Source: an uncultured Candidatus Saccharibacteria bacterium (lineage in GTDB: Bacteria; Patescibacteriota; Minisyncoccia; Phycocordibacterales; CAYSCM01). From it: a DNA stretch of 64,000 nucleotides. Where the stretch lies: the NCBI GenBank assembly GCA_964429815.1, contig CAYSCM010000001.1, positions 224,001 to 288,000 of the forward strand, written 5' to 3'. The first letter of the stretch is position 1, and the number at the start of each line of letters is the position of its first letter. A program made the translations under genes and the position numbers. The notes below the pieces were generated by a model. That model made no database searches. It was not told the DNA's origin and saw only the letters and a list, made by a program, of their open reading frames with translations. Shown in pieces: positions 1 through 64,000 of this stretch.

Positions 1-197
1 ATGTCCTCGGGCGTGCAACCGCGCCGGGCAAGAGCCACAGGATCTATCTGCTTTGGTTCGTCAGGCTTGGTCTCGTCGACCGTGGTCGCCAGAACGTATT
101 TGAGACGCAACAGGTCCATAGGACCCGGCGACAAGCTCCCGTACAGAACGCCGCAGCAGGCCGCTACGGCGAGGATAGTGAACACCTTTCGCATCAT
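1..197 (-). CDS. hypothetical secreted protein, 5' part only (gene runs off window start)
   Basis: Minus-strand ATG-ATG at 197-192 preceded by GGAGG RBS; 65 codons open to position 1; N-terminus MMRKVFTILAVAACCGVLYGSLSP looks like a signal peptide. Not in the ORF track (no stop inside the window). Confidence 0.4.
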   Translation of the reverse strand, partial: MMRKVFTILAVAACCGVLYGSLSPGPMDLLRLKYVLATTVDETKPDEPKQIDPVALARRGCTPED

Positions 198-301
198 GGG
201 GTTCCTCCCCGTTTCCTTCATATACTGAACCGCCGCGAGCCTTTTTTGTCAAAAGCATTCGGTGCGTTTGCAATCGCCCGACATACCGGTAGCATGTAGC
301 T

Positions 302-1099
302 ATGAAAATTTTTTCCTGGAACGTGAACGGCCTGCGCGCAGTGCATCGAAAAAATCTTTTCATACCGTTCATCGAGAGATACGATCCCGACATTCTCTGT
401 CTCCAAGAGACCAAAGCGCAGCAGCATGAGTCGGTTATCGATTTGCCACAGTACGAAGAGTATTGGAATTCCGCCGAGAAAAAAGGATACAGCGGCACGG
501 CGATTTTCACGAAAGAAAAACCGAAAAAAGTTATGTTAGGGCTGCCGGAAGATTTGGAGAAGAAGTACCGTCTCCACAATGACGGCTACGGAGATCCAAA
601 CAAAGAGGGGCGCATCGTCGTTGCTGAGTACAAAACATTTTTTGTGGTGTCGGTGTACACGCCAAACGCCAAGGATGATCTCTCGCGTCTCTCGCTGCGG
701 CACAAACAGTGGGACCCGGCATTTCTTGCGTACATGAAACGTTTGGAGCGAGAAAAACCTGTCATTTTTTGCGGAGATCTCAACGTCGCTCATACCCCCG
801 ATGACTTGGCGCGTCCAAAAGAAAATGAAGGCAATAAAGGTTTCACGAAAGAAGAGCGCGAAGGGATACAGGCCCTCGTCGACGCGGGCTTCGTCGACAC
901 GTTCCGCCTCTTCACCAAAGGCAACGGGCACTACAGTTGGTGGAGCCACTTCGCGGACGCCCGCGCGCGCAATGTCGGTTGGCGCATCGATTACGTATTC
1001 GTTTCACCGGTGCTAGGCGGAAAGGTGAAGAAAACATATCTTGAGTCGAAGGTCATGGGGTCCGATCACTGCCCTGTCGGGATAGAAATCGCGGTTTAG
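302..1099 (+). CDS. xth: exodeoxyribonuclease III / AP endonuclease (ExoIII family)
   Basis: 265 aa; MKIFSWNVNGLRA...CLQETK...GSDHCPV motifs typical of Xth/EEP-fold nucleases. Confidence 0.9.
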   Translation: MKIFSWNVNGLRAVHRKNLFIPFIERYDPDILCLQETKAQQHESVIDLPQYEEYWNSAEKKGYSGTAIFTKEKPKKVMLGLPEDLEKKYRLHNDGYGDPNKEGRIVVAEYKTFFVVSVYTPNAKDDLSRLSLRHKQWDPAFLAYMKRLEREKPVIFCGDLNVAHTPDDLARPKENEGNKGFTKEEREGIQALVDAGFVDTFRLFTKGNGHYSWWSHFADARARNVGWRIDYVFVSPVLGGKVKKTYLESKVMGSDHCPVGIEIAV

Positions 1100-1444
1100 G
1101 CCTCAATTGCGGCTTATTCTTTCGGACAATCCACACGTTGTCCTTTACGAGTGGTGATGCTTTGCATACAATGGTTAGCGGAGAACATGCGGTGTCATTA
1201 AGTTCTTTCTAGAGTTCTTTAACGTTTTTCCAGTTCTTTCCGTGCGCTCCGAGAGACAGTGCGTGAACGGCACGTTCACTACGATACATATACCTCCAAG
1301 CTTTAACACTTTTGTACTCACAGGTATGATGTACGGGCTCTGACGTCCCGCTCAAACACTCTCTTACGAAGCAACAATAAAAGCCGTTCAGGCGCAAATC
1401 TCCACCCGAAGTCGCCATGGGCGGCTTTTTTCTTTGCCTATTTT

Positions 1445-2977
1445 CTAGGAAACGTGGTAGCGTCCGCGAATTTTTTTTATCTCCTCCCCTTCCGCCTCAG
1501 CCTTTTTCTCTTTACCGCTATCACCTAACTTTTTTAGTTCTGCTTCCGAAAGCTTCACTAATTCTTTCGAACGCGATTCAAGATACTCCGCTGAATTTTT
1601 TTTCGGGTCATCGAGTACTTCTTCCAAAAGTGCGTGCAGAACGAATCCTATTTTTGGCCCGGGCTTTTCATTCGTCACCTCCATTACCTTCACCCCATCG
1701 ATTTTGAGCATGCCCACGGAGATCGGATCGCGCAACGCCTCCTCGACCATCGATTGATATTTACGAAATCGAAAGGGTTGTTCTTTCGGTCGGCCCGTGC
1801 CGATGCGATCACACACGCGCAGATTCATAAGATCCCAAATATTTTCCGGTCCGACATTTCTAATGACGCGACGCACTGCGGAAAGTGTTATTTTTTCTGG
1901 ATCGGAAAAAAACATGTGCCAACGAACAAGCTCCACAACCTTACTGATGGTGTCGCTCGGAAAGCGCAGGTCGGTGAGGATTTTTTTAGTACGCTTCGCG
2001 CCAACTACGTCGTGGCCGTAAAAAGTCCAGTCTTTTTTTTCATCCGACCAGCGTCTCGTCTCCGGTTTAGCTATGTCGTGAAAAAGCCCCGCCAGGCGAA
2101 GATCGAGCGACCACCCTTTATCTGCCGCGTGCTGAAGGGTGCGTAAGTTATGCTCAAAAACGTCGAATTTGTGGGCTTGATTTTGATCTACCCCGATACC
2201 CTGCTCGAGCTCCCCCGCGATGAAGGGCAGGACCTTGAGTTTCTCTGCCAGCCAGAGACCTTGGGCGGGACTATCCGTTTGAAGAATGCGGACAAACTCG
2301 TCTCGAATACGCTCCTTCGATATCTTGGAGAGGCTTCTGGCACTTTGTTCTATGGCTGCCGCCGTCCTCTCTTCTAGAGAGAAGGTAAGGTCGGTCGCTA
2401 TGCGAATAGCGCGAAGCATGCGAAGCGCATCCTCGGCGAAGCGGTCTGCTGGCTCTCCCACTGCACGAACGAGTTTCTTTTTAAGATCCACTTCCCCCTC
2501 AAAATGGTCGACAACCTCTCCGGTATGGGGGTTTAGCGCGAGTGCATTTATGGTGAAATCGCGGCGCTTGAGATCTTCTTCGAGTGTGGCACCAAATTCA
2601 ACCGAATCAGGGCGGCGGGCATCCGAGTACTTCCCCTCCCGTCGGTATGGGGTTACCTCGATAACCTTCAGACGAAGGTCGACGGCCTCCTCGTTCACTA
2701 CCCCCACTGTGCCGAATTCATTGGTGTAGAAGGTATTAGAAAACAACTTCTGTATTTCCTCGGGACGGGCATTCGTCGCCACGTCCCAATCTTTTGGTTC
2801 GCGTCCGAGGAGGAGGTCGCGTACGCAGCCACCGACGATGTAGGCCTCAAAACCGGCCTTTTCTAGGGCTTCAGTGACAGCGAGCACCTCATGTGGGATG
2901 GAAACGTCGTGCGATTTTGGCACCCCTGCATTATACGTGTTTTCCCATAAGCTCACTTTGTCGTAGTATGGCCTCAC
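1445..2977 (-). CDS. cca: CCA-adding tRNA nucleotidyltransferase (PolyA polymerase/HD-domain family) with K/E-rich C-terminal tail
   Basis: 510 aa; head domain GGCVRDLLLG...DWD; HD motif LFHDIAKPETRR; the only in-frame start is GTG at 2977 (alternative GTG at 2956). Confidence 0.85.
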   Translation of the reverse strand: MRPYYDKVSLWENTYNAGVPKSHDVSIPHEVLAVTEALEKAGFEAYIVGGCVRDLLLGREPKDWDVATNARPEEIQKLFSNTFYTNEFGTVGVVNEEAVDLRLKVIEVTPYRREGKYSDARRPDSVEFGATLEEDLKRRDFTINALALNPHTGEVVDHFEGEVDLKKKLVRAVGEPADRFAEDALRMLRAIRIATDLTFSLEERTAAAIEQSARSLSKISKERIRDEFVRILQTDSPAQGLWLAEKLKVLPFIAGELEQGIGVDQNQAHKFDVFEHNLRTLQHAADKGWSLDLRLAGLFHDIAKPETRRWSDEKKDWTFYGHDVVGAKRTKKILTDLRFPSDTISKVVELVRWHMFFSDPEKITLSAVRRVIRNVGPENIWDLMNLRVCDRIGTGRPKEQPFRFRKYQSMVEEALRDPISVGMLKIDGVKVMEVTNEKPGPKIGFVLHALLEEVLDDPKKNSAEYLESRSKELVKLSEAELKKLGDSGKEKKAEAEGEEIKKIRGRYHVS

Positions 2978-2978
2978 T

Positions 2979-3050
2979 GCCCCCGTGGTGAAATGGATAT
3001 CACAACTGGCTTCGGACCAGTTATTGTGGGTTCGAGTCCTGCCGGGGGCG
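2979..3050 (+). tRNA. tRNA-Arg (anticodon TCG)
   Basis: Hand-folded cloverleaf: acceptor GCCCCCG/CGGGGGC, D-stem GTGA/TCAC, anticodon stem ACTGG/CCAGT with loop CTTCGGA, T-arm GTGGG-TTCGAGT-CCTGC, discriminator G; begins 2 nt after the divergent cca start codon. Confidence 0.7.
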
Positions 3051-3205
3051 CAAACGGCACAAAACGCGGTGCATTTTGCGCGTTTGCGCCAGGCGGAGCG
3101 ATGTTTTGCGAGTACACAAAACCGTGAGCCGAGGCCGCGAAAATTCTGAGCGACGACGAAAAACTATTTTTGTGACCGCCTCGGCGTCGGGTGACAGATT
3201 CTAGA

Positions 3206-3233
3206 TTGAGAAAGCACTGACGCGTGCTATAGT
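3206..3233 (+). promoter_or_regulatory. sigma70-like promoter upstream of tRNA-Gly (TTGAGA-16-TATAGT)
   Basis: Sequence match to -35/-10 consensus about 20 nt upstream of tRNA 5' end. Confidence 0.5.
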
Positions 3234-3253
3234 TTCCCCGAAGTATAAAGCAG

Positions 3254-3324
3254 GCGGCCATAGTTTAGTGGTAGGACGGATCCTTGCCAAGGATCAGGTG
3301 GGAGTTCGATTCTCCCTGGCCGCA
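3254..3324 (+). tRNA. tRNA-Gly (anticodon GCC)
   Basis: Acceptor GCGGCCA/TGGCCGC, anticodon stem GATCC/GGATC with loop TTGCCAA, T-arm GGGAG-TTCGATT-CTCCC, discriminator A. Confidence 0.85.
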
Positions 3325-3461
3325 CAAAAGGACACTTCCCTACGGGGTCAGGGAGAATCGAACGGGAAGGGGTCGGGAAACGGCAGTTTCCCGCGGAGGC
3401 GGAGGAAGGCAGGCAAAGCCTCTGGAAAACCTGGGTTTCCAGAGAGTGAGATAGCGGGGCG

Positions 3462-3478
3462 TCTCCCTGGCCGCACAA
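3462..3478 (+). repeat. 17-bp direct repeat of the tRNA-Gly(GCC) 3' end (TCTCCCTGGCCGCACAA); an inverted 15-bp copy of the T-arm (CAGGGAGAATCGAAC) lies at 3340-3354
   Basis: Exact second copy 151 bp downstream of the tRNA 3' end (3311-3327); inverted partial T-arm copy in between. Confidence 0.7.
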
Positions 3479-3633
3479 TACGTAATAAACTTTTCTTACA
3501 TGGCCTGTCTCATAGAAAACTCATAATTTGAGCGTTTCTGTGGATAAATCTGTGAGTATGTGTATTAAGGACAGTCCTATAACCAAAGAATGGCTTTAAA
3601 TCCGTAAAAGTTTCACGTGAAAATTAGTTACAC

Positions 3634-4047
3634 GTGAAAATGTTACATGTGAAATGGCAATCCACAATGAACGAACTGGGAAGACTCGGAGAGGACATTG
3701 TTTGCCGCTATCTTTCTGATAGGGGGTATCGGATTGTTTCAAGGAACTATCGTAAAAAGTGGGGTGAAATTGATGTAATTACGACTAAGGGCGGAATCCT
3801 CCATTTCATTGAAGTTAAAGCTGTTTCGCGTGAAAATCTTGACTCAATTTCACAAGAAACAAATTCCTATCGTCCAGAGGACAATGCTCATCCGGAAAAG
3901 CTCAGACGCCTTGCAAGAACCGTTGAAACATATTTACTGGAAAAAGGTGTAGAAGGTGGGCAGTGGAGATTTGATGTTGCGGCTGTCTATATCGATCAGA
4001 GGAAAAAGAAGGCAAAAGTTTCTCTTCTCGAGAACGTTATTTTATAG
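3634..4047 (+). CDS. yraN: YraN/UPF0102-family endonuclease-like protein (alternative start at 3667)
   Basis: 137 aa; GE(D)IVCRYLSDRGYRIVSRNYR...GEIDVI...FIEVK pattern typical of UPF0102; no clear SD. Confidence 0.65.
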   Translation: MKMLHVKWQSTMNELGRLGEDIVCRYLSDRGYRIVSRNYRKKWGEIDVITTKGGILHFIEVKAVSRENLDSISQETNSYRPEDNAHPEKLRRLARTVETYLLEKGVEGGQWRFDVAAVYIDQRKKKAKVSLLENVIL

Positions 4048-4106
4048 GACATTATTAAGGACATGTCTTTTGGCGCTCAACCGTGCTATGATTTTGCCAA
4101 CCATGG

Positions 4107-4147
4107 GGCGTGGTGTAACGGCTAACATACCCGCGTGGGGAGCGGTT
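4107..4147 (+). pseudogene. partial tandem duplicate of the tRNA-Pro 5' half (acceptor, D-arm and anticodon stem; defective loop GTGGGGA)
   Basis: GGGGCGTGGTGTAACGGCTAACATACCCGC is repeated exactly 60 bp upstream of the intact tRNA-Pro. Confidence 0.55.
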
Positions 4148-4165
4148 TTCCTTCGAGTTCTTCGT

Positions 4166-4238
4166 CGGGGCGTGGTGTAACGGCTAACATACCCGCTTTG
4201 GGAGCGGGCGACTCCCGGTTCGAATCCGGGCGCCCCGA
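4166..4238 (+). tRNA. tRNA-Pro (anticodon TGG)
   Basis: Acceptor CGGGGCG/CGCCCCG, anticodon stem CCCGC/GCGGG with loop TTTGGGA, T-arm CCCGG-TTCGAAT-CCGGG; flanked by a 13-bp complementary extension (CTTCGTCGGGGCG / CGCCCCGACGAAG). Confidence 0.85.
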
Positions 4239-4275
4239 CGAAGCATTTGAATAGACGCGCTTAAGCATGTCTTTT

Positions 4276-5415
4276 CTATTGGGGGAGCTGGTCGGTGAGG
4301 AGCTTGGTAAGAGTCGGCGCTACGGTCGCCTGAAAAGTCGCCGCTTGCACCGCGATATCGGCGGAGAGCATGCCACGAAGAGAGGTGCCGCTTCCCGCGA
4401 TAAGAGAGCGATTTATGTGTGCAAGAGTGATGGCATGGAGGTCGCGAATGTCGGTCGTCGGGCCGTCCGAGCTTGTCGAAACGATACCCACGAGGTCGCC
4501 CTTTGAGGAAAAAACACCACCGCCTGAAGAGCCTTTTTGCGCCACAACAGAGCCGCCGATCGAAATGACATCGATGGTCGAGGTGTCGAAGGTGAACACC
4601 TCTTTGATGGTGGTATAGGCCGAACTTACATACAGGTCTCGCAAGATGGTCTCCGCTCCGAGAAAGCCCGCAGGGTAGGCGGCAACGAGCATCGTGGCAC
4701 CTACCGTGAAGGCGTTTTCCGAGGTATCTAGCGAAGTCGCGGGGAATTGCGCTGGGAGCTGGTCGCTTGGGTTGGTGGGGGCGGTCACATAGAGGAGCGC
4801 AAAGTCATTTTCTCCCGTGCCGACCGGCTCGGTACTCTTTATCTGTGGGGCATTGTCACGCACCCACTGCGGCGAAATGTAGAGGAGACCTAGCTTGTAA
4901 CGCGGATATGCTGGGCTTCCGGTGCGAGCAACGCACTCCACAAAGTTGGGCATCGGGTAGTCTTTGAGGAGAAGGTACTGGCCCACGTGGGCATTGGCAA
5001 GAATAACTCCGCGCGAGTCGATAAAGACGCCGCTGGCGGTTATAGGACTAATGACCCCGCCGTACCTCGTGGTGCAGAGAATATTGACGATAGAGGGACG
5101 AGCTACCGCGTTGACGTCAATGCTTGCGTTTGTTGGCGCGGGTGGGGGTGGTGGCGTGAGAACAGTAACTTTTTGGGTTGGGACAGGAGATGCAGACTGA
5201 GCTTTTTTTGCCTCGGGTTTTTGAGTGAGCGTGGCAGCTTGCGTGGTTGTTGCTTGTGTTTGCGCGGCGGTAGTCGCTATTGCCCGGCCTTTCTCAGGCG
5301 GGGGCGCTAGTCGGGGAGTTCCCGGCAGGAGAGTAGAAAGCAGAGCGAGTGTACCTAGAAAAATGCTGAGGAGTAGCTTTCCCGTTAGTGAGTAGATGGC
5401 GGTAAGAAGCGACAT
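4276..5415 (-). CDS. membrane-anchored trypsin-like (S1 family) serine protease with Pro/Thr-rich linker
   Basis: 379 aa; N-terminal TM helix; PPPPP and T/Q-rich linker; ANAHV (His) and GSSGGGV (Ser) catalytic-type motifs. Confidence 0.75.
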   Translation of the reverse strand: MSLLTAIYSLTGKLLLSIFLGTLALLSTLLPGTPRLAPPPEKGRAIATTAAQTQATTTQAATLTQKPEAKKAQSASPVPTQKVTVLTPPPPPAPTNASIDVNAVARPSIVNILCTTRYGGVISPITASGVFIDSRGVILANAHVGQYLLLKDYPMPNFVECVARTGSPAYPRYKLGLLYISPQWVRDNAPQIKSTEPVGTGENDFALLYVTAPTNPSDQLPAQFPATSLDTSENAFTVGATMLVAAYPAGFLGAETILRDLYVSSAYTTIKEVFTFDTSTIDVISIGGSVVAQKGSSGGGVFSSKGDLVGIVSTSSDGPTTDIRDLHAITLAHINRSLIAGSGTSLRGMLSADIAVQAATFQATVAPTLTKLLTDQLPQ

Positions 5416-5492
5416 GCGCGGTCAGTATACCAAAGAGAGTGAAGTGTTTTTCTTTTACTTTTTGTTTGCTACAGTTGCCTTCGAGACGAAAT

Positions 5493-5563
5493 GCGGGCAT
5501 AGTTTAGTGGCAAAATGGGATCCTTCCAAGATTCGGTCGCCGGTTCGATTCCGGCTGCCCGCA
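5493..5563 (+). tRNA. tRNA-Gly (anticodon TCC)
   Basis: Acceptor GCGGGCA/TGCCCGC, anticodon loop CTTCCAA, T-arm GCCGG-TTCGATT-CCGGC. Confidence 0.85.
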
Positions 5564-5604
5564 CAAAATGAAATAAGCGCCGCACAAAGGCGGCGCAGCA
5601 CAAT

Positions 5605-5928
5605 TCACATGACTTCCTTGAAGTAACCGAGACCTTTCGGGGGTCGGATGGTACCGGATGAGATGATCGACTCGATCACATCGTCGGTGTCGGTCGGATC
5701 GACGACAACGACAACGACGGCGCAATTGAACATGATGCTTTCCGATTCTTCCCGACTGTCGAGATATTTTTGCATCTCGGCATCGCCAGGGAGCGAGTGC
5801 CATTGCGCAGGCGATTCACGATCATATGCGATCGCGAAGAGGCGTCGACGCCCCTTTTGACGAGCTTCGGAAATTTTTTGCACCATCCCATTCCGGTTGA
5901 GATTCCATTTTCTGACCGATCGAGGCAT
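5605..5928 (-). CDS. hypothetical protein (107 aa)
   Basis: Strong RBS AAGGAGG 6 nt upstream of the ATG; basic N-terminus, acidic C-terminus; no recognisable family. Confidence 0.5.
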   Translation of the reverse strand: MPRSVRKWNLNRNGMVQKISEARQKGRRRLFAIAYDRESPAQWHSLPGDAEMQKYLDSREESESIMFNCAVVVVVVDPTDTDDVIESIISSGTIRPPKGLGYFKEVM

Positions 5929-5995
5929 GGCCGCCTCCTTTTTGCTGCTCGCCGCAGCATACTCGACAGACTGGTCGTGTCAACTTGGTCAGAAA

Positions 5996-6024
5996 CATAA
6001 AAACCCCACGCTGTGGGGTTTTTA
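5996..6024 (-). terminator. rho-independent terminator downstream of hup (bidirectional hairpin CCCCACGCTGTGGGG flanked by A/T runs)
   Basis: GC hairpin plus T-run on the minus strand. Confidence 0.6.
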
Positions 6025-6057
6025 TGTGTAGTGGTGAAATTCACCGGCCGGTGAATC

Positions 6058-6330
6058 TTACTTCACGGCGTCTTTGAGGGCCTTGGCGGCGCGGAACTTG
6101 GGTACGCGCATCGCCGGAATCTGGATGGTCGCGCCCGTGCGCGGGTTGCGTCCCGTACGGGAAGGTCTCATTTTGGTCGCGAAGATGCCGAGACCCGCGA
6201 TCGAAACTTCTTTGCCGCCTTTGAGGCCAGCAACGATGCTGTCGATCATGGTGTCGACGGCGCGCTCTGCCTGGGCTTTTGTGCCCCCGAGCACTTCGTG
6301 CACCTTGTCTACAATTTCAGCTTTGTTCAT
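6058..6330 (-). CDS. hup: HU/IHF-family DNA-binding protein
   Basis: 90 aa; MNKAEIVDKV...GLGIF...RPSRTGRNPRTG signature. Confidence 0.9.
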   Translation of the reverse strand: MNKAEIVDKVHEVLGGTKAQAERAVDTMIDSIVAGLKGGKEVSIAGLGIFATKMRPSRTGRNPRTGATIQIPAMRVPKFRAAKALKDAVK

Positions 6331-6561
6331 TCAAGAATATTATGAGCCGATAATGTCGACCTGTGTGAAAAACGTGCGGTGTACGAATTTGAGCCGCGAA
6401 ACGACGGCTTAAAATCGTCAGTGTCTGAAAATAAGTATATAGTGCGCCGTTTTTTGGGCAACAGCTCCTGTGGAGAGAGAAAAATTGACGAAAAGGGCCA
6501 CTATTTCATAATTTCAGCTCCTCCAAACGGAAAAAAACCAAGCAATTCCTTCGTTTTTGCT

Positions 6562-8097
6562 CTATCGGGCGAATTCAATTGCTCGGGACTCCCGAATCAC
6601 GTTTACCTTGATCTCACCGGGGTACTTGAGCTCTTGTTCAATGCGGTTGGCTATTTCACGGGCCAACTTTTTAGCATCGAGGTCGCTCATTTCTTCAGGA
6701 CGAACAAAGACGCGCATCTCGCGGCCAGCTGCGATGGCGTAGCTCTTCTCGATACCGGGGAAGGAGTTGGCGATAGCTTCAAGATCGGTAAGGCGTTTAA
6801 TGTAGTTTTCGACGGAGTCGGAGCGCGCTCCGGGGCGACCGCCAGAAATAGCATCTGCGACCTGTACGATGATCGATTCGAGATTTTCATACGGGTACTC
6901 CTCGTGATGAGCCTGCATGGCCTTGATGATCTCGGGGTCGACGCCGAACTTCTGAAGGATTCGGCGACCGATTTCCACGTGCGTTCCCTGCACTTCATGA
7001 TCGACGGCCTTGCCGAGGTCGTGGAGAAGCGCTCCCGCCTTGGCGACCTGGACGTTGGCCCCCACTTCCTGCGCAATAATGCCCGCAATGTGGGCCATTT
7101 CTACCGAATGCTGCAGGACGTTTTGTCCGTAGCTGGTGCGGAAGTAGAGACGGCCAAGGATCTGAAGAATGCGCGGATCGAGATTGAGAACCCCGCACTC
7201 ATACGCAGCTTGCTCCGCTTTGTCTTTCATTATTTTTCCGATTTCCTCCCGCGCTTTATTGACCATTTCCTCGATCTTCGCGGGCTGAATGCGGCCATCA
7301 ACGATGAGGTTTTCAAGTGCGACACGCGCGATCTGGCGGCGCACGGGGTCGAATGAGGAGAGAGTAATGGTTCCCGGCGTATCGTCGACGATGACATCGA
7401 CGCCGGTTGCTCGCTCGAACGCTTTGATATTGCGACCTTCCTTGCCGATGATCTTCCCCTTCACCTCATCGGAGGGGATAGTGATGGTGGTTGCCATCAT
7501 GTCCGAAGCGACGGAGTTGCCAAAGCGGTGAATGGCGGTCGTAAGGATCTGTTTGGCCTTTTCCTCCAGCTTTTCTTTCCCGCTCATCTCGAGCTTTTGC
7601 ATGCGCACGAGGATGTCGCCCCCGTACTCTTTTTCGACTTCCTTCAGAAGCTCATCTTTTGCGGCATCGCGCGAGAGAGACGCCACGCGTTCGAGTTCGG
7701 CTACCTTGGCTTTCGCCATGTCCTCGACCTTTTCGCGCACCTGTTTCACTTCCGCTATCTTTCCCTTGAGGGCCTCCGCCTCTTTTTCAAGCTCTCCCTG
7801 GCGTTTTTCTATGGTTTCTTCTTTCTTAAAGAGGCGATCTTCGGTCTTTTTGACCTGCTCTTCCTTCTCTTTGACCTCGGCGCGGATCTTCTCGGCTTCT
7901 TCTTCTGCTTTCACCTTTCCCTCGTCGATGACTTTCTTAGCCTGCTCTTTGGCATCGAGCATCATCTTCTTTATCTCGAGCTCCATGGAGCCCTTCCGGC
8001 CGAGCGCGACGAGAAAGCGCAGAAGGTACCCGGCTCCGATGCCAACGAGACCGGCAAGGCCGGCGAGTATGAGTGCTGTGGTTACTGACATATGCAA
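6562..8097 (-). CDS. rny: ribonuclease Y
   Basis: 511 aa; N-terminal TM, coiled-coil, KH domain (IIGKEGRNIK), HD domain (HDLGKA). Confidence 0.9.
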   Translation of the reverse strand: MHMSVTTALILAGLAGLVGIGAGYLLRFLVALGRKGSMELEIKKMMLDAKEQAKKVIDEGKVKAEEEAEKIRAEVKEKEEQVKKTEDRLFKKEETIEKRQGELEKEAEALKGKIAEVKQVREKVEDMAKAKVAELERVASLSRDAAKDELLKEVEKEYGGDILVRMQKLEMSGKEKLEEKAKQILTTAIHRFGNSVASDMMATTITIPSDEVKGKIIGKEGRNIKAFERATGVDVIVDDTPGTITLSSFDPVRRQIARVALENLIVDGRIQPAKIEEMVNKAREEIGKIMKDKAEQAAYECGVLNLDPRILQILGRLYFRTSYGQNVLQHSVEMAHIAGIIAQEVGANVQVAKAGALLHDLGKAVDHEVQGTHVEIGRRILQKFGVDPEIIKAMQAHHEEYPYENLESIIVQVADAISGGRPGARSDSVENYIKRLTDLEAIANSFPGIEKSYAIAAGREMRVFVRPEEMSDLDAKKLAREIANRIEQELKYPGEIKVNVIRESRAIEFAR

Positions 8098-8365
8098 GCA
8101 CGTGGCTTGCAGGGTCGACGTATCCTACGAAAAATTAGAGCGTCGTGCTGACGGTGCGGGAAAGTGTCGTGTGTGCTAGTCGGAGAGACATATCTCTAAC
8201 GGCTCGGGAGATTCGGTACTGCAAGAAACGTGGAATAAAGTTTCGGATAATTTTGATACAAGGTAACGACCTCAAAATACCACTCGCTCGAGGGCCTGTA
8301 AAGCAAACTTGAAATTCTTAAAGATCGTGGTAGGGTTTTGTCGAAACGCACCTTAAGGAGGAGCT

Positions 8366-8815
8366 ATGGACGGGCAGGAGATCATTCGGCGCCTCTCGCC
8401 ACTTTCGTTGCCAGCCGGACAGTATTGCTGTTTCGGCTCGTGCACCCTCGCGCTTCTCGGTATCCGGGAAGCCAAAGACATTGACGTCCTCGCCACGCCG
8501 GAAATTTGCGATGAGCTCCGAGGGCTCGGCTGGAGGGAGGAGCTTGTTCCCGCTGGCAGACCACAGAAGCAAACGCCCGTGTTGCGGCGTTTACAGTACC
8601 CCAACGTCGATATCTTCCGGACCTGGGACTACACAGGCTTTAATCGGACACCGACCGAGATAATCGCCGATGCAGACGAGTCAGACGGTATCTATTTTGC
8701 CAAGCTCGGCGACGTCATCGACTGGAAACACGCCTTTGGGCGTGAAAAGGACAAGGTCGATCTCAAACTGATCGAGCGGCATTTGAAGAACCTTCAGAAG
8801 TTTGTTAACCGATGA
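8366..8815 (+). CDS. nucleotidyltransferase-fold protein (hypothetical)
   Basis: 149 aa; GS-x11-DIDVL motif typical of the minimal NTase fold; RBS AAGGAGG. Confidence 0.5.
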   Translation: MDGQEIIRRLSPLSLPAGQYCCFGSCTLALLGIREAKDIDVLATPEICDELRGLGWREELVPAGRPQKQTPVLRRLQYPNVDIFRTWDYTGFNRTPTEIIADADESDGIYFAKLGDVIDWKHAFGREKDKVDLKLIERHLKNLQKFVNR

Positions 8816-8859
8816 ACGAAACACTCGCGAGCTTCGGCTCGCGGGTGTATTTTTTTCGT

Positions 8860-9462
8860 TTAGCGCGCTTTATACACCTCGTCGATGATGCCGTACTTGC
8901 GTGCCTCGTCTGCAGTCATCCAGTAGTCGCGCTCGGCGTCTTTCTCTACCTGTTCAGGGCTCTTCCCAGTGTTTTTCGCCAAAATCTTGTTGAGATTCTC
9001 CTTGGTGCGCAGAATGTGCTTGGCGGCGATAGCGATGTCGGTCGCCTGACCTTCGACGCCGCCCATCACTTGGTGGATCATGACCTCAGAGTTGGGAAGA
9101 GCGAAACGCTTGCCCTTGCTACCGGCGGAGAGGATGACCGCTGCCGCGGAGGCTGCTATACCGACGCACACAGTCGCGATGTCGGGCTTCACGTGGTTCA
9201 TCGTGTCGAGGATCGCTAGGCCCGCAGAGACTGAGCCGCCCGGAGAGTTTATATAGAAGGAAATGTCTTTCTTTGGGTCTTCGCTCTCTAGGAAAAGAAG
9301 TTGCGCGATGACGAGGTTTGCGGTGTGGTCATCAATAGGGCCGCCAAGGAAAATAATGCGGTCCTTGAGAAGGCGCGAGTATATGTCGAAGGCACGCTCA
9401 CCGAGGGGGGTCTTTTCGACCACCATCGGCACTAGCTGGCTGGAAAAAGAGGAGTTTTTCAT
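8860..9462 (-). CDS. clpP: ATP-dependent Clp protease proteolytic subunit
   Basis: 200 aa; ClpP fold with Ser (GIAASAAA), His (MIHQ), Asp (ERDYWM) triad context. Confidence 0.9.
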
Positions 9463-9557
9463 GGGGAGAGTCTAGCAGATTAAGGCCTATAAACAAGGAC
9501 TATTGGCAAAGCGGTCTCTACTTTTTAAGAGGCCGTTCTTCCTGCTAGACTTAAGGC

Positions 9558-9875
9558 ATGGCAAAGATGGAACAAGGGCCAAACGGAGGCGGGCTTAAGG
9601 GAAGCGAGCTCATGAAAGCTCATCCCGAGGTGTTTAATTATTTAAAAGAGAAAGTAGAACCGCAGCTAGCGGAACTCTTTGGGCCAGAAATAGAGGCCAA
9701 GCGTTACTCAGCTGAGGAGCTTTCCTCGCGCGTCGCCAACTTTATTGCGCTACGTGCTGAACAGCACAAACCGATAAAGACCAGGGAAGATGTCGATGAG
9801 TTAGCAGAGCAAGCATCATTTCAACAAATGCTTATCGATGCCGCCGCACGGCGTGATCAAAGTCTTCGCGAATAG
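9558..9875 (+). CDS. hypothetical protein (105 aa)
   Basis: ORF with codon-like composition; alternative start at 9567. Confidence 0.4.
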   Translation: MAKMEQGPNGGGLKGSELMKAHPEVFNYLKEKVEPQLAELFGPEIEAKRYSAEELSSRVANFIALRAEQHKPIKTREDVDELAEQASFQQMLIDAAARRDQSLRE

Positions 9876-9917
9876 TGTAGAAATGGAAAAGGCCTCGGAC
9901 GAATCCGAGGCCTTTTA

Positions 9918-10121
9918 CTAGTGAATCGATAAGGTTTCTGGCGCGGGCTTCAAAGACCAGCGCTTGATGAACGTGAGCAATTTCACCCGTTCGCACGGGG
10001 AGTAGCCCGCGAAGAAAAGTTGCTGCTCCGGCGTGAGCGGAAAGTCTTCTTGGAGAGCCGCAAACTCCGCCAGACATTTAGTATCGGACTTGCCGAAACC
10101 GCTTCCTTTTTTAAAATCCAT
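9918..10121 (-). CDS. hypothetical small protein (67 aa)
   Basis: Strong RBS GAGGAGG 4 nt from the ATG. Confidence 0.45.
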   Translation of the reverse strand: MDFKKGSGFGKSDTKCLAEFAALQEDFPLTPEQQLFFAGYSPCERVKLLTFIKRWSLKPAPETLSIH

Positions 10122-10285
10122 CTAGTCCTCCTCAGAACCTAAAGGTACTTTGTGCGTTTTCGAAAACCTTACAACGAATATACGGTTTTGCAAGTGCATT
10201 GTGCAAAATGTCCGTTCAACCCTACAATACCTTTATGGAAAAAATGCCTCTCCCGCAGGAAGGATCGAAAAAAGGAGAAGAGAAA

Positions 10286-10483
10286 ATGACCCGCCGTGGA
10301 TTTCTTAGCGGACTTGGAAAGTATGTTGCCGGAGCTGCGGCCATAGCTGGTGCCTCAGCCATTGCAGGGCCTATTTACAAGCCTACACAAGAGAAAAAGC
10401 TCCCGGATTTTGGCAAAGTTGACCTGGATATTAAAGAGAAAAAGCCAACTCCTCCCCAGGCGGAGGTGAAAGAAGAAAAATAG
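10286..10483 (+). CDS. small protein with twin-arginine (Tat-like) signal peptide
   Basis: MTRRGFLSGLGKYVAGAAAIAGASAIAG followed by a K/E-rich tail; RBS AAGGAG 8 nt upstream; the ORF-track start at 10199 is probably too early. Confidence 0.45.
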   Translation: MTRRGFLSGLGKYVAGAAAIAGASAIAGPIYKPTQEKKLPDFGKVDLDIKEKKPTPPQAEVKEEK

Positions 10484-10485
10484 TC

Positions 10486-11238
10486 ATGCTAAAGGAACTC
10501 CAGGACTTTGGACTCTCTGAAAAAGAAGCAAAAGTGTATCTCGCCTCACTTGAGGTTGGACGGGCAACCGCAGATCAGCTCGCGAAGCAAGCTAAAGTGA
10601 ATCGCTCGACCACGTACGTACAAATGGAGTCTCTTATGAAAAAGGGACTCATGAGTACCTACGTAAAGGGCAAGAAAACCTATTTTGCCCCCGAGTCGCC
10701 GGAGTATCTCGAGCAAATTCTTCAACGGAAAAGAAGTAATCTAGAATCAACGGCACTGGAGCTCAAAAAGAAACTCCCTGATCTGGTGCGTCTCTATGAC
10801 AGTGCCGGCGAGAGGCCATTTGTGCGTTTTTTTGACGGGAAAGATGGCATAACCGCCATGCGCGAGGAAACACTCCAGCTTCCGAGGGGAGAAACTTTTT
10901 ATGTAATGTATTCTTACGACGCACTGAGATCCCTTTATTCATCAGAAGAAATTCAGGATTTTTCAGAGCGACGTGAAAAGAAGGGTCTAAAAATTAAACT
11001 TCTTTACACTCGCAAAGATGGAAAATTTGATCCAAAAAACATCGCAGTCGACACGGAAAGACGTTTTTTCTCTCATGAGAAATTGGGACTCGATACCGAT
11101 TTTTTTATTTATGGAGATAAAGTTGCTCTTATGGCTCTAAAAGGGAAGGTGTTTGGTATTGTCATTGAAAGCGCAGTTATTGCGGACAGCTTCCGTACTA
11201 TATTTGAGCGACTCTGGGAAGGAGCTGAGGAAGAATAA
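10486..11238 (+). CDS. TrmB-family transcriptional regulator
   Basis: 250 aa; N-terminal wHTH LSEKEAKVYLASLEVGRATADQLAKQAKVNRSTTY, characteristic of TrmB. Confidence 0.8.
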   Translation: MLKELQDFGLSEKEAKVYLASLEVGRATADQLAKQAKVNRSTTYVQMESLMKKGLMSTYVKGKKTYFAPESPEYLEQILQRKRSNLESTALELKKKLPDLVRLYDSAGERPFVRFFDGKDGITAMREETLQLPRGETFYVMYSYDALRSLYSSEEIQDFSERREKKGLKIKLLYTRKDGKFDPKNIAVDTERRFFSHEKLGLDTDFFIYGDKVALMALKGKVFGIVIESAVIADSFRTIFERLWEGAEEE

Positions 11239-11278
11239 AAAAATAAAAGGCCGTGGAACGCAGAAGCATTCCACGGCC
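11236..11278 (-). terminator. rho-independent terminator oriented for the minus strand (hairpin GGCCGTGGAACGCAGAAGCATTCCACGGCC; T-run on minus strand)
   Basis: 10-bp stem; AAAAATAAAA run on the plus strand gives a T-run for a minus-strand transcript. Confidence 0.5.
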
Positions 11279-11650
11279 GGACGTTGAGCACGAACAGATG
11301 TTGGAGGCGACTAGGCTGCCCCCACAGGTCTACCGCCAGTTTACCAGCCGGACGGATCGCCTGGATCCAGTCTCATTTTGTCTGCCGCCACCTTTGGGCG
11401 GCAAAGAACTTTTTTGCCGCTTTCGCATGGCGGCCCTTCCATCAAACCCGGGTTTGGAACTGGGCTTTCCCGGCAGTACCCAGGTCGGTCAGGCGCACGC
11501 CTTAACCGATCCGCAGAAAGTCTAGCATATCGAACAAAATTTGTAAAGGTTCTGCAAAATAAGGTCAGTTAAAATTGACATTACTATTTTAAAAAATGGC
11601 TTTAAATATAGAGATTTTTATTACTTCATGATATAATTTGTCAAAAGCAC

Positions 11651-11679
11651 TTGACAAAAATATAGGCGGCGCTATAATG
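11651..11679 (+). promoter_or_regulatory. near-consensus sigma70 promoter TTGACA-16-TATAAT, overlapped by a 9-bp inverted repeat ATTTGTCAA-N6-TTGACAAAT
   Basis: Exact hexamers; lies in an AT-rich patch (11560-11680) between GC-rich segments. Confidence 0.6.
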
Positions 11680-11686
11680 CCGTTGT

Positions 11687-12840
11687 CAGTGTGAGCTAAC
11701 AGGTTGGTAACCTGCATAAGCATCTTGTTTGTCCATCCTCTGGACCCCGCAGCCATTCGCTTTGTGCAGCTGTATCGTGGGCCGCTGGACGCGGCTTTTC
11801 TTGATGCTCGGTTTCGACCTTAGCTCACCCTGTTCGTTTCACAATAACCCTGCTCGCTGCTTTCGCAGCCAGCAGTGCCCTCGGAAGAAATTCTGTGTGC
11901 ACTGTTGGCTGTGGAGAGCCAGTAGCCCCGCAAGGGGGTATAGGTGACGAAGGCGTCCTCTTCGTTGCCGGCTACTTTCGTAGCCAAGTCTCCACGTGTA
12001 TGGAAACGGTGCCCTCGGAAGGGGGACTTCACATCGTTCCTACACGGCCGAGCCCTTGCAAGGGGCAGAGTCGTTAGAAATCGATAGCGGCTTGCAACCG
12101 CGATGCGATGGAAAGTCAGGAGGCGAAGTGTACAGATCGCAAGTCTGTGCATGGATCTCCTCACGCCTGGCAAAGGACAGTGGGATCATGAAAAGATCTT
12201 GCTGATGCCAATAGTGAGGGAATCGGATGAGCGTCGGGCCATGCCCCAATCCCTGCGCCGGTGGGACGGCGCAGGTGGAAAAGGGGAGCGGTTACGCACC
12301 GCATGGAGGAAGCCCTGGCCGGGGTGGATTCCAAGAAGCTCATTCGAGGATAAAAGGCACAGCATATGCCTTCGACCCAAGGGGCGACCCAAGGGATATG
12401 CGGTCAGAACCGGCAGCTGTCAGCAACAGCGGTCCATCTGGGCAGTACATGCGCCCAGCGATGTCGGTCGGGAACATTGGCCTTATGTTCCGTCTCCCAC
12501 ATTTTCGCTTGTTCCTTCAGGTTTGTGCCAAGGGTGTCCACGGCAAAGTTGGCGGCTCTCCAGCCGCCAACGTGTCCGGCGGCATCCGGGCAACCCAGTG
12601 CACGGAGGTGCACGAAATGGATTGGTCTCGCTGAGGACCAGTGCACGTACCATCTTTTAGGGTACGGGTGCAGAGGAGTGTTGTCGCGATGCCCGCGGCC
12701 GCGCTCCTCATCAGTTGCTTCGCGAGATGTGTGTCTCGCCTGATGAGCTTGAAAGAGCGAAAAGCACAGTTCTCTATACATGCAAATTGAGTCGTTTGAA
12801 GAGGATGCTGCCGCTTCTTCCTCAAACGACTCAATCGCCA
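11687..12840 (+). ncRNA. candidate large structured noncoding RNA (about 1.15 kb with no credible ORF); RNase P RNA-like motifs GGAAAGUC (~12100), GGUGGAAAAGGGGAGCGGUUACGCACC (~12290) and CAGAACCGGC (~12405) at E. coli-like spacing
   Basis: Only short, Arg/Trp-rich overlapping ORFs in all six frames; starts just downstream of a consensus promoter; motif resemblance was judged by eye, with no covariance search. Confidence 0.3.
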
Positions 12841-12856
12841 CGGAAGGAGGGACCCG

Positions 12857-13060
12857 ATGAGCGACATTTGCGTTGTCTCCGAGAACGGGCACGTTCTCGG
12901 CACCCACTCGTGGGTGGAGGGGTTCAAGCCCCTCAAGGTGTCCAGCCGCACAAGCGAGATAGATGTGCTCGCCCACGCGCTCTATCTGGAGCGCACGGTC
13001 TCTTCGGAGGCTGGCCTCGAGTACATCGAGGTGTGGGAGAAGCGCAAGCTTCTTCGCTAG
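12857..13060 (+). CDS. hypothetical small protein (67 aa)
   Basis: RBS AAGGAGG 7 nt upstream; protein-like composition. Confidence 0.4.
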   Translation: MSDICVVSENGHVLGTHSWVEGFKPLKVSSRTSEIDVLAHALYLERTVSSEAGLEYIEVWEKRKLLR

Positions 13061-13251
13061 CGGTTATGCCGGGAGAGGAGGGGGGATCCTCGCATACCGG
13101 CGGGGGTGAAACTTCACCTTGGCAACAGAAGATTTCTCGGACCACACCCCTACATAGTCAGAGAAATCAAGTTTTGGGCGATGATGAATCGCCCTCTCCA
13201 CTGCGCACATGAATCCTTCGTGTGCGAAGACGAGATCTTTGGGAGGAAACC

Positions 13252-13569
13252 ATGACCGAATCGAGCTCCGTGCAGAGCGCGCCCCGCACGTGCGTCTCCT
13301 GCGGGAGGCCGGGCGCCAAGTGGGATCTCAGTGTTGGCGGGAAACTGCCGGTGCCGGCCCACAAACCCTGCGCGGAGATAATCCGCGCGACCGCGCCGCA
13401 AGGTACGGTCGTGACGGTCAAACCGTCACCCGAACTCCGCGAGGAGTGGGCTCGTGAAAACGCCCGCAAGTTCTGGGAAGGCCAGAACAAACTCGGCGCG
13501 GCCTTACAAGCCGCAGGGGTCACGCTGCCGAAATCCGGAAACGGATCGCTCGGCGGGGGTGGGAGCTAA
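13252..13569 (+). CDS. hypothetical small protein (105 aa) with CxxC-x25-C
   Basis: RBS GGGAGGA; internal start of ORF 13222-13569. Confidence 0.35.
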   Translation: MTESSSVQSAPRTCVSCGRPGAKWDLSVGGKLPVPAHKPCAEIIRATAPQGTVVTVKPSPELREEWARENARKFWEGQNKLGAALQAAGVTLPKSGNGSLGGGGS

Positions 13570-13678
13570 TCCATCCTGGCAACAGAAACAAAAATCCGCG
13601 TGGCGAACGTTCCTCGCCATTTCTTTTGAGTTCGCGAATCCTCGTGGGCTCATCGAAATAGCTCTTTGGGAGATACAG

Positions 13679-13996
13679 ATGCGCTACGTTGCAAATGCTT
13701 TTTCACTCAACATGCTTGCCTCGCTTTCGGCAACAATCAACTCGGTCGCGATCGGCGCGCGTGAGGCCGCCGCGTGGGCCGAGGGTGCTCAGTCGATCGT
13801 GGGTCACCCCGATACGGCCGCAGTGATGAGTGCGACGCTCGGGACCCCCGTTCAGTTCAATCGCGAGAGTGTGCAGCTCAGGCCGGGCGACGAGCTTCTT
13901 GTGGGCCAATACCGTGGCCCTCGGCTCCCGGAAGGGGCAAAAGTCCTTCCGGAAGGCGCTCGCTTCGAGTGGGCGCACGTCAAAATCATCGCGTAA
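13679..13996 (+). CDS. hypothetical small protein (105 aa)
   Basis: Internal start of ORF 13454-13996 with GGGAGA RBS; upstream part is Arg-rich. Confidence 0.3.
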   Translation: MRYVANAFSLNMLASLSATINSVAIGAREAAAWAEGAQSIVGHPDTAAVMSATLGTPVQFNRESVQLRPGDELLVGQYRGPRLPEGAKVLPEGARFEWAHVKIIA

Positions 13997-14450
13997 GCGT
14001 ATTCACAAGGCGAGGTCCCAGAACGTGTCCGACTATATATCTCGGACACTACCTACGCTGTTCGTCTGGTAGCACCAGACGTTAGGGAAAATCCTCTCCC
14101 GTAAAACAATGAGGTCAGGCTGAGGGGGCCTGTGTGTTTGCTCCGCGGACCTCCCGAAAGGAGCGTCGCGTAAAGGAACACAAAACCCCGGGCGAGTGCA
14201 CGTGTTTACTCGCCCCTCTTATCAAATGCATCAATGGTGGTGCATTTGAATGGAGGTCCACACATGGACAAGTTCGTTGCGTTTGTGCTCGCGAGGCTCT
14301 GCGCGCCGCGCAGATCCGCCTCGAAGCGAAGCGCAACGTCGAGCAGCGTTTTGCGGCATAGCGACGCAACAGCTCTTTTAAGAAAGGAGGGTCGCCATGA
14401 ACAGGCGACTAAGTACAAGCTACGCGACCATCACTCACGGGGTGGTCGCT

Positions 14451-15530
14451 TTATTTTTGAGACTCGAGAAATTCGATCGCTTTTTGGTTGGTGAGTGCGT
14501 TCGCGACATAGGCACGAACACGGTTTTCGTCAGCGCCCTTGTGGTGCTCAAGGAGGTGCTTTGCTTCACCGGCGATTTCCTCGGGAGAGGGAAGAAGGTT
14601 CTCGCGTATAGCGATTTCGTGGAGTATGAGCTGGAGCCTAGCTCTCTTTTCAGCGTCGGGGCGCCACTCTTTTCTCAAATCATCCTCGCTCTTTTTTATA
14701 TGCGCAAGATAGTCATCGAACTTTCCGCCGAAGCGCTCAACATCGTCGCGAAACTGCAGGAGGAGCTTTCCGAGCTCGCTTTCAACGAGAAGCTCAGGGG
14801 TATCAAAGGAGCTTCCCGCAACGATGGCTTCCATAATGGCACTTCGACGCGATTCGATGGCCCGGCGGCGTTTGTCTTTCACGAGGTCCTCGCGCAGCAT
14901 CTTCTTGAACTCGTCGACGGAGGCGAAAGGACCGAGGGCTTTTACGAACTCATCGGTTATTTCGGGAAGGATTTCCTTGTCACCCTCCCTAGATGCTGAC
15001 GCATCGGGCGAACCTCCGTCTTCGGCGGAGGTTTTAGCCTTCGTCGCTTTGCTTTTGCGCAACTGCGTGAGGGCGTCGTCGAACTCTTTGTCAGTGACCT
15101 CGAACGTCTCCGGAACTTTTTCCTGTTTCATCGCGAGCTTTTTATAGTCAGGAAGAGCGATGTCCGGCTTAACGGTAACGACGATAGAAAAACCGACTGG
15201 ATTTCCCGGTGCAAGCTTGGTGATTGCGATGCGCGGCTCTCCGAGCGGTATGAGCTTGTGCTCCTCTATGAGTTTTGGATAGAGCTCAGAGAGCGCCTCC
15301 TTAGAGGCTTCTTCGAGGAGCGCCATCTCGTCGACCCGCTGGAGGACCATTTCTTTCGGGGCCCTGCCGGGACGAAAGCCGGGAAGTTTGGCCTCTTTCA
15401 CAAAGTGTTCGAGCGCATGCTCACGCAGCCGCGCTATGGTAGCGGTCGGAATTTCGCCGGTGATGATGACGATCGAGCCCTTTTCCTTCTTTACGGAAAT
15501 GTTTTCGTACATGAAATCCGAGTCTAGCAA
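14451..15530 (-). CDS. tig: trigger factor (ribosome-binding and chaperone domains; PPIase domain apparently absent)
   Basis: 359 aa; GFRPGRAPK ribosome-binding signature near the N-terminus. Confidence 0.85.
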   Translation of the reverse strand: MLDSDFMYENISVKKEKGSIVIITGEIPTATIARLREHALEHFVKEAKLPGFRPGRAPKEMVLQRVDEMALLEEASKEALSELYPKLIEEHKLIPLGEPRIAITKLAPGNPVGFSIVVTVKPDIALPDYKKLAMKQEKVPETFEVTDKEFDDALTQLRKSKATKAKTSAEDGGSPDASASREGDKEILPEITDEFVKALGPFASVDEFKKMLREDLVKDKRRRAIESRRSAIMEAIVAGSSFDTPELLVESELGKLLLQFRDDVERFGGKFDDYLAHIKKSEDDLRKEWRPDAEKRARLQLILHEIAIRENLLPSPEEIAGEAKHLLEHHKGADENRVRAYVANALTNQKAIEFLESQK

Positions 15531-15587
15531 AGGAGGGCGGACAATACAAAATCCGCCCGAGGGCGGATTTTGTGTCAGGGAGCGTCG

Positions 15588-15953
15588 TTAGAGGGAGTTG
15601 ATGGACGTATCCATCGTCGAAGCGCCCGAATCGAGCGTCGCCAGGTCGGTAGCGTTGAGGTCCGCTTCTATCATCGAGAGATTGTCGGAAGAGCTCAGGC
15701 TAAGGAGCGAATCGGTCGCCGTATCGCCGGTACTCTGCGGCTGCGTTTGCTGCTGCGGCTGCGTCTGCCCGCTCTGCTGCGGCTGTGCGCTTTGCTGCTT
15801 GGAGAGCTTCTCTCCCCAGAAGTAGAGGGCACCGACGATAAGAAGGAGCACGATGATGAAGATGCCGAACATGGGCCCCCACCCGCCGCGCCTCTGCGGT
15901 GCGACTGGAGGGAAGGAGTTCATGTTCATGGGATTTGGTGTCTGTGGGGGCAT
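15588..15953 (-). CDS. small membrane protein with Q/P-rich low-complexity tail
   Basis: 121 aa; single TM (FGIFIIVLLLIVGALYFW) then QQSGQTQPQQQ. Confidence 0.5.
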   Translation of the reverse strand: MPPQTPNPMNMNSFPPVAPQRRGGWGPMFGIFIIVLLLIVGALYFWGEKLSKQQSAQPQQSGQTQPQQQTQPQSTGDTATDSLLSLSSSDNLSMIEADLNATDLATLDSGASTMDTSINSL

Positions 15954-15962
15954 GGGATTTAG

Positions 15963-16613
15963 TTAGTCATTTTGTTTGGTCGAACTTGCCGTTGAGGTCG
16001 CGTGGCCGGGGTTATTGCTCGAGCCAGTCGCTGCGCGGGTGGCTTTCAGCGCATCAACGAGCGCTTTGTGCGCCTCACGGATTGCTTTCACGGTCGGGGC
16101 GATGAGGTCGCGCGCCTTTTTCATGTTCTCGCGCGTCGTTGAAGCATTGAAGGCATTCGCAAAGGCATTGTTGAGGTTGTTCCAGGAGTTTTGGGCCGTG
16201 ACAATGGCGTTGGTCGCGATAGTGAGCTTTGCCTCGGCGTTGCTAGTATCAACACCAGTGGCCTTTATCTTTTGGATGCGCGAGGAAATGCGGTCGGCTA
16301 TTTTCGTGAGCCGATTGATAGCGGCCTGAAGACGAGTAACCACCCGACGAGCAACCTCGAGAATGTGCTGAAGGGCCCGAGCGCGGATGTCCGCGCGGAC
16401 CTGCTCGCGTGTTTGCGTCGAGGTCGCGGAGGCGCTATTGCTCGAAGTACCCTGTGCGAGGGCTGGAGTGGACGATGCGAGGAGCGCGGCGGCAAACGCG
16501 GTCGCTGCGGCGATCCTCATGAGCTTGTGCTTTGAAGAGAGTGACATAGACGTGATTAACGATAAGTACCCTCTAGTATACTCCGCTTCTTTTTGCTGCC
16601 AAGATTTTCCCAT
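15963..16613 (-). CDS. secreted coiled-coil protein (hypothetical)
   Basis: 216 aa; signal peptide MRIAAATAFAAALLASSTPALAQG (probable internal start); S/T/N/A-rich. Confidence 0.5.
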   Translation of the reverse strand: MGKSWQQKEAEYTRGYLSLITSMSLSSKHKLMRIAAATAFAAALLASSTPALAQGTSSNSASATSTQTREQVRADIRARALQHILEVARRVVTRLQAAINRLTKIADRISSRIQKIKATGVDTSNAEAKLTIATNAIVTAQNSWNNLNNAFANAFNASTTRENMKKARDLIAPTVKAIREAHKALVDALKATRAATGSSNNPGHATSTASSTKQND

Positions 16614-16623
16614 GGGAAAGGGA

Positions 16624-16656
16624 AACCCCGGCCGCGTCCCGCGCGGCCGGGGTTTC
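16624..16656 (-). terminator. bidirectional terminator hairpin (AAACCCCGGCCGCG...CGCGGCCGGGGTTT) downstream of ppa
   Basis: 13-bp GC stem. Confidence 0.55.
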
Positions 16657-16668
16657 TCAGAGCCTTAT

Positions 16669-17199
16669 CTATTTAGCAAACTTCTCTGTGTACAGTTTCC
16701 TAGCATGAGCGAAGGCCTTGTGTGCTTCCGAAACGCCGTCGAAACTGAGGACTTTTACTTCTACGGGCTTTCCTTTGAGCTGCTTGATGGTTTCAAAGAA
16801 AAGTTTTATCTCGCGGAGGGTGTGGGGGTTGAGATCTCCCACGTCCTTTACATTCTCAAAGCGACGATCTTCAGCTGGCACACCGATAATTTTGTCATCT
16901 GATTCACCCCCGTCGATCATTTTCATTATTCCTACGGGACGAATAGTGACCAAGACCCCTGGATGGAGCGGGAAAGTCGAAAAGAGAAGAACATCTACAG
17001 CATCCCCGTCGTCCCAGAGCGTTTGCGGGACGAAACCATAGTTCACGGGGTAGTGAGTGGGGCCATAGTTTACTCGGTCGAGCTTGATAAGGCCGGTGTC
17101 CTTATCCAGTTCATACTTATTTGAAGACCCTTGTGGGATCTCGACGATAACATTCATCTCCTCCGCACTACCCGCGTCGACATCATGCCAAAGATTCAT
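16669..17199 (-). CDS. ppa: inorganic pyrophosphatase
   Basis: 176 aa; family I PPase motifs (DGDAVDVL, NYGFVPQT). Confidence 0.9.
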   Translation of the reverse strand: MNLWHDVDAGSAEEMNVIVEIPQGSSNKYELDKDTGLIKLDRVNYGPTHYPVNYGFVPQTLWDDGDAVDVLLFSTFPLHPGVLVTIRPVGIMKMIDGGESDDKIIGVPAEDRRFENVKDVGDLNPHTLREIKLFFETIKQLKGKPVEVKVLSFDGVSEAHKAFAHARKLYTEKFAK

Positions 17200-17203
17200 G
17201 GAA

Positions 17204-18433
17204 TTATTCTTTAGTTTCTTTAGTAACTTTCTCGGGAGCGCCCTCTTCTGAGGCTTTTTCTACCCCTGTCGCCACCTCCTTCTCCGGGGCGCCCTCCTCA
17301 TCGAGGGTTTCTCCCTTGAGAGATTGAATATCGATGCGCCAGCCGGTCAATTTCGCGGCAAGGCGCACGTTCTGACCCCCCTTTCCGATCGCAAGGCTCT
17401 GCTGATCATTGGCCACCTCGACGGTTGCTTTGTGCTCGGCCTCGTCGATCGTGACGGAAGCGACTTTCGCGGGGGAGAGAGCGTCCTCGACGAAGGTCTT
17501 CGGGTTTTCGGACCACTCGACGATGTCTATTTTCTCGCCTCCGAGTTCGCTCATGACCGTCGACACGCGCACCCCGCGCTGTCCAACCAGGGAGCCGACC
17601 GGGTCGATGTGCAGATCGGTGCTCGCGACCGCGACCTTGCTCCTTGAGCCTGCCTCGCGCGCGATAGCTTTAATGACCACCGCGCCTGAATTAAGCTCAG
17701 GAGCTTCGAGCATAAAGAGTTTCTCGAGGAATTTTGGGTGCGAGCGACTAAGCCTCAGGTAGGTACCGCGCGGGCTTTCCTCTACCGAGTAGAGGTAGGC
17801 GCGGATGCGCTCGCCCGGGCGGTAGCGCTCGCCCGGGATCTGCTCGTCGTAGGGCAAAATGCCCGTCGCGCGGCCAAGGTCGATGAAAATATTGCCCCGC
17901 TCCATGCGCTGGACGATGCCCGAGACGATTTCTCCCTGGCGTCCGCCAAACTCCTCGAGAATGGAGACTTTTTCTGCCTCGCGAATCTTCTGGATAATGA
18001 CTTGCTTTGCGGTTTGTGCCGCAATGCGGCCGAAATCGCCCTTATCCTCAAGCGGAAAGACCAACTCTTCATCGAGCTGCGCGTCCTTTTTGATGCGGCG
18101 TGCATCTTCTATAAGAATGTGGTGCTCCGGGTTATAGCGGACGCGCTCGTCGGTTGGCTCGCCTTCTTTGGGCTCCGGGAGGGGCTCACCTTCGACGCCT
18201 TCTTCCTCCATCTTGACGCGGCTTTCGTCGACAACAATTTTTACCTGGTAGAAGCTGGTCTTCCCGGTATTGATATCGAAGTCGGCGCGGACGATTTGCC
18301 CGCGCTTTCCGTACTCGCGCTTGTAGGCGGTCGCGAGCGATGCTGCGATTGCCTCGATCATTTTTTCTCGCGGAATGCCGCGCTCCTCCTCGAGCTGATC
18401 TATGACTGAATTGATTACCTTGAGATCGAACAT
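17204..18433 (-). CDS. nusA: transcription termination/antitermination factor NusA
   Basis: 409 aa; N-terminal domain, S1 and KH domains; acidic C-terminal tail. Confidence 0.9.
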   Translation of the reverse strand: MFDLKVINSVIDQLEEERGIPREKMIEAIAASLATAYKREYGKRGQIVRADFDINTGKTSFYQVKIVVDESRVKMEEEGVEGEPLPEPKEGEPTDERVRYNPEHHILIEDARRIKKDAQLDEELVFPLEDKGDFGRIAAQTAKQVIIQKIREAEKVSILEEFGGRQGEIVSGIVQRMERGNIFIDLGRATGILPYDEQIPGERYRPGERIRAYLYSVEESPRGTYLRLSRSHPKFLEKLFMLEAPELNSGAVVIKAIAREAGSRSKVAVASTDLHIDPVGSLVGQRGVRVSTVMSELGGEKIDIVEWSENPKTFVEDALSPAKVASVTIDEAEHKATVEVANDQQSLAIGKGGQNVRLAAKLTGWRIDIQSLKGETLDEEGAPEKEVATGVEKASEEGAPEKVTKETKE

Positions 18434-18539
18434 GTTTTCTGTGTTTGCTGATAAAAGAGAAACCGCCCACTCGGGGCGGTATCAGGTAGGGAGAGTGTAG
18501 CAGCTCTTTGCTGTTTGTCAATACGGCCGCAAGGGTATA

Positions 18540-18568
18540 TTGACAAAATATAAAAAAGTGATATTATT
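18540..18568 (+). promoter_or_regulatory. sigma70 promoter TTGACA-17-TATTAT upstream of ORF 18614; -35 box embedded in an imperfect palindrome TTGTCAATA...TATATTGACAA
   Basis: Consensus hexamers; RBS AAGGAGAGG before the ATG at 18614. Confidence 0.55.
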
Positions 18569-18613
18569 TGCTCATCCTGTTCCTTACTAACCCTAACCAC
18601 AAGGAGAGGCCAC

Positions 18614-18997
18614 ATGGCCTACTTCACCTTATCCTTCCCGTTTACTGGAGTTTGCTTTGGTCGCATGACCGAGGAGGACTACAGTAACGAGCACTTCCTC
18701 GTTGAGGAGCGAAGCTGCGATTTGGAAGATGAGCGCGAGCTCTTCGCCCAGATCGACATTCCCAAGTGGCGTCTGCCGGGGATAGAGCCTCGCATCAAGC
18801 CGTGGAAGTTGCGGGGGTTGAGAGTGGGTCTGCATAGCGGATACGTTCTCCATCCCCGGGATGAAGAGCCCATACTCTACTCAGCGGTCGAACAGCTTCG
18901 TTTGCTGGAGAGCAGGTGCCCCAGCAACCAAGCAGACCTCGAGCAGATTGTAGGTCACCTTAAGCCCGGCCGGCTGGTGATCTTCATCCACTCATAG
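18614..18997 (+). CDS. hypothetical protein (127 aa)
   Basis: Strong promoter and RBS; acidic; followed by terminator at 19082-19113. Confidence 0.5.
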   Translation: MAYFTLSFPFTGVCFGRMTEEDYSNEHFLVEERSCDLEDERELFAQIDIPKWRLPGIEPRIKPWKLRGLRVGLHSGYVLHPRDEEPILYSAVEQLRLLESRCPSNQADLEQIVGHLKPGRLVIFIHS

Positions 18998-19081
18998 GTT
19001 TTGACTCCCGGGCGCGCGCCGCGCGCCCGGAAACGGAGGACGGACAAACGTCGGATTAGGGAAACAGGAACAGAGTATCTT

Positions 19082-19113
19082 AGCCCTCGCGCCAAGCGCG
19101 AGGGCTTTTCTTT
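19082..19113 (+). terminator. rho-independent terminator (AGCCCTCGCGCCAAGCGCGAGGGCT + T-run)
   Basis: 10-bp stem followed by TTTTCTTT. Confidence 0.6.
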
Positions 19114-19147
19114 ATGCATTTCTACTTTTCCTTGGTATTTTTATTTT

Positions 19148-19588
19148 ATGGGTGAAAGACAGTACGCCCACACTCTTTTTGAAACTCCTTTTTGGACAAT
19201 TATATTGAACAAGAATGACCAACGTTATTTAGGTCGATGTATGGTGATTTTGAAACGCCCTTGTGGCGACCTTGCAGATCTTACTGATGAAGAATTTATC
19301 GACTTTAAAAATGTTGTTCAGAGATTAGAGTCGGCTGCGCGGCAAGCATTTACAGCAACCATGTTCAATTGGAGTTGTCTTATGAATCTGGCTTACAGAA
19401 AAAAACCTTCCAACCCTCAAGTTCATTGGCATTTTCGCCCGCGTTACGATCACATCGTGACGGTCGATGGAAAGGAGTTTCAAGATCCAAATTTTGGTTC
19501 CCACTATCTTCAGGATGAAGGTGATGAAATAGCGCCTAGCGAGAAAATACTTCAAGAAATCGCTGTCATACTTAAGCGTTACGTTTAA
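19148..19588 (+). CDS. HIT (histidine triad) family hydrolase
   Basis: 146 aa from MGERQ; HWHFRPR histidine-triad-like motif; the ORF-track N-terminal extension from 19001 is Arg-rich and probably spurious. Confidence 0.65.
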   Translation: MGERQYAHTLFETPFWTIILNKNDQRYLGRCMVILKRPCGDLADLTDEEFIDFKNVVQRLESAARQAFTATMFNWSCLMNLAYRKKPSNPQVHWHFRPRYDHIVTVDGKEFQDPNFGSHYLQDEGDEIAPSEKILQEIAVILKRYV

Positions 19589-19611
19589 AACTGATTTGAG
19601 ATAGCGCCAAA

Positions 19612-20154
19612 CTAAAGATCTACTGTATCCAAATTTCTTATATCGAGGTTCCCCTTATAAAGGATATGAGGGACGAGGTGGAAAAGAAGCGGGCGTTCGC
19701 CGGCATCAAATTTTTCTTTGTAGTACGCGAGAGTCTCAGGAGGAACTTTTCTATATTCCTCCATTCGGCCCGGATCAAATGGCTGAAAGTCTCGCAGTCG
19801 CGGCACAATACCGGCATCGCGTCGGTACAAACAGGTTGTGGTATTTTCAGGTTCGAAAAGTGAAACGGGAATTTGAAACCACGTACGCGAGAGCTCCATC
19901 GTGGAAGTATCAAACCCCGCTCCTTCAAGGTTTTTGGACAACGTTTTCGGGTGCACTGCGGTGAAGTGGAGTACATCGTTCCACAGGCAATGAAGCGGCG
20001 GAATAGGGGATTCTAAAAGTCTTTCGCGGCCAGCGTATTTCTTTACGTGCTCCGCGTACGCATCCGGATAGATTTCTTTGAGGCGATTGAGGGGGTATAG
20101 AGTCGTCCCTCGAAAATCTTTGACGACTCGATGATAGACGAACGGTCCTTCCAT
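19612..20154 (-). CDS. hypothetical protein (~180 aa), translationally coupled to the upstream histidine phosphatase
   Basis: ATG at 20154 overlaps the stop TAG (20156-20158) of the preceding minus-strand gene. Confidence 0.45.
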   Translation of the reverse strand: MEGPFVYHRVVKDFRGTTLYPLNRLKEIYPDAYAEHVKKYAGRERLLESPIPPLHCLWNDVLHFTAVHPKTLSKNLEGAGFDTSTMELSRTWFQIPVSLFEPENTTTCLYRRDAGIVPRLRDFQPFDPGRMEEYRKVPPETLAYYKEKFDAGERPLLFHLVPHILYKGNLDIRNLDTVDL

Positions 20155-20155
20155 A

Positions 20156-20794
20156 CTAGTGCGGCAAGTGAGCAAAATCGTTTAGAGTACGCAGAAGCCA
20201 ACCCTTGTTACTGTTTTCCTCGTCGTATTCGACGTAGGTGATGCCCGTATTTGCTGTTTGAAACCCAAGAATAAAACCTGTCATATCACGGCTTGAAAAA
20301 CCCTCTTTAAAAAGTATGGATCCGGTAATAGCTCGTAAAAAGAAGCCGTGGGTGACCACCAATACATGCGTGTGAGGTAGGTTTTTTAAAAAAGTGAGTG
20401 CCGCTTCCGCTCTTTTCTTCAAATCCTGAAAGTTTTCTTCGTCCGAATAGCGCCAATCGGCTTCATCCCAATGCTGGACTATCTCATCCTCCATGGTGAT
20501 GAAATCTGGGTCACTCTTTTTCATCCTGAAGCTCTGCGAAGGGCGACGACGCTCCACAAAAAGATCAGAAAATTCGATCTCTTTGTTAAGAATTGTAGCG
20601 ATCTCTTCTGCGGTGTGATGAGCTCGCTTCATCGTACTTGAGACGAGGTGATCTATCTCAAGATCAGCAACTCTTTTCGCGATCGCTTTTGCCTGGAGCT
20701 CGCCTTTTTCAGTGAGGGGAGATGAGCCGTCTTGGATTCCTGACCCAATATTTCCTTCGCTCTCACCATGTCGCACAAAATAGAAGCGTCGCAT
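20156..20794 (-). CDS. histidine phosphatase (phosphoglycerate mutase-like) family protein
   Basis: 212 aa; RHGESEGN catalytic motif and downstream H (VTHG). Confidence 0.8.
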   Translation of the reverse strand: MRRFYFVRHGESEGNIGSGIQDGSSPLTEKGELQAKAIAKRVADLEIDHLVSSTMKRAHHTAEEIATILNKEIEFSDLFVERRRPSQSFRMKKSDPDFITMEDEIVQHWDEADWRYSDEENFQDLKKRAEAALTFLKNLPHTHVLVVTHGFFLRAITGSILFKEGFSSRDMTGFILGFQTANTGITYVEYDEENSNKGWLLRTLNDFAHLPH

Positions 20795-20880
20795 CAGGAA
20801 ACACTACCACATCCCCCTCGTACACAGGAAAATGGCGCCGCTAAAGGGCATTTCGCGCTACACTATAGATACGCCGTTCT

Positions 20881-22632
20881 ATGCACGTTGAAGAAAAACA
20901 GCTTAAGGAATTTATCCTTGACTCCGGCCTCGTTTCCCGAAGTGCTGTCGAGAGTGCTGAAAAGGAGGCAAAGGAGCAGCAATCCTCGATAGGTAAGGTT
21001 CTGGTGACCAAGGGATCGCTCTCCGAAGACGATTTGCGCCGGATGCAGGCGTACGTGCTCGGTATTCCCTACGTATCGCTGAAGCGCCAAAAAATCCCCT
21101 TCGAGATACTCTCCCTCATCCCCGAGCCCATCGCACGCAACCACAACATCGTCGCGTTTAACAAGCGCTCCGATAAAGAGCTTGAGGTCGCCATGCTCGA
21201 CACCGATGACCTCGCCGCCATCGAGTTTATCAAGAAAAAGACTGGGCTCAAGATACAGCCGCGCCTCACCGACACGGATTCCATCAAAGAGGTGCTTCTC
21301 CAGTATCAGCGCACGCTCAAGGCCGAGTTCGGCGACATAATTCGCAAAGAAACCGACGCCCTAAAGACGCTCTCAGAGAAGGAGGGTGATCTCTCCGAAG
21401 GGGACCTTAAGAAAATGGCCGAAGACCTCCCCGTCGTGCGTGTCGTCGACGCGCTCCTGCGCCACGCTATCATCCAGGACGCTTCCGACATACACATCGA
21501 GCCGCAGGAGCAGGAGGTTCTCGTCCGCTACCGCCTCGACGGCATTCTCCATGAGGCGATGACACTGCCGCGCTCTGCGGGCGCTTCCATCACGGCCCGC
21601 ATCAAGGTGCTCAGCAATCTCAAGCTCGACGAAAAACGCCTCCCCCAGGACGGCCGTTTCAAAATGGAGCTCAATGGCCAAAAGGTTTCTTTCCGCGTTT
21701 CCATTCTTCCCACCTACTTTGGCGAAAAGACCGTCATGCGTCTTTTGCGTGAGAATCGCTCGGGCTTCACGCTCGAGAGCCTCGGCTTTCACGGCAAAGG
21801 GCTCGACGACATCCACGAGGCCACGAAGCAGACGACCGGTATCATTCTGACCACGGGGCCCACCGGCTCAGGGAAGACGACAACGCTCTACACGGTCCTT
21901 GATATTCTCAACACGCCCGACGTTAATATTTCAACCATCGAAGACCCTATCGAGTACCAGATGCCGCGGGTCAATCAAACGCAGGTAAAACCCGAAATCG
22001 GCTTCACGTTTGCCAATGGATTGCGCAGCCTCCTGCGCCAGGACCCGGACATTCTCATGGTCGGCGAGATACGCGACGCCGAGACCGCGGGACTCGCCAT
22101 CAACGCCGCTCTCACGGGGCACCTCGTCCTCTCGACGCTCCACACTAACTCGGCCGCGGGCTCGATGCCGCGCCTCATCGACATGGGGGTACAGGCGTTT
22201 CTCATGGTCTCGACCATCAAGGTCATCATTGGTCAGCGCCTCGTGCGCAAACTGTGCGCGGACAGGGAAGAACACCAGCTCACCAAAGCGGAAATGGCGC
22301 AGCTCTCTCATGCCGTCGATATGGATAAAGTCCTCGTCGAGCTCAAGGCTGAAAAGATCGTGCCGCAAAACGCGACGTGGAGCACGGTGCCGTTTTACAA
22401 AGCAAAACCTTCGGCGGAGTGCGAAGACGGGTACCGTAGCCGCATCGGTATCCACGAAGTCCTCAAAGTGACACCGACCATCCGCGAACTCATCATCAAA
22501 GGTGCGACGACGGACCAGATCGAAAAGCAGGCACGCGCGGAGGGAATGCTTACCATGCTTGAGGATGGTGTCTTCAAAGCTGCGCAAGGCATTACGACCA
22601 TCGAAGAAGTATTGCGCGTCGTGTACGAATAA
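20881..22632 (+). CDS. pilB: type IV pilus assembly ATPase PilB (GspE family)
   Basis: 583 aa; N-terminal T2SE_N-like domain, Walker A GPTGSGKTTT, Asp/His boxes. Confidence 0.9.
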   Translation: MHVEEKQLKEFILDSGLVSRSAVESAEKEAKEQQSSIGKVLVTKGSLSEDDLRRMQAYVLGIPYVSLKRQKIPFEILSLIPEPIARNHNIVAFNKRSDKELEVAMLDTDDLAAIEFIKKKTGLKIQPRLTDTDSIKEVLLQYQRTLKAEFGDIIRKETDALKTLSEKEGDLSEGDLKKMAEDLPVVRVVDALLRHAIIQDASDIHIEPQEQEVLVRYRLDGILHEAMTLPRSAGASITARIKVLSNLKLDEKRLPQDGRFKMELNGQKVSFRVSILPTYFGEKTVMRLLRENRSGFTLESLGFHGKGLDDIHEATKQTTGIILTTGPTGSGKTTTLYTVLDILNTPDVNISTIEDPIEYQMPRVNQTQVKPEIGFTFANGLRSLLRQDPDILMVGEIRDAETAGLAINAALTGHLVLSTLHTNSAAGSMPRLIDMGVQAFLMVSTIKVIIGQRLVRKLCADREEHQLTKAEMAQLSHAVDMDKVLVELKAEKIVPQNATWSTVPFYKAKPSAECEDGYRSRIGIHEVLKVTPTIRELIIKGATTDQIEKQARAEGMLTMLEDGVFKAAQGITTIEEVLRVVYE

Positions 22633-22638
22633 ACGCCC

Positions 22639-23853
22639 ATGGCCCTCTATACATTTAAAGCGGTGCGGGTAACCGGTGAACCATTCGAAGGGCAGCTTGA
22701 AGCATCGGATCGATTCGCGCTTTACAGGGAAATACGCAAGCAGGGCGGTTCGGTGCTCTCCGTCCATGAAGCGAGGAAAAAGAGAGGCCTCACGTTCGAC
22801 CTCGGTGCACTTTTTGGTTCGGTAAAGACGGCCGAGAAAATCGTGCTTTTACGCAACCTCGCCGCGATGATAGACGCGGGACTCTCACTCGCTCGCGGGC
22901 TCTCGGTTATGGAGCGACAGTCGCGCAACAAAAAGCTCAAGGAAGTGCTTCAGGCGATAGAAGGGGAGATAAACCAGGGAGGAACTCTTCACGATGGCCT
23001 CGCCAAGTTCCCAAAAATTTTCCCGCCTTTTCTCATCGCCATGGTGCGTGCGGGAGAAGAGTCAGGAACGCTCGGGAAAGCTCTGCGCATCGTCGCGCTT
23101 CAAATGGACCGCTCCTACCACCTCACCAAGAAAATCCGTGGCGCCATGATATATCCCGGCATCGTACTCTCCGTCATGGTGCTCGTTGGAGCTATCATGC
23201 TCATTTTCATCGTGCCGACCCTTACCTCGACCTTCAACGACCTCCACGTGACGCTCCCCACCTCGACAAAGATAGTCATCGCAGTCTCAAACTTTCTCGC
23301 GCATAACACGCTCGTGGCGCTTGCGGGGCTTATCTTCCTTGTTGGCGCGTTTATCTACGCCATTCGTACGCCGAAGGGAAGCCGTGCGCTCGACTGGACG
23401 CTGCTGCGGGTCCCCATCATCAACGGGCTCGTAAAACAGACCAATACCGCACGCACCACACGCACGCTCTCTTCGCTCCTCTCCTCCGGCGTTTCCGTGA
23501 CGAATGCCATCACCATCACGCAGGACGTGCTCCAAAGCTCGTACTTTAAAGCGGTCATGAAAGAGGCGCGCGAGCACATCGAAAAAGGCGAACAGATCGC
23601 CGCGACCATCGAAAAGTACCCGAACCTCTATCCGGTCATGGTGGGCGAGATGATCGCCGTCGGTGAAGAAACGGGGAAGCTCTCGGAGCTCCTGCTCCAG
23701 GTCGCGGAATTTTATGAAGACGAGGTCGAACAAAAGACCAAGGATATGTCCACCATCATCGAGCCGTTCCTCATGGTCGTCATCGGCATTACGGTGGGCT
23801 TCTTCGCCTACTCGATGATAACGCCGATTTATTCGATAAGCAGCAGCTTTTGA
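22639..23853 (+). CDS. pilC: type IV pilus platform protein PilC (GspF family)
   Basis: 404 aa; two GspF repeats, three TM segments. Confidence 0.9.
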   Translation: MALYTFKAVRVTGEPFEGQLEASDRFALYREIRKQGGSVLSVHEARKKRGLTFDLGALFGSVKTAEKIVLLRNLAAMIDAGLSLARGLSVMERQSRNKKLKEVLQAIEGEINQGGTLHDGLAKFPKIFPPFLIAMVRAGEESGTLGKALRIVALQMDRSYHLTKKIRGAMIYPGIVLSVMVLVGAIMLIFIVPTLTSTFNDLHVTLPTSTKIVIAVSNFLAHNTLVALAGLIFLVGAFIYAIRTPKGSRALDWTLLRVPIINGLVKQTNTARTTRTLSSLLSSGVSVTNAITITQDVLQSSYFKAVMKEAREHIEKGEQIAATIEKYPNLYPVMVGEMIAVGEETGKLSELLLQVAEFYEDEVEQKTKDMSTIIEPFLMVVIGITVGFFAYSMITPIYSISSSF

Positions 23854-23856
23854 CGT

Positions 23857-24306
23857 ATGAACGCGCGCGGCTTCACATTGGTCGAGATACTCCTGACGAT
23901 CCTCATCATGATCCTGATCGCCGGTGTGCTCTTCTCCGCGTTCCGCTCCTTCACCTCGCGACGCATCCTCGACGGCGCATCGGCGGAGGTCGTCTCGGCG
24001 CTCTCACAAGCGCGACAGGATACCCTCGACTCGCTCGCCGACTCCTCCTATGGCGTACACTTCGGCAGCGGCAGCGTCGTCATTTTCAAAGGGGCTTCGT
24101 ACACGCCGGGGGATTCGAATAATCGGACCATTACGCTCACGTCGCTCGTGACCCTAACTCCCTCCCTCACCGGCGGCGCGATCGACATCACCTTCGCTCG
24201 TCTCACGGGGAAGGCGAGCGTATCGGGCACCGTCGTGGTCTCCCTTAAAGCCGACACGTCGCAAACACGCACGGTAACGGTGACGCTAGGCGGCATAAGC
24301 TCATGA
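23857..24306 (+). CDS. prepilin-type (type IV pilin/pseudopilin) protein
   Basis: N-terminal class III signal G/FTLVEILLT. Confidence 0.75.
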   Translation: MNARGFTLVEILLTILIMILIAGVLFSAFRSFTSRRILDGASAEVVSALSQARQDTLDSLADSSYGVHFGSGSVVIFKGASYTPGDSNNRTITLTSLVTLTPSLTGGAIDITFARLTGKASVSGTVVVSLKADTSQTRTVTVTLGGISS

Positions 24307-24791
24307 AACAAAACCTTCAACGCGGGGTCGGGCTCATCGAGGTGGCGATAGGGATCGGCATCGTCGCCGTTTTTATCGTCGGCGTCATACTCGCCTTTCG
24401 TCAGTACTTGGCGGTGGGGCTCGGGAATACCGCAAAAATCCAGGCCGCCTATTACGCCGAAGAAGGCATAGAAGTAGCGCGCGCGCTGCGGGACTCTAGC
24501 TGGAGCACGTTTGCCGCTCTCTCGACGACAACGACGTATTATCTCGCTCAGGTGAGCGGGGTGTGGGCGACGACAACGACCGCAACGACGACCCTCCCGG
24601 GGTTCACGCGCACTCTGCAGCTTGGGAGCGTCTATCGGGACAATTCGACGAGCAATATCGTAGCGGCCACCTCCTCGAATAAGTATCTCGATCCCGATGC
24701 GCGTCAAGTGACCGTGAGCGTTTCGTGGGTCGGTCCTACGCGCTCCACTATTTCCTATACGCTCACGACCTATCTCACTAAAATTTTCTGA
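24303..24791 (+). CDS. prepilin-type protein
   Basis: GVGLIEVAIGIGIVAV N-terminal methylation-type motif. Confidence 0.7.
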   Translation: MKQNLQRGVGLIEVAIGIGIVAVFIVGVILAFRQYLAVGLGNTAKIQAAYYAEEGIEVARALRDSSWSTFAALSTTTTYYLAQVSGVWATTTTATTTLPGFTRTLQLGSVYRDNSTSNIVAATSSNKYLDPDARQVTVSVSWVGPTRSTISYTLTTYLTKIF

Positions 24792-24793
24792 CC

Positions 24794-25309
24794 ATGAACA
24801 CGCACCGACACGATCGCGGATACTCGCTCGTCGAAATGATCATCTATATCGCCATTCTCGTCCTCGTCGCGGGGCTCGTCATAGAGGGACTCCTGCCGCT
24901 GGCTCGTTCATATCGGCAAGTGGTCCTTGCGCTTGCGATCGACGGCTCGGCGTCCGCAGCGCTCGAGCGGATGGTGCGCGAAATCCGGCAAGCAAGCGCC
25001 GTCTCGGGTTCGAGCGTCCTCAACTCCTCCCCGGGGACGCTCGTTCTCACTTCGACAGATAGTTCCGGAAACGGCACGACCATTACGTTTGATACGAGTG
25101 CGGGCGCCGTGCGCATCCAGGAGGGAGGAGGGGCTCCCTACAATCTCACCGGAGGAGGGGTGAGCGTTTCAAAACTTATATTTTCGACCCAGGCGAACGG
25201 TACAACCTCCGCGCTCGTCGGTATTGACATGGTACTTTCGGCGACGTTCGGTTCGACAACGCGTGCGAGCGAATTTAAAACAAGCGCGACGCTGCGCAAC
25301 AGCTACTAA
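24794..25309 (+). CDS. prepilin-type protein
   Basis: RGYSLVEMIIYIAILVLV N-terminal motif. Confidence 0.7.
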   Translation: MNTHRHDRGYSLVEMIIYIAILVLVAGLVIEGLLPLARSYRQVVLALAIDGSASAALERMVREIRQASAVSGSSVLNSSPGTLVLTSTDSSGNGTTITFDTSAGAVRIQEGGGAPYNLTGGGVSVSKLIFSTQANGTTSALVGIDMVLSATFGSTTRASEFKTSATLRNSY

Positions 25310-25346
25310 TATGCGATACGGCACGAGAGGTCAAGGAGGTCAGGCA

Positions 25347-26600
25347 ATGCTCGGCGGCGTACTCTTTTTTCTCTCCGGAGCACTCCTCGTCATCGGCGCC
25401 ATCGCCTCGCCGGTGCTGCGCGATACCCGTATGGCTCGAAACCTCGCGGTCTCCAAGGTTACGTATGCCGGCGCAGAAGGCGCGCTCGAGGACGCTCTCT
25501 ATCGCTATATCAAAAACAAAACGATCGCGAGCACGTATGCCATGAGCATCGGCAGCTCTTCCCTAACCATATCCGCGCAAGACGTCGTCACCGACAAGGT
25601 GATCACCGCCGTGAGCGCCGATGAGGGGAGGGTTCGCAAGGTCACCGCCACCATCGTTCAGGGCGACGGCGCATCGTTCAATGCGGGGCTTCAGGCGGGA
25701 ACCGGAGGGATTTCGATGACCAATTCGGCGTCGGTGATCGGAAACGTTTTCAGCAACGGCCCCGTGACCGGGTCGAATAGCAATATTATCTACGGCGGCG
25801 TCGTATCGGCCGGACAGGCCGGCATTATTGACGGCGCTCATGCAACCGGTACCGCCTATGCACACACCATTCAAAATGCGGTCATCGACAAAGACGCTTA
25901 TTACCAGGTGATAACGAGCTCGACCGTGGGCGGCACCAATCACCCCAACAGCACCGATGTTTCTACGACGAGCCTACCGATTTCCGATGCCCAGGTAACC
26001 ACATGGGAGAACGACGCGGCCGCCGGCGGCACGATATCCACGTGCCCCTATACCATAAGCGCCAACACGACACTGGGTCCCAAAAAAATTGCCTGCGACC
26101 TCACCCTTAAAAACGCGACCCTCAACCTCACGGGACCGCTTTGGATAACCGGCAACTTTACCGTGGGAAATGGATCGTCTATCACCATCGATCCGTCCGT
26201 CGGCAACAAAAGCGTCGCCATAGTCGTCGACAATCCGAGCGATCGCGCAACCGGCAGCACCGTCACGCTTCAAAACAACATTTCGTTTAGCGGAAACGGC
26301 AACACCGGCTCGTTCGTTCTTCTTCTTTCCCAAAACAACAGTGCGGAAAATGGAGGAAGCACCCTTGCTATCAACCTGGCCAATCAAGCGACGGGAGACC
26401 TCATGCTCTATGCCGGCCACGGCAAAGTAAGTCTTTCGAATAACACCGGCGCCGCAAGCCCAGTGCGCACCGTAACCGCGTATCGCATCGAATTATCGAA
26501 CTCGGCCCAGGTCATTTATAAGATCGGTCTCATAAGCGTCATTTTCACAGAAGGCCCTTCTGCGGGGTATAGCATTTCCAAGTGGCAGGAGACGCAGTAA
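25347..26600 (+). CDS. pilus-associated membrane-anchored protein with predicted parallel beta-helix region (hypothetical)
   Basis: RBS AAGGAGG 7 nt before ATG 25347; N-terminal TM but not a canonical prepilin motif; G/T/N-rich repeats (NATLNLTGPLWITGNFTVGNGSSITIDP). Confidence 0.5.
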   Translation: MLGGVLFFLSGALLVIGAIASPVLRDTRMARNLAVSKVTYAGAEGALEDALYRYIKNKTIASTYAMSIGSSSLTISAQDVVTDKVITAVSADEGRVRKVTATIVQGDGASFNAGLQAGTGGISMTNSASVIGNVFSNGPVTGSNSNIIYGGVVSAGQAGIIDGAHATGTAYAHTIQNAVIDKDAYYQVITSSTVGGTNHPNSTDVSTTSLPISDAQVTTWENDAAAGGTISTCPYTISANTTLGPKKIACDLTLKNATLNLTGPLWITGNFTVGNGSSITIDPSVGNKSVAIVVDNPSDRATGSTVTLQNNISFSGNGNTGSFVLLLSQNNSAENGGSTLAINLANQATGDLMLYAGHGKVSLSNNTGAASPVRTVTAYRIELSNSAQVIYKIGLISVIFTEGPSAGYSISKWQETQ

Positions 26601-26679
26601 AACCCTGGTACCAGGCGAAGAAATATGGTATAACTTCGCGCGGAACTGAACTCACAAGGGCAATCATAAGGGATTACTG

Positions 26680-27891
26680 ATGAGTGAAAATCTGACTGCA
26701 GCAGCGGAAACGCTGCTGAAGCCGCTCGCTCCCGACGGTGCATCCGCCTCGGCCGCGAACGGAACTTCCCTCATAAACGAGCAGAAGGCCTCGATCACCC
26801 GCCCGGAAGAACCTATCGTGCTTCCAGGTGCGGCAGCTGTCCCCTCCGAGACTCCGGTTGCGGCTGATGAAGCGCGACCGGAAGAACTTCGAGCTCCCCA
26901 GTCCGTACGCCCGAACAAATTCCAAGAGCTTCTCGCTCGCTCCATCGAAGCGCGATTACGGCTCCGGTGGGAAGAAGCGGCTGGAGAACTCGCGCTCCTT
27001 GGTATGACGCCGGAAGAGCGCGAGAGCGCCTTCAGGGCGTGGGAAGCTCGACATCGGCCGCTTGTTGATATGAAAGAAGAACGGCGGATGCTTCTGCGCT
27101 TGAAGCGTTCGCGGGTCAAGGAAAAGAAAAAGGAGGGCGACTACTTGCAAATCCTCAAGAGCAAGAACGTCGACCTCACGCCGTTTGAGGACTTTTTCGC
27201 ACATGAGTGTGAAAAAGACCCTCGAGTCCGTTTGCGCAAGGACCTCTGGAACAATTTCCTTCGAGCTAGCGATGTAGGCCGTGGTGCGCTTCTACCGCTC
27301 TCGCAAGCTCTTCGCTTCACGGGCCTAAGCGACAAGATCGCCTCAATATCGCTTGCGGGCGACAAGGGTCGCACAGGCGTGATAACTCTTAGCATCAGCG
27401 GAAGGGTGGTCGTCAGACACGGGACCCCGGGCGTTACGTGGATCGGCGAACACGTGATACCCGTCATCGTGTTTTCCATTCGGACCTGGTTTTCCGGCTG
27501 GCGACGATTCCACTGTCGTCCCAGGACACAGATGTTCACGTACCCCTTGGTCTCGTGGATCAAGCTCACCACGACAGCACAGTTCTGCGATACGGATAAG
27601 GTCGGCAGAGCCGTCGAACCGATGAAACTCGAGCGTGTCATCGAGGCACTCAAGGATCGGGAGTCTGAGGAGCTTTCAACCTCGTTCGAGGTCCGCCGCT
27701 CTGGGACGCACGACCACCTTCGGTTCGTTGTGCGCACCAGCATGCCCTACGTCGGCGTGAAGTACGTCGACGACTGCGACGCGAGTCCTGAGCTGTGGGG
27801 GGTTCTTGGCGAGGACGTGCACAAGCTCTTCCTTCCCTGGATCCCGCATCCCGGCTTCGCGCCGGCTCCCCGAGCGGCATCGTCTTCCTGA
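26680..27891 (+). CDS. hypothetical protein (403 aa)
   Basis: Upstream TGGTATAAC extended -10; no recognisable domain. Confidence 0.4.
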   Translation: MSENLTAAAETLLKPLAPDGASASAANGTSLINEQKASITRPEEPIVLPGAAAVPSETPVAADEARPEELRAPQSVRPNKFQELLARSIEARLRLRWEEAAGELALLGMTPEERESAFRAWEARHRPLVDMKEERRMLLRLKRSRVKEKKKEGDYLQILKSKNVDLTPFEDFFAHECEKDPRVRLRKDLWNNFLRASDVGRGALLPLSQALRFTGLSDKIASISLAGDKGRTGVITLSISGRVVVRHGTPGVTWIGEHVIPVIVFSIRTWFSGWRRFHCRPRTQMFTYPLVSWIKLTTTAQFCDTDKVGRAVEPMKLERVIEALKDRESEELSTSFEVRRSGTHDHLRFVVRTSMPYVGVKYVDDCDASPELWGVLGEDVHKLFLPWIPHPGFAPAPRAASSS

Positions 27892-27988
27892 ATTTTCGCG
27901 CCACGGTACCAGGCGCCCGCAGTGCGGGCGCCTTTTTCTTTTTGTTCTTTTTAGAAATTGCGCGGCGCCGTCATGCTACAATTTCTCC

Positions 27989-28747
27989 ATGAAAAAAGGG
28001 CTCGTCGTCGCCAATTGGAAGATGAACCCGCAGAGTGTCGCGGAGGCCCAGAGGCTCCTGCGCGCGACCAAACTCGTAGCGTCTCGCTCCAAAATTCAGG
28101 TCGTCGTGTGCCCTCCCGCGCCATTCCTCTCGCTTCTTAGCTCCTCGATGCGCTCCGGCAAACTCGCACTTGGCGCGCAAGACCTCTCTGCGCTCGATGG
28201 GGGTTCTCACACCGGGGAAATTTCTGCCGCCATGCTCCGAAGCGTGAAAGTCTCCTATGTCATCGTAGGACACTCGGAACGCCGTGCACTCGGAGAGAAG
28301 AATGACGCGGTCGCGGCGAAACTGCGTCGAGCCCTTTCGGATGATCTTACCCCAATCCTTTGTGTCGGAGAGCATGAACGCGACAAGGAAGGCGAGTATC
28401 TCGAGGAACTACGGACCCAAATAAAAGAGTCACTCAAAGGCATACACCTCACGGACCTCAAATACCTTGCCATTGCCTATGAGCCGGTGTGGGCCATCGG
28501 CCGCACGGCAGCCTTCGCGCTTCCCCCGAACGAGCTCGTTCAGACGACGCTCTTTGTCCGCAAGGTACTTTCAGAACTCTACAATAACGCCACGGCTCTT
28601 TCCGTTCCTATTCTTTATGGTGGTTCCGTCGAGCGGGACAACGCAGCACAGCTCGCGGAAAGTGGCGCCGTCTCCGGCGCGCTCGTCGGGCATGCTTCTC
28701 TGAAACCGGAGGAATTTTCGATTATCGTCAAAGCTTTCGACCACTAG
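27989..28747 (+). CDS. tpiA: triosephosphate isomerase
   Basis: 253 aa; ANWKMN, GHSERR, AYEPVWAIGTG, YGGSV motifs; TGCTACAAT extended -10 ends 6 nt before the ATG (leaderless-like). Confidence 0.9.
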   Translation: MKKGLVVANWKMNPQSVAEAQRLLRATKLVASRSKIQVVVCPPAPFLSLLSSSMRSGKLALGAQDLSALDGGSHTGEISAAMLRSVKVSYVIVGHSERRALGEKNDAVAAKLRRALSDDLTPILCVGEHERDKEGEYLEELRTQIKESLKGIHLTDLKYLAIAYEPVWAIGRTAAFALPPNELVQTTLFVRKVLSELYNNATALSVPILYGGSVERDNAAQLAESGAVSGALVGHASLKPEEFSIIVKAFDH

Positions 28748-28749
28748 CT

Positions 28750-29886
28750 ATGGCCCTCTCCGTCCCCACCATACGAACGCTTGGTAACTTGCGCGGTACG
28801 CGCGTACTTCTGCGCACCGGTTTTAATGTTCCGCTTACTTCGGAAGGGGAGATAGCAGATGACTTCCGCATTCGCCGGGCGCTGCCGACAATAGAGTATC
28901 TGGTCCAGCTTGGGGCCCGCACGACCATCGTGGCGCACCTCGGGGACGGCAATCGCTCACTCTCCGCCATCGCTACCATGCTCGAAAGCCAGCTGCCCCT
29001 CACGTTCGTGCCTGACCTCGTGGGGCGCGAAGCGAAAAAGGCCCGCGAGGCGCTCCAAAACGGGGAGGTACTCCTCCTCGAGAACGTCCGCAGTGACGCG
29101 CGCGAGGTGCAAAATGATGATGCTTTCGCCCGTGAACTTGCCGCAGGGGCCGATATCTATCTCAACGACGCATTCGCCGACTCCCACCGCATGCACGCTT
29201 CGATAGTCGGTATCCCCAAACACCTCCCTGGCGGGGCTGGCTTTCTCATGGAGGAAGAGACGAACAATCTCTCGCGGGCGCTCTCACCGGAACACCCGTC
29301 GCTGTTCATTCTCGGTGGTGCGAAATTCGCGACCAAGGAACCGCTCATCAAAAAGTTTCTCGACATCTATGACCATGTCTTCGTTGGGGGAGCCGTCGCC
29401 AATGATTTTTTCAAGGCGAGAGGCTACGAGGTCGGCCACTCGCTCCTCTCCTCCGGCTGGCTCAAGGCACGCGAGCTCATGAACCACCCCAAAATCCTTC
29501 TTCCCTCCGATGTGACCGTGGCCTCTCTTTCAGGGAAGGAGGCGAAACTTCTTATCGATATCGGAGAGAACGACACCATACACGACATAGGGCCGCGCTC
29601 GCTCCTCGAGCTCTCCGACGCGGTCGCCAACTCGCGCTTCGTGCTCTGGAACGGTCCCTTAGGTAACTACGAAATGGGCTACACGGAGCCCACCGAGGAG
29701 ATCGCGCGCGTCATGAGCTCCTCTTCCGCCTACTCGATTGTCGGCGGCGGTGACACCATCGCCTCCATCGGGCGCCTTAAACTCGAAAAACATTTTTCCT
29801 TTCTCTCGACAGGCGGCGGCGCGATGCTCCAGTTCCTCCAAAGCGGCACACTCCCCGGCATCGACGTACTGCGGCGAAAAACGTAG
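28750..29886 (+). CDS. pgk: phosphoglycerate kinase
   Basis: 378 aa; canonical Pgk N- and C-domain motifs (RTGFNVP, FVLWNGPLG). Confidence 0.9.
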   Translation: MALSVPTIRTLGNLRGTRVLLRTGFNVPLTSEGEIADDFRIRRALPTIEYLVQLGARTTIVAHLGDGNRSLSAIATMLESQLPLTFVPDLVGREAKKAREALQNGEVLLLENVRSDAREVQNDDAFARELAAGADIYLNDAFADSHRMHASIVGIPKHLPGGAGFLMEEETNNLSRALSPEHPSLFILGGAKFATKEPLIKKFLDIYDHVFVGGAVANDFFKARGYEVGHSLLSSGWLKARELMNHPKILLPSDVTVASLSGKEAKLLIDIGENDTIHDIGPRSLLELSDAVANSRFVLWNGPLGNYEMGYTEPTEEIARVMSSSSAYSIVGGGDTIASIGRLKLEKHFSFLSTGGGAMLQFLQSGTLPGIDVLRRKT

Positions 29887-29888
29887 GC

Positions 29889-30302
29889 TCACAGGCTCCG
29901 GCGTATCTTTTCCGCCACCTGCTGCGCCTCTCCCGGCTTATACGCGCGCTTCCCCCAGTGCGTATAACCGTCTTCTCTGAAGCGGGGAATGACGTGGAGG
30001 TGGGCGTGGAAGATGATCTGTCCCGCTACCTCTTCGTTGTTCATGGCGATGTTGATGCCGCCCGCGGCAACCGCCGGTTTTACTGCCTTTGCTATTTTCT
30101 GGACGGTACGCATGAGCGCCGCGAGATGATGGTCGTCTAGTGCGTAAAGGTTTTCAAAATGCTTTTTTGGAACGACGAGCGTGTGACCTGGATTGTTCGG
30201 GTGGATGTCCAAGAACGCGAGCGTATCATCGTCCTCGTATACCTTGTAGGAAGGGATTTCGCCCCGAACTATCTTACAAAAAACGCAGTCGAGAGAATTC
30301 AT
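29889..30302 (-). CDS. HIT family protein (Hint-like)
   Basis: 138 aa from MNSLDCVFCKI; histidine triad HAHLHVIPR; TGGTACAAT -10 element 9 nt upstream of the ATG (leaderless-like); the -10 overlaps the recJ start codon on the other strand. Confidence 0.75.
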   Translation of the reverse strand: MNSLDCVFCKIVRGEIPSYKVYEDDDTLAFLDIHPNNPGHTLVVPKKHFENLYALDDHHLAALMRTVQKIAKAVKPAVAAGGINIAMNNEEVAGQIIFHAHLHVIPRFREDGYTHWGKRAYKPGEAQQVAEKIRRSL

Positions 30303-30319
30303 CGTGCTAGGATTGTACC

Positions 30320-32023
30320 ATGCGCCGTTATGCTCTCCGCGAAGCACCTCATCCGGACACCCTACAAGAACTCTCCACTCTTCCACCGCTACTTTCCGAA
30401 CTCCTCGTCGCGCGTGGCATCACTGAACCGCTCGGGGCTCAGGAATTTCTCAATCCCTCTTACGAGAAACATCTTCACGATCCCTACCTTCTCCCTGATA
30501 TGGAAAAATCAGTGGAGAGGATTCTCTCAGCGATCGCAAAGAGCGAGAAGGTCGTTATTTGGAATGATTATGACTGTGATGGCATCCCCGGCGGAGCGCT
30601 CCTCCACGATTTTTTTAAAAAAATAAACTACGCCAATTTTCGAAACTACATTCCGCACCGTCACAGGGAAGGCTACGGGCTCAATGTGGAGGGAATTGAA
30701 ACGCTCAAGGCAGAAGGAGCCGCTCTCATCATCACTGTTGATTGCGGGATCGTGGATCACGTCCCGATTGAAAAGGCAACTCAGCTGGGAATCGATGTCA
30801 TTGTCACTGACCACCACCTGCCGGGCGAGACTCTACCGCCGGCCTACGCGGTCATAAACGTAAAGCGCAGGGATTCGACCTATCCCTTCGATGGTCTTTC
30901 CGGCGCCGGAACCGCATTTAAGCTCGTTCAAGCTCTTCTTATAAAGAATCGTTTCGGGATTAAAGAGGGATGGGAGAAATGGCTTCTCGATATGGCAGGG
31001 CTTGCGACGATTGCTGACATGATGCCGCTCATAGGCGAAAACCGGGCCCTCGCTCACTATGGCCTTAAGGTACTTCGCAAATCACCGCGGCCAGGACTTA
31101 TGAAACTCTGCCGTCTTATGAAAACTGAACAATCATCCATCACCGAGGATGATGTCGGTTTTATGATCGCACCGCGCGTCAATGCCGCCTCACGCATGGA
31201 CAAACCCGAAGATGCGTTCCATCTTTTGACCACAACGGACGAAGGGCAGGCTGACGAGCTTGCAGCGAAGCTCAACCGCATCAATGACGAACGGAAAGGC
31301 GTGGTAGCCTCGACCGTAAAAGAAATAAAGAAGCGCATCGCATCCTTTACGGAAGTGAAAGAAGTGATCGTCATGGGCAATCCCGCTTGGCGCCCGGGAC
31401 TCCTCGGACTTGCCGCCAATACACTCGTTGAAGAATACAGTCGGCCGGTGTTTTTGTGGGGGCGTGAGGGAGGAGAGATCATCAAGGGCTCGTGTCGCTC
31501 CGATGGATCGGTCAATGTGGTCACTCTTATGGGTGCTGCGAAGCGGGTATTTGATGACTTTGGTGGGCACTCTCTTTCGGGAGGATTCTCAATGTCACAA
31601 GAGAAAGTACACGTGCTCGAGGAGACGCTCATTGCCGCGTATAAAGAGGTAAGACTTGAAGAGGGAATTATTGAAGAGGCAATGATAGATAAAAAACTCT
31701 CGCTTGAGGATGTAACCTTCGATACCTATCGCCTCATCGAAAAGCTCTCGCCGTTTGGGGAGGGGAATCCGAAGCCGCTCTTTATGTTCGAGGACGTCGA
31801 GGTGAAAGAAGTTCGAATGTTCGGCAAGGAGAAACAACACCTCGAGCTCCTATTTGAAAATTTCTCCGGGCGAAAAATATCCGCCATAGCCTTTTTTGCT
31901 AAACCCGAGGATTTTCAGCGTGTTCCCGTAGCTGGAAAGACGATAAATCTCGTCGCTAACATGGAAAAATCCAATTTTCGAAACTATTCCCAGCTGCGCC
32001 TCCGTATCATCGATATCGTTTGA
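30320..32023 (+). CDS. recJ: single-stranded-DNA-specific exonuclease RecJ (DHH/DHHA1)
   Basis: 567 aa; DHH motif ITDHHLP; DHHA1-like C-terminal region. Confidence 0.85.
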   Translation: MRRYALREAPHPDTLQELSTLPPLLSELLVARGITEPLGAQEFLNPSYEKHLHDPYLLPDMEKSVERILSAIAKSEKVVIWNDYDCDGIPGGALLHDFFKKINYANFRNYIPHRHREGYGLNVEGIETLKAEGAALIITVDCGIVDHVPIEKATQLGIDVIVTDHHLPGETLPPAYAVINVKRRDSTYPFDGLSGAGTAFKLVQALLIKNRFGIKEGWEKWLLDMAGLATIADMMPLIGENRALAHYGLKVLRKSPRPGLMKLCRLMKTEQSSITEDDVGFMIAPRVNAASRMDKPEDAFHLLTTTDEGQADELAAKLNRINDERKGVVASTVKEIKKRIASFTEVKEVIVMGNPAWRPGLLGLAANTLVEEYSRPVFLWGREGGEIIKGSCRSDGSVNVVTLMGAAKRVFDDFGGHSLSGGFSMSQEKVHVLEETLIAAYKEVRLEEGIIEEAMIDKKLSLEDVTFDTYRLIEKLSPFGEGNPKPLFMFEDVEVKEVRMFGKEKQHLELLFENFSGRKISAIAFFAKPEDFQRVPVAGKTINLVANMEKSNFRNYSQLRLRIIDIV

Positions 32024-32072
32024 AAAGAAAAGCGCCCGACCAAAGAGTCGGGCGCGAACAACAGAGGATGCA

Positions 32073-32597
32073 CTAGGTTCGAATGGCGCGGACGTTATCT
32101 TTTTTTCTTTGCTCACGCATTGCGCGTTGTATATCGACAGCAATACTCCGGACTTCGTGGGCGGCCGGCACGATGCCGATGATGAGCAGAACAACCAACG
32201 GATCGGCCCAATTCCATGGAACGAAGCCAAACTTAGTTATGGGCCCGGCTAAACAGCCGAATATGTGGGCGGAAAGAATCAGTATGAAAGCGGAGAACCA
32301 CTCGAGGGATTCATCTTCCATCATTTTGTTTATCATCCAGAAGGCATAGAGAATGAGATCGGCAAGGAACAGAAGACCCACCCATATAATGATCAGCCCG
32401 GAGATGCCCCCTCTGTCTTTAGCCCCCCTCGCCGCGTCCTTCACGAAAGCCGTATTCACGGAGTCGCCAAGCCATACGGCAAAGTAGGCTATGACGAGGC
32501 TGAGAGCAATAGTTAGGATTCGGTTGGACATTTTCCTCTCCGCAGTTGGGAATGAACAGCTTCGTAAGTATTTAACAAAGATTTTTGTTTCTGTCAA
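32073..32597 (-). CDS. hypothetical membrane protein (about 4 TM)
   Basis: Hydrophobic helices; probable start at MSNRILT (32530). Confidence 0.45.
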   Translation of the reverse strand: MTETKIFVKYLRSCSFPTAERKMSNRILTIALSLVIAYFAVWLGDSVNTAFVKDAARGAKDRGGISGLIIIWVGLLFLADLILYAFWMINKMMEDESLEWFSAFILILSAHIFGCLAGPITKFGFVPWNWADPLVVLLIIGIVPAAHEVRSIAVDIQRAMREQRKKDNVRAIRT

Positions 32598-32627
32598 GTT
32601 TCAATACTTGCTGATATACTTTTTTGA

Positions 32628-33050
32628 ATGAAATTCACCATCTATACCGACGGGGGAGCGAGGGGAAATCCCGGACCTGCGGGACTCGGTGCGGTCATTG
32701 TCGACGAGAAGGGGAAGGTTTTGAAAGAAATTTCTAAATTTCTCGGCCATCAGACGAATAATTTTGCCGAATACGAGGCGATTATTGCGGCGCTCACCGA
32801 ACTTAAAAAAATTGTTCCCGAAGGAAAGCGAAAAGATACGCAGGTTGAGATGAAAATGGACAGCGAACTTGCTGTGCGGCAGCTCTCGGGGAAATACCAA
32901 ATTAAAACAGAGAGTCTGTTTCCAAAATTTATAGCCATTCACAATATGCGGGTGAAAGATTTCCCGAATATCACCTTCACCCATGTGCGCCGAGAGCAAA
33001 ATAAGGAAGCGGACAGACTTGCGAACGAAGCGATGGACCGTGGTGCGTAA
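32628..33050 (+). CDS. rnhA: ribonuclease HI
   Basis: 140 aa; TDGGARGNPGPAG...NNFAEYEA...EADRLAN. Confidence 0.9.
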   Translation: MKFTIYTDGGARGNPGPAGLGAVIVDEKGKVLKEISKFLGHQTNNFAEYEAIIAALTELKKIVPEGKRKDTQVEMKMDSELAVRQLSGKYQIKTESLFPKFIAIHNMRVKDFPNITFTHVRREQNKEADRLANEAMDRGA

Positions 33051-33052
33051 GT

Positions 33053-34558
33053 ATGCGAGACAAAATTTTTCTCTGGCTCATTCTCGGGTTTGCGGGCGGG
33101 ATCCTGCTTCGTTCGTTTTTTGATTTCGGACTTTTTCTTCCGATCATTTTTTCGGTCGTCGCTTTTTCCGTCATTCTCTCCCGTGCGTTTTGGGATACAT
33201 CCACCGCCGCGGCACTCCTCGTCGCGGCGGCTCTCTTCGGCTGCTCCCTGGGCATGCTCCGCTATGAAAAAGCGGATCTTCCCAAAAATCCCCTCATTGA
33301 GTCGTTTCAGGAAAAAAATGTGGCAGCAGAGGGTGTAGTGGTAGGCGAGCCAGATGAGCGAGAAAACTCAACATTGCTCTACGTCCGGCTCGACAAGATC
33401 GAAGACCAAAGCGTCAACGAAAAAATTCTTGCGGTTGTGGAGCTGTATCCAAAAATATCCTACGGTGATGAAATTACGTTGTCTGGAAAGATTCAATACC
33501 CACAGAACTTTGAAACTGACACGGGAAGAGTATTCGATTACCGCGCATATCTTGCGAAAGAGGGAATTACGTACGAAATGACATTCCCGAAACTTTCAAT
33601 AGAAGGGCACGAGAAAGGAAATCCCGTTCTCGAAGCTCTATTTACACTTAAAGAAAAATTTTTACACAATGTCGAGCAGGTTATACCGGAGCCAGATGCA
33701 TCACTGCTCGGGGGTCTCGTCGTCGGCGCAAAACACTCGCTCGGAAAAGAGCTCCTCGATGATTTTCGCACCGTCGGCGTCGTGCATATCGTTGTGCTTT
33801 CCGGCTACAACGTCACCATTGTTGCTGACTTCATTCAAAAAGTATTCTCCTTTTTGCCCCGCTATGTCGGCATCGGGCTCGGCTCGCTTTCCATCGTCTT
33901 TTTCGCGCTCATGACCGGGGCGACCGCGACGACCGTGCGTGCGAGCATCATGGCACTCCTGGCGATTGTCGCCCGCGCGACAGGGCGCACCTACGTCATC
34001 ACCCGAGCTCTCGTGTTGGCGGGTTTTTTCATGCTTCTCCAAAATCCCCACATCCTCGTCTTCGATACCTCGTTTCAACTCTCGTTCCTCTCAACCCTTG
34101 CGCTCATCTATGTCTCCCCGCTCGTTGAGGCAAGACTTCTTTGGATTCCGGAGAAGTTTGGACTGCGCGAGATTGTGACCGCAACCATTTCGACACAAAT
34201 TTTCGTGTTACCGTTTCTCCTCTATACCACCGGCATCTTCTCTGTCGTTTCATTACCCGCCAACCTCCTCATTTTGCCTTTGGTGCCGGTGACCATGCTC
34301 TTCGGATTTCTCGCGGGTACCCTCGGTTTCGTGAATCTCATCGTGGCGGCACCGTTTTCTTGGGCCGCCACCGCGCTCCTCTCGTTCATGCTCTTTGTCG
34401 TCAAAGAATTAGCGTCGGCACCGTTTGCCGCTGTCGTACTGCCAGCGTTTCCGTTTCTCCTCGTCATGTTCTGGTACGGTCTATATGCGTATGGGTATGT
34501 AAAAATGAGAAAGCCCGCCGCAGCGGAAGCTGCGGCGGGCGCTGCTGCAAGAAGTTAA
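33053..34558 (+). CDS. comEC: ComEC/Rec2-family competence membrane protein (DUF4131 + competence domain; no fused MBL domain)
   Basis: 501 aa; polytopic; the metallo-beta-lactamase domain is absent from this ORF. Confidence 0.75.
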   Translation: MRDKIFLWLILGFAGGILLRSFFDFGLFLPIIFSVVAFSVILSRAFWDTSTAAALLVAAALFGCSLGMLRYEKADLPKNPLIESFQEKNVAAEGVVVGEPDERENSTLLYVRLDKIEDQSVNEKILAVVELYPKISYGDEITLSGKIQYPQNFETDTGRVFDYRAYLAKEGITYEMTFPKLSIEGHEKGNPVLEALFTLKEKFLHNVEQVIPEPDASLLGGLVVGAKHSLGKELLDDFRTVGVVHIVVLSGYNVTIVADFIQKVFSFLPRYVGIGLGSLSIVFFALMTGATATTVRASIMALLAIVARATGRTYVITRALVLAGFFMLLQNPHILVFDTSFQLSFLSTLALIYVSPLVEARLLWIPEKFGLREIVTATISTQIFVLPFLLYTTGIFSVVSLPANLLILPLVPVTMLFGFLAGTLGFVNLIVAAPFSWAATALLSFMLFVVKELASAPFAAVVLPAFPFLLVMFWYGLYAYGYVKMRKPAAAEAAAGAAARS

Positions 34559-35145
34559 GACGCCGCGGAGAAGCGTTTCTCCGCGACACTCCAGTTGAGG
34601 TTGCTCCAGAATGCGTCGATGTAGTTTTTCTTTTCCGCCGGCGCGTAGTCGACCATAAAGGCGTGTTCCCACATATCGAGCGCGAGAATGATCGGAAGCC
34701 CGGCAAGCTGTCCGAGCTCATGATCACCTACCCAATAGATATGGGGTGTTTTTCCTTTACCATCCCACGCAAGCACGGTCCAGCCGATGCCGCGCATGAG
34801 CCCGATATTTTTGAAGTGCGATTCAAACTCGGCGAGGGAGCCGTATTTCTCGACAAGAACCTCACCGAGCGCTCCAGATTCCAAAAGGCCAGCGGGGCCA
34901 CTCTCCCACTGCTCGAAGTAGTACTCGTGCATGCGCATGCCGTTGAACTCGAAACCAAAGCGGCGCATCACCTCGCCGAGGGCGTACGCGTTCTTTTCGC
35001 TGTCGCTTCGAAGATCAGCAAGGACCTCCCGCAGATGGTTGGTGAATTTCACATAGCCAGCGTAGAGCTTGAGGTGCACGTCGAGCTGCTTCTGCGATAT
35101 TCCTCTGAGCTCGGGCAAGGAGAATTTCTGCTCTGCGTAGATCAT
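34555..35145 (-). CDS. sodA: Fe/Mn superoxide dismutase
   Basis: 196 aa; DMWEHAF motif, conserved metal-binding His/Asp context. Confidence 0.9.
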   Translation of the reverse strand: MIYAEQKFSLPELRGISQKQLDVHLKLYAGYVKFTNHLREVLADLRSDSEKNAYALGEVMRRFGFEFNGMRMHEYYFEQWESGPAGLLESGALGEVLVEKYGSLAEFESHFKNIGLMRGIGWTVLAWDGKGKTPHIYWVGDHELGQLAGLPIILALDMWEHAFMVDYAPAEKKNYIDAFWSNLNWSVAEKRFSAAS

Positions 35146-35261
35146 GGTGCCGCTTAGTATAGCATCGGCACAATGATTTTCCGGTGTGTCTACCTTGTGG
35201 CCATGTATCGGCGTGGTTCAATACAGGGAGCACCTCAGTTCTCTACAGAAAGGGCAAGAGC

Positions 35262-36209
35262 ATGAAACGACTCTTCCTCATCGTATTATTCTGCGTTTTC
35301 TCGGTGCCGACGTACGGCCAAGTGCAGCTCCTTCGTTCTGACCCTCATAAAGCGGTATGGGCCACATACGCCTACATTCTTCAGAACTCCCTGCGTCGTA
35401 TCGATGTAGCGACCTGTGGGGAGCCCATCCGACGCGCCATCGGAAAAGTTCTCGCGTCCAAAGATGACCCCTTCACCCTCGTCGAGCAGAACTTTATTTT
35501 GCAGACTCGCGGATGCTTTGATCATTACTCGCAGTTCGTCCTGTTCCGAAGGACTCCCAATCCGCCCCAAGAAAATACCTCCGGAGGAACAACGAAGCTC
35601 GCGTACCGGACGGTCATCGGTGCTCCGCTGACCGAGACGACGCAGTACGTACTTATCGAGCGTTTTGGCTCCATGACAGCGCGCGACTTTGCTCGGGAGC
35701 TGTCTTCCACCAGGGGAATGCGCAACCTCGTCCTTGACCTTCGGGACAATCCGGGCGGAAGCCTCGATGGCGCGCTTAGCATCGCGCACCTCTTTGCGCG
35801 CTCCGAGAAGCTTGTCCTCGCGGAGTACGTATTCAAGAACGGGGACGTCAAGACGCTCGTGACGACCTCCGCGGGAATATTCCGTCACGTTCGCATCATC
35901 ATGCTGGTCAACCGCAATACGGCCTCCGCGGGGGAGGCTCTTGCAGGGGCGATCCGGTGCAGCGCCGGGGATGCCCGCATTCTCGGGGAGAGGACGTACG
36001 GCAAGGGCGTGTTCCAAAACGCCCTCGTTCTCGATGAGGGCATTGGCCTCTATCTCACGGCCGGAGAGTACTTCGTCGCCGGGGACCGTGTTCGCGGCAA
36101 GATCCAGGGCATCGGGCTCCTGCCGGATGTACTTCTCCCGAATACGCGACCGACGGAGGTCGACCGCGATGTCGCTGTGAAAATGGCGCTTACGCTCCTC
36201 GAAAAGTAG
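35262..36209 (+). CDS. S41-family carboxy-terminal processing peptidase (secreted)
   Basis: Signal peptide MKRLFLIVLFCVFSVPTYG; LVLDLRDNPGGSLDGALSIAHLF S41 active-site region. Confidence 0.8.
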   Translation: MKRLFLIVLFCVFSVPTYGQVQLLRSDPHKAVWATYAYILQNSLRRIDVATCGEPIRRAIGKVLASKDDPFTLVEQNFILQTRGCFDHYSQFVLFRRTPNPPQENTSGGTTKLAYRTVIGAPLTETTQYVLIERFGSMTARDFARELSSTRGMRNLVLDLRDNPGGSLDGALSIAHLFARSEKLVLAEYVFKNGDVKTLVTTSAGIFRHVRIIMLVNRNTASAGEALAGAIRCSAGDARILGERTYGKGVFQNALVLDEGIGLYLTAGEYFVAGDRVRGKIQGIGLLPDVLLPNTRPTEVDRDVAVKMALTLLEK

Positions 36210-36267
36210 CGGACGGGCGCGACCCTTGGTCGCGCCCTCTTTCTTTTTTATATATAGTAGTGCCGCT

Positions 36268-37125
36268 ATGCAGAGACTCCGTCAGCGCGTCCTACTCTCC
36301 ATCGTTCTCGTGCTCGCCGCCGCCGCAGCGCTTTCGCTCTATGCGCTCGTGCGCGAGAGCGCACATCTCCTCACCGTGGCCTTCCTCGATGTCGGACAGG
36401 GCGATGCCATCTATATAGAATCGCCAACAGGCACTCAAATCGTCGTCGATGGCGGCCCAAACAGCGCGCTCCTGCGTGAGCTTGGCAGAGTTATGCCGCT
36501 CTACGACCGCTCCCTCGACGCAATCGTGGTGACGAATCCCGATGCGGATCACTTCTCCGGTTTTATTGACCTGTTATCCCGTTACAAGGTTGGCATCGAG
36601 CTCGAGCCGGGAACGGAAAAACACACGGTAACCTATCAGACGCTCGAGAATACGCTTAGAGAAAAAGGCGTGAAGCAGATCATTGCGCGACGGGGGATGG
36701 TCTTTAATCTCGGCGGCGGTGCACACCTGGATGTTCTCTACCCCGACAAAGATGTCTCGACGTACACACCAAACGATGGCTCCATTGTCATGCGCCTTGT
36801 CTATGGAAGCACAAATATCCTCCTCATGGGCGACGCGACGGCAAAAGTGGAGAGTCGTCTCCTCGCCATCGCCTCATCGACCTCATACAAGACCGATATT
36901 TTAAAACTCGGCCACCACGGTTCCAAGACGAGCTCCTCGCAGGCATGGCTCGCAGCAGCCTCTCCCGCCTACGCTATAATCTCCGCCGGGCTCAAGAATC
37001 GCTATGGGCTACCGAGCCCGGTCGTCACAGAGCGCCTCGCGAGCGACAGCATCCCGACGCTTGAGACGTTTCGCGATGGCACCCTTATTTTTGAGTCAGA
37101 CGGGAAAAACTTTGTACGAAAGTAA
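36268..37125 (+). CDS. metallo-beta-lactamase-fold protein resembling the ComEC C-terminal domain, encoded separately
   Basis: N-terminal TM; VAFLDVGQGDAIYI...LKLGHHGSKTSS motifs of the ComEC-type MBL domain. Confidence 0.7.
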   Translation: MQRLRQRVLLSIVLVLAAAAALSLYALVRESAHLLTVAFLDVGQGDAIYIESPTGTQIVVDGGPNSALLRELGRVMPLYDRSLDAIVVTNPDADHFSGFIDLLSRYKVGIELEPGTEKHTVTYQTLENTLREKGVKQIIARRGMVFNLGGGAHLDVLYPDKDVSTYTPNDGSIVMRLVYGSTNILLMGDATAKVESRLLAIASSTSYKTDILKLGHHGSKTSSSQAWLAAASPAYAIISAGLKNRYGLPSPVVTERLASDSIPTLETFRDGTLIFESDGKNFVRK

Positions 37126-37147
37126 AACCGCCCTGCAGGGCGGTTTT
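37124..37147. terminator. bidirectional terminator hairpin AAAACCGCCCTGCAGGGCGGTTTT between convergent genes
   Basis: Perfect 10-bp palindrome flanked by A and T runs. Confidence 0.65.
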
Positions 37148-37149
37148 AC

Positions 37150-37392
37150 TTAGATAATCCCGGCGTCTTTGAGAGCCCTGAACGCGCCTTTCTTGTTGAT
37201 GGTTTTGATGCCGGCGGTTGAGACGTTGAGCACAAAGGTTTTCTGTAGCTCGGGAACAAAGATGCGGCGGCGCTGGATGTTGGGCTGGCGGCGAACTTTG
37301 CCGGACGGGTTAAACTGCGTCGCGCGGACGCGATTGCTGTAGCGGCCCCCGACCAGCGAGCCCTTTCCGGTTATGGCGCAAACTTTAGCCAT
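37150..37392 (-). CDS. rpmB: 50S ribosomal protein L28
   Basis: 80 aa; MAKVCAITGKG...GRYSNRVRATQ L28 signature. Confidence 0.85.
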   Translation of the reverse strand: MAKVCAITGKGSLVGGRYSNRVRATQFNPSGKVRRQPNIQRRRIFVPELQKTFVLNVSTAGIKTINKKGAFRALKDAGII

Positions 37393-37448
37393 GATTTCGA
37401 GACCTTATCACAACTGCTGGATCTACGCAAAATCGGCTCTGTGCTAGG

Positions 37449-38090
37449 ATGGTCTTCACGATGGACACTCTCTTTCAGATCATCGTCCTCATTTTTTCCG
37501 TCATTCTCCACGAGGTCTCTCACGGCTATGTCGCGGAGCTCTACGGCGACCCGACCGCGCGGCTCCAGGGGCGCCTTACGCTAAATCCTCTGCGGCACAT
37601 CGACCCATTCGGCTCCGTCATACTTCCCGCACTCCTCGTGCTCTCCGGCTCGCGCGTCCTCATCGGCTGGGCCAAGCCAGTGCCCTACAACCCATACAAC
37701 CTCAAAGGCCGCTTCGCCGAGACCATGGTCGCGCTCGCCGGAGTATTCACAAACCTACTCATTGCCGTCCTTTTCGGCCTCCTCATCCGCTTTGCGGGAG
37801 CGATGATGTCGCCGGCATTTCTCTCGCTCATCAGCACCGTCGTTTACATAAATCTCGTGCTCGCTCTCTTCAATCTCGTGCCTATTCCGCCGCTCGATGG
37901 CTCGCGCGCACTCATTTCTCTCCTGCCGTACCGCCTTCTCGAAACATATCGCCGCTTCGAGGGCGCCATCGCGAGTTTCGGCCTTATCGCCTCGTTTCTT
38001 TTTCTCTTTCTCGTCATTCAGCTTATCTGGCCATTTTTCTCAACGCTCATCCAGTACCTCTTCGTGCTCATTACGGGTGTTTCGCTTTGA
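37449..38090 (+). CDS. M50/site-2-protease-like zinc metalloprotease (membrane)
   Basis: HEVSHG (HExxH) in TM1 and NLVPIPPLDGS motif. Confidence 0.65.
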   Translation: MVFTMDTLFQIIVLIFSVILHEVSHGYVAELYGDPTARLQGRLTLNPLRHIDPFGSVILPALLVLSGSRVLIGWAKPVPYNPYNLKGRFAETMVALAGVFTNLLIAVLFGLLIRFAGAMMSPAFLSLISTVVYINLVLALFNLVPIPPLDGSRALISLLPYRLLETYRRFEGAIASFGLIASFLFLFLVIQLIWPFFSTLIQYLFVLITGVSL

Positions 38091-38170
38091 AATGAAGGCG
38101 CGATTTGCGCCCCGGAGCTCTCTATAGTAGAGTGGCCATGCGCAAAAGGCGCGTTTTTGTTTTAGAAAAA

Positions 38171-38581
38171 ATGTCCACAATAAACCAGCTCGTGAAGCGA
38201 AAGCGCAAGGACGCGAAGCGCAAAACCAAGACGCTCGCTCTTACCTATGGCTTCAACACGCTTGAGAACCGCCCGAGCAATTTTAAGTCGCCCTTCAAGC
38301 GCGGTGTGTGCACGAAAGTCACCACCAAGACCCCTCGCAAGCCTAACTCTGCTATTCGCAAGATCGCCCGCGTTCGCCTCACCAACGGCACCGAAATCAC
38401 CGCCTACATTCCCGGTATGGGGCACACCCTCCAAGAGCATTCGGTAGTGCTTGTGCGTGGAGGTCGCGTAAAGGACGTTGGTCTTCGCTACCAGATTGTG
38501 CGTGGTAAGTACGATGCTACGGGTGTCGATACGCGCCGCCAGGGCCGCTCTCGCTACGGTAACAAGCGACCTAAGGGTTAA
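38171..38581 (+). CDS. rpsL: 30S ribosomal protein S12
   Basis: [13 protein letters not shown]...PKKPNSA(I)RK...GGRVKDLPGVRY pattern. Confidence 0.9.
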
Positions 38582-38647
38582 AAATCAGGATATGAATAAT
38601 CTAGCTATAGCAAAGTTATTCATACGCCAACATCGACAAAGATAATC

Positions 38648-39112
38648 ATGAGAAGGAAAGTTAAGAAGCGAAATATTCCCGGACCGGATCTTGTCTATCA
38701 AAATCCGAAGGTTCACAAGCTCATCAACTACGTGATGAAGGAGGGGAAGAAGAACGCTGCACGCAAAATCGTGTACGGCGCGTTCGATATCATCAAAAAA
38801 GATCATGGCGATCCGGTCGAAGTCCTTGAGCTCGCGCTCAAAAACGTCGGCCCGACTATGGAGGTTCGCTCTCGCCGCGTCGGCGGTGCCAACTACCAGG
38901 TGCCGCGCGAAGTGCGCCCGGAGCGCCGACTCGCTCTCTCCTACCGCTGGCTCCTCGACGCTGCAAATGGCAAGAAGGGAAAGCCTATGGCCGTAAAACT
39001 TGCTGACGAAATTCTCTCTGCTTCGAAAAACGAGGGTTCAGCCGTGAAAAAGCGCGAAGATACGCACAAGATGGCGGAATCTAACCGCGCCTTTGCTCAC
39101 TTTGCGTGGTGA
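38648..39112 (+). CDS. rpsG: 30S ribosomal protein S7
   Basis: 154 aa; RRVGGANYQVPREVRPERR...AVKKREDTHKMAESNRAFAHF. Confidence 0.9.
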   Translation: MRRKVKKRNIPGPDLVYQNPKVHKLINYVMKEGKKNAARKIVYGAFDIIKKDHGDPVEVLELALKNVGPTMEVRSRRVGGANYQVPREVRPERRLALSYRWLLDAANGKKGKPMAVKLADEILSASKNEGSAVKKREDTHKMAESNRAFAHFAW

Positions 39113-39149
39113 TTTTCGAGTAAAGCGAAGAAAATTCTAGTTGCAAATT

Positions 39150-39176
39150 GGAGCATCCCGCTCCAATTTTGTTTTT
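39150..39176 (+). terminator. terminator after rpsG (GGAGCATCCCGCTCC + T-run)
   Basis: Hairpin plus TTTTGTTTTT. Confidence 0.5.
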
Positions 39177-39366
39177 CTGTAGAAGCCAAGGGACACAGTA
39201 CTACGATAGTATCGCAGTATCTCGCAAGGCGCGTGCGCAGGTAGCGTTTATCTCCTGGGCGAAGCGCCTTGCGTCTAAATAACCTCGCAAAATTGGGGTC
39301 GAGGCGCCCACTTCGCCTAGTAAAAATCGCTCAGAAACGAGCAGTTTTTACTTGAAGGCGAAAATA

Positions 39367-39395
39367 TTGACAATTATAAAACTCCAATTTATAAT
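39367..39395 (+). promoter_or_regulatory. consensus sigma70 promoter TTGACA-17-TATAAT driving the inserted membrane ORF
   Basis: Exact hexamers. Confidence 0.6.
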
Positions 39396-39432
39396 GATCC
39401 TAGTGGAATGAGTTCCAACTTTGGAGGAGAAT

Positions 39433-39873
39433 ATGTCCGAGATCTCGCTGATCTGGGTGCTCAGGCTCATCGGTCTCACCACCCTTCTGGGGCTCATTGC
39501 CTTACCGACGGGGATCCATTTTGTTAGACTTTTTATTTACCGACTCGAAAAGAGATGCAGCGTGCGGTTGGAAGCGGCCTCGGCATCACTCTATTTACTT
39601 AGAGAAAGTTTTCGACCCCTGCTCTATATCCCAACTGCGCTAGGGTATCTGCTGTGGATCGCATCGTTTCTTTCGGTGGTTGGGACGACGCCTCTCTTCG
39701 TTCTTTATCTTTTTAAGTCAGACTACCCAATCGCTAGCGCCATCGAGGCCGCTGCCGTATTGGCTGCCTACATAATCGGCTGGCGACTTGGGTCAAGCCT
39801 TCATTTTCTCCAGCTAAAAAAGCTGAATGACGAAGCGCTCCTCGACCTGTATCCCCCGAGTTATGATTATTAG
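39433..39873 (+). CDS. hypothetical polytopic membrane protein inserted between rpsG and fusA
   Basis: RBS GGAGGAG 3 nt before the ATG; 4 predicted TM helices; followed by terminator 39886-39913. Confidence 0.5.
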   Translation: MSEISLIWVLRLIGLTTLLGLIALPTGIHFVRLFIYRLEKRCSVRLEAASASLYLLRESFRPLLYIPTALGYLLWIASFLSVVGTTPLFVLYLFKSDYPIASAIEAAAVLAAYIIGWRLGSSLHFLQLKKLNDEALLDLYPPSYDY

Positions 39874-39885
39874 TACTTTGACGTA

Positions 39886-39913
39886 GAGGACCCGCAACGC
39901 GGGTCCTCTTTTT
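39886..39913 (+). terminator. rho-independent terminator (GAGGACCCGCAACGCGGGTCCTC + TTTTT)
   Basis: 9-bp GC stem plus T-run. Confidence 0.65.
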
Positions 39914-39970
39914 GCAAATTTTCCGCTTTGGAGTATTCTACACATCACGCCACTGGCGCTTATTTTATTT

Positions 39971-42118
39971 ATGAACCGGGACTATCCACTGGAGCGAGTA
40001 CGAAACTTCGGCATCATCGCGCACATCGATGCGGGGAAGACCACCACGTCCGAGCGCGTCCTTTTTTATACCGGCTCCCAGCACAAAATCGGGGAGGTGC
40101 ACGAAGGTGAGACCACGACCGACTGGATGGAGCAGGAGCGCGAGCGCGGCATTACCATTACCGCGGCCGCCATCACTTGCTTCTGGAGCAGGACTGATGA
40201 GGTGGACAAGAATAACAAAGAAAAGAAAACGCGCTTCAACATCATCGACACCCCGGGACACATCGACTTCACCGTCGAAGTGAAGCGCTCGCTTCGCGTG
40301 CTCGACGGGGCCGTCGTCGTTTTCGACGGTGTTGCAGGGGTCGAGCCACAATCCGAAACTAACTGGCGCTACGCGGATGAGGCTTCGGTGCCGCGCATCT
40401 GTTTCATCAACAAACTCGATCGCATGGGCGCCTCCTTTGAGCGCTCCTATCAGTCAATTCTCGACCGCCTCAACAAGAGGGCGGTACGCATGCAGCTCCC
40501 GATCGGGGCAGAGGAAAACTTCTCGGGTGTTGTCGATCTTCTCAAGATGAAAGCGTATCGCTTCGAAGGAAAAATGGGTGAGACCGTCATCGAGATGGAG
40601 ATCCCGGCAGAGCTGATGGATGAGGTTAAGAAGTATCGCGCCGAGCTCATCGAGCGCATCGTTGAAAACGACGATGATGCCATGAATGCCTACCTCGAGG
40701 GCACGGAGCCGTCGATCGATGAGCTCAAGAAAATCCTCCGTAAAGCCGTCATCGCCAATAACATTTTCCCCGTCTACACCGGAAGCGCGCTCAAGAACAA
40801 AGGCGTACAGCTCGTTCTCGACGCCGTCGTCGACTACCTTCCGTCCCCTATCGACCTCCCGCCGGTTAGGGGTACTGACCCAAAGACGGGCGAGGCCATC
40901 GAGCGCAAGCCCTCCGATGCGGATCCGTTCTGTGCGCTCGCCTTTAAGCTCCAGACTGACCCCTTCGTCGGAGCGCTCACGTTCTTCCGCGTCTACTCAG
41001 GCACGGTGGAGGCGGGCTCCTATATCTACAACTCCACGACCAGTACCAAGGAGCGCCTTGGCCGCATCGTGCGCCTTCAAGCGGACAAGCGCGAAGAGGT
41101 GAAGAAGGTGTTTGCCGGTGAAATTGCCGCCGCGGTCGGCCTTAAGGACACAAAGACCTCCCACACGCTATGCGACGAGAGTAAGCCCATCGTGCTCGAG
41201 CAGATCAAATTCCCCGAGCCGGTCATTTCGATGCGCATCGAGCCGAAGACCAAGCAGGACCAGGAAAAAATGGGCATGGCGCTCAAGAAGCTCTCCGATG
41301 AAGATCCGACGTTTAAGGTCTCCGCTGATTCCGAAACTATGGAAACGCTCATCTCGGGCATGGGTGAGCTTCACCTTGAAATTATCGTCGACCGCATGAA
41401 GCGTGAGTTTGGTGTCGAGGCAAACGTCGGCAAACCGCAAGTCGCGTATCGCGAAACTATCCAGAAAGAGGCGGATGCGGAAGGCAAGTACATCAAGCAA
41501 ACCGGCGGTCGCGGCCAGTACGGACACGTACGTATTAAGATCCAACCGCTCCAGCCGATCGATCCAGAGGCGAAGGTCAAGAAAAATGTTTCGCGCGAAG
41601 ATCACTTCGAATTCGTCAACAACATCAAGGGCGGTGTCATTCCGCAGGAGTACATCCCCGCGGTCGAGAAGGGTATCAAGGAAGCGATGGAGCGCGGCAT
41701 CGTCGCGGGCTTCCGCATGGTGGATATTTCTGTCGAGCTCTATGACGGCTCCTATCACGATGTCGACTCCTCGGAAATCGCCTTTAAGATCGCTGGTTCC
41801 ATGGCATTCCAGGATGCCGCCAAGAACGCTCACCCTGTCCTTCTCGAGCCGATTATGAAAGTGGAAGTTGTCGTTCCGGAGAAATTCGTCGGCGACATCA
41901 CCGGCTCTATCAACGGCAAGCGCGGGCAGATCGAGGGTATGGAAGAGCGAGGTATGGCTCGCGCCGTGCGCGCCAAGGTGCCGCTCTCTGAAATGTTCGG
42001 CTATACGACCGCACTCCGCTCCATGACGGAAGGACGCGCTTCCTTCACCATGGAATTTGATCACTACGAAGTGGTACCGCCAAACGTCGCAAAAGAAATT
42101 ACTGAATCTCGCAAGTAG
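39971..42118 (+). CDS. fusA: elongation factor G
   Basis: 715 aa; G-domain [21 protein letters not shown]; domains II-V. Confidence 0.9.
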
Positions 42119-42120
42119 CA

Positions 42121-42150
42121 AAACCCGCTCTCTGGCGGGTTTTGCGCTAG
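42121..42150 (+). terminator. terminator after fusA (AAACCCGCTCTCTGGCGGGTTT)
   Basis: Hairpin plus TTTG. Confidence 0.6.
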
Positions 42151-42176
42151 TTTGTAAGAAGCACAGAGGAGTACCT

Positions 42177-42353
42177 CATGAGTACGCAAAAAGCTAACCC
42201 CGATCCGTTCATCGAGGGCCATCTCCGTGATCGCTACGAGCGCGGCGAGCGGCCGGACTTTCGCGAGCCGCGAAATCCTCTGCCAAAGGTGCGTCCCGGT
42301 GCCTCGATGGAGGTCGTGCCGAGCTTTATCGCCGGACGTAAAAAGAAGTAGCG
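42177..42353 (+). CDS. possible small protein (58 aa), below the ORF-track cutoff
   Basis: AGGAG RBS 6 nt upstream; followed by hairpin GCGGGCCGCCCCTAGGCGGCCCGC; composition plausible but unverified. Confidence 0.3.
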
Positions 42354-42434
42354 TGCGGGCCGCCCCTAGGCGGCCCGCGATTTATTTGCAATACTGCGGT
42401 TAACAACGTTCTTTCATAAACAGAGGAGAGAGTC

Positions 42435-42953
42435 ATGCTGGACACGTTCGGCCGCTCGATCATGGCCCTTTCGAACTCGTCCTCCAGTGGTTACTGGGCC
42501 AGCTGTCGCAGGTGGGAAGGCGTCATTGCCTTCCTCGTCATCATCGATGAAGAAAAGAAAAAGACGGCGGACGTACTGCTCCATCCGCACGACATCGAGC
42601 CTGTGCTCTATTTCTCTCTTACGGTCCCGGGCGTTCGTATCACGGAAAAGAACCGCGAGTCCGTAGGGAAGCTCGCTAGGATGGTCAACGCGCGCTTGCC
42701 GTACATCTCGATAAGCCCGGAGACGGGCGATGGCACGCTCTTCTGCTATTACGTATGGCGCTACCCCCGCATCATCGACGCCAAAGAATTCCGCGATAAC
42801 GTCGAGGAAATCACCGAAGATTTCGGTGAGGTCATGCGAACATTCCACCGCTATTTCCTCTGGCTCGTGCGCGGGAAAATAAGCCTCGAGGATCTGGAGA
42901 AGCTTCTCACTGAGCGCTTCCCCCTTGAGGGAGGCCCCCCGAGGCTCTCCTGA
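42435..42953 (+). CDS. hypothetical protein, YbjN-like (putative sensory-transduction/chaperone-like fold)
   Basis: GGAGAG RBS; preferred over the Arg-rich antisense ORF 42414-43007; followed by palindromic terminator 42969-43004. Confidence 0.45.
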   Translation: MLDTFGRSIMALSNSSSSGYWASCRRWEGVIAFLVIIDEEKKKTADVLLHPHDIEPVLYFSLTVPGVRITEKNRESVGKLARMVNARLPYISISPETGDGTLFCYYVWRYPRIIDAKEFRDNVEEITEDFGEVMRTFHRYFLWLVRGKISLEDLEKLLTERFPLEGGPPRLS

Positions 42954-43012
42954 AATCAAGACGCTCCCCGCGCGGCCCCTTGCGGCCGCGCGGTTTCTCT
43001 TTTTCATTCAGT

Positions 43013-43041
43013 TGACTATTTTTAGAAGCCCCTCTACAATT
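43013..43041 (+). promoter_or_regulatory. promoter TTGACT-17-TACAAT upstream of tuf
   Basis: Good hexamer match. Confidence 0.5.
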
Positions 43042-43201
43042 CCCCCTACGCAAGAGTGCGTTCTTTTTGTTTACCCCGGTGCACGGCCGAGGGTCACAGA
43101 GAGGCGCGCCAGGCAGATTAATAGAAGCCAAGTCTTCTTGGGTCAGGCGTCTCTCGCGCACTTACTCAAGACAGGGTTGGAAAAATTATAAACACATACA
43201 A

Positions 43202-44398
43202 ATGGCAACATTTGACCGTTCGAAGCCGCACGTCAACGTGGGCACCATCGGCCACGTCGACCACGGCAAAACGACGCTCACCGCCGGCATCCTCCATGTT
43301 CTCAACATGGCAGGAGGTGGCTACGGTGCACGCGCCGAAGCTGTCGATCAGATCGACAACGCTCCGGAAGAGAAGGCTCGTGGTATCACCATCGCCCTTC
43401 ATCACTCCGAGTACTGGACGCCTGCGCGCCACTATGCGCACATCGACGCTCCGGGCCACGCTGACTACATCAAAAACATGATCACGGGTGCCGCCCAGAT
43501 GGACGGCGCAGTGCTCGTCGTTGCAGCGACCGACGGTGTCATGCCGCAGACGCGCGAACACATCCTTCTCGCTCGCCAAGTCGGCGTGCCGAAGATCGTC
43601 GTCTTCCTCAACAAGGTAGACATGGTTCCGGATAAAGACCTCATCGACCTCGTCGAAGAGGAAGTCCGCGAGCTCCTTACCAAGAACAACTTCGATGGAG
43701 CTAATGCTCCGGTCATCCGCGGCTCGGGCCTCAAGGCGCTCGAATCGAAGGATATGAACGACGAGTACGCACAGAAGGTGCTCGAACTCGCCAAGGCACT
43801 GGATGAATACATCCCGACACCGGTTCGCGAGACGGACAAGCCGTTCCTCATGCCGATCGAAGACATCTTCTCGATCGAAGGGCGCGGTACTGTCGTCACG
43901 GGCCGCATCGAGCGCGGCAAGGTGAAAGTTGGCGAAGACGTCGAAATCGTCGGTATCAAGCCGACGGCCAAGACGACCGTGACCGGCATCGAAATGTTCA
44001 ACAAGCAGCTCGATGAGGGTCTCGCCGGCGACAACGCAGGCATCCTCCTTCGCGGCACGAAGAAAGAAGATGTACACCGCGGCCAGGTCATTTGTAAGCC
44101 AGGCTCGGTCACTCCTCACACGGAGTTTGAGTCAGAGGTCTACATCCTCAACAAGGATGAGGGCGGTCGCCACACGCCGTTCTTCACCGGCTACAAGCCG
44201 CAATTCTACGTCCGCACGACCGACGTCACCGGCGAGGTCACCCTCGCACAGGGCGTTGAAATGGTCATGCCGGGCGATACCGTTACCTTCAAAGTGAAAC
44301 TCACCGCTCCGGTAGCGCTTGAGGAAAAGCAGCGCTTCGCTATCCGCGAAGGCGGCAAGACCGTCGGCGCCGGCGTCGTCACCAAGATCGTCGCCTAA
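43202..44398 (+). CDS. tuf: elongation factor Tu
   Basis: 399 aa from [28 protein letters not shown]; the ORF-track 5' extension is not coding. Confidence 0.95.
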
Positions 44399-44427
44399 CC
44401 GCCTCTTACCTCTTCTGATTTCCGACC

Positions 44428-44805
44428 ATGGCAAGCGAAACCACCAAAAAACCCCGCGCACCTCGCACCAAAAAGGCCACTAAGGCCCCCGAGGCGCCGA
44501 TTCAGAAGCTTCGCATACGGGTGCGCGCCTACGAACACAAGCTTCTCGACGCGTCCGTAAAGCAGATCATCGACACGGCAATACGCTTCGACGCGACGGT
44601 CGTGGGGCCGGTTCCGCTTCCTACGGAAATTAAAAAATATACCGTCAATCGCTCGACCTTCGTCCACAAGAATGCGCGAGAGCAGTTCGAGATGCGGGTC
44701 CACAAACGAATGATGGATATCATGAATCCCAATCCGAAGGTGATCGAGGCACTCACGAACCTCAATCTTCCCTCCGGCGTCAACATCGACGTAAAGATGG
44801 TCTAA
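44428..44805 (+). CDS. rpsJ: 30S ribosomal protein S10 with ~25-aa basic N-terminal extension
   Basis: QKLRIRVRAYEHKLLD...GPVPLPT core. Confidence 0.9.
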   Translation: MASETTKKPRAPRTKKATKAPEAPIQKLRIRVRAYEHKLLDASVKQIIDTAIRFDATVVGPVPLPTEIKKYTVNRSTFVHKNAREQFEMRVHKRMMDIMNPNPKVIEALTNLNLPSGVNIDVKMV

Positions 44806-44825
44806 CAAAAATGCGACCACCCAAA

Positions 44826-44850
44826 AACGCTCCCAATCAGGGCGTTTTTT
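44826..44850 (+). terminator. terminator after rpsJ
   Basis: ACGCTCCCAATCAGGGCGT hairpin followed by TTTTTT. Confidence 0.5.
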
Positions 44851-44865
44851 GGTGTTACCGGCACA

Positions 44866-44895
44866 TTGACAAAATGGCCTAATTCGTGCTATAAT
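44866..44895 (+). promoter_or_regulatory. promoter TTGACA-18-TATAAT
   Basis: Exact hexamers; downstream leader contains GTGCAG/CTGCAC inverted repeats. Confidence 0.55.
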
Positions 44896-44962
44896 GTGTG
44901 CAGTATTGAACATCCTGCACTGCAGGCCTGCACCTCAAGGTTTAGGGGTAGGAGTAACTCCG

Positions 44963-45352
44963 ATGACGACCGCCGAAATCAGGATCAGTGGCAAGCGCCC
45001 CCCGAACACTCATGGCATCATGCACCTCTATATTGAGGGACAGGCCAAGCCCATCTACATCTGGACGCCTGAGGAGATCGACTGGCTCTGCGGCCATGCC
45101 GTTCACCGGCTAGACCACGCGTATGACGCTTATCTAAGGGATCTGTCCTGTCCGGAATCGATCGAGAATCCCGAGCTTCGCGAAGCAGTCCGTGTCTGCC
45201 AGAAAGAGCGAGCGGAGAAGGTGCCCCACGAAAAACGCACCTGGCTCCTTCTCTCGCCGAGAAAGATTCGCTATTCGGCGTGGGCGGGGACGCTCGTCCT
45301 TGTCTCGAACCGTGCCCGCATCGAGGAGCTCCTCCAGCTCGCGGCGGCCTAA
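44963..45352 (+). CDS. hypothetical protein (129 aa) inserted between rpsJ and rplC
   Basis: AGGAG RBS 7 nt before ATG 44963; the longer ORF-track version is probably 5'-extended. Confidence 0.45.
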   Translation: MTTAEIRISGKRPPNTHGIMHLYIEGQAKPIYIWTPEEIDWLCGHAVHRLDHAYDAYLRDLSCPESIENPELREAVRVCQKERAEKVPHEKRTWLLLSPRKIRYSAWAGTLVLVSNRARIEELLQLAAA

Positions 45353-45373
45353 GCCCACACGCGCGAACCTATT

Positions 45374-45410
45374 CCGCCCGGAAGTCTCGAACCTCCGGGC
45401 GGTTTTCTTT
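45374..45410 (+). terminator. terminator CCGCCCGGAAGTCTCGAACCTCCGGGCGG + TTTTCTTTT (member of a repeated hairpin family)
   Basis: 9-bp stem; near-identical architecture to 45944-45982. Confidence 0.6.
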
Positions 45411-45438
45411 TGACTTTTTATTTTTTTGTGATATTATT
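45410..45438 (+). promoter_or_regulatory. promoter TTGACT-17-TATTAT
   Basis: Hexamer match; AT-rich spacer. Confidence 0.5.
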
Positions 45439-45482
45439 TTGGAGGCGTCTAGAACCCCCTCAGCACAACTAGGAGTAAGAAT

Positions 45483-45926
45483 ATGAGAAACTCGACCTTC
45501 GGGAAACTCCGCCTCCTGCCTTGGGAGACACGATACACGCCGTTCTCATACTTCATCCGAAATGAAAGAAAAAAGAGAAACGTGTCGCTCAGGGCCTTCT
45601 ATAAATTTCTTGTTGACAGGCACGGAGGACCAATTGTCGGGGTCGATAATTCTCTAATCAGCAGATGGGAAACAGCAAATGCGGAACCGTCCGCTGATGC
45701 AGTGCAAGTTCTTGCAATTATTCTCGAAGTTCCACTGCAGGCGCTAGCATCTCTCATTCCGAGCGCGTGGTCGTTACTACTAATCGAGGTAGCGGATATC
45801 GTGCACATCCTCGCGGAAAGAAAATCCCAGGAGAACATGACGATTGGAGAGATGGTCCGTATGTTGCAGGACCATATTCGCCACAAATACTGGGATGAAA
45901 GCAACGATAGGATTTCACTCAAGTAA
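45483..45926 (+). CDS. XRE/Cro-C1-type helix-turn-helix transcriptional regulator (putative)
   Basis: RBS AGGAGTAAG; segment NVSLRAFYKFLVDRHGG...SLISRWETANAEPSADAVQVLAIILEVPL resembles HTH_XRE; inserted in the S10 operon. Confidence 0.5.
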   Translation: MRNSTFGKLRLLPWETRYTPFSYFIRNERKKRNVSLRAFYKFLVDRHGGPIVGVDNSLISRWETANAEPSADAVQVLAIILEVPLQALASLIPSAWSLLLIEVADIVHILAERKSQENMTIGEMVRMLQDHIRHKYWDESNDRISLK

Positions 45927-45943
45927 CAGATTTTCACCCTTCC

Positions 45944-45982
45944 GCCCGGCAGTCTCGCGACTGCCGGGCGTTTTCTTTTTTA
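45944..45982 (+). terminator. terminator CGCCCGGCAGTCTCGCGACTGCCGGGCG + TTTTCTTTTTT
   Basis: 12-bp stem plus T-run. Confidence 0.65.
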
Positions 45983-46112
45983 TTTGCATATTTTTAGAGG
46001 TTCCTGTAGTGTGTCCCCATTCGCTACGTTCTCTAGGGAATACCCGGTGGGAACCAATGGCAAGAAGGCTCTAAGAGCCCGGCGCCATTGTTGGCGTTTT
46101 TTTGTTTCAACC

Positions 46113-46748
46113 ATGAAATTCATCGTCGGATTCAAACAGCATATGACGCAGATCTTCGACGAAGCTGGCACGGTGCAGCCGGTTACCGTGCTTTCCGCTA
46201 CTCCTAACGTCGTGACTGCCATCAAGAGCAAAGAAAAGGATGGCTATATTGCGGTGCAGGTGGGTGCGGGGGAGCGCAAGGAAAAAAATATTTCAAAAGC
46301 CGTTAAGGGGCACGTGAAAGGCCACGGCAATTTTTCGGTACTTAAAGAGTTCCGCCCCGAAAATGTCGGCGACGAAGGTGAAGTCTCCAAAATGACACCA
46401 GGCACCGCGCTTGCGGTTGATGTGTTCGCTCCGGGCGACAAGGTGGTCGTCTCGGCAATTTCAAAAGGCAAAGGGTTCCAGGGTGTTGTGAAGCGCCACG
46501 GTTTCAAGGGAGATTCTCGCACGCACGGCCGCAAGCACTCCGAGCGCGCACCAGGTTCCATCGGCGGCGGAGGCCGCGCAGGAGGCCGTGTGGTGAAAGG
46601 TATGCGCATGGCAGGCCGCATGGGGTCTGATCGCATTACGGTAAAAAACCTCAAGGTGGTTGCTATCAATAAAGAAGCTGGAGAAATTCTTATTTCGGGA
46701 GCCGTTCCGGGTCGTCGGGGAACGGTCGTTGAAGTGCGCGGCATGTAA
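46113..46748 (+). CDS. rplC: 50S ribosomal protein L3
   Basis: 211 aa from MKFIVGFKQHMTQIFDE; a small hairpin plus T7 run lies 10 nt upstream of the ATG. Confidence 0.9.
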   Translation: MKFIVGFKQHMTQIFDEAGTVQPVTVLSATPNVVTAIKSKEKDGYIAVQVGAGERKEKNISKAVKGHVKGHGNFSVLKEFRPENVGDEGEVSKMTPGTALAVDVFAPGDKVVVSAISKGKGFQGVVKRHGFKGDSRTHGRKHSERAPGSIGGGGRAGGRVVKGMRMAGRMGSDRITVKNLKVVAINKEAGEILISGAVPGRRGTVVEVRGM

Positions 46749-46753
46749 ACACT

Positions 46754-47416
46754 ATGGCTGAAGTAACTATCTACAATCAGAAGGGTGAATCGGCGGGGAA
46801 GGTAAAACTTCCGGGCTTCTTCGAGACGAAGTGGAAGGCGGATGTCGTCCACCAGGTGGTCGTCGCGGAAGCGGCAAACGCTCGTGTGTCTATCGCCAAC
46901 ACCAAGGATAGAAGCGATGTGCGCGGTGGCGGCCGCAAGCCGTGGCAGCAGAAGGGTACCGGCCGAGCTCGTCACGGATCTTCTCGCTCGCCGATCTGGC
47001 GCGGAGGCGGTTCCACCTTTGGTCCGCAGAAAGAAAAGGACTACTCGCAAAAAATCAATAAGTCGATGCGCCGCAGGGCTCTCGCTATGGCACTCTCCCG
47101 CAAGGCCGCCGATGGGGAAGTGATCTTTGTCGATAAGCTCGTCTTTGCAAAGCCTTCAGCTAAAGAGGCTAAGGCAACACTCCTCGCGCTCGGCAAAAAC
47201 AAGGACTTCTCCTCGCTCAAGGATCGCCGCAACAACGCCGCTCTCATCGCGCTTTCCGAAAATGATAAAGAAGCTAAGAAGAGTTTCCGCAATTTCGGCA
47301 ATGTACTGATCGAGGAGGCACGCAACATCACCGCATCCGAGATCCTCGGCAAGAAGTACCTCATCATCGAAAATCCAACCGCGACCCTTCCGCGCTGGGA
47401 AAAAATTCTTAACTAA
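46754..47416 (+). CDS. rplD: 50S ribosomal protein L4
   Basis: 220 aa; RGGGRKPWQQKGTGRARHGS signature. Confidence 0.9.
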   Translation: MAEVTIYNQKGESAGKVKLPGFFETKWKADVVHQVVVAEAANARVSIANTKDRSDVRGGGRKPWQQKGTGRARHGSSRSPIWRGGGSTFGPQKEKDYSQKINKSMRRRALAMALSRKAADGEVIFVDKLVFAKPSAKEAKATLLALGKNKDFSSLKDRRNNAALIALSENDKEAKKSFRNFGNVLIEEARNITASEILGKKYLIIENPTATLPRWEKILN

Positions 47417-47421
47417 CCACC

Positions 47422-47838
47422 ATGGCTCTCTTCAATTTTGGAAAAAAGAAAAAGGACGCTCCGAATCTTCCTAAGAAGGCGACCCAGGCCGTGGCCGCAC
47501 CGGCGAAAGACGTAAAGATTCCGAAGGCAGCAAAAGTCTCGGGGGAGGGAGCGGGACGCTACGCGCACGTGCTTCTTCGCCCGCGCATCACGGAAAAAGC
47601 GACCGATGTCACCTCAAATAGCGTCTACGTTTTTGAAATCGATCCGCGAAGCGACAAGCGTGCCGTGCGTGAGGCGGTCAAAACCCAGTACAAGGTAAAT
47701 CCGGTGAAGATTAACATCGTGAAGCTTCCCGCTAAGCGTGTCGAGTCAAAACTTCGCGGCGGATTTCCGGGCGCGACTGCCGCGACGAAGAAGGCCTACG
47801 TCTACCTTCCTAAAGGAACCACTATTGAACTTGCATAA
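47422..47838 (+). CDS. rplW: 50S ribosomal protein L23 with ~45-aa K/A-rich N-terminal extension
   Basis: Core VLLRPRITEKAT...YVFEIDPRS...VNIV. Confidence 0.85.
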   Translation: MALFNFGKKKKDAPNLPKKATQAVAAPAKDVKIPKAAKVSGEGAGRYAHVLLRPRITEKATDVTSNSVYVFEIDPRSDKRAVREAVKTQYKVNPVKINIVKLPAKRVESKLRGGFPGATAATKKAYVYLPKGTTIELA

Positions 47839-47843
47839 CTATC

Positions 47844-48686
47844 ATGAAAAGCCATAACCCCACTTCAAAAGGCCGCCGTCAGCTTGTCTCGATCGAGTAC
47901 GGCAAATACCTCACCGCAAACGAGCCGTGGAAAGGACTCGTCTCGGGCGGCAAGCGCCGCGTCGGGCGCAACGCGTTCGGCCGTATCACGACTCGCCACA
48001 AGGGCGGCGGCCACAAGCGCCTCTTCCGCGATGTCGACTTCATGCTCACCAAGTTCGATATCCCGGCGCGCGTCGAGACTATTGAATACGACCCGAACCG
48101 CACGGCCTTTATCGCCCGCATCGTCTATCGCGATGGCGAGCGCCGCTACGTGCTCGCGAGCAAATCCATGCGTGTGGGCAATGAACTCCTCATTTCGGAG
48201 AAAGCCCCGGTGAAGCTTGGCAACCGCATGCCGCTTCGCAACATGCCGGTCGGCACTTTTGTCTACAATGTCGAGATTCAGCCGAAGGGGGGCGCCAAAC
48301 TCATCCGCTCGGCAGGGAACACTGCGGAAATCGTCGCGCAAGATGGTGACTACACAAACCTCAAGATGCCTAGTACCGAAGTGCGTCGCGTGCTCTCGGG
48401 GGCGTGGGCGACGATCGGTGAAGTATCCAACGATGAGAACAAGCTCCGCTCACTCGGAAAGGCCGGACGCTCCCGCTGGCTCGGCATTCGCCCGACCGTG
48501 CGCGGCTCCGTCATGAACCCGGTTGATCACCCACACGGCGGCGGCGAGGGTCGCCAGGGACGTGGTCGCCGACGCGCCATCTCCATCTACGGCAAACCGA
48601 CCGGCAAGGGCCAGAAGAGCCGCCGACCGAAGAAGTACAGCAACGGCATGATTCTCTCCCGACGTCGTGTCGGAAAAAACCGCTAA
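47844..48686 (+). CDS. rplB: 50S ribosomal protein L2
   Basis: 280 aa; GRNAFGRITTRHKGGGHKR, VMNPVDHPHGGGEG motifs. Confidence 0.95.
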   Translation: MKSHNPTSKGRRQLVSIEYGKYLTANEPWKGLVSGGKRRVGRNAFGRITTRHKGGGHKRLFRDVDFMLTKFDIPARVETIEYDPNRTAFIARIVYRDGERRYVLASKSMRVGNELLISEKAPVKLGNRMPLRNMPVGTFVYNVEIQPKGGAKLIRSAGNTAEIVAQDGDYTNLKMPSTEVRRVLSGAWATIGEVSNDENKLRSLGKAGRSRWLGIRPTVRGSVMNPVDHPHGGGEGRQGRGRRRAISIYGKPTGKGQKSRRPKKYSNGMILSRRRVGKNR

Positions 48687-48697
48687 AACTGATGAAA

Positions 48698-48723
48698 AAC
48701 GCCGCGACTTCCGTCGCGGCGTT
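48698..48723. terminator. bidirectional terminator hairpin AACGCCGCGACTTCCGTCGCGGCGTT between rplB and a convergent minus-strand gene
   Basis: 10-bp GC stem. Confidence 0.55.
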
Positions 48724-48728
48724 CGTGT

Positions 48729-49391
48729 TCACCAGTACGCAAAGGGATCGCGCCAGTCTGGGTAGTTATCATGGAGCCATCGGTATATTGGAGGATGCAG
48801 TTGCGGAAGTCTAGCTGCACGGCGTTTACTGTCTCTCGCCGCGTCTTCCTCAAGAAGGCGTGTATCTTCATCGGTTATTCCGTCGAACTTTCTTTCCTTC
48901 CGTTTTTCGACGTGCACAATGCCAATAAACTCGGCTGGTTTCTCTGGCTCAACAAAGGTACGGTCGATTACCACGTCGATGATATAGCCTCTTGGCCGTT
49001 CGATGGGAGCGGTGTGAATGTTGGGCGGATTCAAAGCGTAGCGACAATAGACTTGAGCGCTCTCTAAACCAAGTCGATCGTCGCTGAATTCCCGGTGTAT
49101 ATGTACCCGGAGATTCCCTTTCCTATCGAGAACATGAAGAATTCCAGAATCAGGCCTTCCGTAGGCATCGTATCCTTCGACCGCTCTCCAACCGGATGGG
49201 AGCACTACATCGAATCTCACATAATTTGGTGGCGGATTAGCCAACTCGTTAAAGAGTTGTCCATTGAGATCAAATGCTCTCAGCACCTGGAAACCTCCTC
49301 GTTGGAGCGTTTCGCGCATTCCCTTCAGTCCCTGCCAAGGGAATTCTGCATTTTCAAGAGTAAACCAGGGGAGTACTACGGTACCAGACAT
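48729..49391 (-). CDS. hypothetical protein (220 aa) inserted between rplB and rpsS
   Basis: Minus-strand AAGGAG RBS; no recognisable family. Confidence 0.5.
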   Translation of the reverse strand: MSGTVVLPWFTLENAEFPWQGLKGMRETLQRGGFQVLRAFDLNGQLFNELANPPPNYVRFDVVLPSGWRAVEGYDAYGRPDSGILHVLDRKGNLRVHIHREFSDDRLGLESAQVYCRYALNPPNIHTAPIERPRGYIIDVVIDRTFVEPEKPAEFIGIVHVEKRKERKFDGITDEDTRLLEEDAARDSKRRAARLPQLHPPIYRWLHDNYPDWRDPFAYW

Positions 49392-49467
49392 GTAATCTCC
49401 TTTTGTTTGTGGATCAGTCCTGAGGTGACATTAAATTTAAACAGCGCTTTTTGCAATAAAAGAAATT

Positions 49468-49493
49468 CACCCCGCACTTCTTTGTGCGGGGTG
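49468..49493 (-). terminator. minus-strand terminator hairpin CACCCCGCACTTCTTTGTGCGGGGTG
   Basis: 10-bp stem; T-rich on minus strand. Confidence 0.55.
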
Positions 49494-49499
49494 AGTTCG

Positions 49500-49913
49500 T
49501 CATCCGGTCTCGGACGGCACGCTGTTTTCGAGCTGTGAGCCGACCAGAACGAACGAATTAACGAAGATGATGAGAATACCCGCGAGAATGCTAAGAAACC
49601 ACAGCGGGCTCGAGAGGAGTATAATGAAGAGCGTGTAGAGTAGGGTCGCCGTGACGGAAAGCGATGAAAGCCAGGCACTTTCCTCGTCCCAATCCCACTC
49701 CCACTTCACGAAGCTTTCAGCGACCAGATACAGGACGAGGGCCGGCCCGCCAAAGAAAAAGAGGAAAAATCTCGCCCCATCGATCGCCTGAGTCATCATG
49801 GCGTCGAGGGTCATCAGCACGTGCGCCATCGTCCACGGTTTCGTCATAGGTTCTCCCTTCACGGTCTCTTGCGGAACTGTAGATCTTCTTGGGATTTTTG
49901 CAAGAATTTGCAA
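49500..49913 (-). CDS. hypothetical membrane protein (about 3 TM; possible start at 49847)
   Basis: Hydrophobic segments FFLFFFGGPALVLYLV, LLYTLFIILLSSPLWFLSILAGILIIFV. Confidence 0.45.
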   Translation of the reverse strand: MQILAKIPRRSTVPQETVKGEPMTKPWTMAHVLMTLDAMMTQAIDGARFFLFFFGGPALVLYLVAESFVKWEWDWDEESAWLSSLSVTATLLYTLFIILLSSPLWFLSILAGILIIFVNSFVLVGSQLENSVPSETG

Positions 49914-49975
49914 GAATATGAGGGATCCGAAAGAAAAACGCCGCGATCTGATGCATCGCGGCGGGGACCAAAAAT

Positions 49976-50226
49976 TCAGGCAGCGTCCTTTTCGCCGGGG
50001 AATAGAGGGTCGCTAAGCCTGTACTTAGTGATTCCGTCGCGGCGGTAGAGCGTGCCGGGTGCGTAGCCATGGCCTCGCTTCAGGCAGTAGGCCGCGACGT
50101 AGGCCCTCGCTTCCCCTTCGCTCTCGGCCGAAAAGTACTCGAGTTTTTTCTCTGCACTTCGAGCTCCCGAGACGGGATTTCGGAAAAATTTTACGTAGTT
50201 GAACTCGAACTCCTGTCGGGGCATGG
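49976..50226 (-). CDS. hypothetical small protein (83 aa from MPRQEFEF)
   Basis: AAGGAG RBS 6 nt before ATG 50226; the longer ORF-track version is Arg/Gly-rich upstream. Confidence 0.4.
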
Positions 50227-50289
50227 AAGGCTCCTTCAGTTGCGCTCCGGCCACTCTAGACCCGTTCTGTCTCCCTCGCAAGCCTCCGT

Positions 50290-50318
50290 TTGACAGTGCG
50301 GGCTCGCGCGAGTAGTAT
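50290..50318 (+). promoter_or_regulatory. promoter TTGACA-17-TAGTAT restarting transcription at rpsS
   Basis: Hexamer match 40 nt upstream of the rpsS ATG. Confidence 0.5.
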
Positions 50319-50358
50319 GTTGCCACAAGCTCTTCAGCGAGCTTTTTTGATTGAAATT

Positions 50359-50706
50359 ATGAGCCGATCGCTCAAAAAGGGACCCTACGTCGACGAGAAA
50401 CTCCTCAAGAAAATCGAGGGGAAGAAGCCCCAGTCAACCGGGGTTATTAAAACGTGGGCTCGCCGCTCCGTCATCGCTCCTACCATGGTCGGCTTCATCT
50501 TTGGCGTCTACAACGGCAAGCAGCACATCGACGTGCTGGTGACCGAGGAAATGGTAGGGCATCGCCTGGGGGAGTTCTCGCCGACCAAGAAGTTCACCCG
50601 CCATGGCGGCAAGATGCAGAAGGAGCTTGAAATTAAGAAGAAGGAGGCTGAAATTGCCGCCGCGCAGGCCGCAAAGACCGCTGCCGCGGATGCTGGCAAG
50701 AAATAA
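50359..50706 (+). CDS. rpsS: 30S ribosomal protein S19 with A/K-rich C-terminal extension
   Basis: [18 protein letters not shown]...TWARRSVI core; tail [23 protein letters not shown]. Confidence 0.9.
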
Positions 50707-50707
50707 T

Positions 50708-51076
50708 ATGAAAGCCTCTCTCAAAAACTATCGACAGGCTCCGCGAAAGGTGCGCCTCGTGACCGACATGGTGAAAGGGAAGAAAGTTCCTGAAGCTCTC
50801 GTTGCGCTCACCCATCTCCCCAAGCGTGCCGCGCTTCCCATGAAAAAACTCATCGAGTCGGCAAGCAGGAATGCCGAGAATCTCGGCATGAAGCGCGAAA
50901 ATCTTTTCATCAAAGATATTCGAGTCGACAAAGGGATCGTCTTCAAGCGCATCATGCCGCGCGCGCGTGGCCGCGGAGCCCTCATCCGTCGTGAGTCGAG
51001 CCACATTTCTCTTTCTCTTGCTGAAGGTAACCCGCCGAAGAAGGGTCGCAACGCCCCTAAAGCGGTCGCCGCATAA
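50708..51076 (+). CDS. rplV: 50S ribosomal protein L22
   Basis: 122 aa; RQAPRKVRLVTDMVKGK...ARGRGALIRRESSHISL. Confidence 0.9.
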   Translation: MKASLKNYRQAPRKVRLVTDMVKGKKVPEALVALTHLPKRAALPMKKLIESASRNAENLGMKRENLFIKDIRVDKGIVFKRIMPRARGRGALIRRESSHISLSLAEGNPPKKGRNAPKAVAA

Positions 51077-51081
51077 ACACC

Positions 51082-51771
51082 ATGACGCACACCGTACATC
51101 CCTACGCACACCGACTTGGAATACTGCGCGACTGGAAAAGCCGTTGGATAACTTCTGATCCCAAGCGCTTCCGGGAATTTGTGAAATGTGATACGACTAT
51201 TCGCGAGTTCCTCACCAAGCGCTTGCGCGGCCTCTATGTCGCCGGCGTCGACATTGAGCGCAACAATAAAGTGCTTCGCGTCATCATAAAGACTTCCCGC
51301 CCCGGCATGCTCATTGGTCGCTCCGGAGAGGGGGCTGTTAAGCTCAAGGCCGAACTGGAAAAGCTCATCGCCAAGCTCGGGCTCTCCGATCCGGTGCAGC
51401 TCAAGCTCGATATCGAAGAGGTTCGCAATCCGGAAGGCAACGCCGCCATCGTAGCCTACATGGTCGCCGAGGGTCTCGAGAAACGCCTCACGTTCCGGCG
51501 CGTTCTTAAGATGACGGTCGAAAAGGTGATGGCAAACCGCGATGTCATCGGGGTGCGCATCGCCATCGCGGGGCGACTCGGCGGGGCCGACATGAGCCGT
51601 GCGGAGGAGATCAAGCGTGGTCGCATTCCGCTCCAGACACTGCGTGCCGACATTGATTTTGCCCGTGAGAAGGCGTACCTTCCCTACGGCGTTATAGGCG
51701 TCAAAGTCTGGATCTATAAGGGCGAAGTATTCGCCGACCGCAAGGGTAGTGCGCCGAAAACCGCTAAATAA
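51082..51771 (+). CDS. rpsC: 30S ribosomal protein S3
   Basis: 229 aa; KH domain and S3-C domain motifs (GIDIERNNKVLRVII, GRLGGADMSRAEE). Confidence 0.9.
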   Translation: MTHTVHPYAHRLGILRDWKSRWITSDPKRFREFVKCDTTIREFLTKRLRGLYVAGVDIERNNKVLRVIIKTSRPGMLIGRSGEGAVKLKAELEKLIAKLGLSDPVQLKLDIEEVRNPEGNAAIVAYMVAEGLEKRLTFRRVLKMTVEKVMANRDVIGVRIAIAGRLGGADMSRAEEIKRGRIPLQTLRADIDFAREKAYLPYGVIGVKVWIYKGEVFADRKGSAPKTAK

Positions 51772-51776
51772 TCACC

Positions 51777-52196
51777 ATGCTCTTTCCGAAAAAAGTAAAG
51801 CATCGCAAGTGGCAGACCGGACGCTGGAACCCCAAGCGCCTTACCCCCGACACGCGCGGCATTACCGTGGCGTTCGGTTCTTTTGGCCTTCGCGCGATGA
51901 CGCATGCTCGTGTCACGAGCAACCAGATCGAGGCCGGTCGCAAAGCGATATCGCGCCAACTGGGGAAGACCGGCAAGAGCTGGATACGAATTTTCCCCGA
52001 TCGACCGTTTACCAAGAAGCCGCCGGAAGTGAAGCTCGGGAAGGGAAAGGGCGACCCGCAGGGGTACGTCTTTGAGGTGCTCCCCGGGCGCATTCTCTTT
52101 GAGATAGACGGTGTTCCCGAGAGCGTGGCTCACGTAGCCCTGCGCAAGGCAGGCGCCAAACTTCCGGTGCGCACGAAGGTCGTTGCCCGAACATAA
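51777..52196 (+). CDS. rplP: 50S ribosomal protein L16
   Basis: 139 aa; MLFPKKVKHRKWQTGR signature. Confidence 0.9.
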   Translation: MLFPKKVKHRKWQTGRWNPKRLTPDTRGITVAFGSFGLRAMTHARVTSNQIEAGRKAISRQLGKTGKSWIRIFPDRPFTKKPPEVKLGKGKGDPQGYVFEVLPGRILFEIDGVPESVAHVALRKAGAKLPVRTKVVART

Positions 52197-52198
52197 TC

Positions 52199-52387
52199 AT
52201 GGCTACAAACGATTTCAAACATACACCAGAGACGGAACTTCGGAATCTCGCCAACGACAAGCGGGAAGCTCTTCGCGCGTTCCGCTTCGGGGTTGCCGGC
52301 AGCAAGACCCGCAACATCCGCGAGGGGCGCAACCTCAAGCGCGACATTGCCCGCATCGAAACCGAGCTTAACGCTCGAAAGAAATAA
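52199..52387 (+). CDS. rpmC: 50S ribosomal protein L29
   Basis: 62 aa; ELRNLANDKREALRAFRF. Confidence 0.85.
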   Translation: MATNDFKHTPETELRNLANDKREALRAFRFGVAGSKTRNIREGRNLKRDIARIETELNARKK

Positions 52388-52388
52388 T

Positions 52389-52667
52389 ATGATTGCGAAA
52401 ACCACCACAGCATTCAAACGGAAGTTCCAGGGCGTCGTCGTCTCGGACAAAATGCAGCAGACCGCGGTCGTACTCGTCTCGCGCTACGTGAAGCATCCGA
52501 AATACAAGAAGTATCAGCGCCTCACGAAGCGCTACAAGGCGCACAACCCGGAGAACAAGGCAAAGACCGGCGACTCCGTCGTTATTGAGGAGTGCCGTCC
52601 AATAAGCAAGGATAAGCACTTTCAGATATTGTCCATAACGCCCGCCAATTCCGGGGCAGAAGCCTAA
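52389..52667 (+). CDS. rpsQ: 30S ribosomal protein S17
   Basis: 92 aa; FQGVVVSDKMQQTAVVLVSRYVKHPKYKKY. Confidence 0.9.
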   Translation: MIAKTTTAFKRKFQGVVVSDKMQQTAVVLVSRYVKHPKYKKYQRLTKRYKAHNPENKAKTGDSVVIEECRPISKDKHFQILSITPANSGAEA

Positions 52668-52671
52668 TATC

Positions 52672-53043
52672 ATGATCCAGCCCCAGACACTCGTCACCGT
52701 TGCAGACAATTCCGGCGCCAAAATTGCCCGTGTGTTCAAGATTCTTGGAAGCTCCAAGAAGCGCTACGCCGAAATAGGAGACCTCGTTGTCCTCTCGGTC
52801 CAGGTCGCCGAGCCGCGCAAGATGATGAAGAAAAAGGAGGTCGCGACCGCCGTCATCGTGCGCCAGAGGAAGCCTTTTAGGCGCAAGGACGGTTCCTACG
52901 TGCGCTTCGATGAGAACGCGGTCGTCATCATCGATAAAGCAAAAATGGAGCCGAAGGCCGGGCGCGTGTTCGGCCCTATTCCGCGCGAGCTAGGGGAGCG
53001 CGGTTTCCAGAAAATCGTCTCGCTTGCCCCCGAGGTCGTGTAA
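52672..53043 (+). CDS. rplN: 50S ribosomal protein L14
   Basis: 123 aa; MIQPQTLVTVADNSGAK signature. Confidence 0.95.
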   Translation: MIQPQTLVTVADNSGAKIARVFKILGSSKKRYAEIGDLVVLSVQVAEPRKMMKKKEVATAVIVRQRKPFRRKDGSYVRFDENAVVIIDKAKMEPKAGRVFGPIPRELGERGFQKIVSLAPEVV

Positions 53044-53049
53044 TTCATC

Positions 53050-53352
53050 ATGAAAATCCACAAAGGCGATAGCGTCATAGTGATTTCCGGCAAGGACCGC
53101 GGCAAAACGGGCAAAGTTCTCCGCGCACTCCCATCCGAACACAAGGTCGTGGTCGAAGGCGTTAACTTGCTCAAGAAGCACCAGCGCCCCACGCAAAACA
53201 ACCAGAAGGGCCAAATCGTCGAGAAAACGATGCCCATCCATGTAAGTAACGTGATGCTCGTCGATGGGAAGGGTAAGCGCACGCGCGCCAGCTTCCGTCA
53301 CGTGGGAGAAAAGAAGCAGCGCTTTGCCAAAACGACGGGAAGTGAAATCTAA
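53050..53352 (+). CDS. rplX: 50S ribosomal protein L24
   Basis: 100 aa; KOW motif KIHKGDSVIVISGKDRGKTGKV. Confidence 0.9.
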   Translation: MKIHKGDSVIVISGKDRGKTGKVLRALPSEHKVVVEGVNLLKKHQRPTQNNQKGQIVEKTMPIHVSNVMLVDGKGKRTRASFRHVGEKKQRFAKTTGSEI

Positions 53353-53356
53353 TACC

Positions 53357-53878
53357 ATGCTCGAACTCATCAAAAAACAAAACGATGCGCACAAGGCGCT
53401 CTCCTACAAAAACGTAATGCAGACACCAAAGATCGAGAAGGTCATCGTCTCGATCGGCGTTGGCTCTGTGAAGGACAAGAAAAAATTTGACGTCATAACA
53501 GACCGCCTCGCGAAGATCACGGGCCAAAAGGCCGCTCCGCGCGCCGCCAAGAAATCGATTGCAACCTTTAAGCTGCGCCAGGGGGACGTCGTCGGGTTCC
53601 AAATCACGCTCCGAGGCTCGCGCATGAAGAATTTTCTCGAACGCCTTCTCGCGGTGGCGCTTCCACGTACCCGCGACTTCCGTGGGCTTGATCCTAAGGC
53701 TATCGACGAGATGGGTAACCTCACCATCGGCATTAAGGAGCACACTATTTTCCCTGAAACCTCTGACGAGGATCTCAAGGACGTCTTTGGATTTGCCGTG
53801 ACGGTGGTTACTACCGCCAAAAGTCGCGACGAGGCACTGAAGTATCTCACCTACCTCGGATTTCCTTTCAAGAAATAA
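53357..53878 (+). CDS. rplE: 50S ribosomal protein L5
   Basis: 173 aa from MLELIKKQNDAH; FDGRGNLTIGIKE-like L5 core. Confidence 0.9.
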   Translation: MLELIKKQNDAHKALSYKNVMQTPKIEKVIVSIGVGSVKDKKKFDVITDRLAKITGQKAAPRAAKKSIATFKLRQGDVVGFQITLRGSRMKNFLERLLAVALPRTRDFRGLDPKAIDEMGNLTIGIKEHTIFPETSDEDLKDVFGFAVTVVTTAKSRDEALKYLTYLGFPFKK

Positions 53879-53949
53879 AAAGCCCTAGCTTTCAGAGCAA
53901 TTTGTATTTTTTGGGCTTCAGCTTAGGTCGAGCTTTCGGACCGGAGCAG

Positions 53950-53979
53950 TTGACAATCTCCACTATTATATAGTATAAT
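53950..53979 (+). promoter_or_regulatory. promoter TTGACA-18-TATAAT driving the DGR target gene
   Basis: Exact hexamers; followed by RBS AAGGAGG 6 nt before ATG 54118. Confidence 0.6.
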
Positions 53980-54117
53980 TCTTTCCATAACACTAGTTCC
54001 TTGATTTGGTTTTGCCCTGGCAGGAAGAGCTTTCGTTGAGAGAATTTCCTGCTGTGGCAAAGCCCGTTCGGGCCGAGTCTGAACAGCACTGTAAAAACGC
54101 TCAAAGGAGGTAATCTC

Positions 54118-54759
54118 ATGAGCGAACAACAGATCGCCAAGCTCGCCGGCGCATTGGTGGAGCACCAACGGCATTTCGGTGCCATGCCAACCGAGGATCG
54201 CCAGTGGGCGATCCAGAATACTGAAGCGGCCATCGGTCTATTCGCCGTTGCAGTGAAGAACCGCGACAACGGCCAGACACAGAAACCAAGGACGCTCTTG
54301 AAGTTCGTGGCGAGCGTAAGCATCGCCGCGATCGAAGGCTTCAAAGTCTCCGAGAACTTCGAGGAGGGGAAGTTGGGCCCGGTCAGAATCTATTGGCTCG
54401 GCGACGACTTCAAGAAGCACTTCGGCCGCAAGACCGAGAGCGCTTTGGAAGCAGTCGAGCTGAAGGTTCACACTCTGACCAAGGCTTCGCTCGATGCCCC
54501 GATCATCGCGGAACTCGCGGGCAATGCGGAGATCACGATGGGCCAGTTCTTCGCTCTGCTATCGAAGCAGGGCAAGGGCGAGAGCGGGCCGCTCCTTACG
54601 AACGGCTACGCCAACATCGCCTACATCCGCGACGACGAGGGCGTCCTATGGGCGGTGGACGCCCACTGGCACGCCGGCCGCGGGGGCTGGGACGTCTACG
54701 CCGACTCAGTCGCCTACCCGGGCGAGTGGGACCGGGGTCGCCAGGTTCTTTCCCGCTGA
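54118..54759 (+). CDS. DGR target (variable) protein, 213 aa, C-terminal variable region; no signal peptide detected
   Basis: The last ~33 codons (VR 54658-54756) are the adenine-mutagenised copy of TR; TR N codons (AAC) correspond to D/H/H/G/R/D/Y/D/A/Y/G/D/R in VR. Confidence 0.8.
   Translation: MSEQQIAKLAGALVEHQRHFGAMPTEDRQWAIQNTEAAIGLFAVAVKNRDNGQTQKPRTLLKFVASVSIAAIEGFKVSENFEEGKLGPVRIYWLGDDFKKHFGRKTESALEAVELKVHTLTKASLDAPIIAELAGNAEITMGQFFALLSKQGKGESGPLLTNGYANIAYIRDDEGVLWAVDAHWHAGRGGWDVYADSVAYPGEWDRGRQVLSR
54658..54756 (+). repeat. DGR variable region (VR)
   Basis: ~100-bp alignment to TR with 16 mismatches, every one an A in TR (A->G/C/T in VR), and no non-A differences; homology ends just after the stop codon. 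Confidence 0.85.
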
Positions 54760-55096
54760 TTCTCGAACCCTTAAGCCCTCGGCCTGAGATCCTTTGACCC
54801 TCTGAAACTTTGCGAAGCAATTTGCGAAGGAGTAGGAGGGTCTTCTATTTTTTATTTTGATATAGTAAGACGTGAGGAGTGCTACTGATGCGGCGGCTAC
54901 GGCTTCCGCACAGCGCCTCGAGTATCTGTATCGCCAGAATCACGTCGGCTAAGGCTTGCGCGAGAGCGCGTGCAGGTACTCTTAAAAAAGATAAAGAATC
55001 GGTGCCTCATGCTGGCGGACTTCAAGGTCCCACATACGATACAGCTCGGAGAGTATTCGATGGGTGGTGTTATTGATGGCTTAAGGCACACAACGG

Positions 55097-55206
55097 ATGG
55101 GCGGTGAACGCCAACTGGAACGCCGACAACGGGGGCTGGAACGTCAACGCCAACTCAGTCGACAACCCGAACGAGTGGAACCGGGGTAACCAGGTTCTTT
55201 CCCGCT
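55097..55206 (+). repeat. DGR template repeat (TR); AAC-rich (11 AAC codons in VR frame); followed by hairpin CCCCGCCCTTCGGCGGGG + TTTT
   Basis: See VR; ORF-track entry 55104-55391 is the TR read in the VR frame, not a gene. Confidence 0.85.
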
Positions 55207-55570
55207 ATTCTTTTCTTCCCCCGCCCTTCGGCGGGGTTTTGCTTTCGAGGCCCCTCTTCCATCCCCCAACCATCCGACCCAGTTCGTGCACTTTTTCCGA
55301 GAGAGCAGCATACCTCTTTGTGTCAAGCGCGCGCAGCTCCCATGCGACTCGTAAAAGGAATTTCGCGGTGTCTATTTTTTTGAGTGTGTGAAAAAGTGTC
55401 GGCACTTTTTCACCCGAGCCCTGATAACTTGCGGTGAAGAGAAGTTCCAGCGTGTCTATGAGCGAAAAGTCGATGCGCTCACCGAGTGTATACCGGGCGT
55501 TTTTTGGAAAGTTGTTCCTGCACTCATGCCAGATTTTATATACTGCAACAGCATGTTCAATAACCGGCAA
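55205..55570 (-). CDS. avd: Avd-like accessory protein (four-helix-bundle / 23S rRNA-IVS protein family)
   Basis: 121 aa; HAVAVYKIWHECRNNFPKNARYTLGERIDFSLIDTLELLFTASY resembles IVS/Avd four-helix-bundle proteins; on the strand opposite TR and RT; stop codon abuts the TR 3' end. Confidence 0.65.
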   Translation of the reverse strand: MPVIEHAVAVYKIWHECRNNFPKNARYTLGERIDFSLIDTLELLFTASYQGSGEKVPTLFHTLKKIDTAKFLLRVAWELRALDTKRYAALSEKVHELGRMVGGWKRGLESKTPPKGGGRKE

Positions 55571-55590
55571 AAGTCGTTGGGGGGGTCGCT

Positions 55591-56592
55591 TTGAGGTCGC
55601 AACTCGCTCATACGTATGACGATATCATCTCGCTAGAAAATCTCCTTGCCGCATGGCAGGAATTCGTGCGCGGGAAGCGCAAAAAATGCGACGTGCAAGA
55701 GTTTCAGTTTCGGCTCGTGGACAATATTCTTGAGCTCTACCGTGACTTGAAAGAGAAAACATACACGCATGGGCCGTACCACCCTTTTAAAATAAGCGAC
55801 CCTAAACCCCGCGACATCCACAAGGCGAGCGTACGCGACCGGCTCCTCCACCACGCAATATATCGGAAACTCTATCCATTCTTCGACAAAATTTTCATTG
55901 CCGATTCGTACTCATGCAGGAAAGGCAAAGGAACACACAAGGCGATGAACCGTTTTCGTTCCTTTGCATACAAGGCGAGCTTAAATCACACAAAAACGCT
56001 TTGGGTGCTCAAGTGCGACATCAAAAAGTTCTTTGCATCAGTCGATCAGCATGTTCTCCTGGAGATTATTAGGCGCTGCATTTCTGACACCGACATCCTC
56101 TGGCTCATCGAGCGAGTCGTGCAGAGTTTCAATCCCAGCAGGGAGGGCACGGGTCTCCCGCTCGGCAATCTCACCTCGCAGCTTTTAGTGAATGTGTATA
56201 TGAACGAGTTTGACCAGTTTGTGAAGCGCACCCTCAAAGCGAAATACTACATCCGTTACGCCGATGATTTTGTGATTTTCTCGCAAGATGCGAAATGGCT
56301 CCAACAAATATGCAAATATATCAGCATATTCTTACGTGAACGGCTGAAACTCGAATTGCACCCTAATAAAGTATCGATCACAACGCTCGCATCCGGTATC
56401 GATTTTCTCGGCTGGGTGAATTTTCCTGATCATCGCGTGCTACGCACCTCGACAAAGCGGCGGATGTTGAAGCGAATGACTGGTGAGCAATCTAAAGAGA
56501 TCATCAAACCGTATTTAGGGCTTCTTCAACATGGGAACAGCAAAAAGCTGCAATTGAAAATCTTGTTTGACACAGCAGAGGCAATCAAGTAA
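55591..56592 (+). CDS. DGR-type reverse transcriptase (TTG start)
   Basis: 333 aa; motifs [45 protein letters not shown] (SQ in place of group-II QG), RYADDFVIF; no maturase/X domain; G-rich RBS. Confidence 0.85.
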
Positions 56593-56734
56593 GCTCATCC
56601 CACAAAGCCGAGTAGGGCTTTTCTTTTGGCAAGTGCTAAACCGTCTACGCGGTCGCATACTCCCAGAAGAAAGGGAAGAATACTTCTCTTTTTTCACTCC
56701 ACACGTGGGGGATTGCCAGAAGTTCGTATACCAC

Positions 56735-56920
56735 ATGGCAAAAACCTCAGTCATCGTTCGAAGCAAACGAAAGCCCAAGTTTAAGTCTCGGGTTGTTCGT
56801 CGCTGTTTCAAGTGCGGACGCAAGCGCAGCTACATGCGCGACTTTGACCTGTGCCGCATCTGCTTCCGCGAACTCGCGAACGAAGGCATGATCCCGGGCA
56901 TTAAGAAAAGCTCCTGGTAA
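56735..56920 (+). CDS. rpsN: 30S ribosomal protein S14, zinc-binding type Z
   Basis: 61 aa; [25 protein letters not shown] (C4 zinc ribbon). Confidence 0.85.
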
Positions 56921-56925
56921 TTTCC

Positions 56926-57309
56926 ATGTTGATCACTGACCCAGTCGGAGATTTCATAGTGCGCCTCAAGAACGCGACCGACGCGGGACGCTCGTCGACG
57001 ACGGCGCCCTACAGCAAGCTGAGAGCCGCTATCGCGGAGAGTCTCAAGGGCCGCGGCTTCATCAAGAGCTACGACAAACGCGGCAAGAAGGCGAAAAAGG
57101 TCATCGAAATCGAACTCATCCCTGAGAAGATCCAAGGCGTCGCGCGCGTCAGCAAGCCGGGCCGCCGCCTCTACATTCGCGTCAACGAGATCAAGGCCGT
57201 CCGTTCCGGACAAGGAGCACTCGTGCTTTCGACCCCGAAGGGAATTCTCACCGATCGCGAAGCCCGCAAAGAAAACGTCGGCGGCGAAGCGCTCTTCAAA
57301 ATCTGGTAA
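56926..57309 (+). CDS. rpsH: 30S ribosomal protein S8
   Basis: 127 aa; DPVGDFIVRLKNA signature. Confidence 0.9.
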   Translation: MLITDPVGDFIVRLKNATDAGRSSTTAPYSKLRAAIAESLKGRGFIKSYDKRGKKAKKVIEIELIPEKIQGVARVSKPGRRLYIRVNEIKAVRSGQGALVLSTPKGILTDREARKENVGGEALFKIW

Positions 57310-57313
57310 TTCT

Positions 57314-57850
57314 ATGAGCCGCGTCGGAAAACAAATCATCATGGTCCCCGAAAAAACCGAGCTCACCCTCACGGGAGACCTTGTGTCTGTGAAGGGGCCG
57401 CTTGGAGAGCTCTCCCGGGCACTCGATAGCCGCATCAAGGTGGAAGTAAACGGCAACGAAGTAAAAGTTCTTCCCGCAGTCGCCGGTAAAGAGGGAGACG
57501 TCCTCTCGGGAACCTACGTCGCTCATATCAAGAATATGGTCGAGGGCGTCAACAAGCCCTTTGTTAAAAAACTCATCATCGAGGGTATCGGCTACAAGGC
57601 CGACGCGCAGGGCGATACCATCACTTTCGGCCTCGGTTTCTCGCACCCGATCAAGGTGAAGATTCCGACGGGTCTCAAGGTTACGACCGAAAAAGGTGTC
57701 ATCACGATTTCGGGAAGCAACGTCGAGCAGGTCGGGCAGTTCGCCGCGGACCTGCGGGATCTTAAGCGCCCAGAGCCGTACAAGGGGAAGGGTATCCGCT
57801 ACGAGGGCGAGGTCATTCACCGCAAGGAAGGTAAGAAGAACGTCGCATAA
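57314..57850 (+). CDS. rplF: 50S ribosomal protein L6
   Basis: 178 aa; MSRVGKQII...KPEPYKGKGIRYEGE. Confidence 0.9.
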   Translation: MSRVGKQIIMVPEKTELTLTGDLVSVKGPLGELSRALDSRIKVEVNGNEVKVLPAVAGKEGDVLSGTYVAHIKNMVEGVNKPFVKKLIIEGIGYKADAQGDTITFGLGFSHPIKVKIPTGLKVTTEKGVITISGSNVEQVGQFAADLRDLKRPEPYKGKGIRYEGEVIHRKEGKKNVA

Positions 57851-57855
57851 CCGCT

Positions 57856-58197
57856 ATGGCTTCCCTCAAAGAACAAAAACGAGAACGCCGCCACAAAAAG
57901 ATCCGCACGCGTGTCGCGGGTACCGAGTCGCGCCCACGCCTAGCTGTCTTCCGCTCCAATAAGTTCCTCTACGCGCAGCTCATTGACGATGAGAAGGGCG
58001 TTACCATAGCAGCCGCAAAAACCTCTGAGGCAAACAAGCCGATGCACGAACGAGCCGCTGCTGCGGGGGAGGAAATCGCCAAGAAGGCCCTGGCAAAAAA
58101 AATCGAGAAGGTAGTGTTCGATCGGGGCGGTTTCAAGTATGCTGGCGCGATCAAGGCATTCGCGGACGCGGCAAGGAAGGGAGGGCTTCATTTTTAG
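57856..58197 (+). CDS. rplR: 50S ribosomal protein L18
   Basis: 113 aa; RPRLAVFRSNKFLYAQLIDD...FDRGGFKY. Confidence 0.9.
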   Translation: MASLKEQKRERRHKKIRTRVAGTESRPRLAVFRSNKFLYAQLIDDEKGVTIAAAKTSEANKPMHERAAAAGEEIAKKALAKKIEKVVFDRGGFKYAGAIKAFADAARKGGLHF

Positions 58198-58203
58198 ACG
58201 ACC

Positions 58204-58803
58204 ATGACTGAGGAAACAAAAACAACGGGAGAAAATGTCGCAGTCGTGCAGGCGGCGGCTCCGGCTTCTGTTCCAGGAGGACCGCAGCGCCCCGACATGC
58301 GCGAACGACGCGCCCCACGCGGACGCGGACGCGGTGAAGGCCGCCGCGGGCAGCGCCCGGAGCGTGCTCGAAGCGAATTCGACCAGAAGATAGTCACCAT
58401 TCGGCGCGTGACTCGCGTTATGGCAGGAGGGCGCCGTTTCAATTTCTCCGTCGCGCTCGTCGCGGGGGACCGCAAAGGGCGCGTGGGTGTGGGGCTGGGT
58501 AAAGGTGCCGATACGTCGCTTGCGATCGATAAGGCACTTCGCGCGGCGAAGAAACACATGATACGCGTGCCGCTCACTCCGGAAGGACGCATTCCACATG
58601 AGGTCTCCGCAAAATTTGCAGCGTCCCGCATCATCATGAAGCCAGCTCCGGGGAAGGGCTTGGTCGCAGGAAGCTCCGCTCGCACTGTGCTTGAGCTTGC
58701 TGGTGTCAAAGATATTTCCGCCAAGCTCCTCTCAGGAAGCAAAAATCGCATCAACAACGCCCAGGTTGCGCTTGAGGCGCTTAAAACGCTCAAAGCCCGC
58801 TAA
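58204..58803 (+). CDS. rpsE: 30S ribosomal protein S5 with ~50-aa Arg/Gly-rich N-terminal extension
   Basis: Core KIVTIRRVTRVMAGGRRFNFSVALVAGD...GVKDISAKLLSGSKN. Confidence 0.9.
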   Translation: MTEETKTTGENVAVVQAAAPASVPGGPQRPDMRERRAPRGRGRGEGRRGQRPERARSEFDQKIVTIRRVTRVMAGGRRFNFSVALVAGDRKGRVGVGLGKGADTSLAIDKALRAAKKHMIRVPLTPEGRIPHEVSAKFAASRIIMKPAPGKGLVAGSSARTVLELAGVKDISAKLLSGSKNRINNAQVALEALKTLKAR

Positions 58804-58807
58804 TACC

Positions 58808-59254
58808 ATGAATCTCACCACCCTTAAACCAGCGCATCCTCGGCATAAAACGCCTCGCGTCGGCCGCGGCGGCAAACGCGGCAAGACCTCGGGCCGCGGC
58901 GGCAAGGGGCAGACCGCGCGCGCTGGCGCAAAAATACGTCCGGAATTCCGGGACATTATCAAAAAACTTCCGAAGCGTCGCGGCTACGGCCGCAACCGCT
59001 CACGCACTGTCTACACGATGCGTCCGCGGCCTATACCCATCTCGTTCGCCGACGTACTTAACGCTTTCGATGTCGGTGCAGAGGTGAACCGCAAGGCCCT
59101 CCTTGAGAAAGGGCTCATCGAGCGTCGCGGCGGCAAGCTTCCGCAGGTAAAAATCATCGGCACGGGCGAAGGCAAGAAGCTTTCCCTTGTTGGGATCGAG
59201 GTTTCAATGTCAGCACGCGCGGCCATCGAGAAAGCAGGTGGCTCCATCGCCTAG
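58808..59254 (+). CDS. rplO: 50S ribosomal protein L15
   Basis: 148 aa; LKPAHPRHKTPRVGRGGKRGKTSGRGGKGQ; directly follows rpsE with no rpmD (L30) gene between. Confidence 0.9.
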   Translation: MNLTTLKPAHPRHKTPRVGRGGKRGKTSGRGGKGQTARAGAKIRPEFRDIIKKLPKRRGYGRNRSRTVYTMRPRPIPISFADVLNAFDVGAEVNRKALLEKGLIERRGGKLPQVKIIGTGEGKKLSLVGIEVSMSARAAIEKAGGSIA

Positions 59255-59257
59255 GCC

Positions 59258-60529
59258 ATGCAATCTTTTTTCGAAAAAATCCGAGTCATCATTACCGACG
59301 CAGCGCTCCGTAATCGCATCATCTTCGTGCTCGGCGCGCTCGTCGTCTTTCGGCTTCTCGCCATAATTCCGATCCCGGGCGTCAACACAACGGCCCTCAA
59401 CCAGCTCTTCTCCAACAACCAGCTCCTGGGACTCTTCAACACTTTCTCCGGCGGGGGCCTCAGCAACCTTTCGATCGTACTCCTTGGTGTCGGTCCCTAC
59501 ATCACCGCCTCGATCATCATGCAGCTTCTCACCATTATGTCGCCGCGCCTTAAGGCGCTCTATACCGAAGAGGGGGAGGCGGGTCGGGAGAGGTTTTCCC
59601 AATACAGCCGCCTCCTCACGCTCCCCTTGGCGCTCATCCAGTCCTTCGGTTTCCTCGTTCTCCTCGAACGACAAGGCGTCGTCTCGTCGCTCTCCAATTT
59701 CAACTTTGCGGTAAACGTTCTCGTGGTCGCGGCCGGCTCGATTCTTCTCATGTGGATCGGCGAGCTCATTACGGAGTACGGCATCGGCAACGGCGTCTCG
59801 CTTATCATCTTTGCCGGCATCGTCTCGCGCCTTCCCGCAACCATCTCCCAACTCGCCTTCACCTTCACTGCCTCCCAGATCCCGCTCTATCTCACGTTCG
59901 TGATCGCGGCGGTCGCCATCGTCGCAGCGGTCGTCATCCTCACGGAAGCCGAACGACCCATTCCCATAACCTACGCCAAGCGCGTACGTGGTATGAAGGT
60001 CTACGGCGGCACTTCTACCTACCTTCCGCTTCGGCTCAACCAGGCCGGAGTTATTCCCATCATCTTCGCGCTCTCGATACTGCTCTTCCCGCAGCTCATT
60101 TTCAATTTCCTCTCGCACGCGCACAGCGATGTGATCGTCGGTATCAGCAATGTGATACTACGCTTCCTCAACAATCCGTTCGCCTACGCTGCCATCTACT
60201 TCGTTCTCGTGTTCGCCTTCACGTACTTCTATACCGCGGTCACCTTCGATCCGGATTCCATCTCGCAAAACCTTCAAAGAAACGGCGCCTTCATTCCCGG
60301 CGTGCGTCCGGGCGAGACGACGTCGCGCTACCTCGCAAAGATTCTTACCCGCCTTACGCTCGTCGGCGCAATTTTCCTCGGCATCATCGCGGTATTGCCG
60401 CTTGCAGTGCGGGCGATCACTGGCATCCAGGCGCTCGCGATAGGCGGCACCGCGCTTCTCATCGTCGTGCAAGTGGTCATCGATTTCATCCGCCGCGTCG
60501 ATGCGCAGCTCTCCATCCGGGAATATTAA
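59258..60529 (+). CDS. secY: preprotein translocase subunit SecY
   Basis: 423 aa; 10 TM; SecY signatures. Confidence 0.9.
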   Translation: MQSFFEKIRVIITDAALRNRIIFVLGALVVFRLLAIIPIPGVNTTALNQLFSNNQLLGLFNTFSGGGLSNLSIVLLGVGPYITASIIMQLLTIMSPRLKALYTEEGEAGRERFSQYSRLLTLPLALIQSFGFLVLLERQGVVSSLSNFNFAVNVLVVAAGSILLMWIGELITEYGIGNGVSLIIFAGIVSRLPATISQLAFTFTASQIPLYLTFVIAAVAIVAAVVILTEAERPIPITYAKRVRGMKVYGGTSTYLPLRLNQAGVIPIIFALSILLFPQLIFNFLSHAHSDVIVGISNVILRFLNNPFAYAAIYFVLVFAFTYFYTAVTFDPDSISQNLQRNGAFIPGVRPGETTSRYLAKILTRLTLVGAIFLGIIAVLPLAVRAITGIQALAIGGTALLIVVQVVIDFIRRVDAQLSIREY

Positions 60530-60567
60530 ACTGCAAGGAGCGCAGTGTTGGTGATAAGCTACTCTCC

Positions 60568-61167
60568 ATGGGGCCGAAAACGTTCATTTTCACGGGCCGC
60601 TCCGGCTGCGGCAAGGGGACTCAAGCATCGCTTCTTATTGATGATTATGCCCACGAAGGCCAGCCAAGCTACCGCATCGAATCAGGGGCGATGTTCCGCT
60701 CGTTTATAAGCGAGCATGGCTATACGAATGCCCTTGCCGCCGATATCCTCAATTCCGGCAAGCTTCAACCCGAGTTTCTTTCTATCTGGGTGTGGAGCAA
60801 CCTCCTTATACGTGACTTCCAAGACCCCTCCCCGCATCTCGTGCTCGACGGTATGCCGCGACGGATTCACGAAGCGCCGGTACTTGATGGGGCCCTCGAT
60901 TTCTACGATCGGGCAGAACGATTCGTGATCTATCTCAATGTGTCGAGGAAGTGGTCCGAAGACCGACTCCGCGCTAGGAAGAGGGATGACGATGTGGAGC
61001 AGTACATACAGAATCGCCTTGATTGGTTTGAAAGCGAGGTGATGAAGGTAATCGAGTTTTTCAAGAAGAATACGAAGTACACGTTTCTTGATATCAATGG
61101 CGAGCAGCCCATTGAGAAGGTTCGGGTTGATATCGCCGCTGCCATCAATGCACATTCGAAACACTAA
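60568..61167 (+). CDS. adk: adenylate kinase (divergent, short)
   Basis: 199 aa from MGPKTFIFTGRSGCGKGTQ (P-loop GxxGxGKGTQ); the long ORF-track frame 59752-61167 upstream of this Met overlaps secY and is not coding. Confidence 0.75.
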   Translation: MGPKTFIFTGRSGCGKGTQASLLIDDYAHEGQPSYRIESGAMFRSFISEHGYTNALAADILNSGKLQPEFLSIWVWSNLLIRDFQDPSPHLVLDGMPRRIHEAPVLDGALDFYDRAERFVIYLNVSRKWSEDRLRARKRDDDVEQYIQNRLDWFESEVMKVIEFFKKNTKYTFLDINGEQPIEKVRVDIAAAINAHSKH

Positions 61168-61918
61168 CGATATAGAAATTCTTCGCGAGGGAGGTCGCCG
61201 TTTGGCGGTGGTTTTGCGCCAGGTCGCTGCGGCCGTGAGGCCGGGAGTTTCCTCCGACGAGCTCAACAAGCTGGCGCAGAAACTCATCGAGGAGGGTGGC
61301 GACAGGCCGGCGTTTCTCGGCTACACGCCGGAAGGTGCTCCGCGCCCTTACCCCGCGGCGCTCTGCGTTTCCATCAACGACGAAGTCGTGCACGGTATTC
61401 CCAATGAGATACCGACCGTTCTGCGGGAGGGCGACATCGTCGCCCTCGACCTCGGGCTCATCCATAAAGGGCTCATTGTCGACGCGGCGGTTTCAGTTCC
61501 TGTCGGAAAGGTAGACGCAGAAGCACAAAGACTCATCACCACAACTAAAAAGGCTCTCGAGAAAGGCATCGCCGCTGCCCGTGGAGAGGCGAAGGTGGGC
61601 GACATCGGCGCGGCGATCCAGGCATTCGTCAAGCCGCACGGCTACGGCATCCCCCTTGAGCTCGGAGGCCACGGCGTTGGGATCAAGGTCCACGAGAAGC
61701 CCTACATTCCGAACGTTGGAAGGAAGGGGACGGGAGAGAGACTTACTGTCGGCATGGTCATTGCCATCGAACCCATGCTGAACGAAGGAAGGGCGGATGT
61801 GCGTATGGACAGCGATGATTACACCATACGGACCGCCGACGGCTCACGAAGCGCCCACTTCGAGCACACGATCTTGATAACTGAAGGCGCACCGGAAATT
61901 TTGACGAAAGAAAACTAA
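61148..61918 (+). CDS. map: methionine aminopeptidase type I
   Basis: 256 aa from MHIRNTNDIEILRE; overlaps the adk end by 20 nt; metal-binding D/D/H/E/E context. Confidence 0.9.
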   Translation: MHIRNTNDIEILREGGRRLAVVLRQVAAAVRPGVSSDELNKLAQKLIEEGGDRPAFLGYTPEGAPRPYPAALCVSINDEVVHGIPNEIPTVLREGDIVALDLGLIHKGLIVDAAVSVPVGKVDAEAQRLITTTKKALEKGIAAARGEAKVGDIGAAIQAFVKPHGYGIPLELGGHGVGIKVHEKPYIPNVGRKGTGERLTVGMVIAIEPMLNEGRADVRMDSDDYTIRTADGSRSAHFEHTILITEGAPEILTKEN

Positions 61919-61936
61919 ACAAGAGAGAATTAAAAA

Positions 61937-61967
61937 CGCGGGACCCTAAGGGTCCCGCGCCGGTTTT
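61937..61967 (+). terminator. rho-independent terminator after map (CGCGGGACCCTAAGGGTCCCGCG + TTTTT)
   Basis: 10-bp stem plus T-run; the spc/alpha-operon continuation (infA, rpmJ, rpsM, rpsK, rpsD, rpoA, rplQ) is absent downstream. Confidence 0.65.
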
Positions 61968-62225
61968 TCCGGAAGCATACCGAGAAAGTCGCTGGCGAGA
62001 CGGGACGCTCTACCTCGTCGCTGCGGCGCCTTGGCGCGCGCTCGCTCGATTTCCTGCTCGAGCGCGCGCTGCCCTTCGAGCTTTTTCCGCCTTCTTTCTT
62101 TTCGTCGCTCCCACAGCGAGTGGATAGTGGTGCGCATGAAACCCTCCAAAAAACGTTTCAGCGACTATACCGCAGGTGTGCATCTGTGCAAAGTCGCCGA
62201 TACGAGCGGGGTATACTAAGGTGCA

Positions 62226-64000
62226 TGGAAAAGATGGCTGCTGTCGAGGGAGTATTTCAAACCCCCGAGGAAGAAATAGCGCATTTACGTGAGCAGCTCA
62301 CACGGCACGAGATAGCCGCGATCGTCGGAACCTCCGGGCCGCCCGAGCCGCTCCAGCAGGTAATTCGCGCCTACGCGCAAAAGCCTCCTCACGAGGTCAT
62401 ACCCGGCCCCTCCATGCTTCCCGAAGGGCGTGCAGGCGAGATCGCCCTCGAGCTAAAACCCGAGTCGCATGACGAGAAGATGGCGGAGCTTCTTGGTATT
62501 CTCCAGGAACACGGAATAAAAAACGCTCTCACGGTCGCGGAGAAACTCGGTCCCCACGTTGAAGACGATTTCCACCGTTTTTTGGTCGAGTATCTACGCG
62601 AGGGGTTTTCCGTAAAAGGGTTCCACGAAGGAGGGGCGCTCTGGCGGCCGCTCCATATGAGGCTCTATGAGGTGCGCATATCACAGAAAGAAGAGGAGGC
62701 CGGCAAGGACCTCAAGAAAGCCCTCTCAGGAATGGAACAGCTCTACGCCGCACTCCTCGCCTCCTCCGGCAAGCGTGAGTTTCGCAAAGATTTCTTTACG
62801 CTCGAGATCGCGGTCGGAAATTCCTCGGAGGATATCGTCTTCTATGTTTCCGTGCTCGAGAGCAAAGCCGACCTCCTTCAAAAGCAGACACTCGCGCTCT
62901 TTCCGGGCGCGCGGATCGAGCTCCTGCGCGATGATTATAATATTTTTAACGAAAAAGGCGCCTCACTTGCTTCCTATGGCTCTCTTGCCCGGTCGCCGGT
63001 CTATCCGCTTCGGACCTATGATGAGTTCGACCACGATCCGCTAAGTGGCATCATTGCGGCGTTCTCCCGGATGCGCAAGGAGGGCGAGGGGGCCGCGTTC
63101 CAGCTCTCCGTCTCGCCCGTCGGAGACGAGTTCAATGCACGGTTTAAAAAGGCGGCAGTAGACCTCGAGAAGGGAGTCCCCGCGCCGAAGGCGACCAGGG
63201 TCGCCCTCTCCACGGGAGAGAAAATTGTCTCCGGCATCAGCAAACTCATCGGGGGAGAGGGCAAAAAGAGCGATACCCAGAAGCCGGTCGACTCCGTTGC
63301 GCTCGAGGAGGTAAAGAAAAAAATAGGCAGCCCCATAGTTCTCGCCGGCATTCGTCTCGTCGTTTCGGCCGAAAACGAAATGCGCGCGAGCGCCATCCTC
63401 TCCGACCTTGAAGCATCGTTTGGTCAATTCAGTGCGGCCCAGGGCAACGCGCTTTCGTTCAAACGGGTCCCTCGGAAAGCCCTCACGGCATTTCTTTCCG
63501 ACTTCTCCTTTCGCTCATTCGATGAGGGGAAGGGCATGCCCCTTAGCCTGCGTGAACTCACCAGCCTCTACCACCTCTCCGGTGCAGCGCTTGTCCCCAG
63601 CCGCGAGGTGAAGCAGACGCGCTTCAAAACGGCTCCGGCGCCGCTTGAGCTTGTCGAGGAAGGGATACGCCTCGGCAGCAACCGTCATGGAGGCGAGGAG
63701 CGTCCCGTGCGGTTTGCCGATACCGATCGACTCCGCCACCTCTACGTCATAGGGCAAACGGGCACCGGCAAGTCTGTGTTCCTCAAGAACATGGTCATCC
63801 AAGATATCGCACGAGGGGCCGGGGTGTGCTACATCGATCCGCATGGCTCGGATATCGAGGAAGTGCTCGGCGCGGTGCCGCCGGAGCGCGAGGGAGACGT
63901 CATCTACTTCAATCCGGCCGATCCTGAGCGCCCCTTGGGCCTCAATATGCTCGAGTACGATGCGCGCTTCCCCGAGCAGAAAACGTTCGTAGTCAACGAG
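62226..64000 (+). CDS. P-loop NTPase, HerA/VirB4/TraG-like (DUF87-type), 5' portion only (runs off window end)
   Basis: Continuous frame of >590 codons from ATG 62226 to position 64000, not in the ORF track (no stop inside window); Walker A HLYVIGQTGTGKSVFL followed by IDPHGS, typical of HerA/VirB4-type ATPases. Confidence 0.55.

Follow-up and report, generated by a model that had tools for sequence, protein, structure and literature searches.

Five junctions of the str-S10-spc ribosomal-protein cluster are fast-changing slots for accessory genes across a clade of Patescibacteria

The gene junctions rpsJ/rplC, rplB/rpsS and rplE/rpsN lie inside the single S10 and spc operons of E. coli, and a linkage of tuf to rpsJ with a break before rplC is known from cyanobacteria, plastids and archaea. 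Diversity-generating retroelements (DGRs) of CPR bacteria have reportedly been described by Paul and co-workers in 2017. Oliveira et al. 2017 (PMC5635113) described hotspots of horizontal gene transfer that are bordered by core genes and contain no mobile elements, and in the sections of Brandis (PMC8046335) considered here there is precedent for operon clusters being 'invaded' between operons. The locus presented here, which belongs to a relative of Paceibacteria within the Patescibacteria (CPR), resembles the former hotspots in that a few fixed core-gene intervals hold variable, rapidly replaced accessory genes, integrases and transposases are missing, new genes lie at operon edges and the host has DNA-uptake genes, fitting double recombination in the flanks. 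It differs in being inside the most conserved bacterial gene cluster, with five hotspots within 24 kb, and in its occurrence throughout a deep clade, in which L2 identity falls to about 55%, instead of in one species. As in the events covered by those sections of Brandis, transcription units of the ribosomal cluster are separated by a few inserted genes, and some relatives here are apparently disconnected after rplB; those events, however, are mostly between operons, whereas three of our junctions fall inside the S10 and spc operons named above, occupancy is the rule and the content is hypervariable.

A Pfam search of the window (the whole stretch of 64,000 nucleotides analysed) identified every gene named in the preliminary description, and in the same order: rpsL-rpsG-(ORF146)-fusA-(ORF57, ORF172)-tuf-rpsJ-(ORF129, HTH147)-rplC-rplD-rplW-rplB-(three minus-strand ORFs of 220, 115 and 82 aa)-rpsS...rplE-(DGR)-rpsN-rpsH-rplF-rplR-rpsE-rplO-secY-adk-map, with L30 (rpmD) absent. 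The interruptions number five and not four (rpsG/fusA, fusA/tuf, rpsJ/rplC, rplB/rpsS and rplE/rpsN), together holding 11 small accessory genes, a full DGR (target/VR, TR, Avd, RT) included. The conserved genes would form six blocks, with genes assigned by Pfam and promoters written as -35 box, spacer length and -10 box:

38172-39112, plus: block 1, rpsL 38172-38581 and rpsG 38648-39112 (S12/S23, S7)
38138-38154: block 1 leader hairpin with U-run
39912-42118, plus: block 2, fusA 39971-42118 (EF-G domains)
39912-39939, plus: candidate fusA promoter, TTGCAA-16-TATTCT
39948-39969: fusA leader, small hairpin with U-run
43012-44805, plus: block 3, long leader, tuf 43202-44398, rpsJ 44428-44805
43012-43040, plus: tuf promoter, TTGACT-17-TACAAT
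43048-43061: tuf leader hairpin with U-run
45942-48686, plus: block 4, rplC 46113-46748, rplD 46754-47416, rplW 47422-47838, rplB 47844-48686
45943-45970, 45984-46012 and 46079-46098: conserved rplC leader (hairpin; candidate promoter TTGCAT-17-TAGTGT; hairpin with U-run)
50290-53878, plus: block 5, rpsS 50359-50706, rplV, rpsC, rplP, rpmC, rpsQ, rplN, rplX, rplE 53357-53878
50290-50318, plus: rpsS promoter, TTGACA-17-TAGTAT
50327-50344: rpsS leader hairpin AAGCTC..GAGCTT with U-run
56568-61959, plus: block 6, rpsN 56735-56920, rpsH, rplF, rplR, rpsE 58204-58803, rplO 58808-59254, secY 59258-60529, adk 60568-61167, map 61148-61918; no rpmD
56568-56596, plus: rpsN promoter, TTGACA-17-TAAGCT
56604-56621: rpsN leader hairpin with U-run
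61937-61959: terminator after map, fold -27.9 kcal/mol

The starts of rpsL (38172, reading MSTINQL in the sequence), tuf (43202), rplC (46113), rpsS (50359) and rpsN (56735, with a zinc-type product of 61 aa) lie downstream of the maximal-ORF starts. Between the blocks are the following slots and their contents:

39113-39906, plus: slot V1 (rpsG/fusA), boundaries from blastn against the nearest relative (L046), reproduced in L098 and L099
39143-39172 and 39885-39909: V1 terminators, folds -13.7 and -20.1 kcal/mol
39367-39395, plus: V1 perfect promoter
39433-39873, plus: ORF146, membrane-like orphan
42119-43011, plus: slot V2 (fusA/tuf)
42178-42351, plus: ORF57
42435-42953, plus: ORF172, fold resembling type III secretion chaperones and YbjN proteins
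42354-42379 and 42968-42993: V2 terminators
44806-45941, plus: slot V3 (rpsJ/rplC), reproduced in L109 and L045
44866-44895, plus: V3 perfect promoter
44963-45352, plus: ORF129, orphan
45374-45402: V3 terminator
45410-45437, plus: V3 second promoter, TTGACT-16-TATTAT
45483-45926, plus: HTH147, XRE-type regulator (HTH_3 at 7e-05)
48687-50279, minus: slot V4 (rplB/rpsS), reproduced in L045 and L097
48698-48724: V4 bidirectional terminator
48729-49391, minus: ORF220
49500-49847, minus: ORF115, membrane protein
49976-50224, minus: ORF82
49467-49494 and 49939-49963: further V4 terminators
53879-56567, plus: slot V5 (rplE/rpsN), complete DGR
53950-53979, plus: V5 perfect promoter
54118-54759, plus: DGR target gene, VR at 54648-54757
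54796-54842: V5 hairpin
55097-55206: TR
55205-55570, minus: avd (PF22296, bAvd, 6e-14; phrog_3206, 3e-21)
55666-56592, plus: RT (RVT_1, 4e-26)
62225-64000, plus: possible sixth slot (map/ndk), gene for a 906-aa ATPase extending beyond the window

The source genome is uncultured, and 28 of 39 contig 3' ends of relatives fall inside the rplB/rpsS slot, two circumstances that would suit chimeric joins from metagenome assembly or binning. Nevertheless, such an origin of the interruptions is next to inconceivable: Logan per-run assemblies of three SRA runs (SRR12313479, SRR12313480 and SRR12313482) are 100% identical to the window over the inserts of V1, V4 and V5 and the right side of that of V3, gene maps of same-run contigs repeat the V2 insert and the rpsJ side of the V3 insert, and a single 26.5-kb contig covers rpsJ to RNase J. 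The same junctions are, moreover, gapped in the sister lineage and in dozens of relatives. With every junction reproduced by these independent assemblies, misassembly of the inserts, against which the preliminary description had advised a check, is excluded.

Comparison of synteny with relatives, also advised there, was based on 68 de-duplicated Patescibacteria loci, many of them short MAG contigs and all recovered with L2 peptide patterns, which anchors the sampling on rplB and on one part of the CPR; a gap of more than 400 bp between adjacent cluster genes was counted as an event. Interruption at the five junctions, previously thought rare, is the norm in this clade (rpsG/fusA 7/11, fusA/tuf 15/19, rpsJ/rplC 8/43, rplB/rpsS 22/32, rplE/rpsN 15/19), and the slots are common to loci with L2 identities down to about 55%. 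These junctions account for 67 of the 71 events, with 4 elsewhere and none at 19 other junctions (67/124 against 4/532; Fisher p = 1.5e-51, for observations that are phylogenetically non-independent). The absence of any break between tuf and rpsJ (0/40), alongside the 8/43 at rpsJ/rplC, recalls the arrangement of cyanobacteria, plastids and archaea, but here rplC usually follows rpsJ directly and the interval is a variable slot, not a fixed separation. Some relatives seem fully disconnected past rplB, the gene being followed either by foreign sequence, as much as 7.8 kb of it, or by the end of the contig.

What the slots contain changes rapidly, even between relatives that share 99% L2 identity. 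In the nearest relative (L046/L047; L2 84% and S7 97% identical) DNA not homologous to that of the window occupies each of the five junctions, bearing out the earlier view that the inserts are lineage-specific; the homology runs as far as the stop codon on the upstream side and restarts at the conserved downstream leader or promoter. Among all slot ORFs, 152 of 224 are singletons. The same families appear in different slots of different genomes, a HigB-like toxin and its partner at rpsG/fusA, rplB/rpsS, fusA/tuf or rplC/rplD, and pyrE/pyrF at rplB/rpsS or fusA/tuf. Within sublineages some genes do stay at one junction (a pilin pair at rplE/rpsN; DgkA and a NUDIX gene at rplB/rpsS), and hence not all slot content is replaced fast.

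It might be argued that the slot genes are fast-evolving old residents, or de novo births from long spacers, and that we are seeing divergence and not exchange. ORF172 and ORF129 are strict orphans, with no homologues in the protein libraries searched (zero among 1.84 billion representatives for ORF129) and with host-like GC3 (0.75 and 0.74, against 0.68 in core genes). ORF115 has a counterpart of 129 aa in the same slot and orientation of L046 (28% identity, 1.5e-8), the one membrane ORF that the slots of the two genomes have in common; V4 of both holds three minus-strand ORFs, and none of the L046 slot ORFs has a Pfam match. As a general account this is unlikely. Pairs with 97-99.6% L2 identity (L009/L052, L028/L056, L005/L006, L021/L025) have slots of unequal length, and differences of 0.7-1.5 kb where L2 is 98-99.6% identical are more than divergence alone could produce. 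ORF220 (GC3 0.47), the HTH gene, avd and RT are atypical in composition; families recur in different slots, as above; and ORF220 has seven homologues (45-50% identity), which in other members of the Patescibacteria lie elsewhere on the chromosome, as do relatives of the DGR. By GC3, those four genes look recently acquired, while ORF172, ORF129 and ORF115 seem to be residents or to have arisen locally; orphans with host-like codons could be old residents instead of acquisitions.

The DGR of V5 has the features of those of CPR bacteria: RT, Avd, a TR/VR pair and adenine-only mutagenesis of AAC codons, which lie at the C-terminal end of a small target protein (16 TR-VR differences, 16/16 at TR adenines, within 11 AAC codons). 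It differs in its location between rplE and rpsN, where no DGR was found in any of 96 related loci, and in the overlap of the last RT codons with the rpsN promoter, the RT stop codon being inside its -10 box. The RT has at least 8,000 relatives at E <= 1e-30; the best 120 listed share 65-72% identity, and those named among them are Patescibacteria. An identical cassette order exists at other chromosomal sites in L102-L105. With the DGR cassettes closest to that of V5, like the homologues of ORF220, lying at unrelated chromosomal sites in other Patescibacteria, the content appears mobile and, as first proposed, the insert genes are not conserved core.

Perfect TTGACA-N16-18-TATAAT promoters occur four times in the 64 kb (none expected), and three of them head the inserts of V1, V3 and V5. 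The preliminary description had given every insert a near-consensus promoter and a strong terminator. The first part stands for these three; in V2 none of its own was recognised, and for neither V2 nor V4 did the scan find a promoter at or above 9/12 (minus-strand candidates in V4 reach 7-8/12 at best by eye). The second stands for most cassette ends, verified as strong hairpins with U-runs, but not for the hairpin downstream of fusA, which lacks a U-run, nor for those after TR and RT, which are weak (z -1.7 and -0.5); the hairpin at 45943-45970 is part of the conserved rplC leader and not of the V3 insert.

These promoters and terminators would favour the idea, raised at the outset, of the cluster as a target for specific integration and of the inserts as autonomous mobile modules with a site-specific mechanism. 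So would the unrelated content of sister genomes, the toxin-antitoxin pairs at differing junctions, the DGR cassette found as a unit elsewhere and a 56-nt direct repeat (D7) bracketing the HTH gene (45372-45427 and 45940-45995). We consider this very unlikely. No integrase, transposase or relaxase was found in or beside any slot, no tRNA in the region, and no att-type repeat or repeat common to the slot boundaries; Pfam, PHROGs and PADLOC returned no mobility or defence genes among the insert ORFs (and no match at all for ORF146). DGRs are not known to move by themselves. The idea is further weakened by ordinary housekeeping genes in relatives' slots (pyrE/F, queA, dgkA, a NUDIX gene, pilins), by the two of five inserts without a recognisable promoter and by promoters of at least 11/12 in just 6 of 69 occupied slots of relatives.

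What the junctions share are block boundaries. The fusA leader is conserved against L046 from 39907 on (blastn), with TTGCAA/TATAGT promoters and similar hairpins before fusA in relatives; relatives also retain the tuf promoter and leader; the rplC leader is 82% identical to that of L046 over 222 nt and is similar to the tuf promoter region as well (repeat D13); and the rpsN promoter has a counterpart in L046 (17302-17330). The rpsS promoter, correctly recognised before, is conserved with its leader hairpin in 18 distinct related loci, empty-slot loci among them. Promoters of at least 10/12 precede rpsS in 20/32, tuf in 14/31 and rpsN in 5/19 relatives, against 0-1 for each of six internal genes and 5/59 for rplB. 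The fusA, rplC and rpsN promoters listed above match the consensus weakly. Because empty slots of relatives (L001, L015, L066, L071) keep the block promoters, the slot junctions appear to be ancestral, conserved transcription-unit boundaries predating the inserts, the units being drawn from consensus motifs only. Persistence of the rpsS and rpsN promoters where the slot is empty argues for tolerance at operon edges, not targeting.

The slots are probably hotspots of gene gain and loss, free of mobile elements, at the edges of operons in a cluster of conserved order with six promoted blocks: [rpsL-rpsG] [fusA] [tuf-rpsJ] [rplC-rplB] [rpsS-rplE] [rpsN-map]. Each block would be read from its own promoter through a leader with a short hairpin and then a U-run, with terminator hairpins after rpsG, rplB and map. 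DNA that lies downstream of a block's stop codon and upstream of the next promoter would leave the polycistronic message intact, and accessory genes may gather and turn over quickly in these spacers because insertion there breaks no such message. We infer that genes would most likely come and go by recombination within the strongly conserved ribosomal-protein genes on either side, once DNA has been taken up; among DNA-uptake genes the window encodes ComEC, RecJ and T2SSE/T2SSF (type IV pilus). Occasional duplication of a terminator/promoter module, as around the HTH gene, seems to have contributed.

The cluster ends after map, as first described, with an ATPase next: its P-loop protein has TraG-D_C and DUF87/HerA matches over its full length and resembles TraG/VirD4 and HerA. 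In contig L097 the ATPase gene is followed by ndk and an RNase J-like gene, and in the relatives L031 and L040 ndk, not infA-rpmJ-rpsM, lies immediately 3' of map; this end is typical of the lineage. In a ribosomal-protein cluster that is normally unbroken, five fixed junctions thus serve, clade-wide, as fast-changing slots for unrelated accessory genes.

The genes of the canonical str-S10-spc order, from rpsL-rpsG-fusA-tuf-rpsJ-rplC to rplO-secY-adk-map, were all identified with Pfam and are collinear in this genome. Their packing departs from the canonical one: five slots of 0.8–2.7 kb, containing 11 non-ribosomal genes, separate six blocks. We refer to the slots as V1 (rpsG/fusA), V2 (fusA/tuf), V3 (rpsJ/rplC), V4 (rplB/rpsS) and V5 (rplE/rpsN), and to their accessory ORFs by length in amino acids. 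The preliminary description had reported a supercluster interrupted at four points; the interruption is real and the genes and their order are as named there (Pfam), with five sites instead of four (five are also what the gene order listed there amounts to).

Ribosomal-protein blocks of the cluster
38172–38581 and 38648–39112, plus strand, rpsL and rpsG (Pfam, starts corrected)
39971–42118, plus strand, fusA (Pfam)
43202–44398 and 44428–44805, plus strand, tuf and rpsJ (Pfam, starts corrected)
46113–46748 (rplC) to 47844–48686 (rplB), plus strand, rplC, rplD, rplW, rplB (Pfam, starts corrected)
50359–50706 (rpsS) to 53357–53878 (rplE), plus strand, rpsS, rplV, rpsC, rplP, rpmC, rpsQ, rplN, rplX, rplE (Pfam, starts corrected)
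56735–56920 (rpsN) to 61918 (end of map), plus strand, rpsN, rpsH, rplF, rplR, rpsE, rplO, secY, adk, map (Pfam, starts corrected)

Misassembly as the source of these interruptions could be ruled out from independent per-run contigs. Logan assemblies of single runs (SRR12313479, SRR12313480, SRR12313482) were 100% identical to the window over 37122–40149, 45805–49594 and 46926–64000, and other contigs of those runs reproduce fusA-ORF57-ORF172-tuf and rpsJ-ORF129-HTH-rplC. The check for artefacts at the junctions that the preliminary description had called for found none.

The rpsN product, S14, is the 61-aa zinc-ribbon form, and rpmD (L30) is missing from the cluster by Pfam, which is a CPR trait. 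As had been noted earlier, the continuation into infA-rpmJ-rpsM-rpsK-rpsD-rpoA-rplQ is absent past map, where there follow, in this order, a strong terminator, the gene of an ATPase (906 aa), ndk and a gene resembling that of RNase J (the last two on L097, a contig of the SRR12313480 assembly). The ATPase (window 62225–64000, L097 15300–18622) resembles TraG/VirD4 and HerA (TraG-D_C, DUF87; PADLOC mad8 2e-17). In the relatives L031 and L040 map is followed by ndk with nothing between, so that map/ndk may be a sixth slot. At the other end, an M50 peptidase gene (37449–38090) lies directly 5' of rpsL, rpmB (L28) is found on the minus strand (37150–37392), and the str genes are not preceded by rpoB/rpoC. 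We also observed that S5 (rpsE, window 58204–58420) is extended at its N-terminus by about 58 residues, with many Arg, Gly and Pro among them, an extension not kept in the nearest relative; the Logan gene calls give a spurious 52-aa ORF and a truncated rpsE in place of the extended S5.

The contents of the five slots are diverse. V1 has a perfect sigma-70 promoter followed by a 146-aa membrane-like orphan and a terminator, and V2 a 57-aa ORF and a 172-aa orphan with a GC-rich hairpin after each; the promoter scan recovered no recognisable promoter in V2, and the hairpin 3' of fusA is without a U-run. V3 comprises two units: in the first, an orphan of 129 aa lies between a perfect promoter and a terminator, and the second has a 10/12 promoter and a gene for a 147-aa XRE-type HTH protein. 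The three genes of V4 (220, 115 and 82 aa) are on the minus strand; each is accompanied by a ribosome-binding site and a terminator, and their promoter-like matches reach at best 7–8/12 by eye. V5 is a complete diversity-generating retroelement (DGR). Perfect TTGACA-N16-18-TATAAT promoters number four in the 64 kb against zero expected, and three of them head V1, V3 and V5; consensus promoters borne by the cassettes are not general in relatives (6/69 occupied slots). The fourth (11651–11678, plus strand) lies elsewhere in the window; the roughly 2.7 kb that come after it are GC-rich (0.58–0.60) and contain no credible ORF (11651–14400). No Rfam family reached its gathering score there, and Hammerhead_3 gave a sub-threshold match at 12714–12768 (31.5 bits, E 4.5e-4), making this stretch a candidate for a large non-coding RNA or ribozyme-bearing element.

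Only the HTH, Avd and RT domains gave insert ORFs a match in Pfam, PHROGs or PADLOC. Nothing pointed to a prophage or a defence system, PHROGs and PADLOC having returned weak HTH matches only. Among 5.8 billion proteins ORF220 has just seven homologues (45–50% identity), of which the two that could be placed sit in unrelated neighbourhoods; for ORF172 and ORF129, the protein libraries searched contained none. GC3 is low in ORF220, the HTH gene, avd and RT (0.47–0.60; core genes mean 0.68, SD 0.05) and host-like in ORF172, ORF129, ORF115 and the DGR target. The HTH gene in V3 is bracketed by a 56-nt direct repeat (45372–45427 and 45940–45995, 75% identical) that combines a terminator hairpin with a T-run and the -35 region of a promoter; with it, the first part of the conserved rplC leader is present twice. 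This suggests cassette stacking through duplication or recombination of the rplC-leader module.

Parts of the DGR in V5, in order
perfect promoter
213-aa target gene
54648–54757, VR
55097–55206, TR
55205–55570, minus strand, avd
RT

The RT is of the RVT_1 type (Pfam, 4e-26) and has at least 8,000 relatives at E <= 1e-30; the best of those listed are 65–72% identical, and the named ones belong to Patescibacteria. The avd product matches PF22296 bAvd at 6e-14, which passes the curated cutoff, as well as phrog_3206 'Avd protein of DGR' (3e-21). TR and VR are 110 nt long and 85% identical, and all 16 substitutions from TR to VR fall at TR adenines, in AAC codons (16/28 adenines changed; 11 AAC codons). 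Only 2 nt separate the end of VR from the target stop codon. The 3' ends of VR and TR are identical (GGTTCTTTCCCGCT) and divergent beyond, and some 40 nt past VR there is a strong hairpin. In the sole independent contig aligned across VR (L097, SRR12313480) the sequence is identical, giving no evidence of DGR activity. Avd and a target gene accompany each of the three nearest RT loci examined. Among the listed matches, the closest RTs (69–71% identity) occur in cassettes arranged like that of the window (target, TR, minus-strand avd, RT), which adjoin ligA, recJ or recO, not ribosomal clusters. In the window the cassette abuts the conserved rpsN promoter (56568–56596) exactly, the last eight RT codons spanning the promoter and the stop codon TAA being the first three bases of the -10 element. 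A CPR DGR is found here in a defined and easily amplifiable setting, in which primers in the conserved rplE and rpsN would flank the entire cassette.

To place the slots in a wider context, relatives were found by L2-anchored scans of species-representative genomes and metagenomes, which led to Patescibacteria MAGs labelled among others Paceibacterota, Nomurabacteria and Lloydbacteria. The closest is a JGI contig pair (L046/L047; L2 84% and S7 97% identical). All five slots are filled in L046 (1150, 2025, 852, 1264 and 1719 bp) with ORFs that had no Pfam match and no detectable similarity to those of the window, except for one V4 membrane protein (ORF115 against a 129-aa L046 ORF, 28% identity, E 1.5e-8). 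Nucleotide homology between the two genomes ends at the stop codon of the upstream gene and restarts at the downstream leader or promoter.

Variable regions of the window relative to L046
39111–39906, V1
42119 to about 43011, V2
44806–45941, V3
48687–50279, V4
53880–56567, V5

Slot length differs by 0.5–1.6 kb even between genomes with 97–99.6% identical L2, and 152 of the 224 slot ORFs of the relatives are singletons. Some families are fixed in sublineages, such as a prepilin-like protein with its partner at rplE/rpsN, or DgkA and a NUDIX protein at rplB/rpsS. Others differ in location: pyrE/pyrF are at rplB/rpsS or at fusA/tuf depending on the genome, and a HigB/RelE-like toxin (about 85 aa) with a partner (about 70 aa) occurs at rpsG/fusA, rplB/rpsS, fusA/tuf and rplC/rplD in different relatives.

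Toxin-partner module in related loci
L021, 1859–2330
L022, about 4032–4550
L068, about 5046–5525 and about 8688

That the inserted ORFs might be conserved core genes can be rejected for the window genome, and is partly true of the sublineages that keep pilin, DgkA and NUDIX genes at fixed slots. The earlier view of the inserts as lineage-specific is borne out, both by the unrelated ORFs in the slots of L046 and by the varying content among genomes with near-identical L2.

Interruption of the cluster had also been considered rare, which does not hold within the clade. We mapped the window proteins to all loci and measured the distances between adjacent genes in 68 de-duplicated Patescibacteria loci, counting anything above 400 bp as a gap.

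Gaps of more than 400 bp between adjacent genes in Patescibacteria loci
rpsG/fusA, 7/11
fusA/tuf, 15/19
rpsJ/rplC, 8/43
rplB/rpsS, 22/32
rplE/rpsN, 15/19
rplC/rplD, 2/49
rplW/rplB, 2/57
remaining 19 junctions, 0

The five slot junctions of the window thus account for 67 of the 71 gap events (67/124 observations versus 4/532; Fisher p = 1.5e-51, a value that overstates independence, as the 68 loci are phylogenetically related). The verrucomicrobial and clostridial outgroups (L041, L042, L044) have no gap at these five junctions and, elsewhere, at most 830 bp between adjacent cluster genes. Contigs of related MAGs also tend to stop at V4: 28 of 39 contig 3' ends downstream of rplB lie within this slot (e.g. 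L003–L008, L012, L014). The rplB/rpsS junction is a systematic assembly breakpoint in these MAGs, which suggests population heterogeneity or complete disconnection at the junction, and the breakage matters wherever ribosomal-protein contigs serve binning or phylogeny.

The borders of the slots carry recurrent signals. Upstream of rpsS, a promoter (TTGACA-16/17-TA(A/G)TAT) is common to 18 distinct related loci, followed in the leader by a hairpin, whose GCTC/GAGC core does not vary, and a U-run; promoter and hairpin are present even where rplB and rpsS are only 100–250 bp apart (L001, L015, L066, L071). The tuf gene has a conserved promoter, a hairpin and a long leader, the rpsN promoter (TTGACA-17-TAAGCT) is found in both the window and L046, and fusA and rplC have weaker yet recurrent promoter-like sites. 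In the 200 nt upstream, a promoter score of 10/12 or better was obtained for rpsS in 20/32 relatives, tuf in 14/31 and rpsN in 5/19, against 0–1 for the internal genes rplD, rpsC, rplP, rplN, rpsH and rplF and 5/59 for rplB, a comparison partly confounded by AT-rich spacers. All six blocks start with a leader in which a short GC hairpin and a U-run lie just 3' of the promoter or just 5' of the ATG.

Leader hairpins
38138–38154, rpsL block
39948–39969, fusA block
43048–43061, tuf block
46079–46098, rplC block
50327–50344, rpsS block
56604–56621, rpsN block

These hairpins are kept in relatives, with covarying stems at fusA, and the promoters of the accessory cassettes are without the hairpin-plus-U-run feature, which may act as an attenuator, a 5' stabiliser or an operator. 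Rfam gave no family in 38.0–62.3 kb, at the gathering threshold or at E <= 1, so the block leaders match no described ribosomal-protein leader. In the long tuf leader (43128–43201; L046 5747–5871), an imperfect hairpin holds the motif ..CTCTCGCGCAC.., which many relatives also have 5' of tuf and which may represent a novel cis-regulatory leader of tuf-rpsJ. From these sequence features, the five junctions look like ancestral transcription-unit boundaries.

Targeted integration of autonomous modules, as initially proposed, finds no support in the slots. No slot ORF matched an integrase or other recombinase in Pfam or PHROGs, there is no transposase, no tRNA lies between 38 and 64 kb, and the slot edges share no direct repeats, the 56-nt duplication around the HTH gene being the sole flanking repeat. 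Insertion between the terminator of one block and the promoter of the next would avoid polarity, which would explain why insertions are tolerated at the five junctions. Entry of new genes at operon edges is a general rule (PMC5635113), with which the slots agree. Hotspots free of mobile elements are upheld by double homologous recombination in flanking core genes and are enriched in naturally transformable bacteria (PMC5635113). The slot pattern matches these hotspots, with high diversity and turnover of accessory genes among close relatives between conserved core genes (Oliveira et al. 2017); DNA would probably enter and leave here by the same route. Genes for DNA uptake and processing lie 5' of the cluster, namely T2SSE and T2SSF (type IV pilus/competence ATPase and platform), RecJ and ComEC (20881–23853, 30320–32023, 33053–34558; Pfam), a toolkit that may be relevant to recombination-driven slot turnover. 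The slots also match the first step of 'invasion-separation', a route by which ribosomal operon clusters decay in other phyla (PMC8046335), with the difference that three of the junctions here fall within what are single S10 and spc operons in other phyla.

Taken together, the interruptions of the ribosomal supercluster in Paceibacteria-like CPR bacteria are best described as conserved slots for accessory genes, situated at operon edges. They are a variant of known hotspot and operon-invasion phenomena, with the hairpin-plus-U-run leaders at six blocks as an unexplained extra. A bolder reading, which we consider rather unlikely, takes the five junctions as a conserved platform that captures genes without a recombinase, and the leaders as an attenuation system. 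Terminators at block ends and promoter/attenuator leaders at block starts would then insulate the ribosomal-protein blocks, and the ultra-conserved ribosomal genes would serve as universal homology arms, with which naturally competent cells would exchange accessory cassettes even between species and so place them in a strongly expressed region. Possible cargo would be DGRs, toxin-antitoxin pairs, pilins and orphan surface proteins, and clade-wide attenuation through the six leaders would coordinate ribosomal-protein output despite the fragmentation.

Among the gene arrangements of prokaryotes, that of the str-S10-spc cluster is generally considered the most conserved; phylogenies routinely concatenate its genes, and MAG quality is assessed with them. 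No earlier account of interruptions in the ribosomal-protein clusters of CPR, Patescibacteria or Parcubacteria was found in the literature searched, whose incomplete coverage makes this weak evidence of novelty. Throughout a whole CPR clade, the order of the cluster is retained and five fixed junctions are accessory-gene slots of fast turnover. These slots would define the actual transcription-unit structure of the cluster in these organisms; they help to explain the frequent assembly breaks after rplB, and provide well-anchored loci at which to measure gene gain and loss, recombination and the birth of orphan genes in uncultured bacteria with tiny genomes.

Follow-up and report, generated by a model that had tools for sequence, protein, structure and literature searches.

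Orphan genes and a conserved leader RNA between rpsJ and rplC in a Parcubacteria-like genome

Genes and signals in the rpsJ-rplC spacer

We analyzed a 64-kb stretch of DNA, referred to here as the window, in which a 1.3-kb spacer containing two small genes, ORF1 and ORF2, lies between the ribosomal protein genes rpsJ and rplC (Table 1). rpsJ begins 29 nt after tuf, and 187 nt separate the end of ORF2 from rplC. For each small gene, a sigma-70-like promoter, a GGAG ribosome-binding site and a terminator composed of a hairpin and a U-run were predicted. Two small genes with their own promoters and terminators had been proposed at this place, and both the coordinates and the status of the genes as lineage-specific units were confirmed. 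The host genome is Parcubacteria-like, and ORF1 and ORF2 are two independent single-gene units peculiar to its lineage. The spacer does not interrupt a single S10 operon; it is the gap between two predicted transcription units, tuf-rpsJ and rplC-rplD-rplW-rplB. This branch of the Candidate Phyla Radiation has a split version of the textbook S10 operon.

The annotated neighbors, from fusA to rpsC and in the rplE-rpsH stretch, were translation genes, ORFs without a family match or the reverse transcriptase of a diversity-generating retroelement. At the other junctions of the S10 cluster in the window, five more orphan ORFs were located at two junctions, and the diversity-generating retroelement was located at a fourth. 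The occurrence of orphan genes and such a retroelement at the junctions of the split operon implies that the most conserved gene cluster of bacteria has a permissive gene order in these organisms. Exact-protein look-ups of ORF1, ORF2, S10 and L3 matched only contigs of the same organism (SRR12313479, SRR12313480 and a 501,704-nt NCBI contig), and no strain variation was visible in them.

Table 1. Features of the rpsJ-rplC region, in window coordinates.
Feature	Position	Strand	Description
rpsJ	44428-44805		Pfam Ribosomal_S10, 1e-32
T0, terminator-like hairpin after rpsJ	44818-44854	+	CACCCAAAAACGC...GCGUUUUUUGGUG; 13-nt arms, 92% complementary
ORF1 promoter	44866-44895	+	TTGACA-18-TATAAT with TG extension; 12/12 consensus match
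Triple half-site palindrome	44914-44932	.	CCTGCA-C-TGCAGG-CCTGCA; just downstream of the ORF1 promoter
ORF1	44963-45352	+	129 aa, ORFan; AGGAG ribosome-binding site 8 nt upstream
T1	45374-45411	+	Hairpin 45374-45402 and U-run; paralogue of T2
ORF2 promoter	45410-45437	+	TTGACT-16-TATTAT with TG, 10/12; consensus match only
ORF2	45483-45926	+	147 aa; divergent XRE/Cro/CI-type HTH (~residues 20-90) and two long C-terminal helices; AGGAG ribosome-binding site
T2	45943-45981	+	Hairpin 45943-45970 and U-run
rplC promoter	45984-46012	+	TTGCAT-17-TAGTGT, TG before; family consensus TTGCAT ... TGTATAGTG
rplC leader RNA	46016-46112	+	~97 nt; covariance-model match 46016-46115
Leader CGCUACG	46022-46028	+	Conserved core
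Leader P1 hairpin	46028-46054	+	Covarying; conserved core
Leader ACCAAUGG	46053-46060	+	Conserved core
Leader P2	46067-46079	+	
Leader terminator	46081-46098	+	Followed by U-run 46099-46105
Leader P3 partner	46084-46090	+	GCCAUUG
rplC	46113-46748		Pfam Ribosomal_L3, 7e-14; AUG at 46113

The promoter of ORF1 is one of only four perfect 12/12 matches in the window, and no such match was found in 100 shuffles. No relatives of ORF1 were revealed: a word-indexed search of 5.8 billion clustered proteins and a full HMMER scan of 1.84 billion representative proteins both returned only ORF1 itself, and no family match was found in Pfam, PHROG, NCBIfam, PADLOC or PDB. Its AF2 model (pLDDT 43) was too poor for a fold search. 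The GC3 of ORF1 (0.74) resembles that of native genes. The palindrome array in front of the gene lies ~12 to 30 nt past the expected transcription start and might serve as an operator or fold into an RNA hairpin within the 5′ UTR. It is unique in the window, where 0.05 occurrences would be expected at ≤3 mismatches. The related motif TGCASTGCA (0.3 expected) was found only in this array and within ORF2, at 45698.

ORF2 was originally described as HTH_XRE-like. A profile check agreed with this description, although only marginally, as the match to Pfam HTH_3 (PF01381, residues 52-87, E = 7e-5) scored 23.2 bits against a gathering score of 23.0. Residues 49-95 also had weak HTH matches in PHROGs, NCBIfam and PADLOC. 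The segment 'VGVDNSLISRWETANAEP' aligned with the recognition-helix region of the P22 C2 repressor (residues 23-56), with an E-value of 0.046 that is not significant alone, and the signature ..VGV-N-ISRWE.....EP.. fits the recognition-helix pattern S-x-I/V-S-x-W-E ... P. Identification as TniQ or RmrA was rejected because those matches were weak and limited to the HTH, and the context did not match. The single-sequence AF2 model is all-helical, with five short helices at residues 20-89, but its mean pLDDT of 53 is too poor for a fold search. ORF2 thus resembles XRE/Cro/CI regulators (HTH_3, e.g. the phage P22 C2 repressor) in its recognition-helix signature and as a small, stand-alone protein with an all-helical model. 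It differs from them in its marginal score, its lack of detectable homologues and its C-terminal half, which comprises two long helices. The word-indexed search of 5.8 billion proteins returned only ORF2 itself. The GC content (0.48) and GC3 (0.55) of ORF2 are below those of most neighbors. Composition does not decide for a foreign origin, as the GC3 of ORF1 is native-like and that of ORF2 is close to the value for rplC (0.58).

Terminator modules and their cargo

T1 and T2 both have the appearance of intrinsic (Rho-independent) terminators, with a stable GC-rich hairpin followed by a U-run just past a stop codon. T1 starts 21 nt past the stop codon of ORF1 (-20.0 kcal/mol, z = -4.1) and T2 starts 16 nt past that of ORF2 (-27.1 kcal/mol, z = -7.0). 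T0, which begins 13 nt past the rpsJ stop codon, is weaker (-17.6 kcal/mol, z = -2.1). Both T1 and T2 end in a UUUUCUUUU tail; tails of this type are also present on other terminators in the window and are not specific evidence of kinship. The two had been described as alike, and this was borne out. Among all pairs of distinct sites drawn from the 51 terminator-like sites of the window, T1 and T2 were the most similar, sharing 23 of 34 stem-region bases (next-best pair 20, median 12-13). They belong to a 56-nt direct repeat (45372-45427 and 45940-45995) with 75% identity and a distance of 568 nt between the starts of its copies. To judge from these likenesses, a single terminator-promoter module was duplicated and diverged to give T1 and T2, each including the beginning of the next promoter.

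The suggestion that these hairpins, of the CCGCCCGG-AGTCTCG and CCGCCCGGNAGTCTCG type, belong to a repeat family did not hold. None of the other terminator-like sites of the window is similar to them, and CGCCCGGNAGTCTCG, with ≤2 mismatches, occurred in the 64 kb only at T1 and T2 (at T2 on both strands). Two copies point to a local duplicate and fall short of the ≥3 copies at unrelated sites that define a dispersed REP/MITE-like family.

The closest relative that we found (locus L185) has an L3 protein 86% identical to that of the window, and its flanking DNA is ~75-83% identical. Its similarity to the window stops at the rpsJ stop codon and resumes exactly at T2 (45942). Between these points, L185 has two ORFs, one of 73 aa and membrane type, the other of 69 aa and basic. 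Each has a promoter and a terminator of its own, and both are unrelated to ORF1 and ORF2. The four terminator-promoter modules of the window and L185 can be aligned (CGCC-G...TCG...U-run, then the first, -35, hexamer of the promoter); the likeness between species was judged by alignment, and convergence of GC-rich terminators could account for part of it. With similar modules at these two positions and unrelated genes in between, the scaffold looks old and its cargo turned over.

In a wider survey of 80 distinct Patescibacteria loci, anything from 7 to 10313 nt separated rpsJ and rplC. Clustering of the 72 candidate cargo ORFs at this junction gave 69 clusters, of which 66 were singletons. The Pfam matches among 34 of the ORFs were scattered, with sugar transferase, SpoU methylase, ParE/YafQ toxin and pilin among them. 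Searches with tblastn and phmmer against 190 loci and the 72 cargo ORFs revealed no relatives of ORF1 or ORF2; among the cargo ORFs there was no likeness even at phmmer E ≤ 10. Across Patescibacteria, the rpsJ-rplC junction contains unrelated cargo or none.

A conserved leader RNA upstream of rplC

The rplC promoter was read from the sequence and is below the threshold of a simple promoter scan; its layout recurs upstream of rplC in dozens of loci. The leader that follows was the sole match of our covariance model in the window (42.6 bits, E = 2.8e-7). Two alternative structures can be drawn for it. In one, the terminator forms (-36.7 kcal/mol). In the other, the 5′ arm and loop of the terminator pair with CAAUGGC (P3) and its 3′ arm pairs with the 5′ CGCU (P0), and this forced antiterminator has a folding energy of -34.0 kcal/mol.

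The leader is conserved well beyond this genome. It was observed directly upstream of rplC in ~60 other Parcubacteria, with no relative of ORF1 or ORF2 in the visible rpsJ-rplC spacers, and it also occurs without cargo, in rpsJ-rplC gaps of 145-222 nt. In metagenomes, 70 of 110 matches to the leader pattern lay directly before an L3 gene. We also ran the covariance model on 893 kb of sequence chosen via L3 and not via the leader pattern. Eight matches were found at E ≤ 1. Seven of them end at the start of rplC, and the other one, in L056 (E = 0.18), is within the spacer ~130 nt upstream of rplC. A second match in L157 (244-329, E = 0.03) was discarded as spurious, since it covers the rpsJ stop codon and its terminator.

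Covariation was surveyed in an alignment of 65 sequences guided by the covariance model, which replaced a plain MAFFT alignment. RNAalifold had given only three pairs on the latter because the hairpins were misaligned. Both sides had changed in 13 of the 14 pairs of P1 and the terminator (152 cells). The covariation score was 0.404, compared with 0.03-0.095 in slid controls, and was reached by none of 500 shuffles. P3 and P0 were paired in 92.4% of cases versus 32-38% in slid controls, with variation limited to A/G opposite U and C/U opposite G, that is, to one-sided changes. True compensatory changes were unobservable in P3, P0 and P1a, whose 5′ arms the search pattern had kept invariant; by eye, a few variants (L046, L037, L018) show them. 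The leader is a conserved 5′ UTR element with a covariation-backed structure in front of a ribosomal protein operon in many genomes, as is characteristic of ribosomal protein leaders. Some variants keep the core and alter the expression platform: one has a plain terminator (L037), and three others (L049, L052, L058) have the core 8-9 nt ahead of the AUG. The combination of one core with several platforms (terminator switch, plain terminator and proximity to the start codon) argues that the core is a ligand-binding site.

We read the rplC leader as an attenuator of the ribosomal protein type, with a predicted terminator/antiterminator switch and uL4 or uL3 as candidate ligand. Under this model, rplC and the following genes would be governed by the rplC promoter and the ~97-nt leader. 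An excess ribosomal protein of the operon, uL4 by analogy with E. coli or else uL3, would bind the core. CAAUGG would then stay paired with GCUA, no antiterminator would form and transcription would end 8-14 nt before the AUG of rplC. No fragment of 23S rRNA is present in the loci, and the only rRNA resemblance that we noticed was to AYGCCAAUGGCA in 23S rRNA of E. coli, the sole rRNA compared, at ~2699-2710; it is close to chance level, with one CCAAUGG at 2703 and ~0.18 expected. This segment, which we take to be in domain VI, may be in H97, presumably linked to uL6 rather than uL3.

In E. coli, the S10 leader lies upstream of rpsJ and acts by uL4-mediated, NusA-dependent attenuation together with translational control. 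The original prediction had compared the position upstream of rplC with this leader. The positional part of the comparison stands, since a leader with a predicted attenuator does precede rplC, but the element is an RNA and is independent of ORF2. Both leaders are structured, and the rplC leader also has its terminator a few nucleotides upstream of a unit encoding uL3, uL4, uL23 and uL2; the autogenous feedback logic would be shared as well. Unlike the E. coli leader, it follows rpsJ and precedes rplC, has an explicit competition between antiterminator and terminator, has a different conserved core and is restricted to Parcubacteria-like lineages.

Little has been described, to our knowledge, of gene regulation in these ultra-small bacteria. 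Should the leader sense uL4 or uL3, it would, as far as we could find, be the first ribosomal protein feedback element described for them, and its compactness makes it a convenient target for in vitro tests. It is apparently undescribed, as neither Rfam 15 nor the literature searched contains it. A search of the window with Rfam 15 gave only four tRNAs, and 44700-46250 had no relevant match up to E = 10. Comparative genomics revealed L4-Archaeoglobi and other candidate ribosomal leaders in a study (Eckert and Weinberg 2020, PMC7247131) whose text is silent on Parcubacteria, Patescibacteria and candidate phyla. The L4-Archaeoglobi motif is located upstream of rplC-rplD-rplW-rplB, and uL4 was proposed as its ligand from prior knowledge (PMC7247131). 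The rplC leader is likewise a conserved RNA motif before these four genes, although it is a different motif in a different domain of life.

Role of ORF2 and origin of the inserted genes

ORF1 and ORF2 are ordinary accessory cargo, and the leader RNA is the notable part of this locus. Orphan genes have probably been placed as cargo in an old terminator-promoter scaffold, with rplC under its own promoter and attenuator leader and ORF2 not acting as its regulator. We had been pointed to the opposite role, that of ORF2 as a transcription factor controlling the rplC-rplB ribosomal protein genes. Proximity (187 nt) favors this role, whereas the other observations disagree with it: the rplC promoter and leader are kept in L185 and the ~60 Parcubacteria with no ORF2 relative at the junction where the spacer is visible, and T2, a predicted terminator, insulates ORF2 from rplC. 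A search for operator-like palindromes in the rplC leader had also been suggested. Promoter and leader of rplC (45984-46112) contained neither a palindrome nor any element specific to ORF2, and the only notable array precedes ORF1. ORF2 could bind near rplC through an unrecognized site, but we consider its control of these genes very improbable; most likely, rplC and the downstream genes answer to their own conserved leader and not to an inserted regulator. XRE repressors typically bind palindromes adjoining their own locus, and the target of ORF2 is most likely ORF2 itself or, via the palindrome at 44914-44932, ORF1. A regulator-target pair in which ORF2 represses ORF1 through this palindrome would be a compatible refinement of the cargo reading. 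The uniqueness of the array, its position just past a 12/12 promoter and the recurrence of TGCASTGCA inside ORF2 would fit such a pair. However, the palindrome was picked out post hoc and might equally be an RNA hairpin, the promoter of ORF2 has neither a palindrome nor a matching site, and there are no homologues in which co-occurrence of the two genes could be seen; we regard this pairing as rather doubtful. It is extremely improbable that the two genes are a type II toxin-antitoxin or defense pair with an XRE antitoxin. Their sizes (129/147 aa), the XRE domain, the presence of a ParE/YafQ-type pair at this junction in another genome (L041) and weak matches of ORF2 to MqsA-type and Xre/MbcA-type antitoxins and to PADLOC RmrA, all limited to the HTH, are compatible with such a pair. 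Against it, a strong terminator (T1) and a promoter lie between ORF1 and ORF2, which are predicted not to be co-transcribed, and ORF1 matches no toxin or defense family.

A remnant of a mobile element had been suggested as another source of the insert. XRE repressors are common in phages, and ORF1 and ORF2 might be what is left of a decayed prophage or mobile element integrated at a hairpin, with T1 and T2 as duplicated remnants of the attachment site flanking ORF2. The 56-nt direct repeat does bracket ORF2, the low GC and GC3 of this gene point the same way, and its PHROG matches are weak ones to transcription regulators. On the other side, the insert has no integrase, transposase, structural gene or att-like repeats. 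Neither ORF has a significant phage-family match or any homologue, and the full hairpin pattern of T1 and T2 had no match in 2.9 million viral contigs. T1 and T2 look like functional terminators right past stop codons, and T2 has a counterpart in L185 with different cargo. This origin seems improbable to us. The cargo reading might also be extended, to the idea that the modules in rpsJ-rplC and similar gaps (fusA|tuf, rplB|rpsS, rplE|rpsH) are exchangeable slots in the ribosomal protein supercluster of Parcubacteria. Such slots would serve as insulated landing pads with strong transcription; orphan genes would replace one another there through recombination at the hairpin modules, or even be born de novo, giving a cassette-like turnover system without an integrase. 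We hold this extension to be improbable too. Integron cassettes differ in that each cargo gene here has its own promoter-like site and no integrase adjoins the insert. T1 and T2 lack the GTTRRRY of the attC core sites (RYYYAAC/GTTRRRY), and their hairpins end in GGGCG(G)UUUUC, with U-runs as in ordinary terminators. Similar to flexible genomic islets or integron-like cassette arrays, unrelated and mostly orphan ORFs occupy the same slot of related genomes, and in this lineage each cargo ORF is followed by a similar imperfect palindrome.

Two small genes in the rpsJ-rplC spacer

The str/S10/spc ribosomal cluster in the window belongs to a Patescibacteria genome (Parcubacteria/Paceibacterota-like). 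When its L3 was compared with 185,579 species representatives, the best matches were metagenome-assembled Patescibacteria with at most 65% identity. The genes run in the order fusA, two small ORFs, tuf, rpsJ, ORF1, ORF2, rplC, rplD, rplW, rplB, three minus-strand ORFs, rpsS, rplV, rpsC and onward. The original prediction placed two small genes, ORF1 and ORF2, between rpsJ and rplC, each with its own promoter and a closing hairpin terminator, and our analysis agreed. Upstream of ORF1 we found a predicted promoter with perfect sequence match (TTGACA-18-TATAAT plus a TG extension), one of only four perfect matches in 64 kb, compared with none in 100 shuffles. Upstream of ORF2 there was a promoter-like site, TTGACT-16-TATTAT. 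Both genes had an AGGAG ribosome-binding site. They were closed by strong hairpins, T1 after ORF1 (-20.0 kcal/mol, z -4.1) and T2 after ORF2 (-27.1 kcal/mol, z -7.0), each followed by UUUUCUUUU.

Coordinates of the main features in the window
Feature	Position	Remark
fusA	39971-42118	
fusA-tuf accessory insert	42178-42953	two plus-strand ORFs
rpsJ	44428-44805	
ORF1	44963-45352	129 aa
ORF2	45483-45926	147 aa
rplC	46113-46748	
rplB	end at 48686	
rplB-rpsS accessory insert	48729-50224	three minus-strand ORFs
Retroelement target ORF	54118-54759	variable repeat 54648-54757
Retroelement template repeat	55097-55206	
Retroelement reverse transcriptase	55591-56592	RVT_1, 4e-26

The two hairpins had also been taken for near-identical members of a repeat family. 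In a pairwise comparison of all 51 terminator-like sites of the window, T1 and T2 had 23 of 34 stem-region bases in common, the best value among all pairs of distinct sites (next best 20, median 12-13). Each of them, together with the start of the following promoter, formed one copy of a 56-nt direct repeat that was 75% identical. The U-run motif was given no weight because it is widespread among terminators of this genome. We did not find a third copy within the 64-kb window, and the hairpin pattern had no match in viral contigs. The similarity was thus upheld but the family was not, and T1 and T2 are a duplicated pair of terminators with no visible repeat family.

ORF1, which had been called unknown, found only itself among 5.8 billion clustered proteins and, when HMMER was run in full, among 1.84 billion representatives, and it had no Pfam, PHROG, NCBIfam, PADLOC or PDB match. 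Its GC3 was 0.74 with a codon-position GC pattern like that of native genes, and its promoter and ribosome-binding site on one side and its terminator on the other framed it exactly. ORF1 is probably a genuine gene that has no relatives. The HTH_XRE-like segment predicted in ORF2 did reach the HTH_3 gathering score, but only by 0.2 bits. Weak but consistent HTH matches covered residues 49-95 in PHROGs, NCBIfam and PADLOC, and 'VGVDNSLISRWETANAEP' aligned to the recognition-helix region of the P22 C2 repressor. A single-sequence AF2 model was all-helical at low confidence, and a word-indexed protein search revealed no homologue. We accept ORF2 as a divergent, marginal XRE-family protein.

The junction in other genomes and the role of ORF2

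Comparison loci were fetched through L3, and S10 was then located in them. The rpsJ-rplC gap was 7-40 nt in many Patescibacteria, exceeded 500 nt in about a quarter of the fetched loci, and ranged from 7 to 10313 nt over 80 distinct loci (both locus sets). The larger gaps contained 72 candidate ORFs, which fell into 69 clusters (66 singletons), and none of the 72 resembled ORF1 or ORF2. A Pfam search of 34 gap ORFs gave scattered matches (sugar transferase, SpoU methylase, SAM methyltransferase, ParE/YafQ toxin, pilin and PaaX-like), and the majority had no match. As the gap sizes vary and the gap ORFs are unrelated, the junction is one that repeatedly receives unrelated accessory genes.

L185, a locus on the same contig as L155, was the closest relative found (L3 protein 86% identical, flanks about 75-83% DNA identity). 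Its homology with the window ends at the rpsJ stop codon and restarts exactly at T2 (45942). The spacer ORFs of L185 are different: one encodes a membrane-type protein of 73 aa, the other a basic protein of 69 aa, and both have their own promoter and a T1/T2-like terminator. The four terminator-promoter modules of the two loci could be aligned with a common core. Because resembling modules surround different ORFs, the comparison is suggestive of a two-slot scaffold older than its cargo. ORF1 and ORF2 are lineage-specific accessory cargo, one a gene without relatives and the other a marginal XRE protein.

Other interpretations of the insert were less satisfactory. The proposal that it is a remnant of a mobile element fares poorly, since PHROG, NCBIfam, PADLOC and viral contigs gave no positive evidence for it. 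Against a toxin-antitoxin pair stand the terminator and promoter lying between ORF1 and ORF2, and the absence of any toxin match for ORF1. The suggestion that ORF2 regulates the downstream r-protein genes was not supported either. Loci whose gap is 145-222 nt have the rplC leader and its promoter but no cargo. Leader and promoter were also present beside unrelated cargo and in L185, where ORF1 and ORF2 are both missing. Moreover, none of the anticipated operator-like palindromes was found in the rplC promoter or leader. ORF2 is therefore not needed to explain rplC regulation. The distribution of the leader indicates that rpsJ and rplC belong to different transcription units in this clade, and the space between them can accept genes without polar effects. 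Should ORF2 act on a local target, ORF1 would be a better guess than rplC; the one striking operator-like element, a triple half-site unique in the window, CCTGCA-C-TGCAGG-CCTGCA (44914-44932), lies just downstream of the ORF1 promoter. A related nonamer, TGCAGTGCA, occurs inside ORF2 (45698-45739), within a 14-nt inverted repeat that is 86% complementary.

The observation behind the original prediction is confirmed and its interpretation is partly supported. The main interest lies outside the inserted genes, in the conserved rplC leader beside them and in the mosaic ribosomal cluster.

The rplC leader

A motif upstream of rplC was common to a subset of the fetched loci. Read 5′ to 3′, it begins with a promoter (TTGCAT ... 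TGTATAGTG), followed by CGCUACG and the variable hairpin P1. After GGACCAAUGG come hairpin P2, another hairpin that is rich in GC and has a U-run, and lastly the AUG. Metagenome contigs were scanned with a three-block pattern, which gave 110 matches, 70 of them directly upstream of an L3 gene. From 11 seeds we built a covariance model and searched it on both strands of the window and 80 loci chosen through L3 (893 kb). Seven of its eight matches at E<=1 ended at the rplC start, and one of these seven is the match in the window, at 46016-46115 (42.6 bits, E 2.8e-7). The remaining match, in L056 (E 0.18), was about 130 nt upstream of rplC in the same spacer. The leader matched no Rfam 15 family, and a search of the accessible literature turned up no account of it. 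The candidate already known at this position is archaeal (L4-Archaeoglobi, PMC7247131).

Among 65 aligned sequences, P1 and the terminator were paired in 88% of cells, with two-sided changes in 13 of 14 pairs (152 cells). Their covariation score was 0.404, compared with 0.03-0.095 for slid partners, and was reached by none of 500 shuffles. The P1 and terminator structure is thus strongly supported. Two pairings were outside the covariance model: P3 (CAAUGGC with GCYRUUG, the latter overlapping the 5′ arm and loop of the terminator) and P0, in which the 5′ CGCU pairs with the terminator 3′ arm. Together they were 92% paired versus 32-38% in slid controls, a result showing consistency and not covariation because the 5′ sides were fixed by the search pattern. 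Variation in them was limited to A/G opposite U and C/U opposite G.

In the window leader, the terminator fold (-36.7 kcal/mol) and the P3-forced fold (-34.0 kcal/mol) were nearly equal in energy. The minimum-energy fold pairs GCUA with UGGC, which lengthens P1. By eye, this type of pairing agrees in variants (GCUA..UAGC in L046; CCA..UGG in L037 and L018), and L037 adds GCCUCG:CGAGGC. Variant leaders keep the core and differ downstream, with a plain terminator in L037 and the core 8-9 nt before AUG in L049, L052 and L058. Such a pattern, in which a conserved sensor is combined with exchangeable expression platforms, would be expected if the leader binds a ligand.

We infer that the leader is an attenuator. 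When the antiterminator (P0 and P3) forms, RNA polymerase would read into rplC. When an operon-encoded protein binds the invariant core and keeps CAAUGG paired with GCUA, the terminator would form and transcription would stop. The candidate ligand is uL4, since the E. coli S10 leader is an analogous case whose control by uL4 is established. The alternative is uL3, the product of the first gene, which binds domain VI of 23S rRNA (PMC9935924). E. coli 23S rRNA at about 2699-2710 has AUGCCAAUGGCA (AYGCCAAUGGCA), which is like the leader core minus the P1 hairpin (A-Y-G|C-CAAUGGCA), although this resemblance is only a lead because chance alone would produce about 0.18 such heptamer matches. The segment near 2700 belongs to domain VI. 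It may fall in helix H97, which is linked in the literature to uL6 and not uL3.

Further inserts and possible leaders

A second, different conserved sequence type, GAGCGAAGCGATTATATTTTC..., was seen about 60-170 nt before rplC in Nomurabacteria-like loci (L015, L034, L036 and L056). In most of them a long hairpin follows, e.g. AACCCTGTTAAAT...ATTTAACAGGG, and the type may represent another leader class. The tuf (43012-43070) and rpsS (50290-50350) units begin with a promoter-like site and then a short hairpin with a U-run within about 10-30 nt; these starts are attenuator-like leaders.

In the start regions of 17 genes (39971-51771), all seven accessory ORFs had a GGAG-type Shine-Dalgarno sequence 6-9 nt before ATG. 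There was none at rpsJ, rplC, rplD, rplW, rplB, rpsS and rpsC, which had an A/C-rich 'aaacacc'-like sequence instead. The tuf start at its true ATG (43202) looked by eye the same as these r-protein starts.

For the ORFs of the fusA-tuf and rplB-rpsS inserts, searches of Pfam, PHROGs, NCBIfam and PADLOC gave no family match that was both significant and informative; the matches were weak only, e.g. a 220-aa ORF to a PHROG of unknown function (E 4e-4). The fusA-tuf spacer of the nearest relative is 2 kb long with different ORFs. The rplB-rpsS gap exceeded 300 nt in 29 of the 41 Patescibacteria loci with both genes (L003-L059), and large gaps were more frequent there than between rpsJ and rplC. 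A diversity-generating retroelement lies between rplE and rpsH (54118-56592), with a perfect consensus promoter (53950-53979) upstream of its target gene. All mismatches between its repeats were at template adenines.

Follow-up and report, generated by a model that had tools for sequence, protein, structure and literature searches.

In the S10 operon of Escherichia coli and Bacillus subtilis (rpsJ-rplCDWB-rpsS-...), rplB and rpsS are adjacent and co-transcribed, and the S10-spc cluster ranks among the most conserved bacterial gene arrangements, serving as a routine syntenic marker for binning and phylogenomics of uncultured lineages. In the 64,000-nt window analysed here, meaning the whole stretch of DNA under study, which comes from a Patescibacteria/Paceibacteria MAG, the same two genes stand 1672 bp apart and enclose three genes, ORF1, ORF2 and ORF3, all on the minus strand. 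The locus thus raises the question of whether a three-gene insert interrupts an otherwise intact operon, as a preliminary description proposed, or whether the interruption belongs to the lineage. Comparison with related genomes points to the second answer: the spacer is probably a lineage-typical break point in the ribosomal protein cluster of the ultra-small Paceibacteria (Patescibacteria/CPR) rather than a one-off insertion.

Organization of the rplB–rpsS spacer

The spacer separates rplB, which closes the upstream transcription unit rplC-rplD-rplW-rplB, from rpsS, which opens the downstream one (rpsS-rplE). The L2 protein encoded by rplB is 84% identical in amino acids to that of the nearest relative (L002). 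The three antisense genes reported between rplB and rpsS are confirmed, with a terminator hairpin after each (Table 1). A contiguous S10 operon would have a short spacer free of internal terminators and promoters, an arrangement that is not found at this junction. Window positions 45805-49594 are matched at 100% identity by an independent Logan assembly (L001), a stretch covering rplB, ORF1 and the 3′ end of ORF2; the island is therefore not an assembly artefact.

The earlier impression that none of the three proteins belongs to a recognisable family is sustained by scans of ORF1, ORF2 and ORF3 against Pfam, NCBIfam and PADLOC, which return no match. PADLOC-DB yields 0 families at E <= 1 for all three, and PHROGs gives a marginal local match for ORF1 only (phrog_22221, a family of unknown function, E 4e-4, residues 156-188).

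Table 1. Features of the rplB–rpsS spacer and its flanking genes, in window coordinates
Feature	Position	Strand	Details
rplB (L2)	47844-48686	+	Pfam Ribosomal_L2_N/C, E 1e-29 and 1e-49
Predicted bidirectional terminator hairpin, common to convergent rplB and ORF1	48698-48723	both	11-nt arms, 4-nt loop
ORF1	48729-49391	-	220 aa, ATG, SD AAGGAG at 49397-49402
ORF1 promoter-like site	49428-49456	-	TTGCAA-17-TAATGT; read from sequence
Predicted ORF2 intrinsic terminator	49464-49497	-	terminator scan; 14-nt arms, 93% complementary
ORF2	49500-49847	-	115 aa, likely ATG start at 49847, RBS GGGAGAA
Predicted ORF3 intrinsic terminator	49939-49963	-	terminator scan; 9 pairs, 7 GC, then TTTTTCTTTC
ORF3	49976-50224	-	82 aa, SD GGAG
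Predicted sigma-70-type promoter of rpsS-rplE	50290-50318	+	TTGACA-17-TAGTAT, 10/12 consensus matches
rpsS 5′-leader hairpin, then U tract	50327-50344	+	AAGCTC-loop-GAGCTT; terminator-like in scan
rpsS (S19)	50359-50706	+	Pfam Ribosomal_S19, E 2e-33

Predicted transcription signals of the spacer

Three hairpins within the spacer combine a GC-rich stem with a U run just past a stop codon, and these features mark them as predicted intrinsic (Rho-independent) terminators. The two hairpins named previously are both present. The first, between the convergent rplB and ORF1, has perfectly complementary arms (100%) and folds on both strands, at -21.6 kcal/mol on the plus strand and -23.8 kcal/mol on the minus strand (z -4.6 and -6.7); its U run lies on the minus strand, and a TTTTT tail is read from the sequence. 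This element was missed by the terminator scan, its stem being known from repeat and fold analysis. Of 52 relatives, 19 also have a terminator-like hairpin within 80 nt after rplB, where 1.1 would be expected. The second hairpin, which follows ORF2, folds at -23.8 kcal/mol (z -7.2) next to a U-rich tail, while the third, which follows ORF3, is a weaker fold (-17.7 kcal/mol, z -2.1) whose 5′ arm, GAAAAACGCCGCGA, is the same as that of the hairpin shared by rplB and ORF1. Because each gene has a terminator of its own, the trio does not appear to be an operon. Upstream of ORF1, the promoter-like site falls below the scan's 9/12 threshold and shows consensus resemblance only.

The downstream unit carries its own predicted promoter, as first described. 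The accompanying suggestion that rpsS had newly acquired it here does not stand, since about 40 of 55 relatives keep TTGAC[AT]-16/17-TAGTAT ahead of rpsS. Between this promoter and rpsS, a leader hairpin and its U tract end 14 nt ahead of the ATG. Among 55 relatives, 35 have a hairpin with a T run within 70 nt upstream of rpsS, whereas the expected number is 6.4. Covariation is pronounced in this element: 82% of cells are paired, five of the six pairs have changed on both sides, and none of 500 shuffles reaches the covariation score. The single-sequence fold is unexceptional (z -1.1). Rfam reports nothing at the gathering threshold in the window, and only a chance-level ClpQY_promoter match (E 0.12) within 48600-50450.

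The same design of hairpin and U tract occurs after the tuf promoter and ahead of rplC, and therefore seems to be a general trait of highly expressed units, not one peculiar to rpsS. A terminator-like hairpin placed directly after a promoter is ambiguous: it may act in attenuation, stabilise the 5′ end or do neither. The rpsS leader resembles the E. coli S10 operon leader, which is of the attenuator type and regulated by L4, as well as 5′-terminal stabilising stem-loops, in setting a conserved stem-loop and U tract between the promoter and the first ribosomal protein gene. Unlike attenuator-type ribosomal protein leaders, it spans only about 34 nt, consists of a single 5-7 bp hairpin and has no Rfam match. 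To our knowledge, no regulator has been described for a leader of this type. Overall, the roles proposed for the promoter, terminators and leader draw on consensus, conservation and covariation.

Ribosomal protein gene junctions in related genomes

Starting from the 80 best rpsS matches, the L2–S19 gap was read in 62 related Paceibacteria species genomes. The premise that rplB and rpsS are normally contiguous fails in this group: 52 of the 62 genomes have the two genes split by more than 300 bp, with a median gap of 854 bp and a maximum of 5.6 kb. Two further junctions behave similarly, the L5–S14 gap (median 780 bp) exceeding 300 bp in 34 of 52 relatives and the S10–L3 gap in 16 of 51, while the other 13 ribosomal protein junctions are tight, with medians of -50 to 27 bp. 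Wide L2–S19 gaps turn up throughout the NJ tree, and gap length diverges strongly between sister taxa (for example, 71 vs 3646 bp and 699 vs 3544 bp). The conservation of both the split and the rpsS promoter indicates that the break is old and lineage-wide, with no new promoter gain by rpsS. A full-text literature search returned no account of Patescibacteria with a split S10 operon.

The contents of the gap are miscellaneous in these relatives. Diacylglycerol kinase (DAGK) occurs at 9 loci, and further cargo includes OMP decarboxylase (pyrF), a phosphoribosyltransferase, a histidine kinase, DUF3298 and orphans, with ORFs on both strands. In the nearest relative, the ribosomal protein gene DNA is 75-84% identical, but the three islands of the window have no counterpart; DNA homology picks up again at 50280, and within the L2–S19 island only ORF2 is common to the two genomes.

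A neighbouring island of the window contains a reverse transcriptase (RVT_1, E 4e-26) together with a 110-nt template repeat (TR 55097-55206) that is 85% identical to a variable repeat (VR 54648-54757), every mismatch falling at a TR adenine. This combination of a reverse transcriptase and adenine-specific mismatches identifies a diversity-generating retroelement.

ORF1 belongs to a rare protein family

The 220-aa product of ORF1, singled out initially as the best candidate for an accessory or novel function, is indeed the most interesting of the three. Seven homologues at 45-50% identity are found among 5.8e9 proteins and 19 family representatives among 1.84e9 proteins; the family is rare, with about 20 representatives including one phage copy. 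Its members share the C-terminal motif WLxxxYPxWxDPxAYW, and 41 columns are invariant over eight sequences at about 50% identity, a pattern that clearly points to purifying selection.

Structure prediction, put forward with the preliminary description as a check on the three proteins, gave for ORF1 a confident AlphaFold model from 21 sequences (pLDDT 92.4), which replaced a poor one built from 8 sequences only (pLDDT 57). The model depicts a soluble alpha+beta protein with an aromatic C-terminal tail, YPDWRDPFAYW in ORF1, the tail being modelled with high confidence, and it finds no fold match among solved and viral structures. Its best structural neighbours are NTF2-like / SnoaL-like alpha+beta cone folds, to which it superposes partially, over about 65-75 residues; the part that resembles them is a curved antiparallel sheet packed on a helix. 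In a sequence-profile search of the PDB, profile A1 has no match and profile A2 nothing below E 0.2, and a Pfam scan of all 21 family members returns nothing. Two giant proteins (P0026 and P0029) that match the ORF1 profile in part are Ig-like/MBG repeat proteins, and these matches are judged spurious.

Profile A1 locates ORF1 homologues at two loci in the metagenome scan and one in the viral scan. The viral homologue (hhalign probability 97.8%) is flanked by head-morphogenesis and scaffold genes on a viral contig of 65 kb. Elsewhere the homologues occupy unrelated contexts, never ribosomal protein clusters, and no partner gene is conserved beside them across contexts; for distant family members, the available flanking sequence is too short to be of use. 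At three loci a CCA-adding enzyme gene lies near the homologue, with varying orientations and intervening genes; this proximity may reflect shared synteny among related genomes.

These contexts bear on the idea that the spacer genes, ORF1 in particular, are ribosome or translation accessory factors kept in place for co-regulation. Such a role would fit their location inside the ribosomal protein cluster, the conservation of ORF2 at the site in the nearest relative and the CCA-adding enzyme gene near ORF1 homologues. Yet that proximity is not operonic, the family includes a phage gene, and the spacer genes run antisense to the ribosomal protein genes with separate terminators, which together make a translation role very improbable. 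Nothing ties the spacer cargo to the ribosome: ORF1 homologues lie outside ribosomal protein clusters, and what relatives carry at the same gap is functionally unrelated. ORF1 would instead be a mobile accessory protein, and a binding module or one of the immunity type seems likelier than either an enzyme or a ribosome-associated factor.

The composition of ORF1 sets it apart from its host. Its GC3 is 0.466 (z -3.2) vs 0.68, and its codon log-likelihood ratio is -0.05 vs 0.42 +/- 0.13 in reference genes. The gene is lacking in the nearest relative, and ORF1 is probably a recent horizontal acquisition. Loss from that relative could also account for the absence, but gain is favoured because the composition is foreign.

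ORF2 and ORF3 differ in coding support

The listed frame of ORF2 extends over 49500-49913 (137 aa from a TTG), and the 115-aa form adopted in Table 1 occurs as an exact record in the protein collection (P0031). Hydropathy agrees with its early designation as a membrane protein, indicating an acidic small protein with about three TM segments (hydropathic stretches 24-47 and 58-107). A W-x-W-D-E-E motif between TM1 and TM2 is conserved in the orthologue, a syntenic homologue in L002/L003/L004 with 28% identity over 110 aa (E 7e-10); a database homology search recovers the query itself only. Its codons follow the host pattern (log-likelihood ratio 0.34, GC3 0.73), and the coding evidence for ORF2 is good.

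ORF3 encodes a basic (pI 9.1), soluble protein. Its boundary was first placed at 50226, giving 83 aa, which is out of frame; the correct boundary is 50224, giving 82 aa. No homologue beyond itself is found among 5.8e9 proteins. Its N-terminus weakly resembles an 85-aa ORF at the equivalent position in L002 (Smith-Waterman z 2.7), a score equalled by about 2% of shuffles, and its codon log-likelihood ratio of 0.13 lies at the bottom of the range spanned by the reference genes. Of the three genes, ORF3 is the most doubtful: it is an orphan with weak coding evidence and might be silent.

Conservation and coding signal were named at the outset as the points on which the gene calls would stand or fall, and they are strong for ORF1 (seven homologues, invariant motifs), good for ORF2 and weak for ORF3. 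The possibility that some or all of these frames are not genes, and that the spacer is non-coding DNA with regulatory hairpins, draws on the absence of any ORF3 homologue, its marginal codon score and the single distant relative of ORF2. It appears quite improbable in view of the invariant columns and confident fold of ORF1, the host-like codons of ORF2 with a three-TM architecture and motif kept in its orthologue, and an RBS and correctly placed terminator for all three.

Origin of the spacer contents

One mobile element, for instance an integrative islet or the remnant of a prophage, could in principle have placed a three-gene cassette into an intact S10 operon. The foreign composition and phage homologue of ORF1 would be expected of such an element, as would island DNA that has no nucleotide-level counterpart in the nearest relative and is somewhat lower in GC than the flanking ribosomal protein genes. 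Among the three spacer ORFs, however, Pfam and NCBIfam detect no integrase or transposase; the direct and inverted repeats flanking the island are short, chance-level ones only; and no tRNA gene lies near the spacer, the nearest being at 2979-5564. The mobile-element reading is rejected because recombinase, repeats and a nearby tRNA are all missing. Moreover, codon usage varies among the three genes, atypical in ORF1 and host-like in ORF2 and ORF3, and each gene has its own terminator. The claim of one three-gene insert likewise gives way to unequal histories: the nearest relative carries ORF2 at the same site but lacks ORF1, whose codons are foreign, and ORF3 is an orphan. Finally, the junction is already split in most relatives, with the rpsS promoter conserved. 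A single insertion event into an intact operon is unlikely.

The trio might alternatively form a functional module parked in a safe locus, whether toxin-antitoxin, abortive infection or another defence. Small genes of no known function in a variable slot, one encoding a membrane protein and one a small basic protein, would suit such a module, as would the diversity-generating retroelement in the neighbouring slot. However, no PADLOC match is obtained, the genes are not co-inherited, the searches found no co-occurrence of any pair or of the trio, and ORF1 homologues stand alone elsewhere. We give this last alternative hardly any credence.

The lineage-typical break point accommodates these observations in the following manner. 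Transcription of rplC-rplB would end at the bidirectional terminator and restart at rpsS from the sigma-70-type promoter, followed by the leader hairpin and U tract. The spacer would tolerate insertions because the upstream and downstream halves are already transcriptionally independent, and it would thereby serve as a gene-turnover slot whose contents change fast between relatives. Here the slot would hold three separately terminated antisense genes of different ages: ORF2 as an older resident common to the nearest relative, ORF3 as a fast-evolving or orphan small basic protein that is possibly an older resident too, and ORF1 as a later addition by horizontal transfer from a lower-GC source.

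Discussion

Insertions into the ribosomal protein supercluster have precedents. The published events considered here lie mostly between operons, as with tusDCB between rpoBC and str and bfd-bfr between str and S10, and one, nrdHEF, lies inside the rpoBC operon. These cases share with the present locus unrelated genes in a conserved cluster, flanking units that keep their promoters, and restriction to particular lineages. Compared with these cases, the breaks described here differ in falling inside what are operons in model bacteria, S10 for the L2–S19 and S10–L3 breaks and spc for the L5–S14 break, and in recurring over a whole clade with contents that turn over rapidly. The rplB–rpsS slot also resembles genomic islets and integration hotspots in its fixed core-gene pair, its variable cargo even between close relatives and its partly foreign composition. 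Unlike them, it has no recombinase, tRNA or att-like repeat and is bracketed by ribosomal protein genes that are co-transcribed in most bacteria.

A broader reading can be offered tentatively, as one that we regard as doubtful when its two parts are taken jointly. First, the S10–L3, L2–S19 and L5–S14 junctions of Paceibacteria would be conserved, promoter-insulated turnover slots that prefer horizontal or hypervariable cargo, here a complete diversity-generating retroelement and ORF1, a trait not described before. Second, ORF1 would found a new fold and family, marked by its C-terminal motif and common to CPR bacteria and phages, that acts in host–episymbiont or phage–host interaction, perhaps by binding in an immunity or anti-defence role.

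For annotators, the break serves as a warning that interruptions of this kind should not be taken for misassemblies, and the slots offer a practical place to seek recently acquired accessory genes in CPR MAGs. ORF1 represents a confidently modelled family without a solved or viral structural match, a piece of the 'dark matter' of CPR bacteria and phages that merits structure determination. In this survey, a large CPR clade systematically splits the S10-spc cluster at three fixed junctions. A conserved promoter and leader accompany each restart, and rapidly changing cargo occupies the slots, which includes a diversity-generating retroelement and phage-related genes. This split bears on how ribosomal protein synthesis is coordinated in reduced genomes.

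The rplB-rpsS break is one of three open junctions

In bacteria generally, rplB lies next to rpsS. Within the window, the two genes are separated by a 1672-bp spacer holding three ORFs, all on the minus strand, an arrangement confirmed by ORF calls, Pfam matches on both flanks and L001, an independent Logan contig from another read set. L001 is 100% identical over rplC, rplB, ORF1 and the ORF2 3' end, so the arrangement is not a chimera. A GC-rich hairpin with a U run lies 3' of each ORF. For ORF3, the end coordinate of the preliminary description is corrected from 50226, which is out of frame, to 50224. The 14-nt 5' arm GAAAAACGCCGCGA is identical in the ORF1/rplB and ORF3 terminators (48694-48707, 49933-49946), and within the window the 13-mer GAAAAACGCCGCG occurs at those two sites only; the identity may reflect chance or a duplicated terminator module.

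Features of the window and loci of ORF1 homologues
Feature	Position	Strand	Remarks
tuf, then rpsJ	rpsJ 44428-44805	+	r-protein cluster
ORF, rpsJ-rplC island	44894-45352		152 aa; no family
Regulator's own promoter	45410-45437		TTGACT-16-TATTAT
HTH_3/XRE-type regulator, rpsJ-rplC island	45483-45926		147 aa; Pfam E 7e-5
Regulator's terminator hairpin	about 45947-45970
rplC-rplD-rplW-rplB	about 46113-48686	+	r-protein cluster
rplB	47844-48686	+	Pfam
Hairpin common to ORF1 and convergent rplB	48698-48723		fold z -4.6/-6.7
ORF1	48729-49391	-	220 aa
Hairpin after ORF2	49464-49497		fold z -7.2
ORF2	49500-49913	-	from TTG; ATG at 49847 after GGGAGAA gives 115 aa
Hairpin after ORF3	49939-49963		fold z -2.1
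ORF3	49976-50224	-	82 aa; SD GGAG
Promoter-like site upstream of rpsS	50290-50318	+	TTGACA-17-TAGTAT
rpsS	50359-50706	+	Pfam
rpsS through rplE	50359-53878	+	r-protein cluster
DGR target gene	54118-54759		213 aa; no Pfam match
DGR variable repeat	54648-54757
DGR template repeat	55097-55206		110 nt; 85% identical to variable repeat
DGR reverse transcriptase (RVT_1)	55591-56592
rpsN-rpsH-rplF	56738-57850	+	r-protein cluster
ORF1 homologues near CCA-adding enzyme gene	L005 4495-7064; L007 746-3839; L091 1-2226
Viral ORF1 homologue	L089 5485-6066		193 aa; 65-kb contig IMGVR_UViG_2848853605_000003

Among 185,579 species genomes, the best rpsS matches come exclusively from Patescibacteria MAGs, labelled mostly Paceibacterota, Parcubacteria, Kaiserbacteria, Zambryskiibacteria or similar, and a crude NJ tree clusters the window with L002, from the nearest relative, and one Kaiserbacteria MAG. 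Gaps measured in these loci at every junction from S10 to L6 reveal three that are systematically open; the remaining 13 have medians of -50 to 27 bp, and none of them exceeds 300 bp in more than one locus. The same three are open in the window (1307, 1672 and 2856 bp), with all others at 1-6 bp. The earlier premise that rplB and rpsS are normally contiguous therefore holds for bacteria at large, as the operon-cluster literature describes (e.g., PMC8046335, PMC6735719), but fails in this clade. The rplB-rpsS finding is real and is largely explained as one instance of a clade-wide habit, in which the S10-spc cluster of Paceibacteria is broken at fixed junctions and the gaps serve as variable gene slots. 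As far as literature searches show, this habit is without prior description.

Gap sizes at the open junctions in relatives
Junction	Median	>300 bp	Maximum
L2/S19	854 bp	52/62	5576 bp
L5/S14	780 bp	34/52	2943 bp
S10/L3	95 bp	16/51	2464 bp

An old break with young cargo

The L2/S19 break is old and its cargo young. Wide gaps are spread over the whole tree, and sister-taxon pairs differ sharply in length (699 vs 3544, 567 vs 2502 and 71 vs 3646 bp). Clustering of 426 gap ORFs yields one family present in nine loci, the rest being pairs or singletons that include OMP decarboxylase, phosphoribosyltransferase, histidine kinase, DUF3298 and a DUF2103 protein; 70 gap ORFs lie on the plus and 40 on the minus strand. 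The nine-locus family, the commonest L2/S19 occupant in relatives, is a sense-strand prokaryotic diacylglycerol kinase (Pfam PF01219, E 1e-30; e.g., L012 6535-6930, L023 4658-5074 and seven other loci).

The nearest relative (L002/L003/L004; L2 84% identical in amino acids, r-gene DNA 75-84%) has none of the window's three islands in common at the DNA level: homology is lost at 48677 and picks up again at 50280, some 80 nt before rpsS. Its L2/S19 island encodes, all in antisense, a 110-aa membrane protein orthologous to ORF2 and two ORFs of 93 and 85 aa, and lacks ORF1. Arrival of all three genes in a single mobile-element insertion is unlikely, as recombinase, repeat and nearby tRNA are absent and the genes differ in age.

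The neighbouring slots are also occupied. A complete diversity-generating retroelement (DGR) lies between rplE and rpsN (54118-56592), with all repeat mismatches at template adenines; the relative carries unrelated 330-aa and 136-aa ORFs there instead. The rpsJ-rplC gap forms a third variable island (44806-45941).

Conserved signals flanking the slot

A promoter-like site, as proposed earlier for rpsS, is present, and is no peculiarity of this locus: TTGAC[AT]-16/17-TAGTAT can be made out in about 40 of 55 relatives, where the -10 element mostly ends 28-47 nt before the ATG. Between promoter and ATG, a short hairpin with a T run occurs at 35 of 55 loci (6.4 expected from shuffles), built from 23 different stem sequences. 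In an alignment of 28 leaders, 82% of cells pair and five of six pairs change on both sides; none of 500 shuffles reaches the observed covariation score, and every slid register scores less. Downstream of rplB, terminator-like hairpins are likewise enriched within the first 80 nt (19/52 vs 1.1 expected).

The hairpin-plus-U design is also found 3' of the tuf promoter (43012-43040) and directly before the rplC ATG. Three translation-gene units, tuf, rplC and rpsS, are thus headed by a hairpin and a U tract, the ATG following within 8-15 nt and lacking an obvious Shine-Dalgarno (43012-43080, 46085-46112, 50290-50358). Given these further occurrences, it looks, from sequence, like a general leader of this organism's highly expressed units, and may be a lineage-specific expression signal. 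The hairpin has no Rfam counterpart and may act in transcription attenuation, mRNA stabilisation or otherwise.

Coding status of the three ORFs

As described earlier, none of the three has a recognisable family: Pfam, NCBIfam and PADLOC give no match, and PHROGs only a marginal local one for ORF1. ORF1 is certainly a real gene: 5.8 billion proteins yield seven homologues (45-50% identity), and 19 profile matches occur among 1.84 billion representatives. Its eight closest family members share 41 invariant columns, and the near-invariant C-terminal WLxxxYPxWxDPxAYW persists in the 21-member alignment. ORF2 is probably real: its codon log-likelihood ratio is host-like (0.34 per codon vs 0.42 +/- 0.13 for 22 reference genes), its 115-aa form is present exactly in the protein collection, and it has about three hydrophobic segments. 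The relative's homologue has the same position and architecture and a common WDEE motif (28% identity, E 7e-10). The possibility of a spurious ORF is limited to ORF3, whose status is uncertain. Its composition is host-like, as is that of ORF2, with a marginal codon score (0.13), and no homologue occurs among 5.8 billion proteins; it is supported only by a weak resemblance, at the N-terminus, to the relative's positionally equivalent 85-aa ORF (Smith-Waterman z 2.7; equalled by 1.9% of shuffles).

ORF1 as a possible mobile accessory gene

ORF1 differs from both in its foreign composition (GC3 0.466 vs 0.682 +/- 0.067, z -3.2; codon log-likelihood ratio -0.05). That composition and the gene's absence from the nearest relative suggest that ORF1 was gained recently by horizontal transfer and placed between the rplB terminator and ORF2. 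The gene carries a strong SD and a promoter-like site of its own, TTGCAA-17-TAATGT, as read from the sequence.

Homologues all occur in contexts unrelated to ribosomal genes, and a ribosome-associated function of the genes is unsupported. In three loci they lie within 0.5-1 kb of a CCA-adding enzyme gene (PolyA_pol + HD), not operonic, with varying orientations and intervening genes; this proximity may be synteny passed down by descent, not a functional connection. Other homologues have def-fmt or an APH-type kinase close by. The idea of a defence or TA module is unsupported, PADLOC being negative and no partner gene being conserved beside the homologues across contexts. The viral homologue, a clear match by hhalign (probability 97.8%, E 1e-12), is flanked by genes for head morphogenesis (phrog_241) and scaffold (phrog_206), a position typical of accessory "moron" genes, and makes the family common to phages and CPR bacteria.

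Two proteins, P0027 (456 aa) and P0030 (329 aa), contain the ORF1 domain twice in tandem, in a shorter form, each copy ending in W-L-D-x-x-Y-P-x-W-x-(D/N)-P-x-A-Y-W, which suggests that the motif marks a domain boundary. The AlphaFold model from the 21-sequence alignment is confident (pLDDT 92.4, pTM 0.86) and predicts an N-terminal beta-alpha-beta unit, an antiparallel sheet, a long helix and a well-ordered aromatic tail, a fold with no match in the structure libraries searched. Very tentatively, ORF1 could be a mobile accessory protein of binding type (immunity or anti-defence), and less likely an enzyme or ribosome factor. Of most interest are the lineage-level pattern, with the complete DGR in the neighbouring slot as part of it, and the ORF1 family, for whose predicted fold those libraries have no match.
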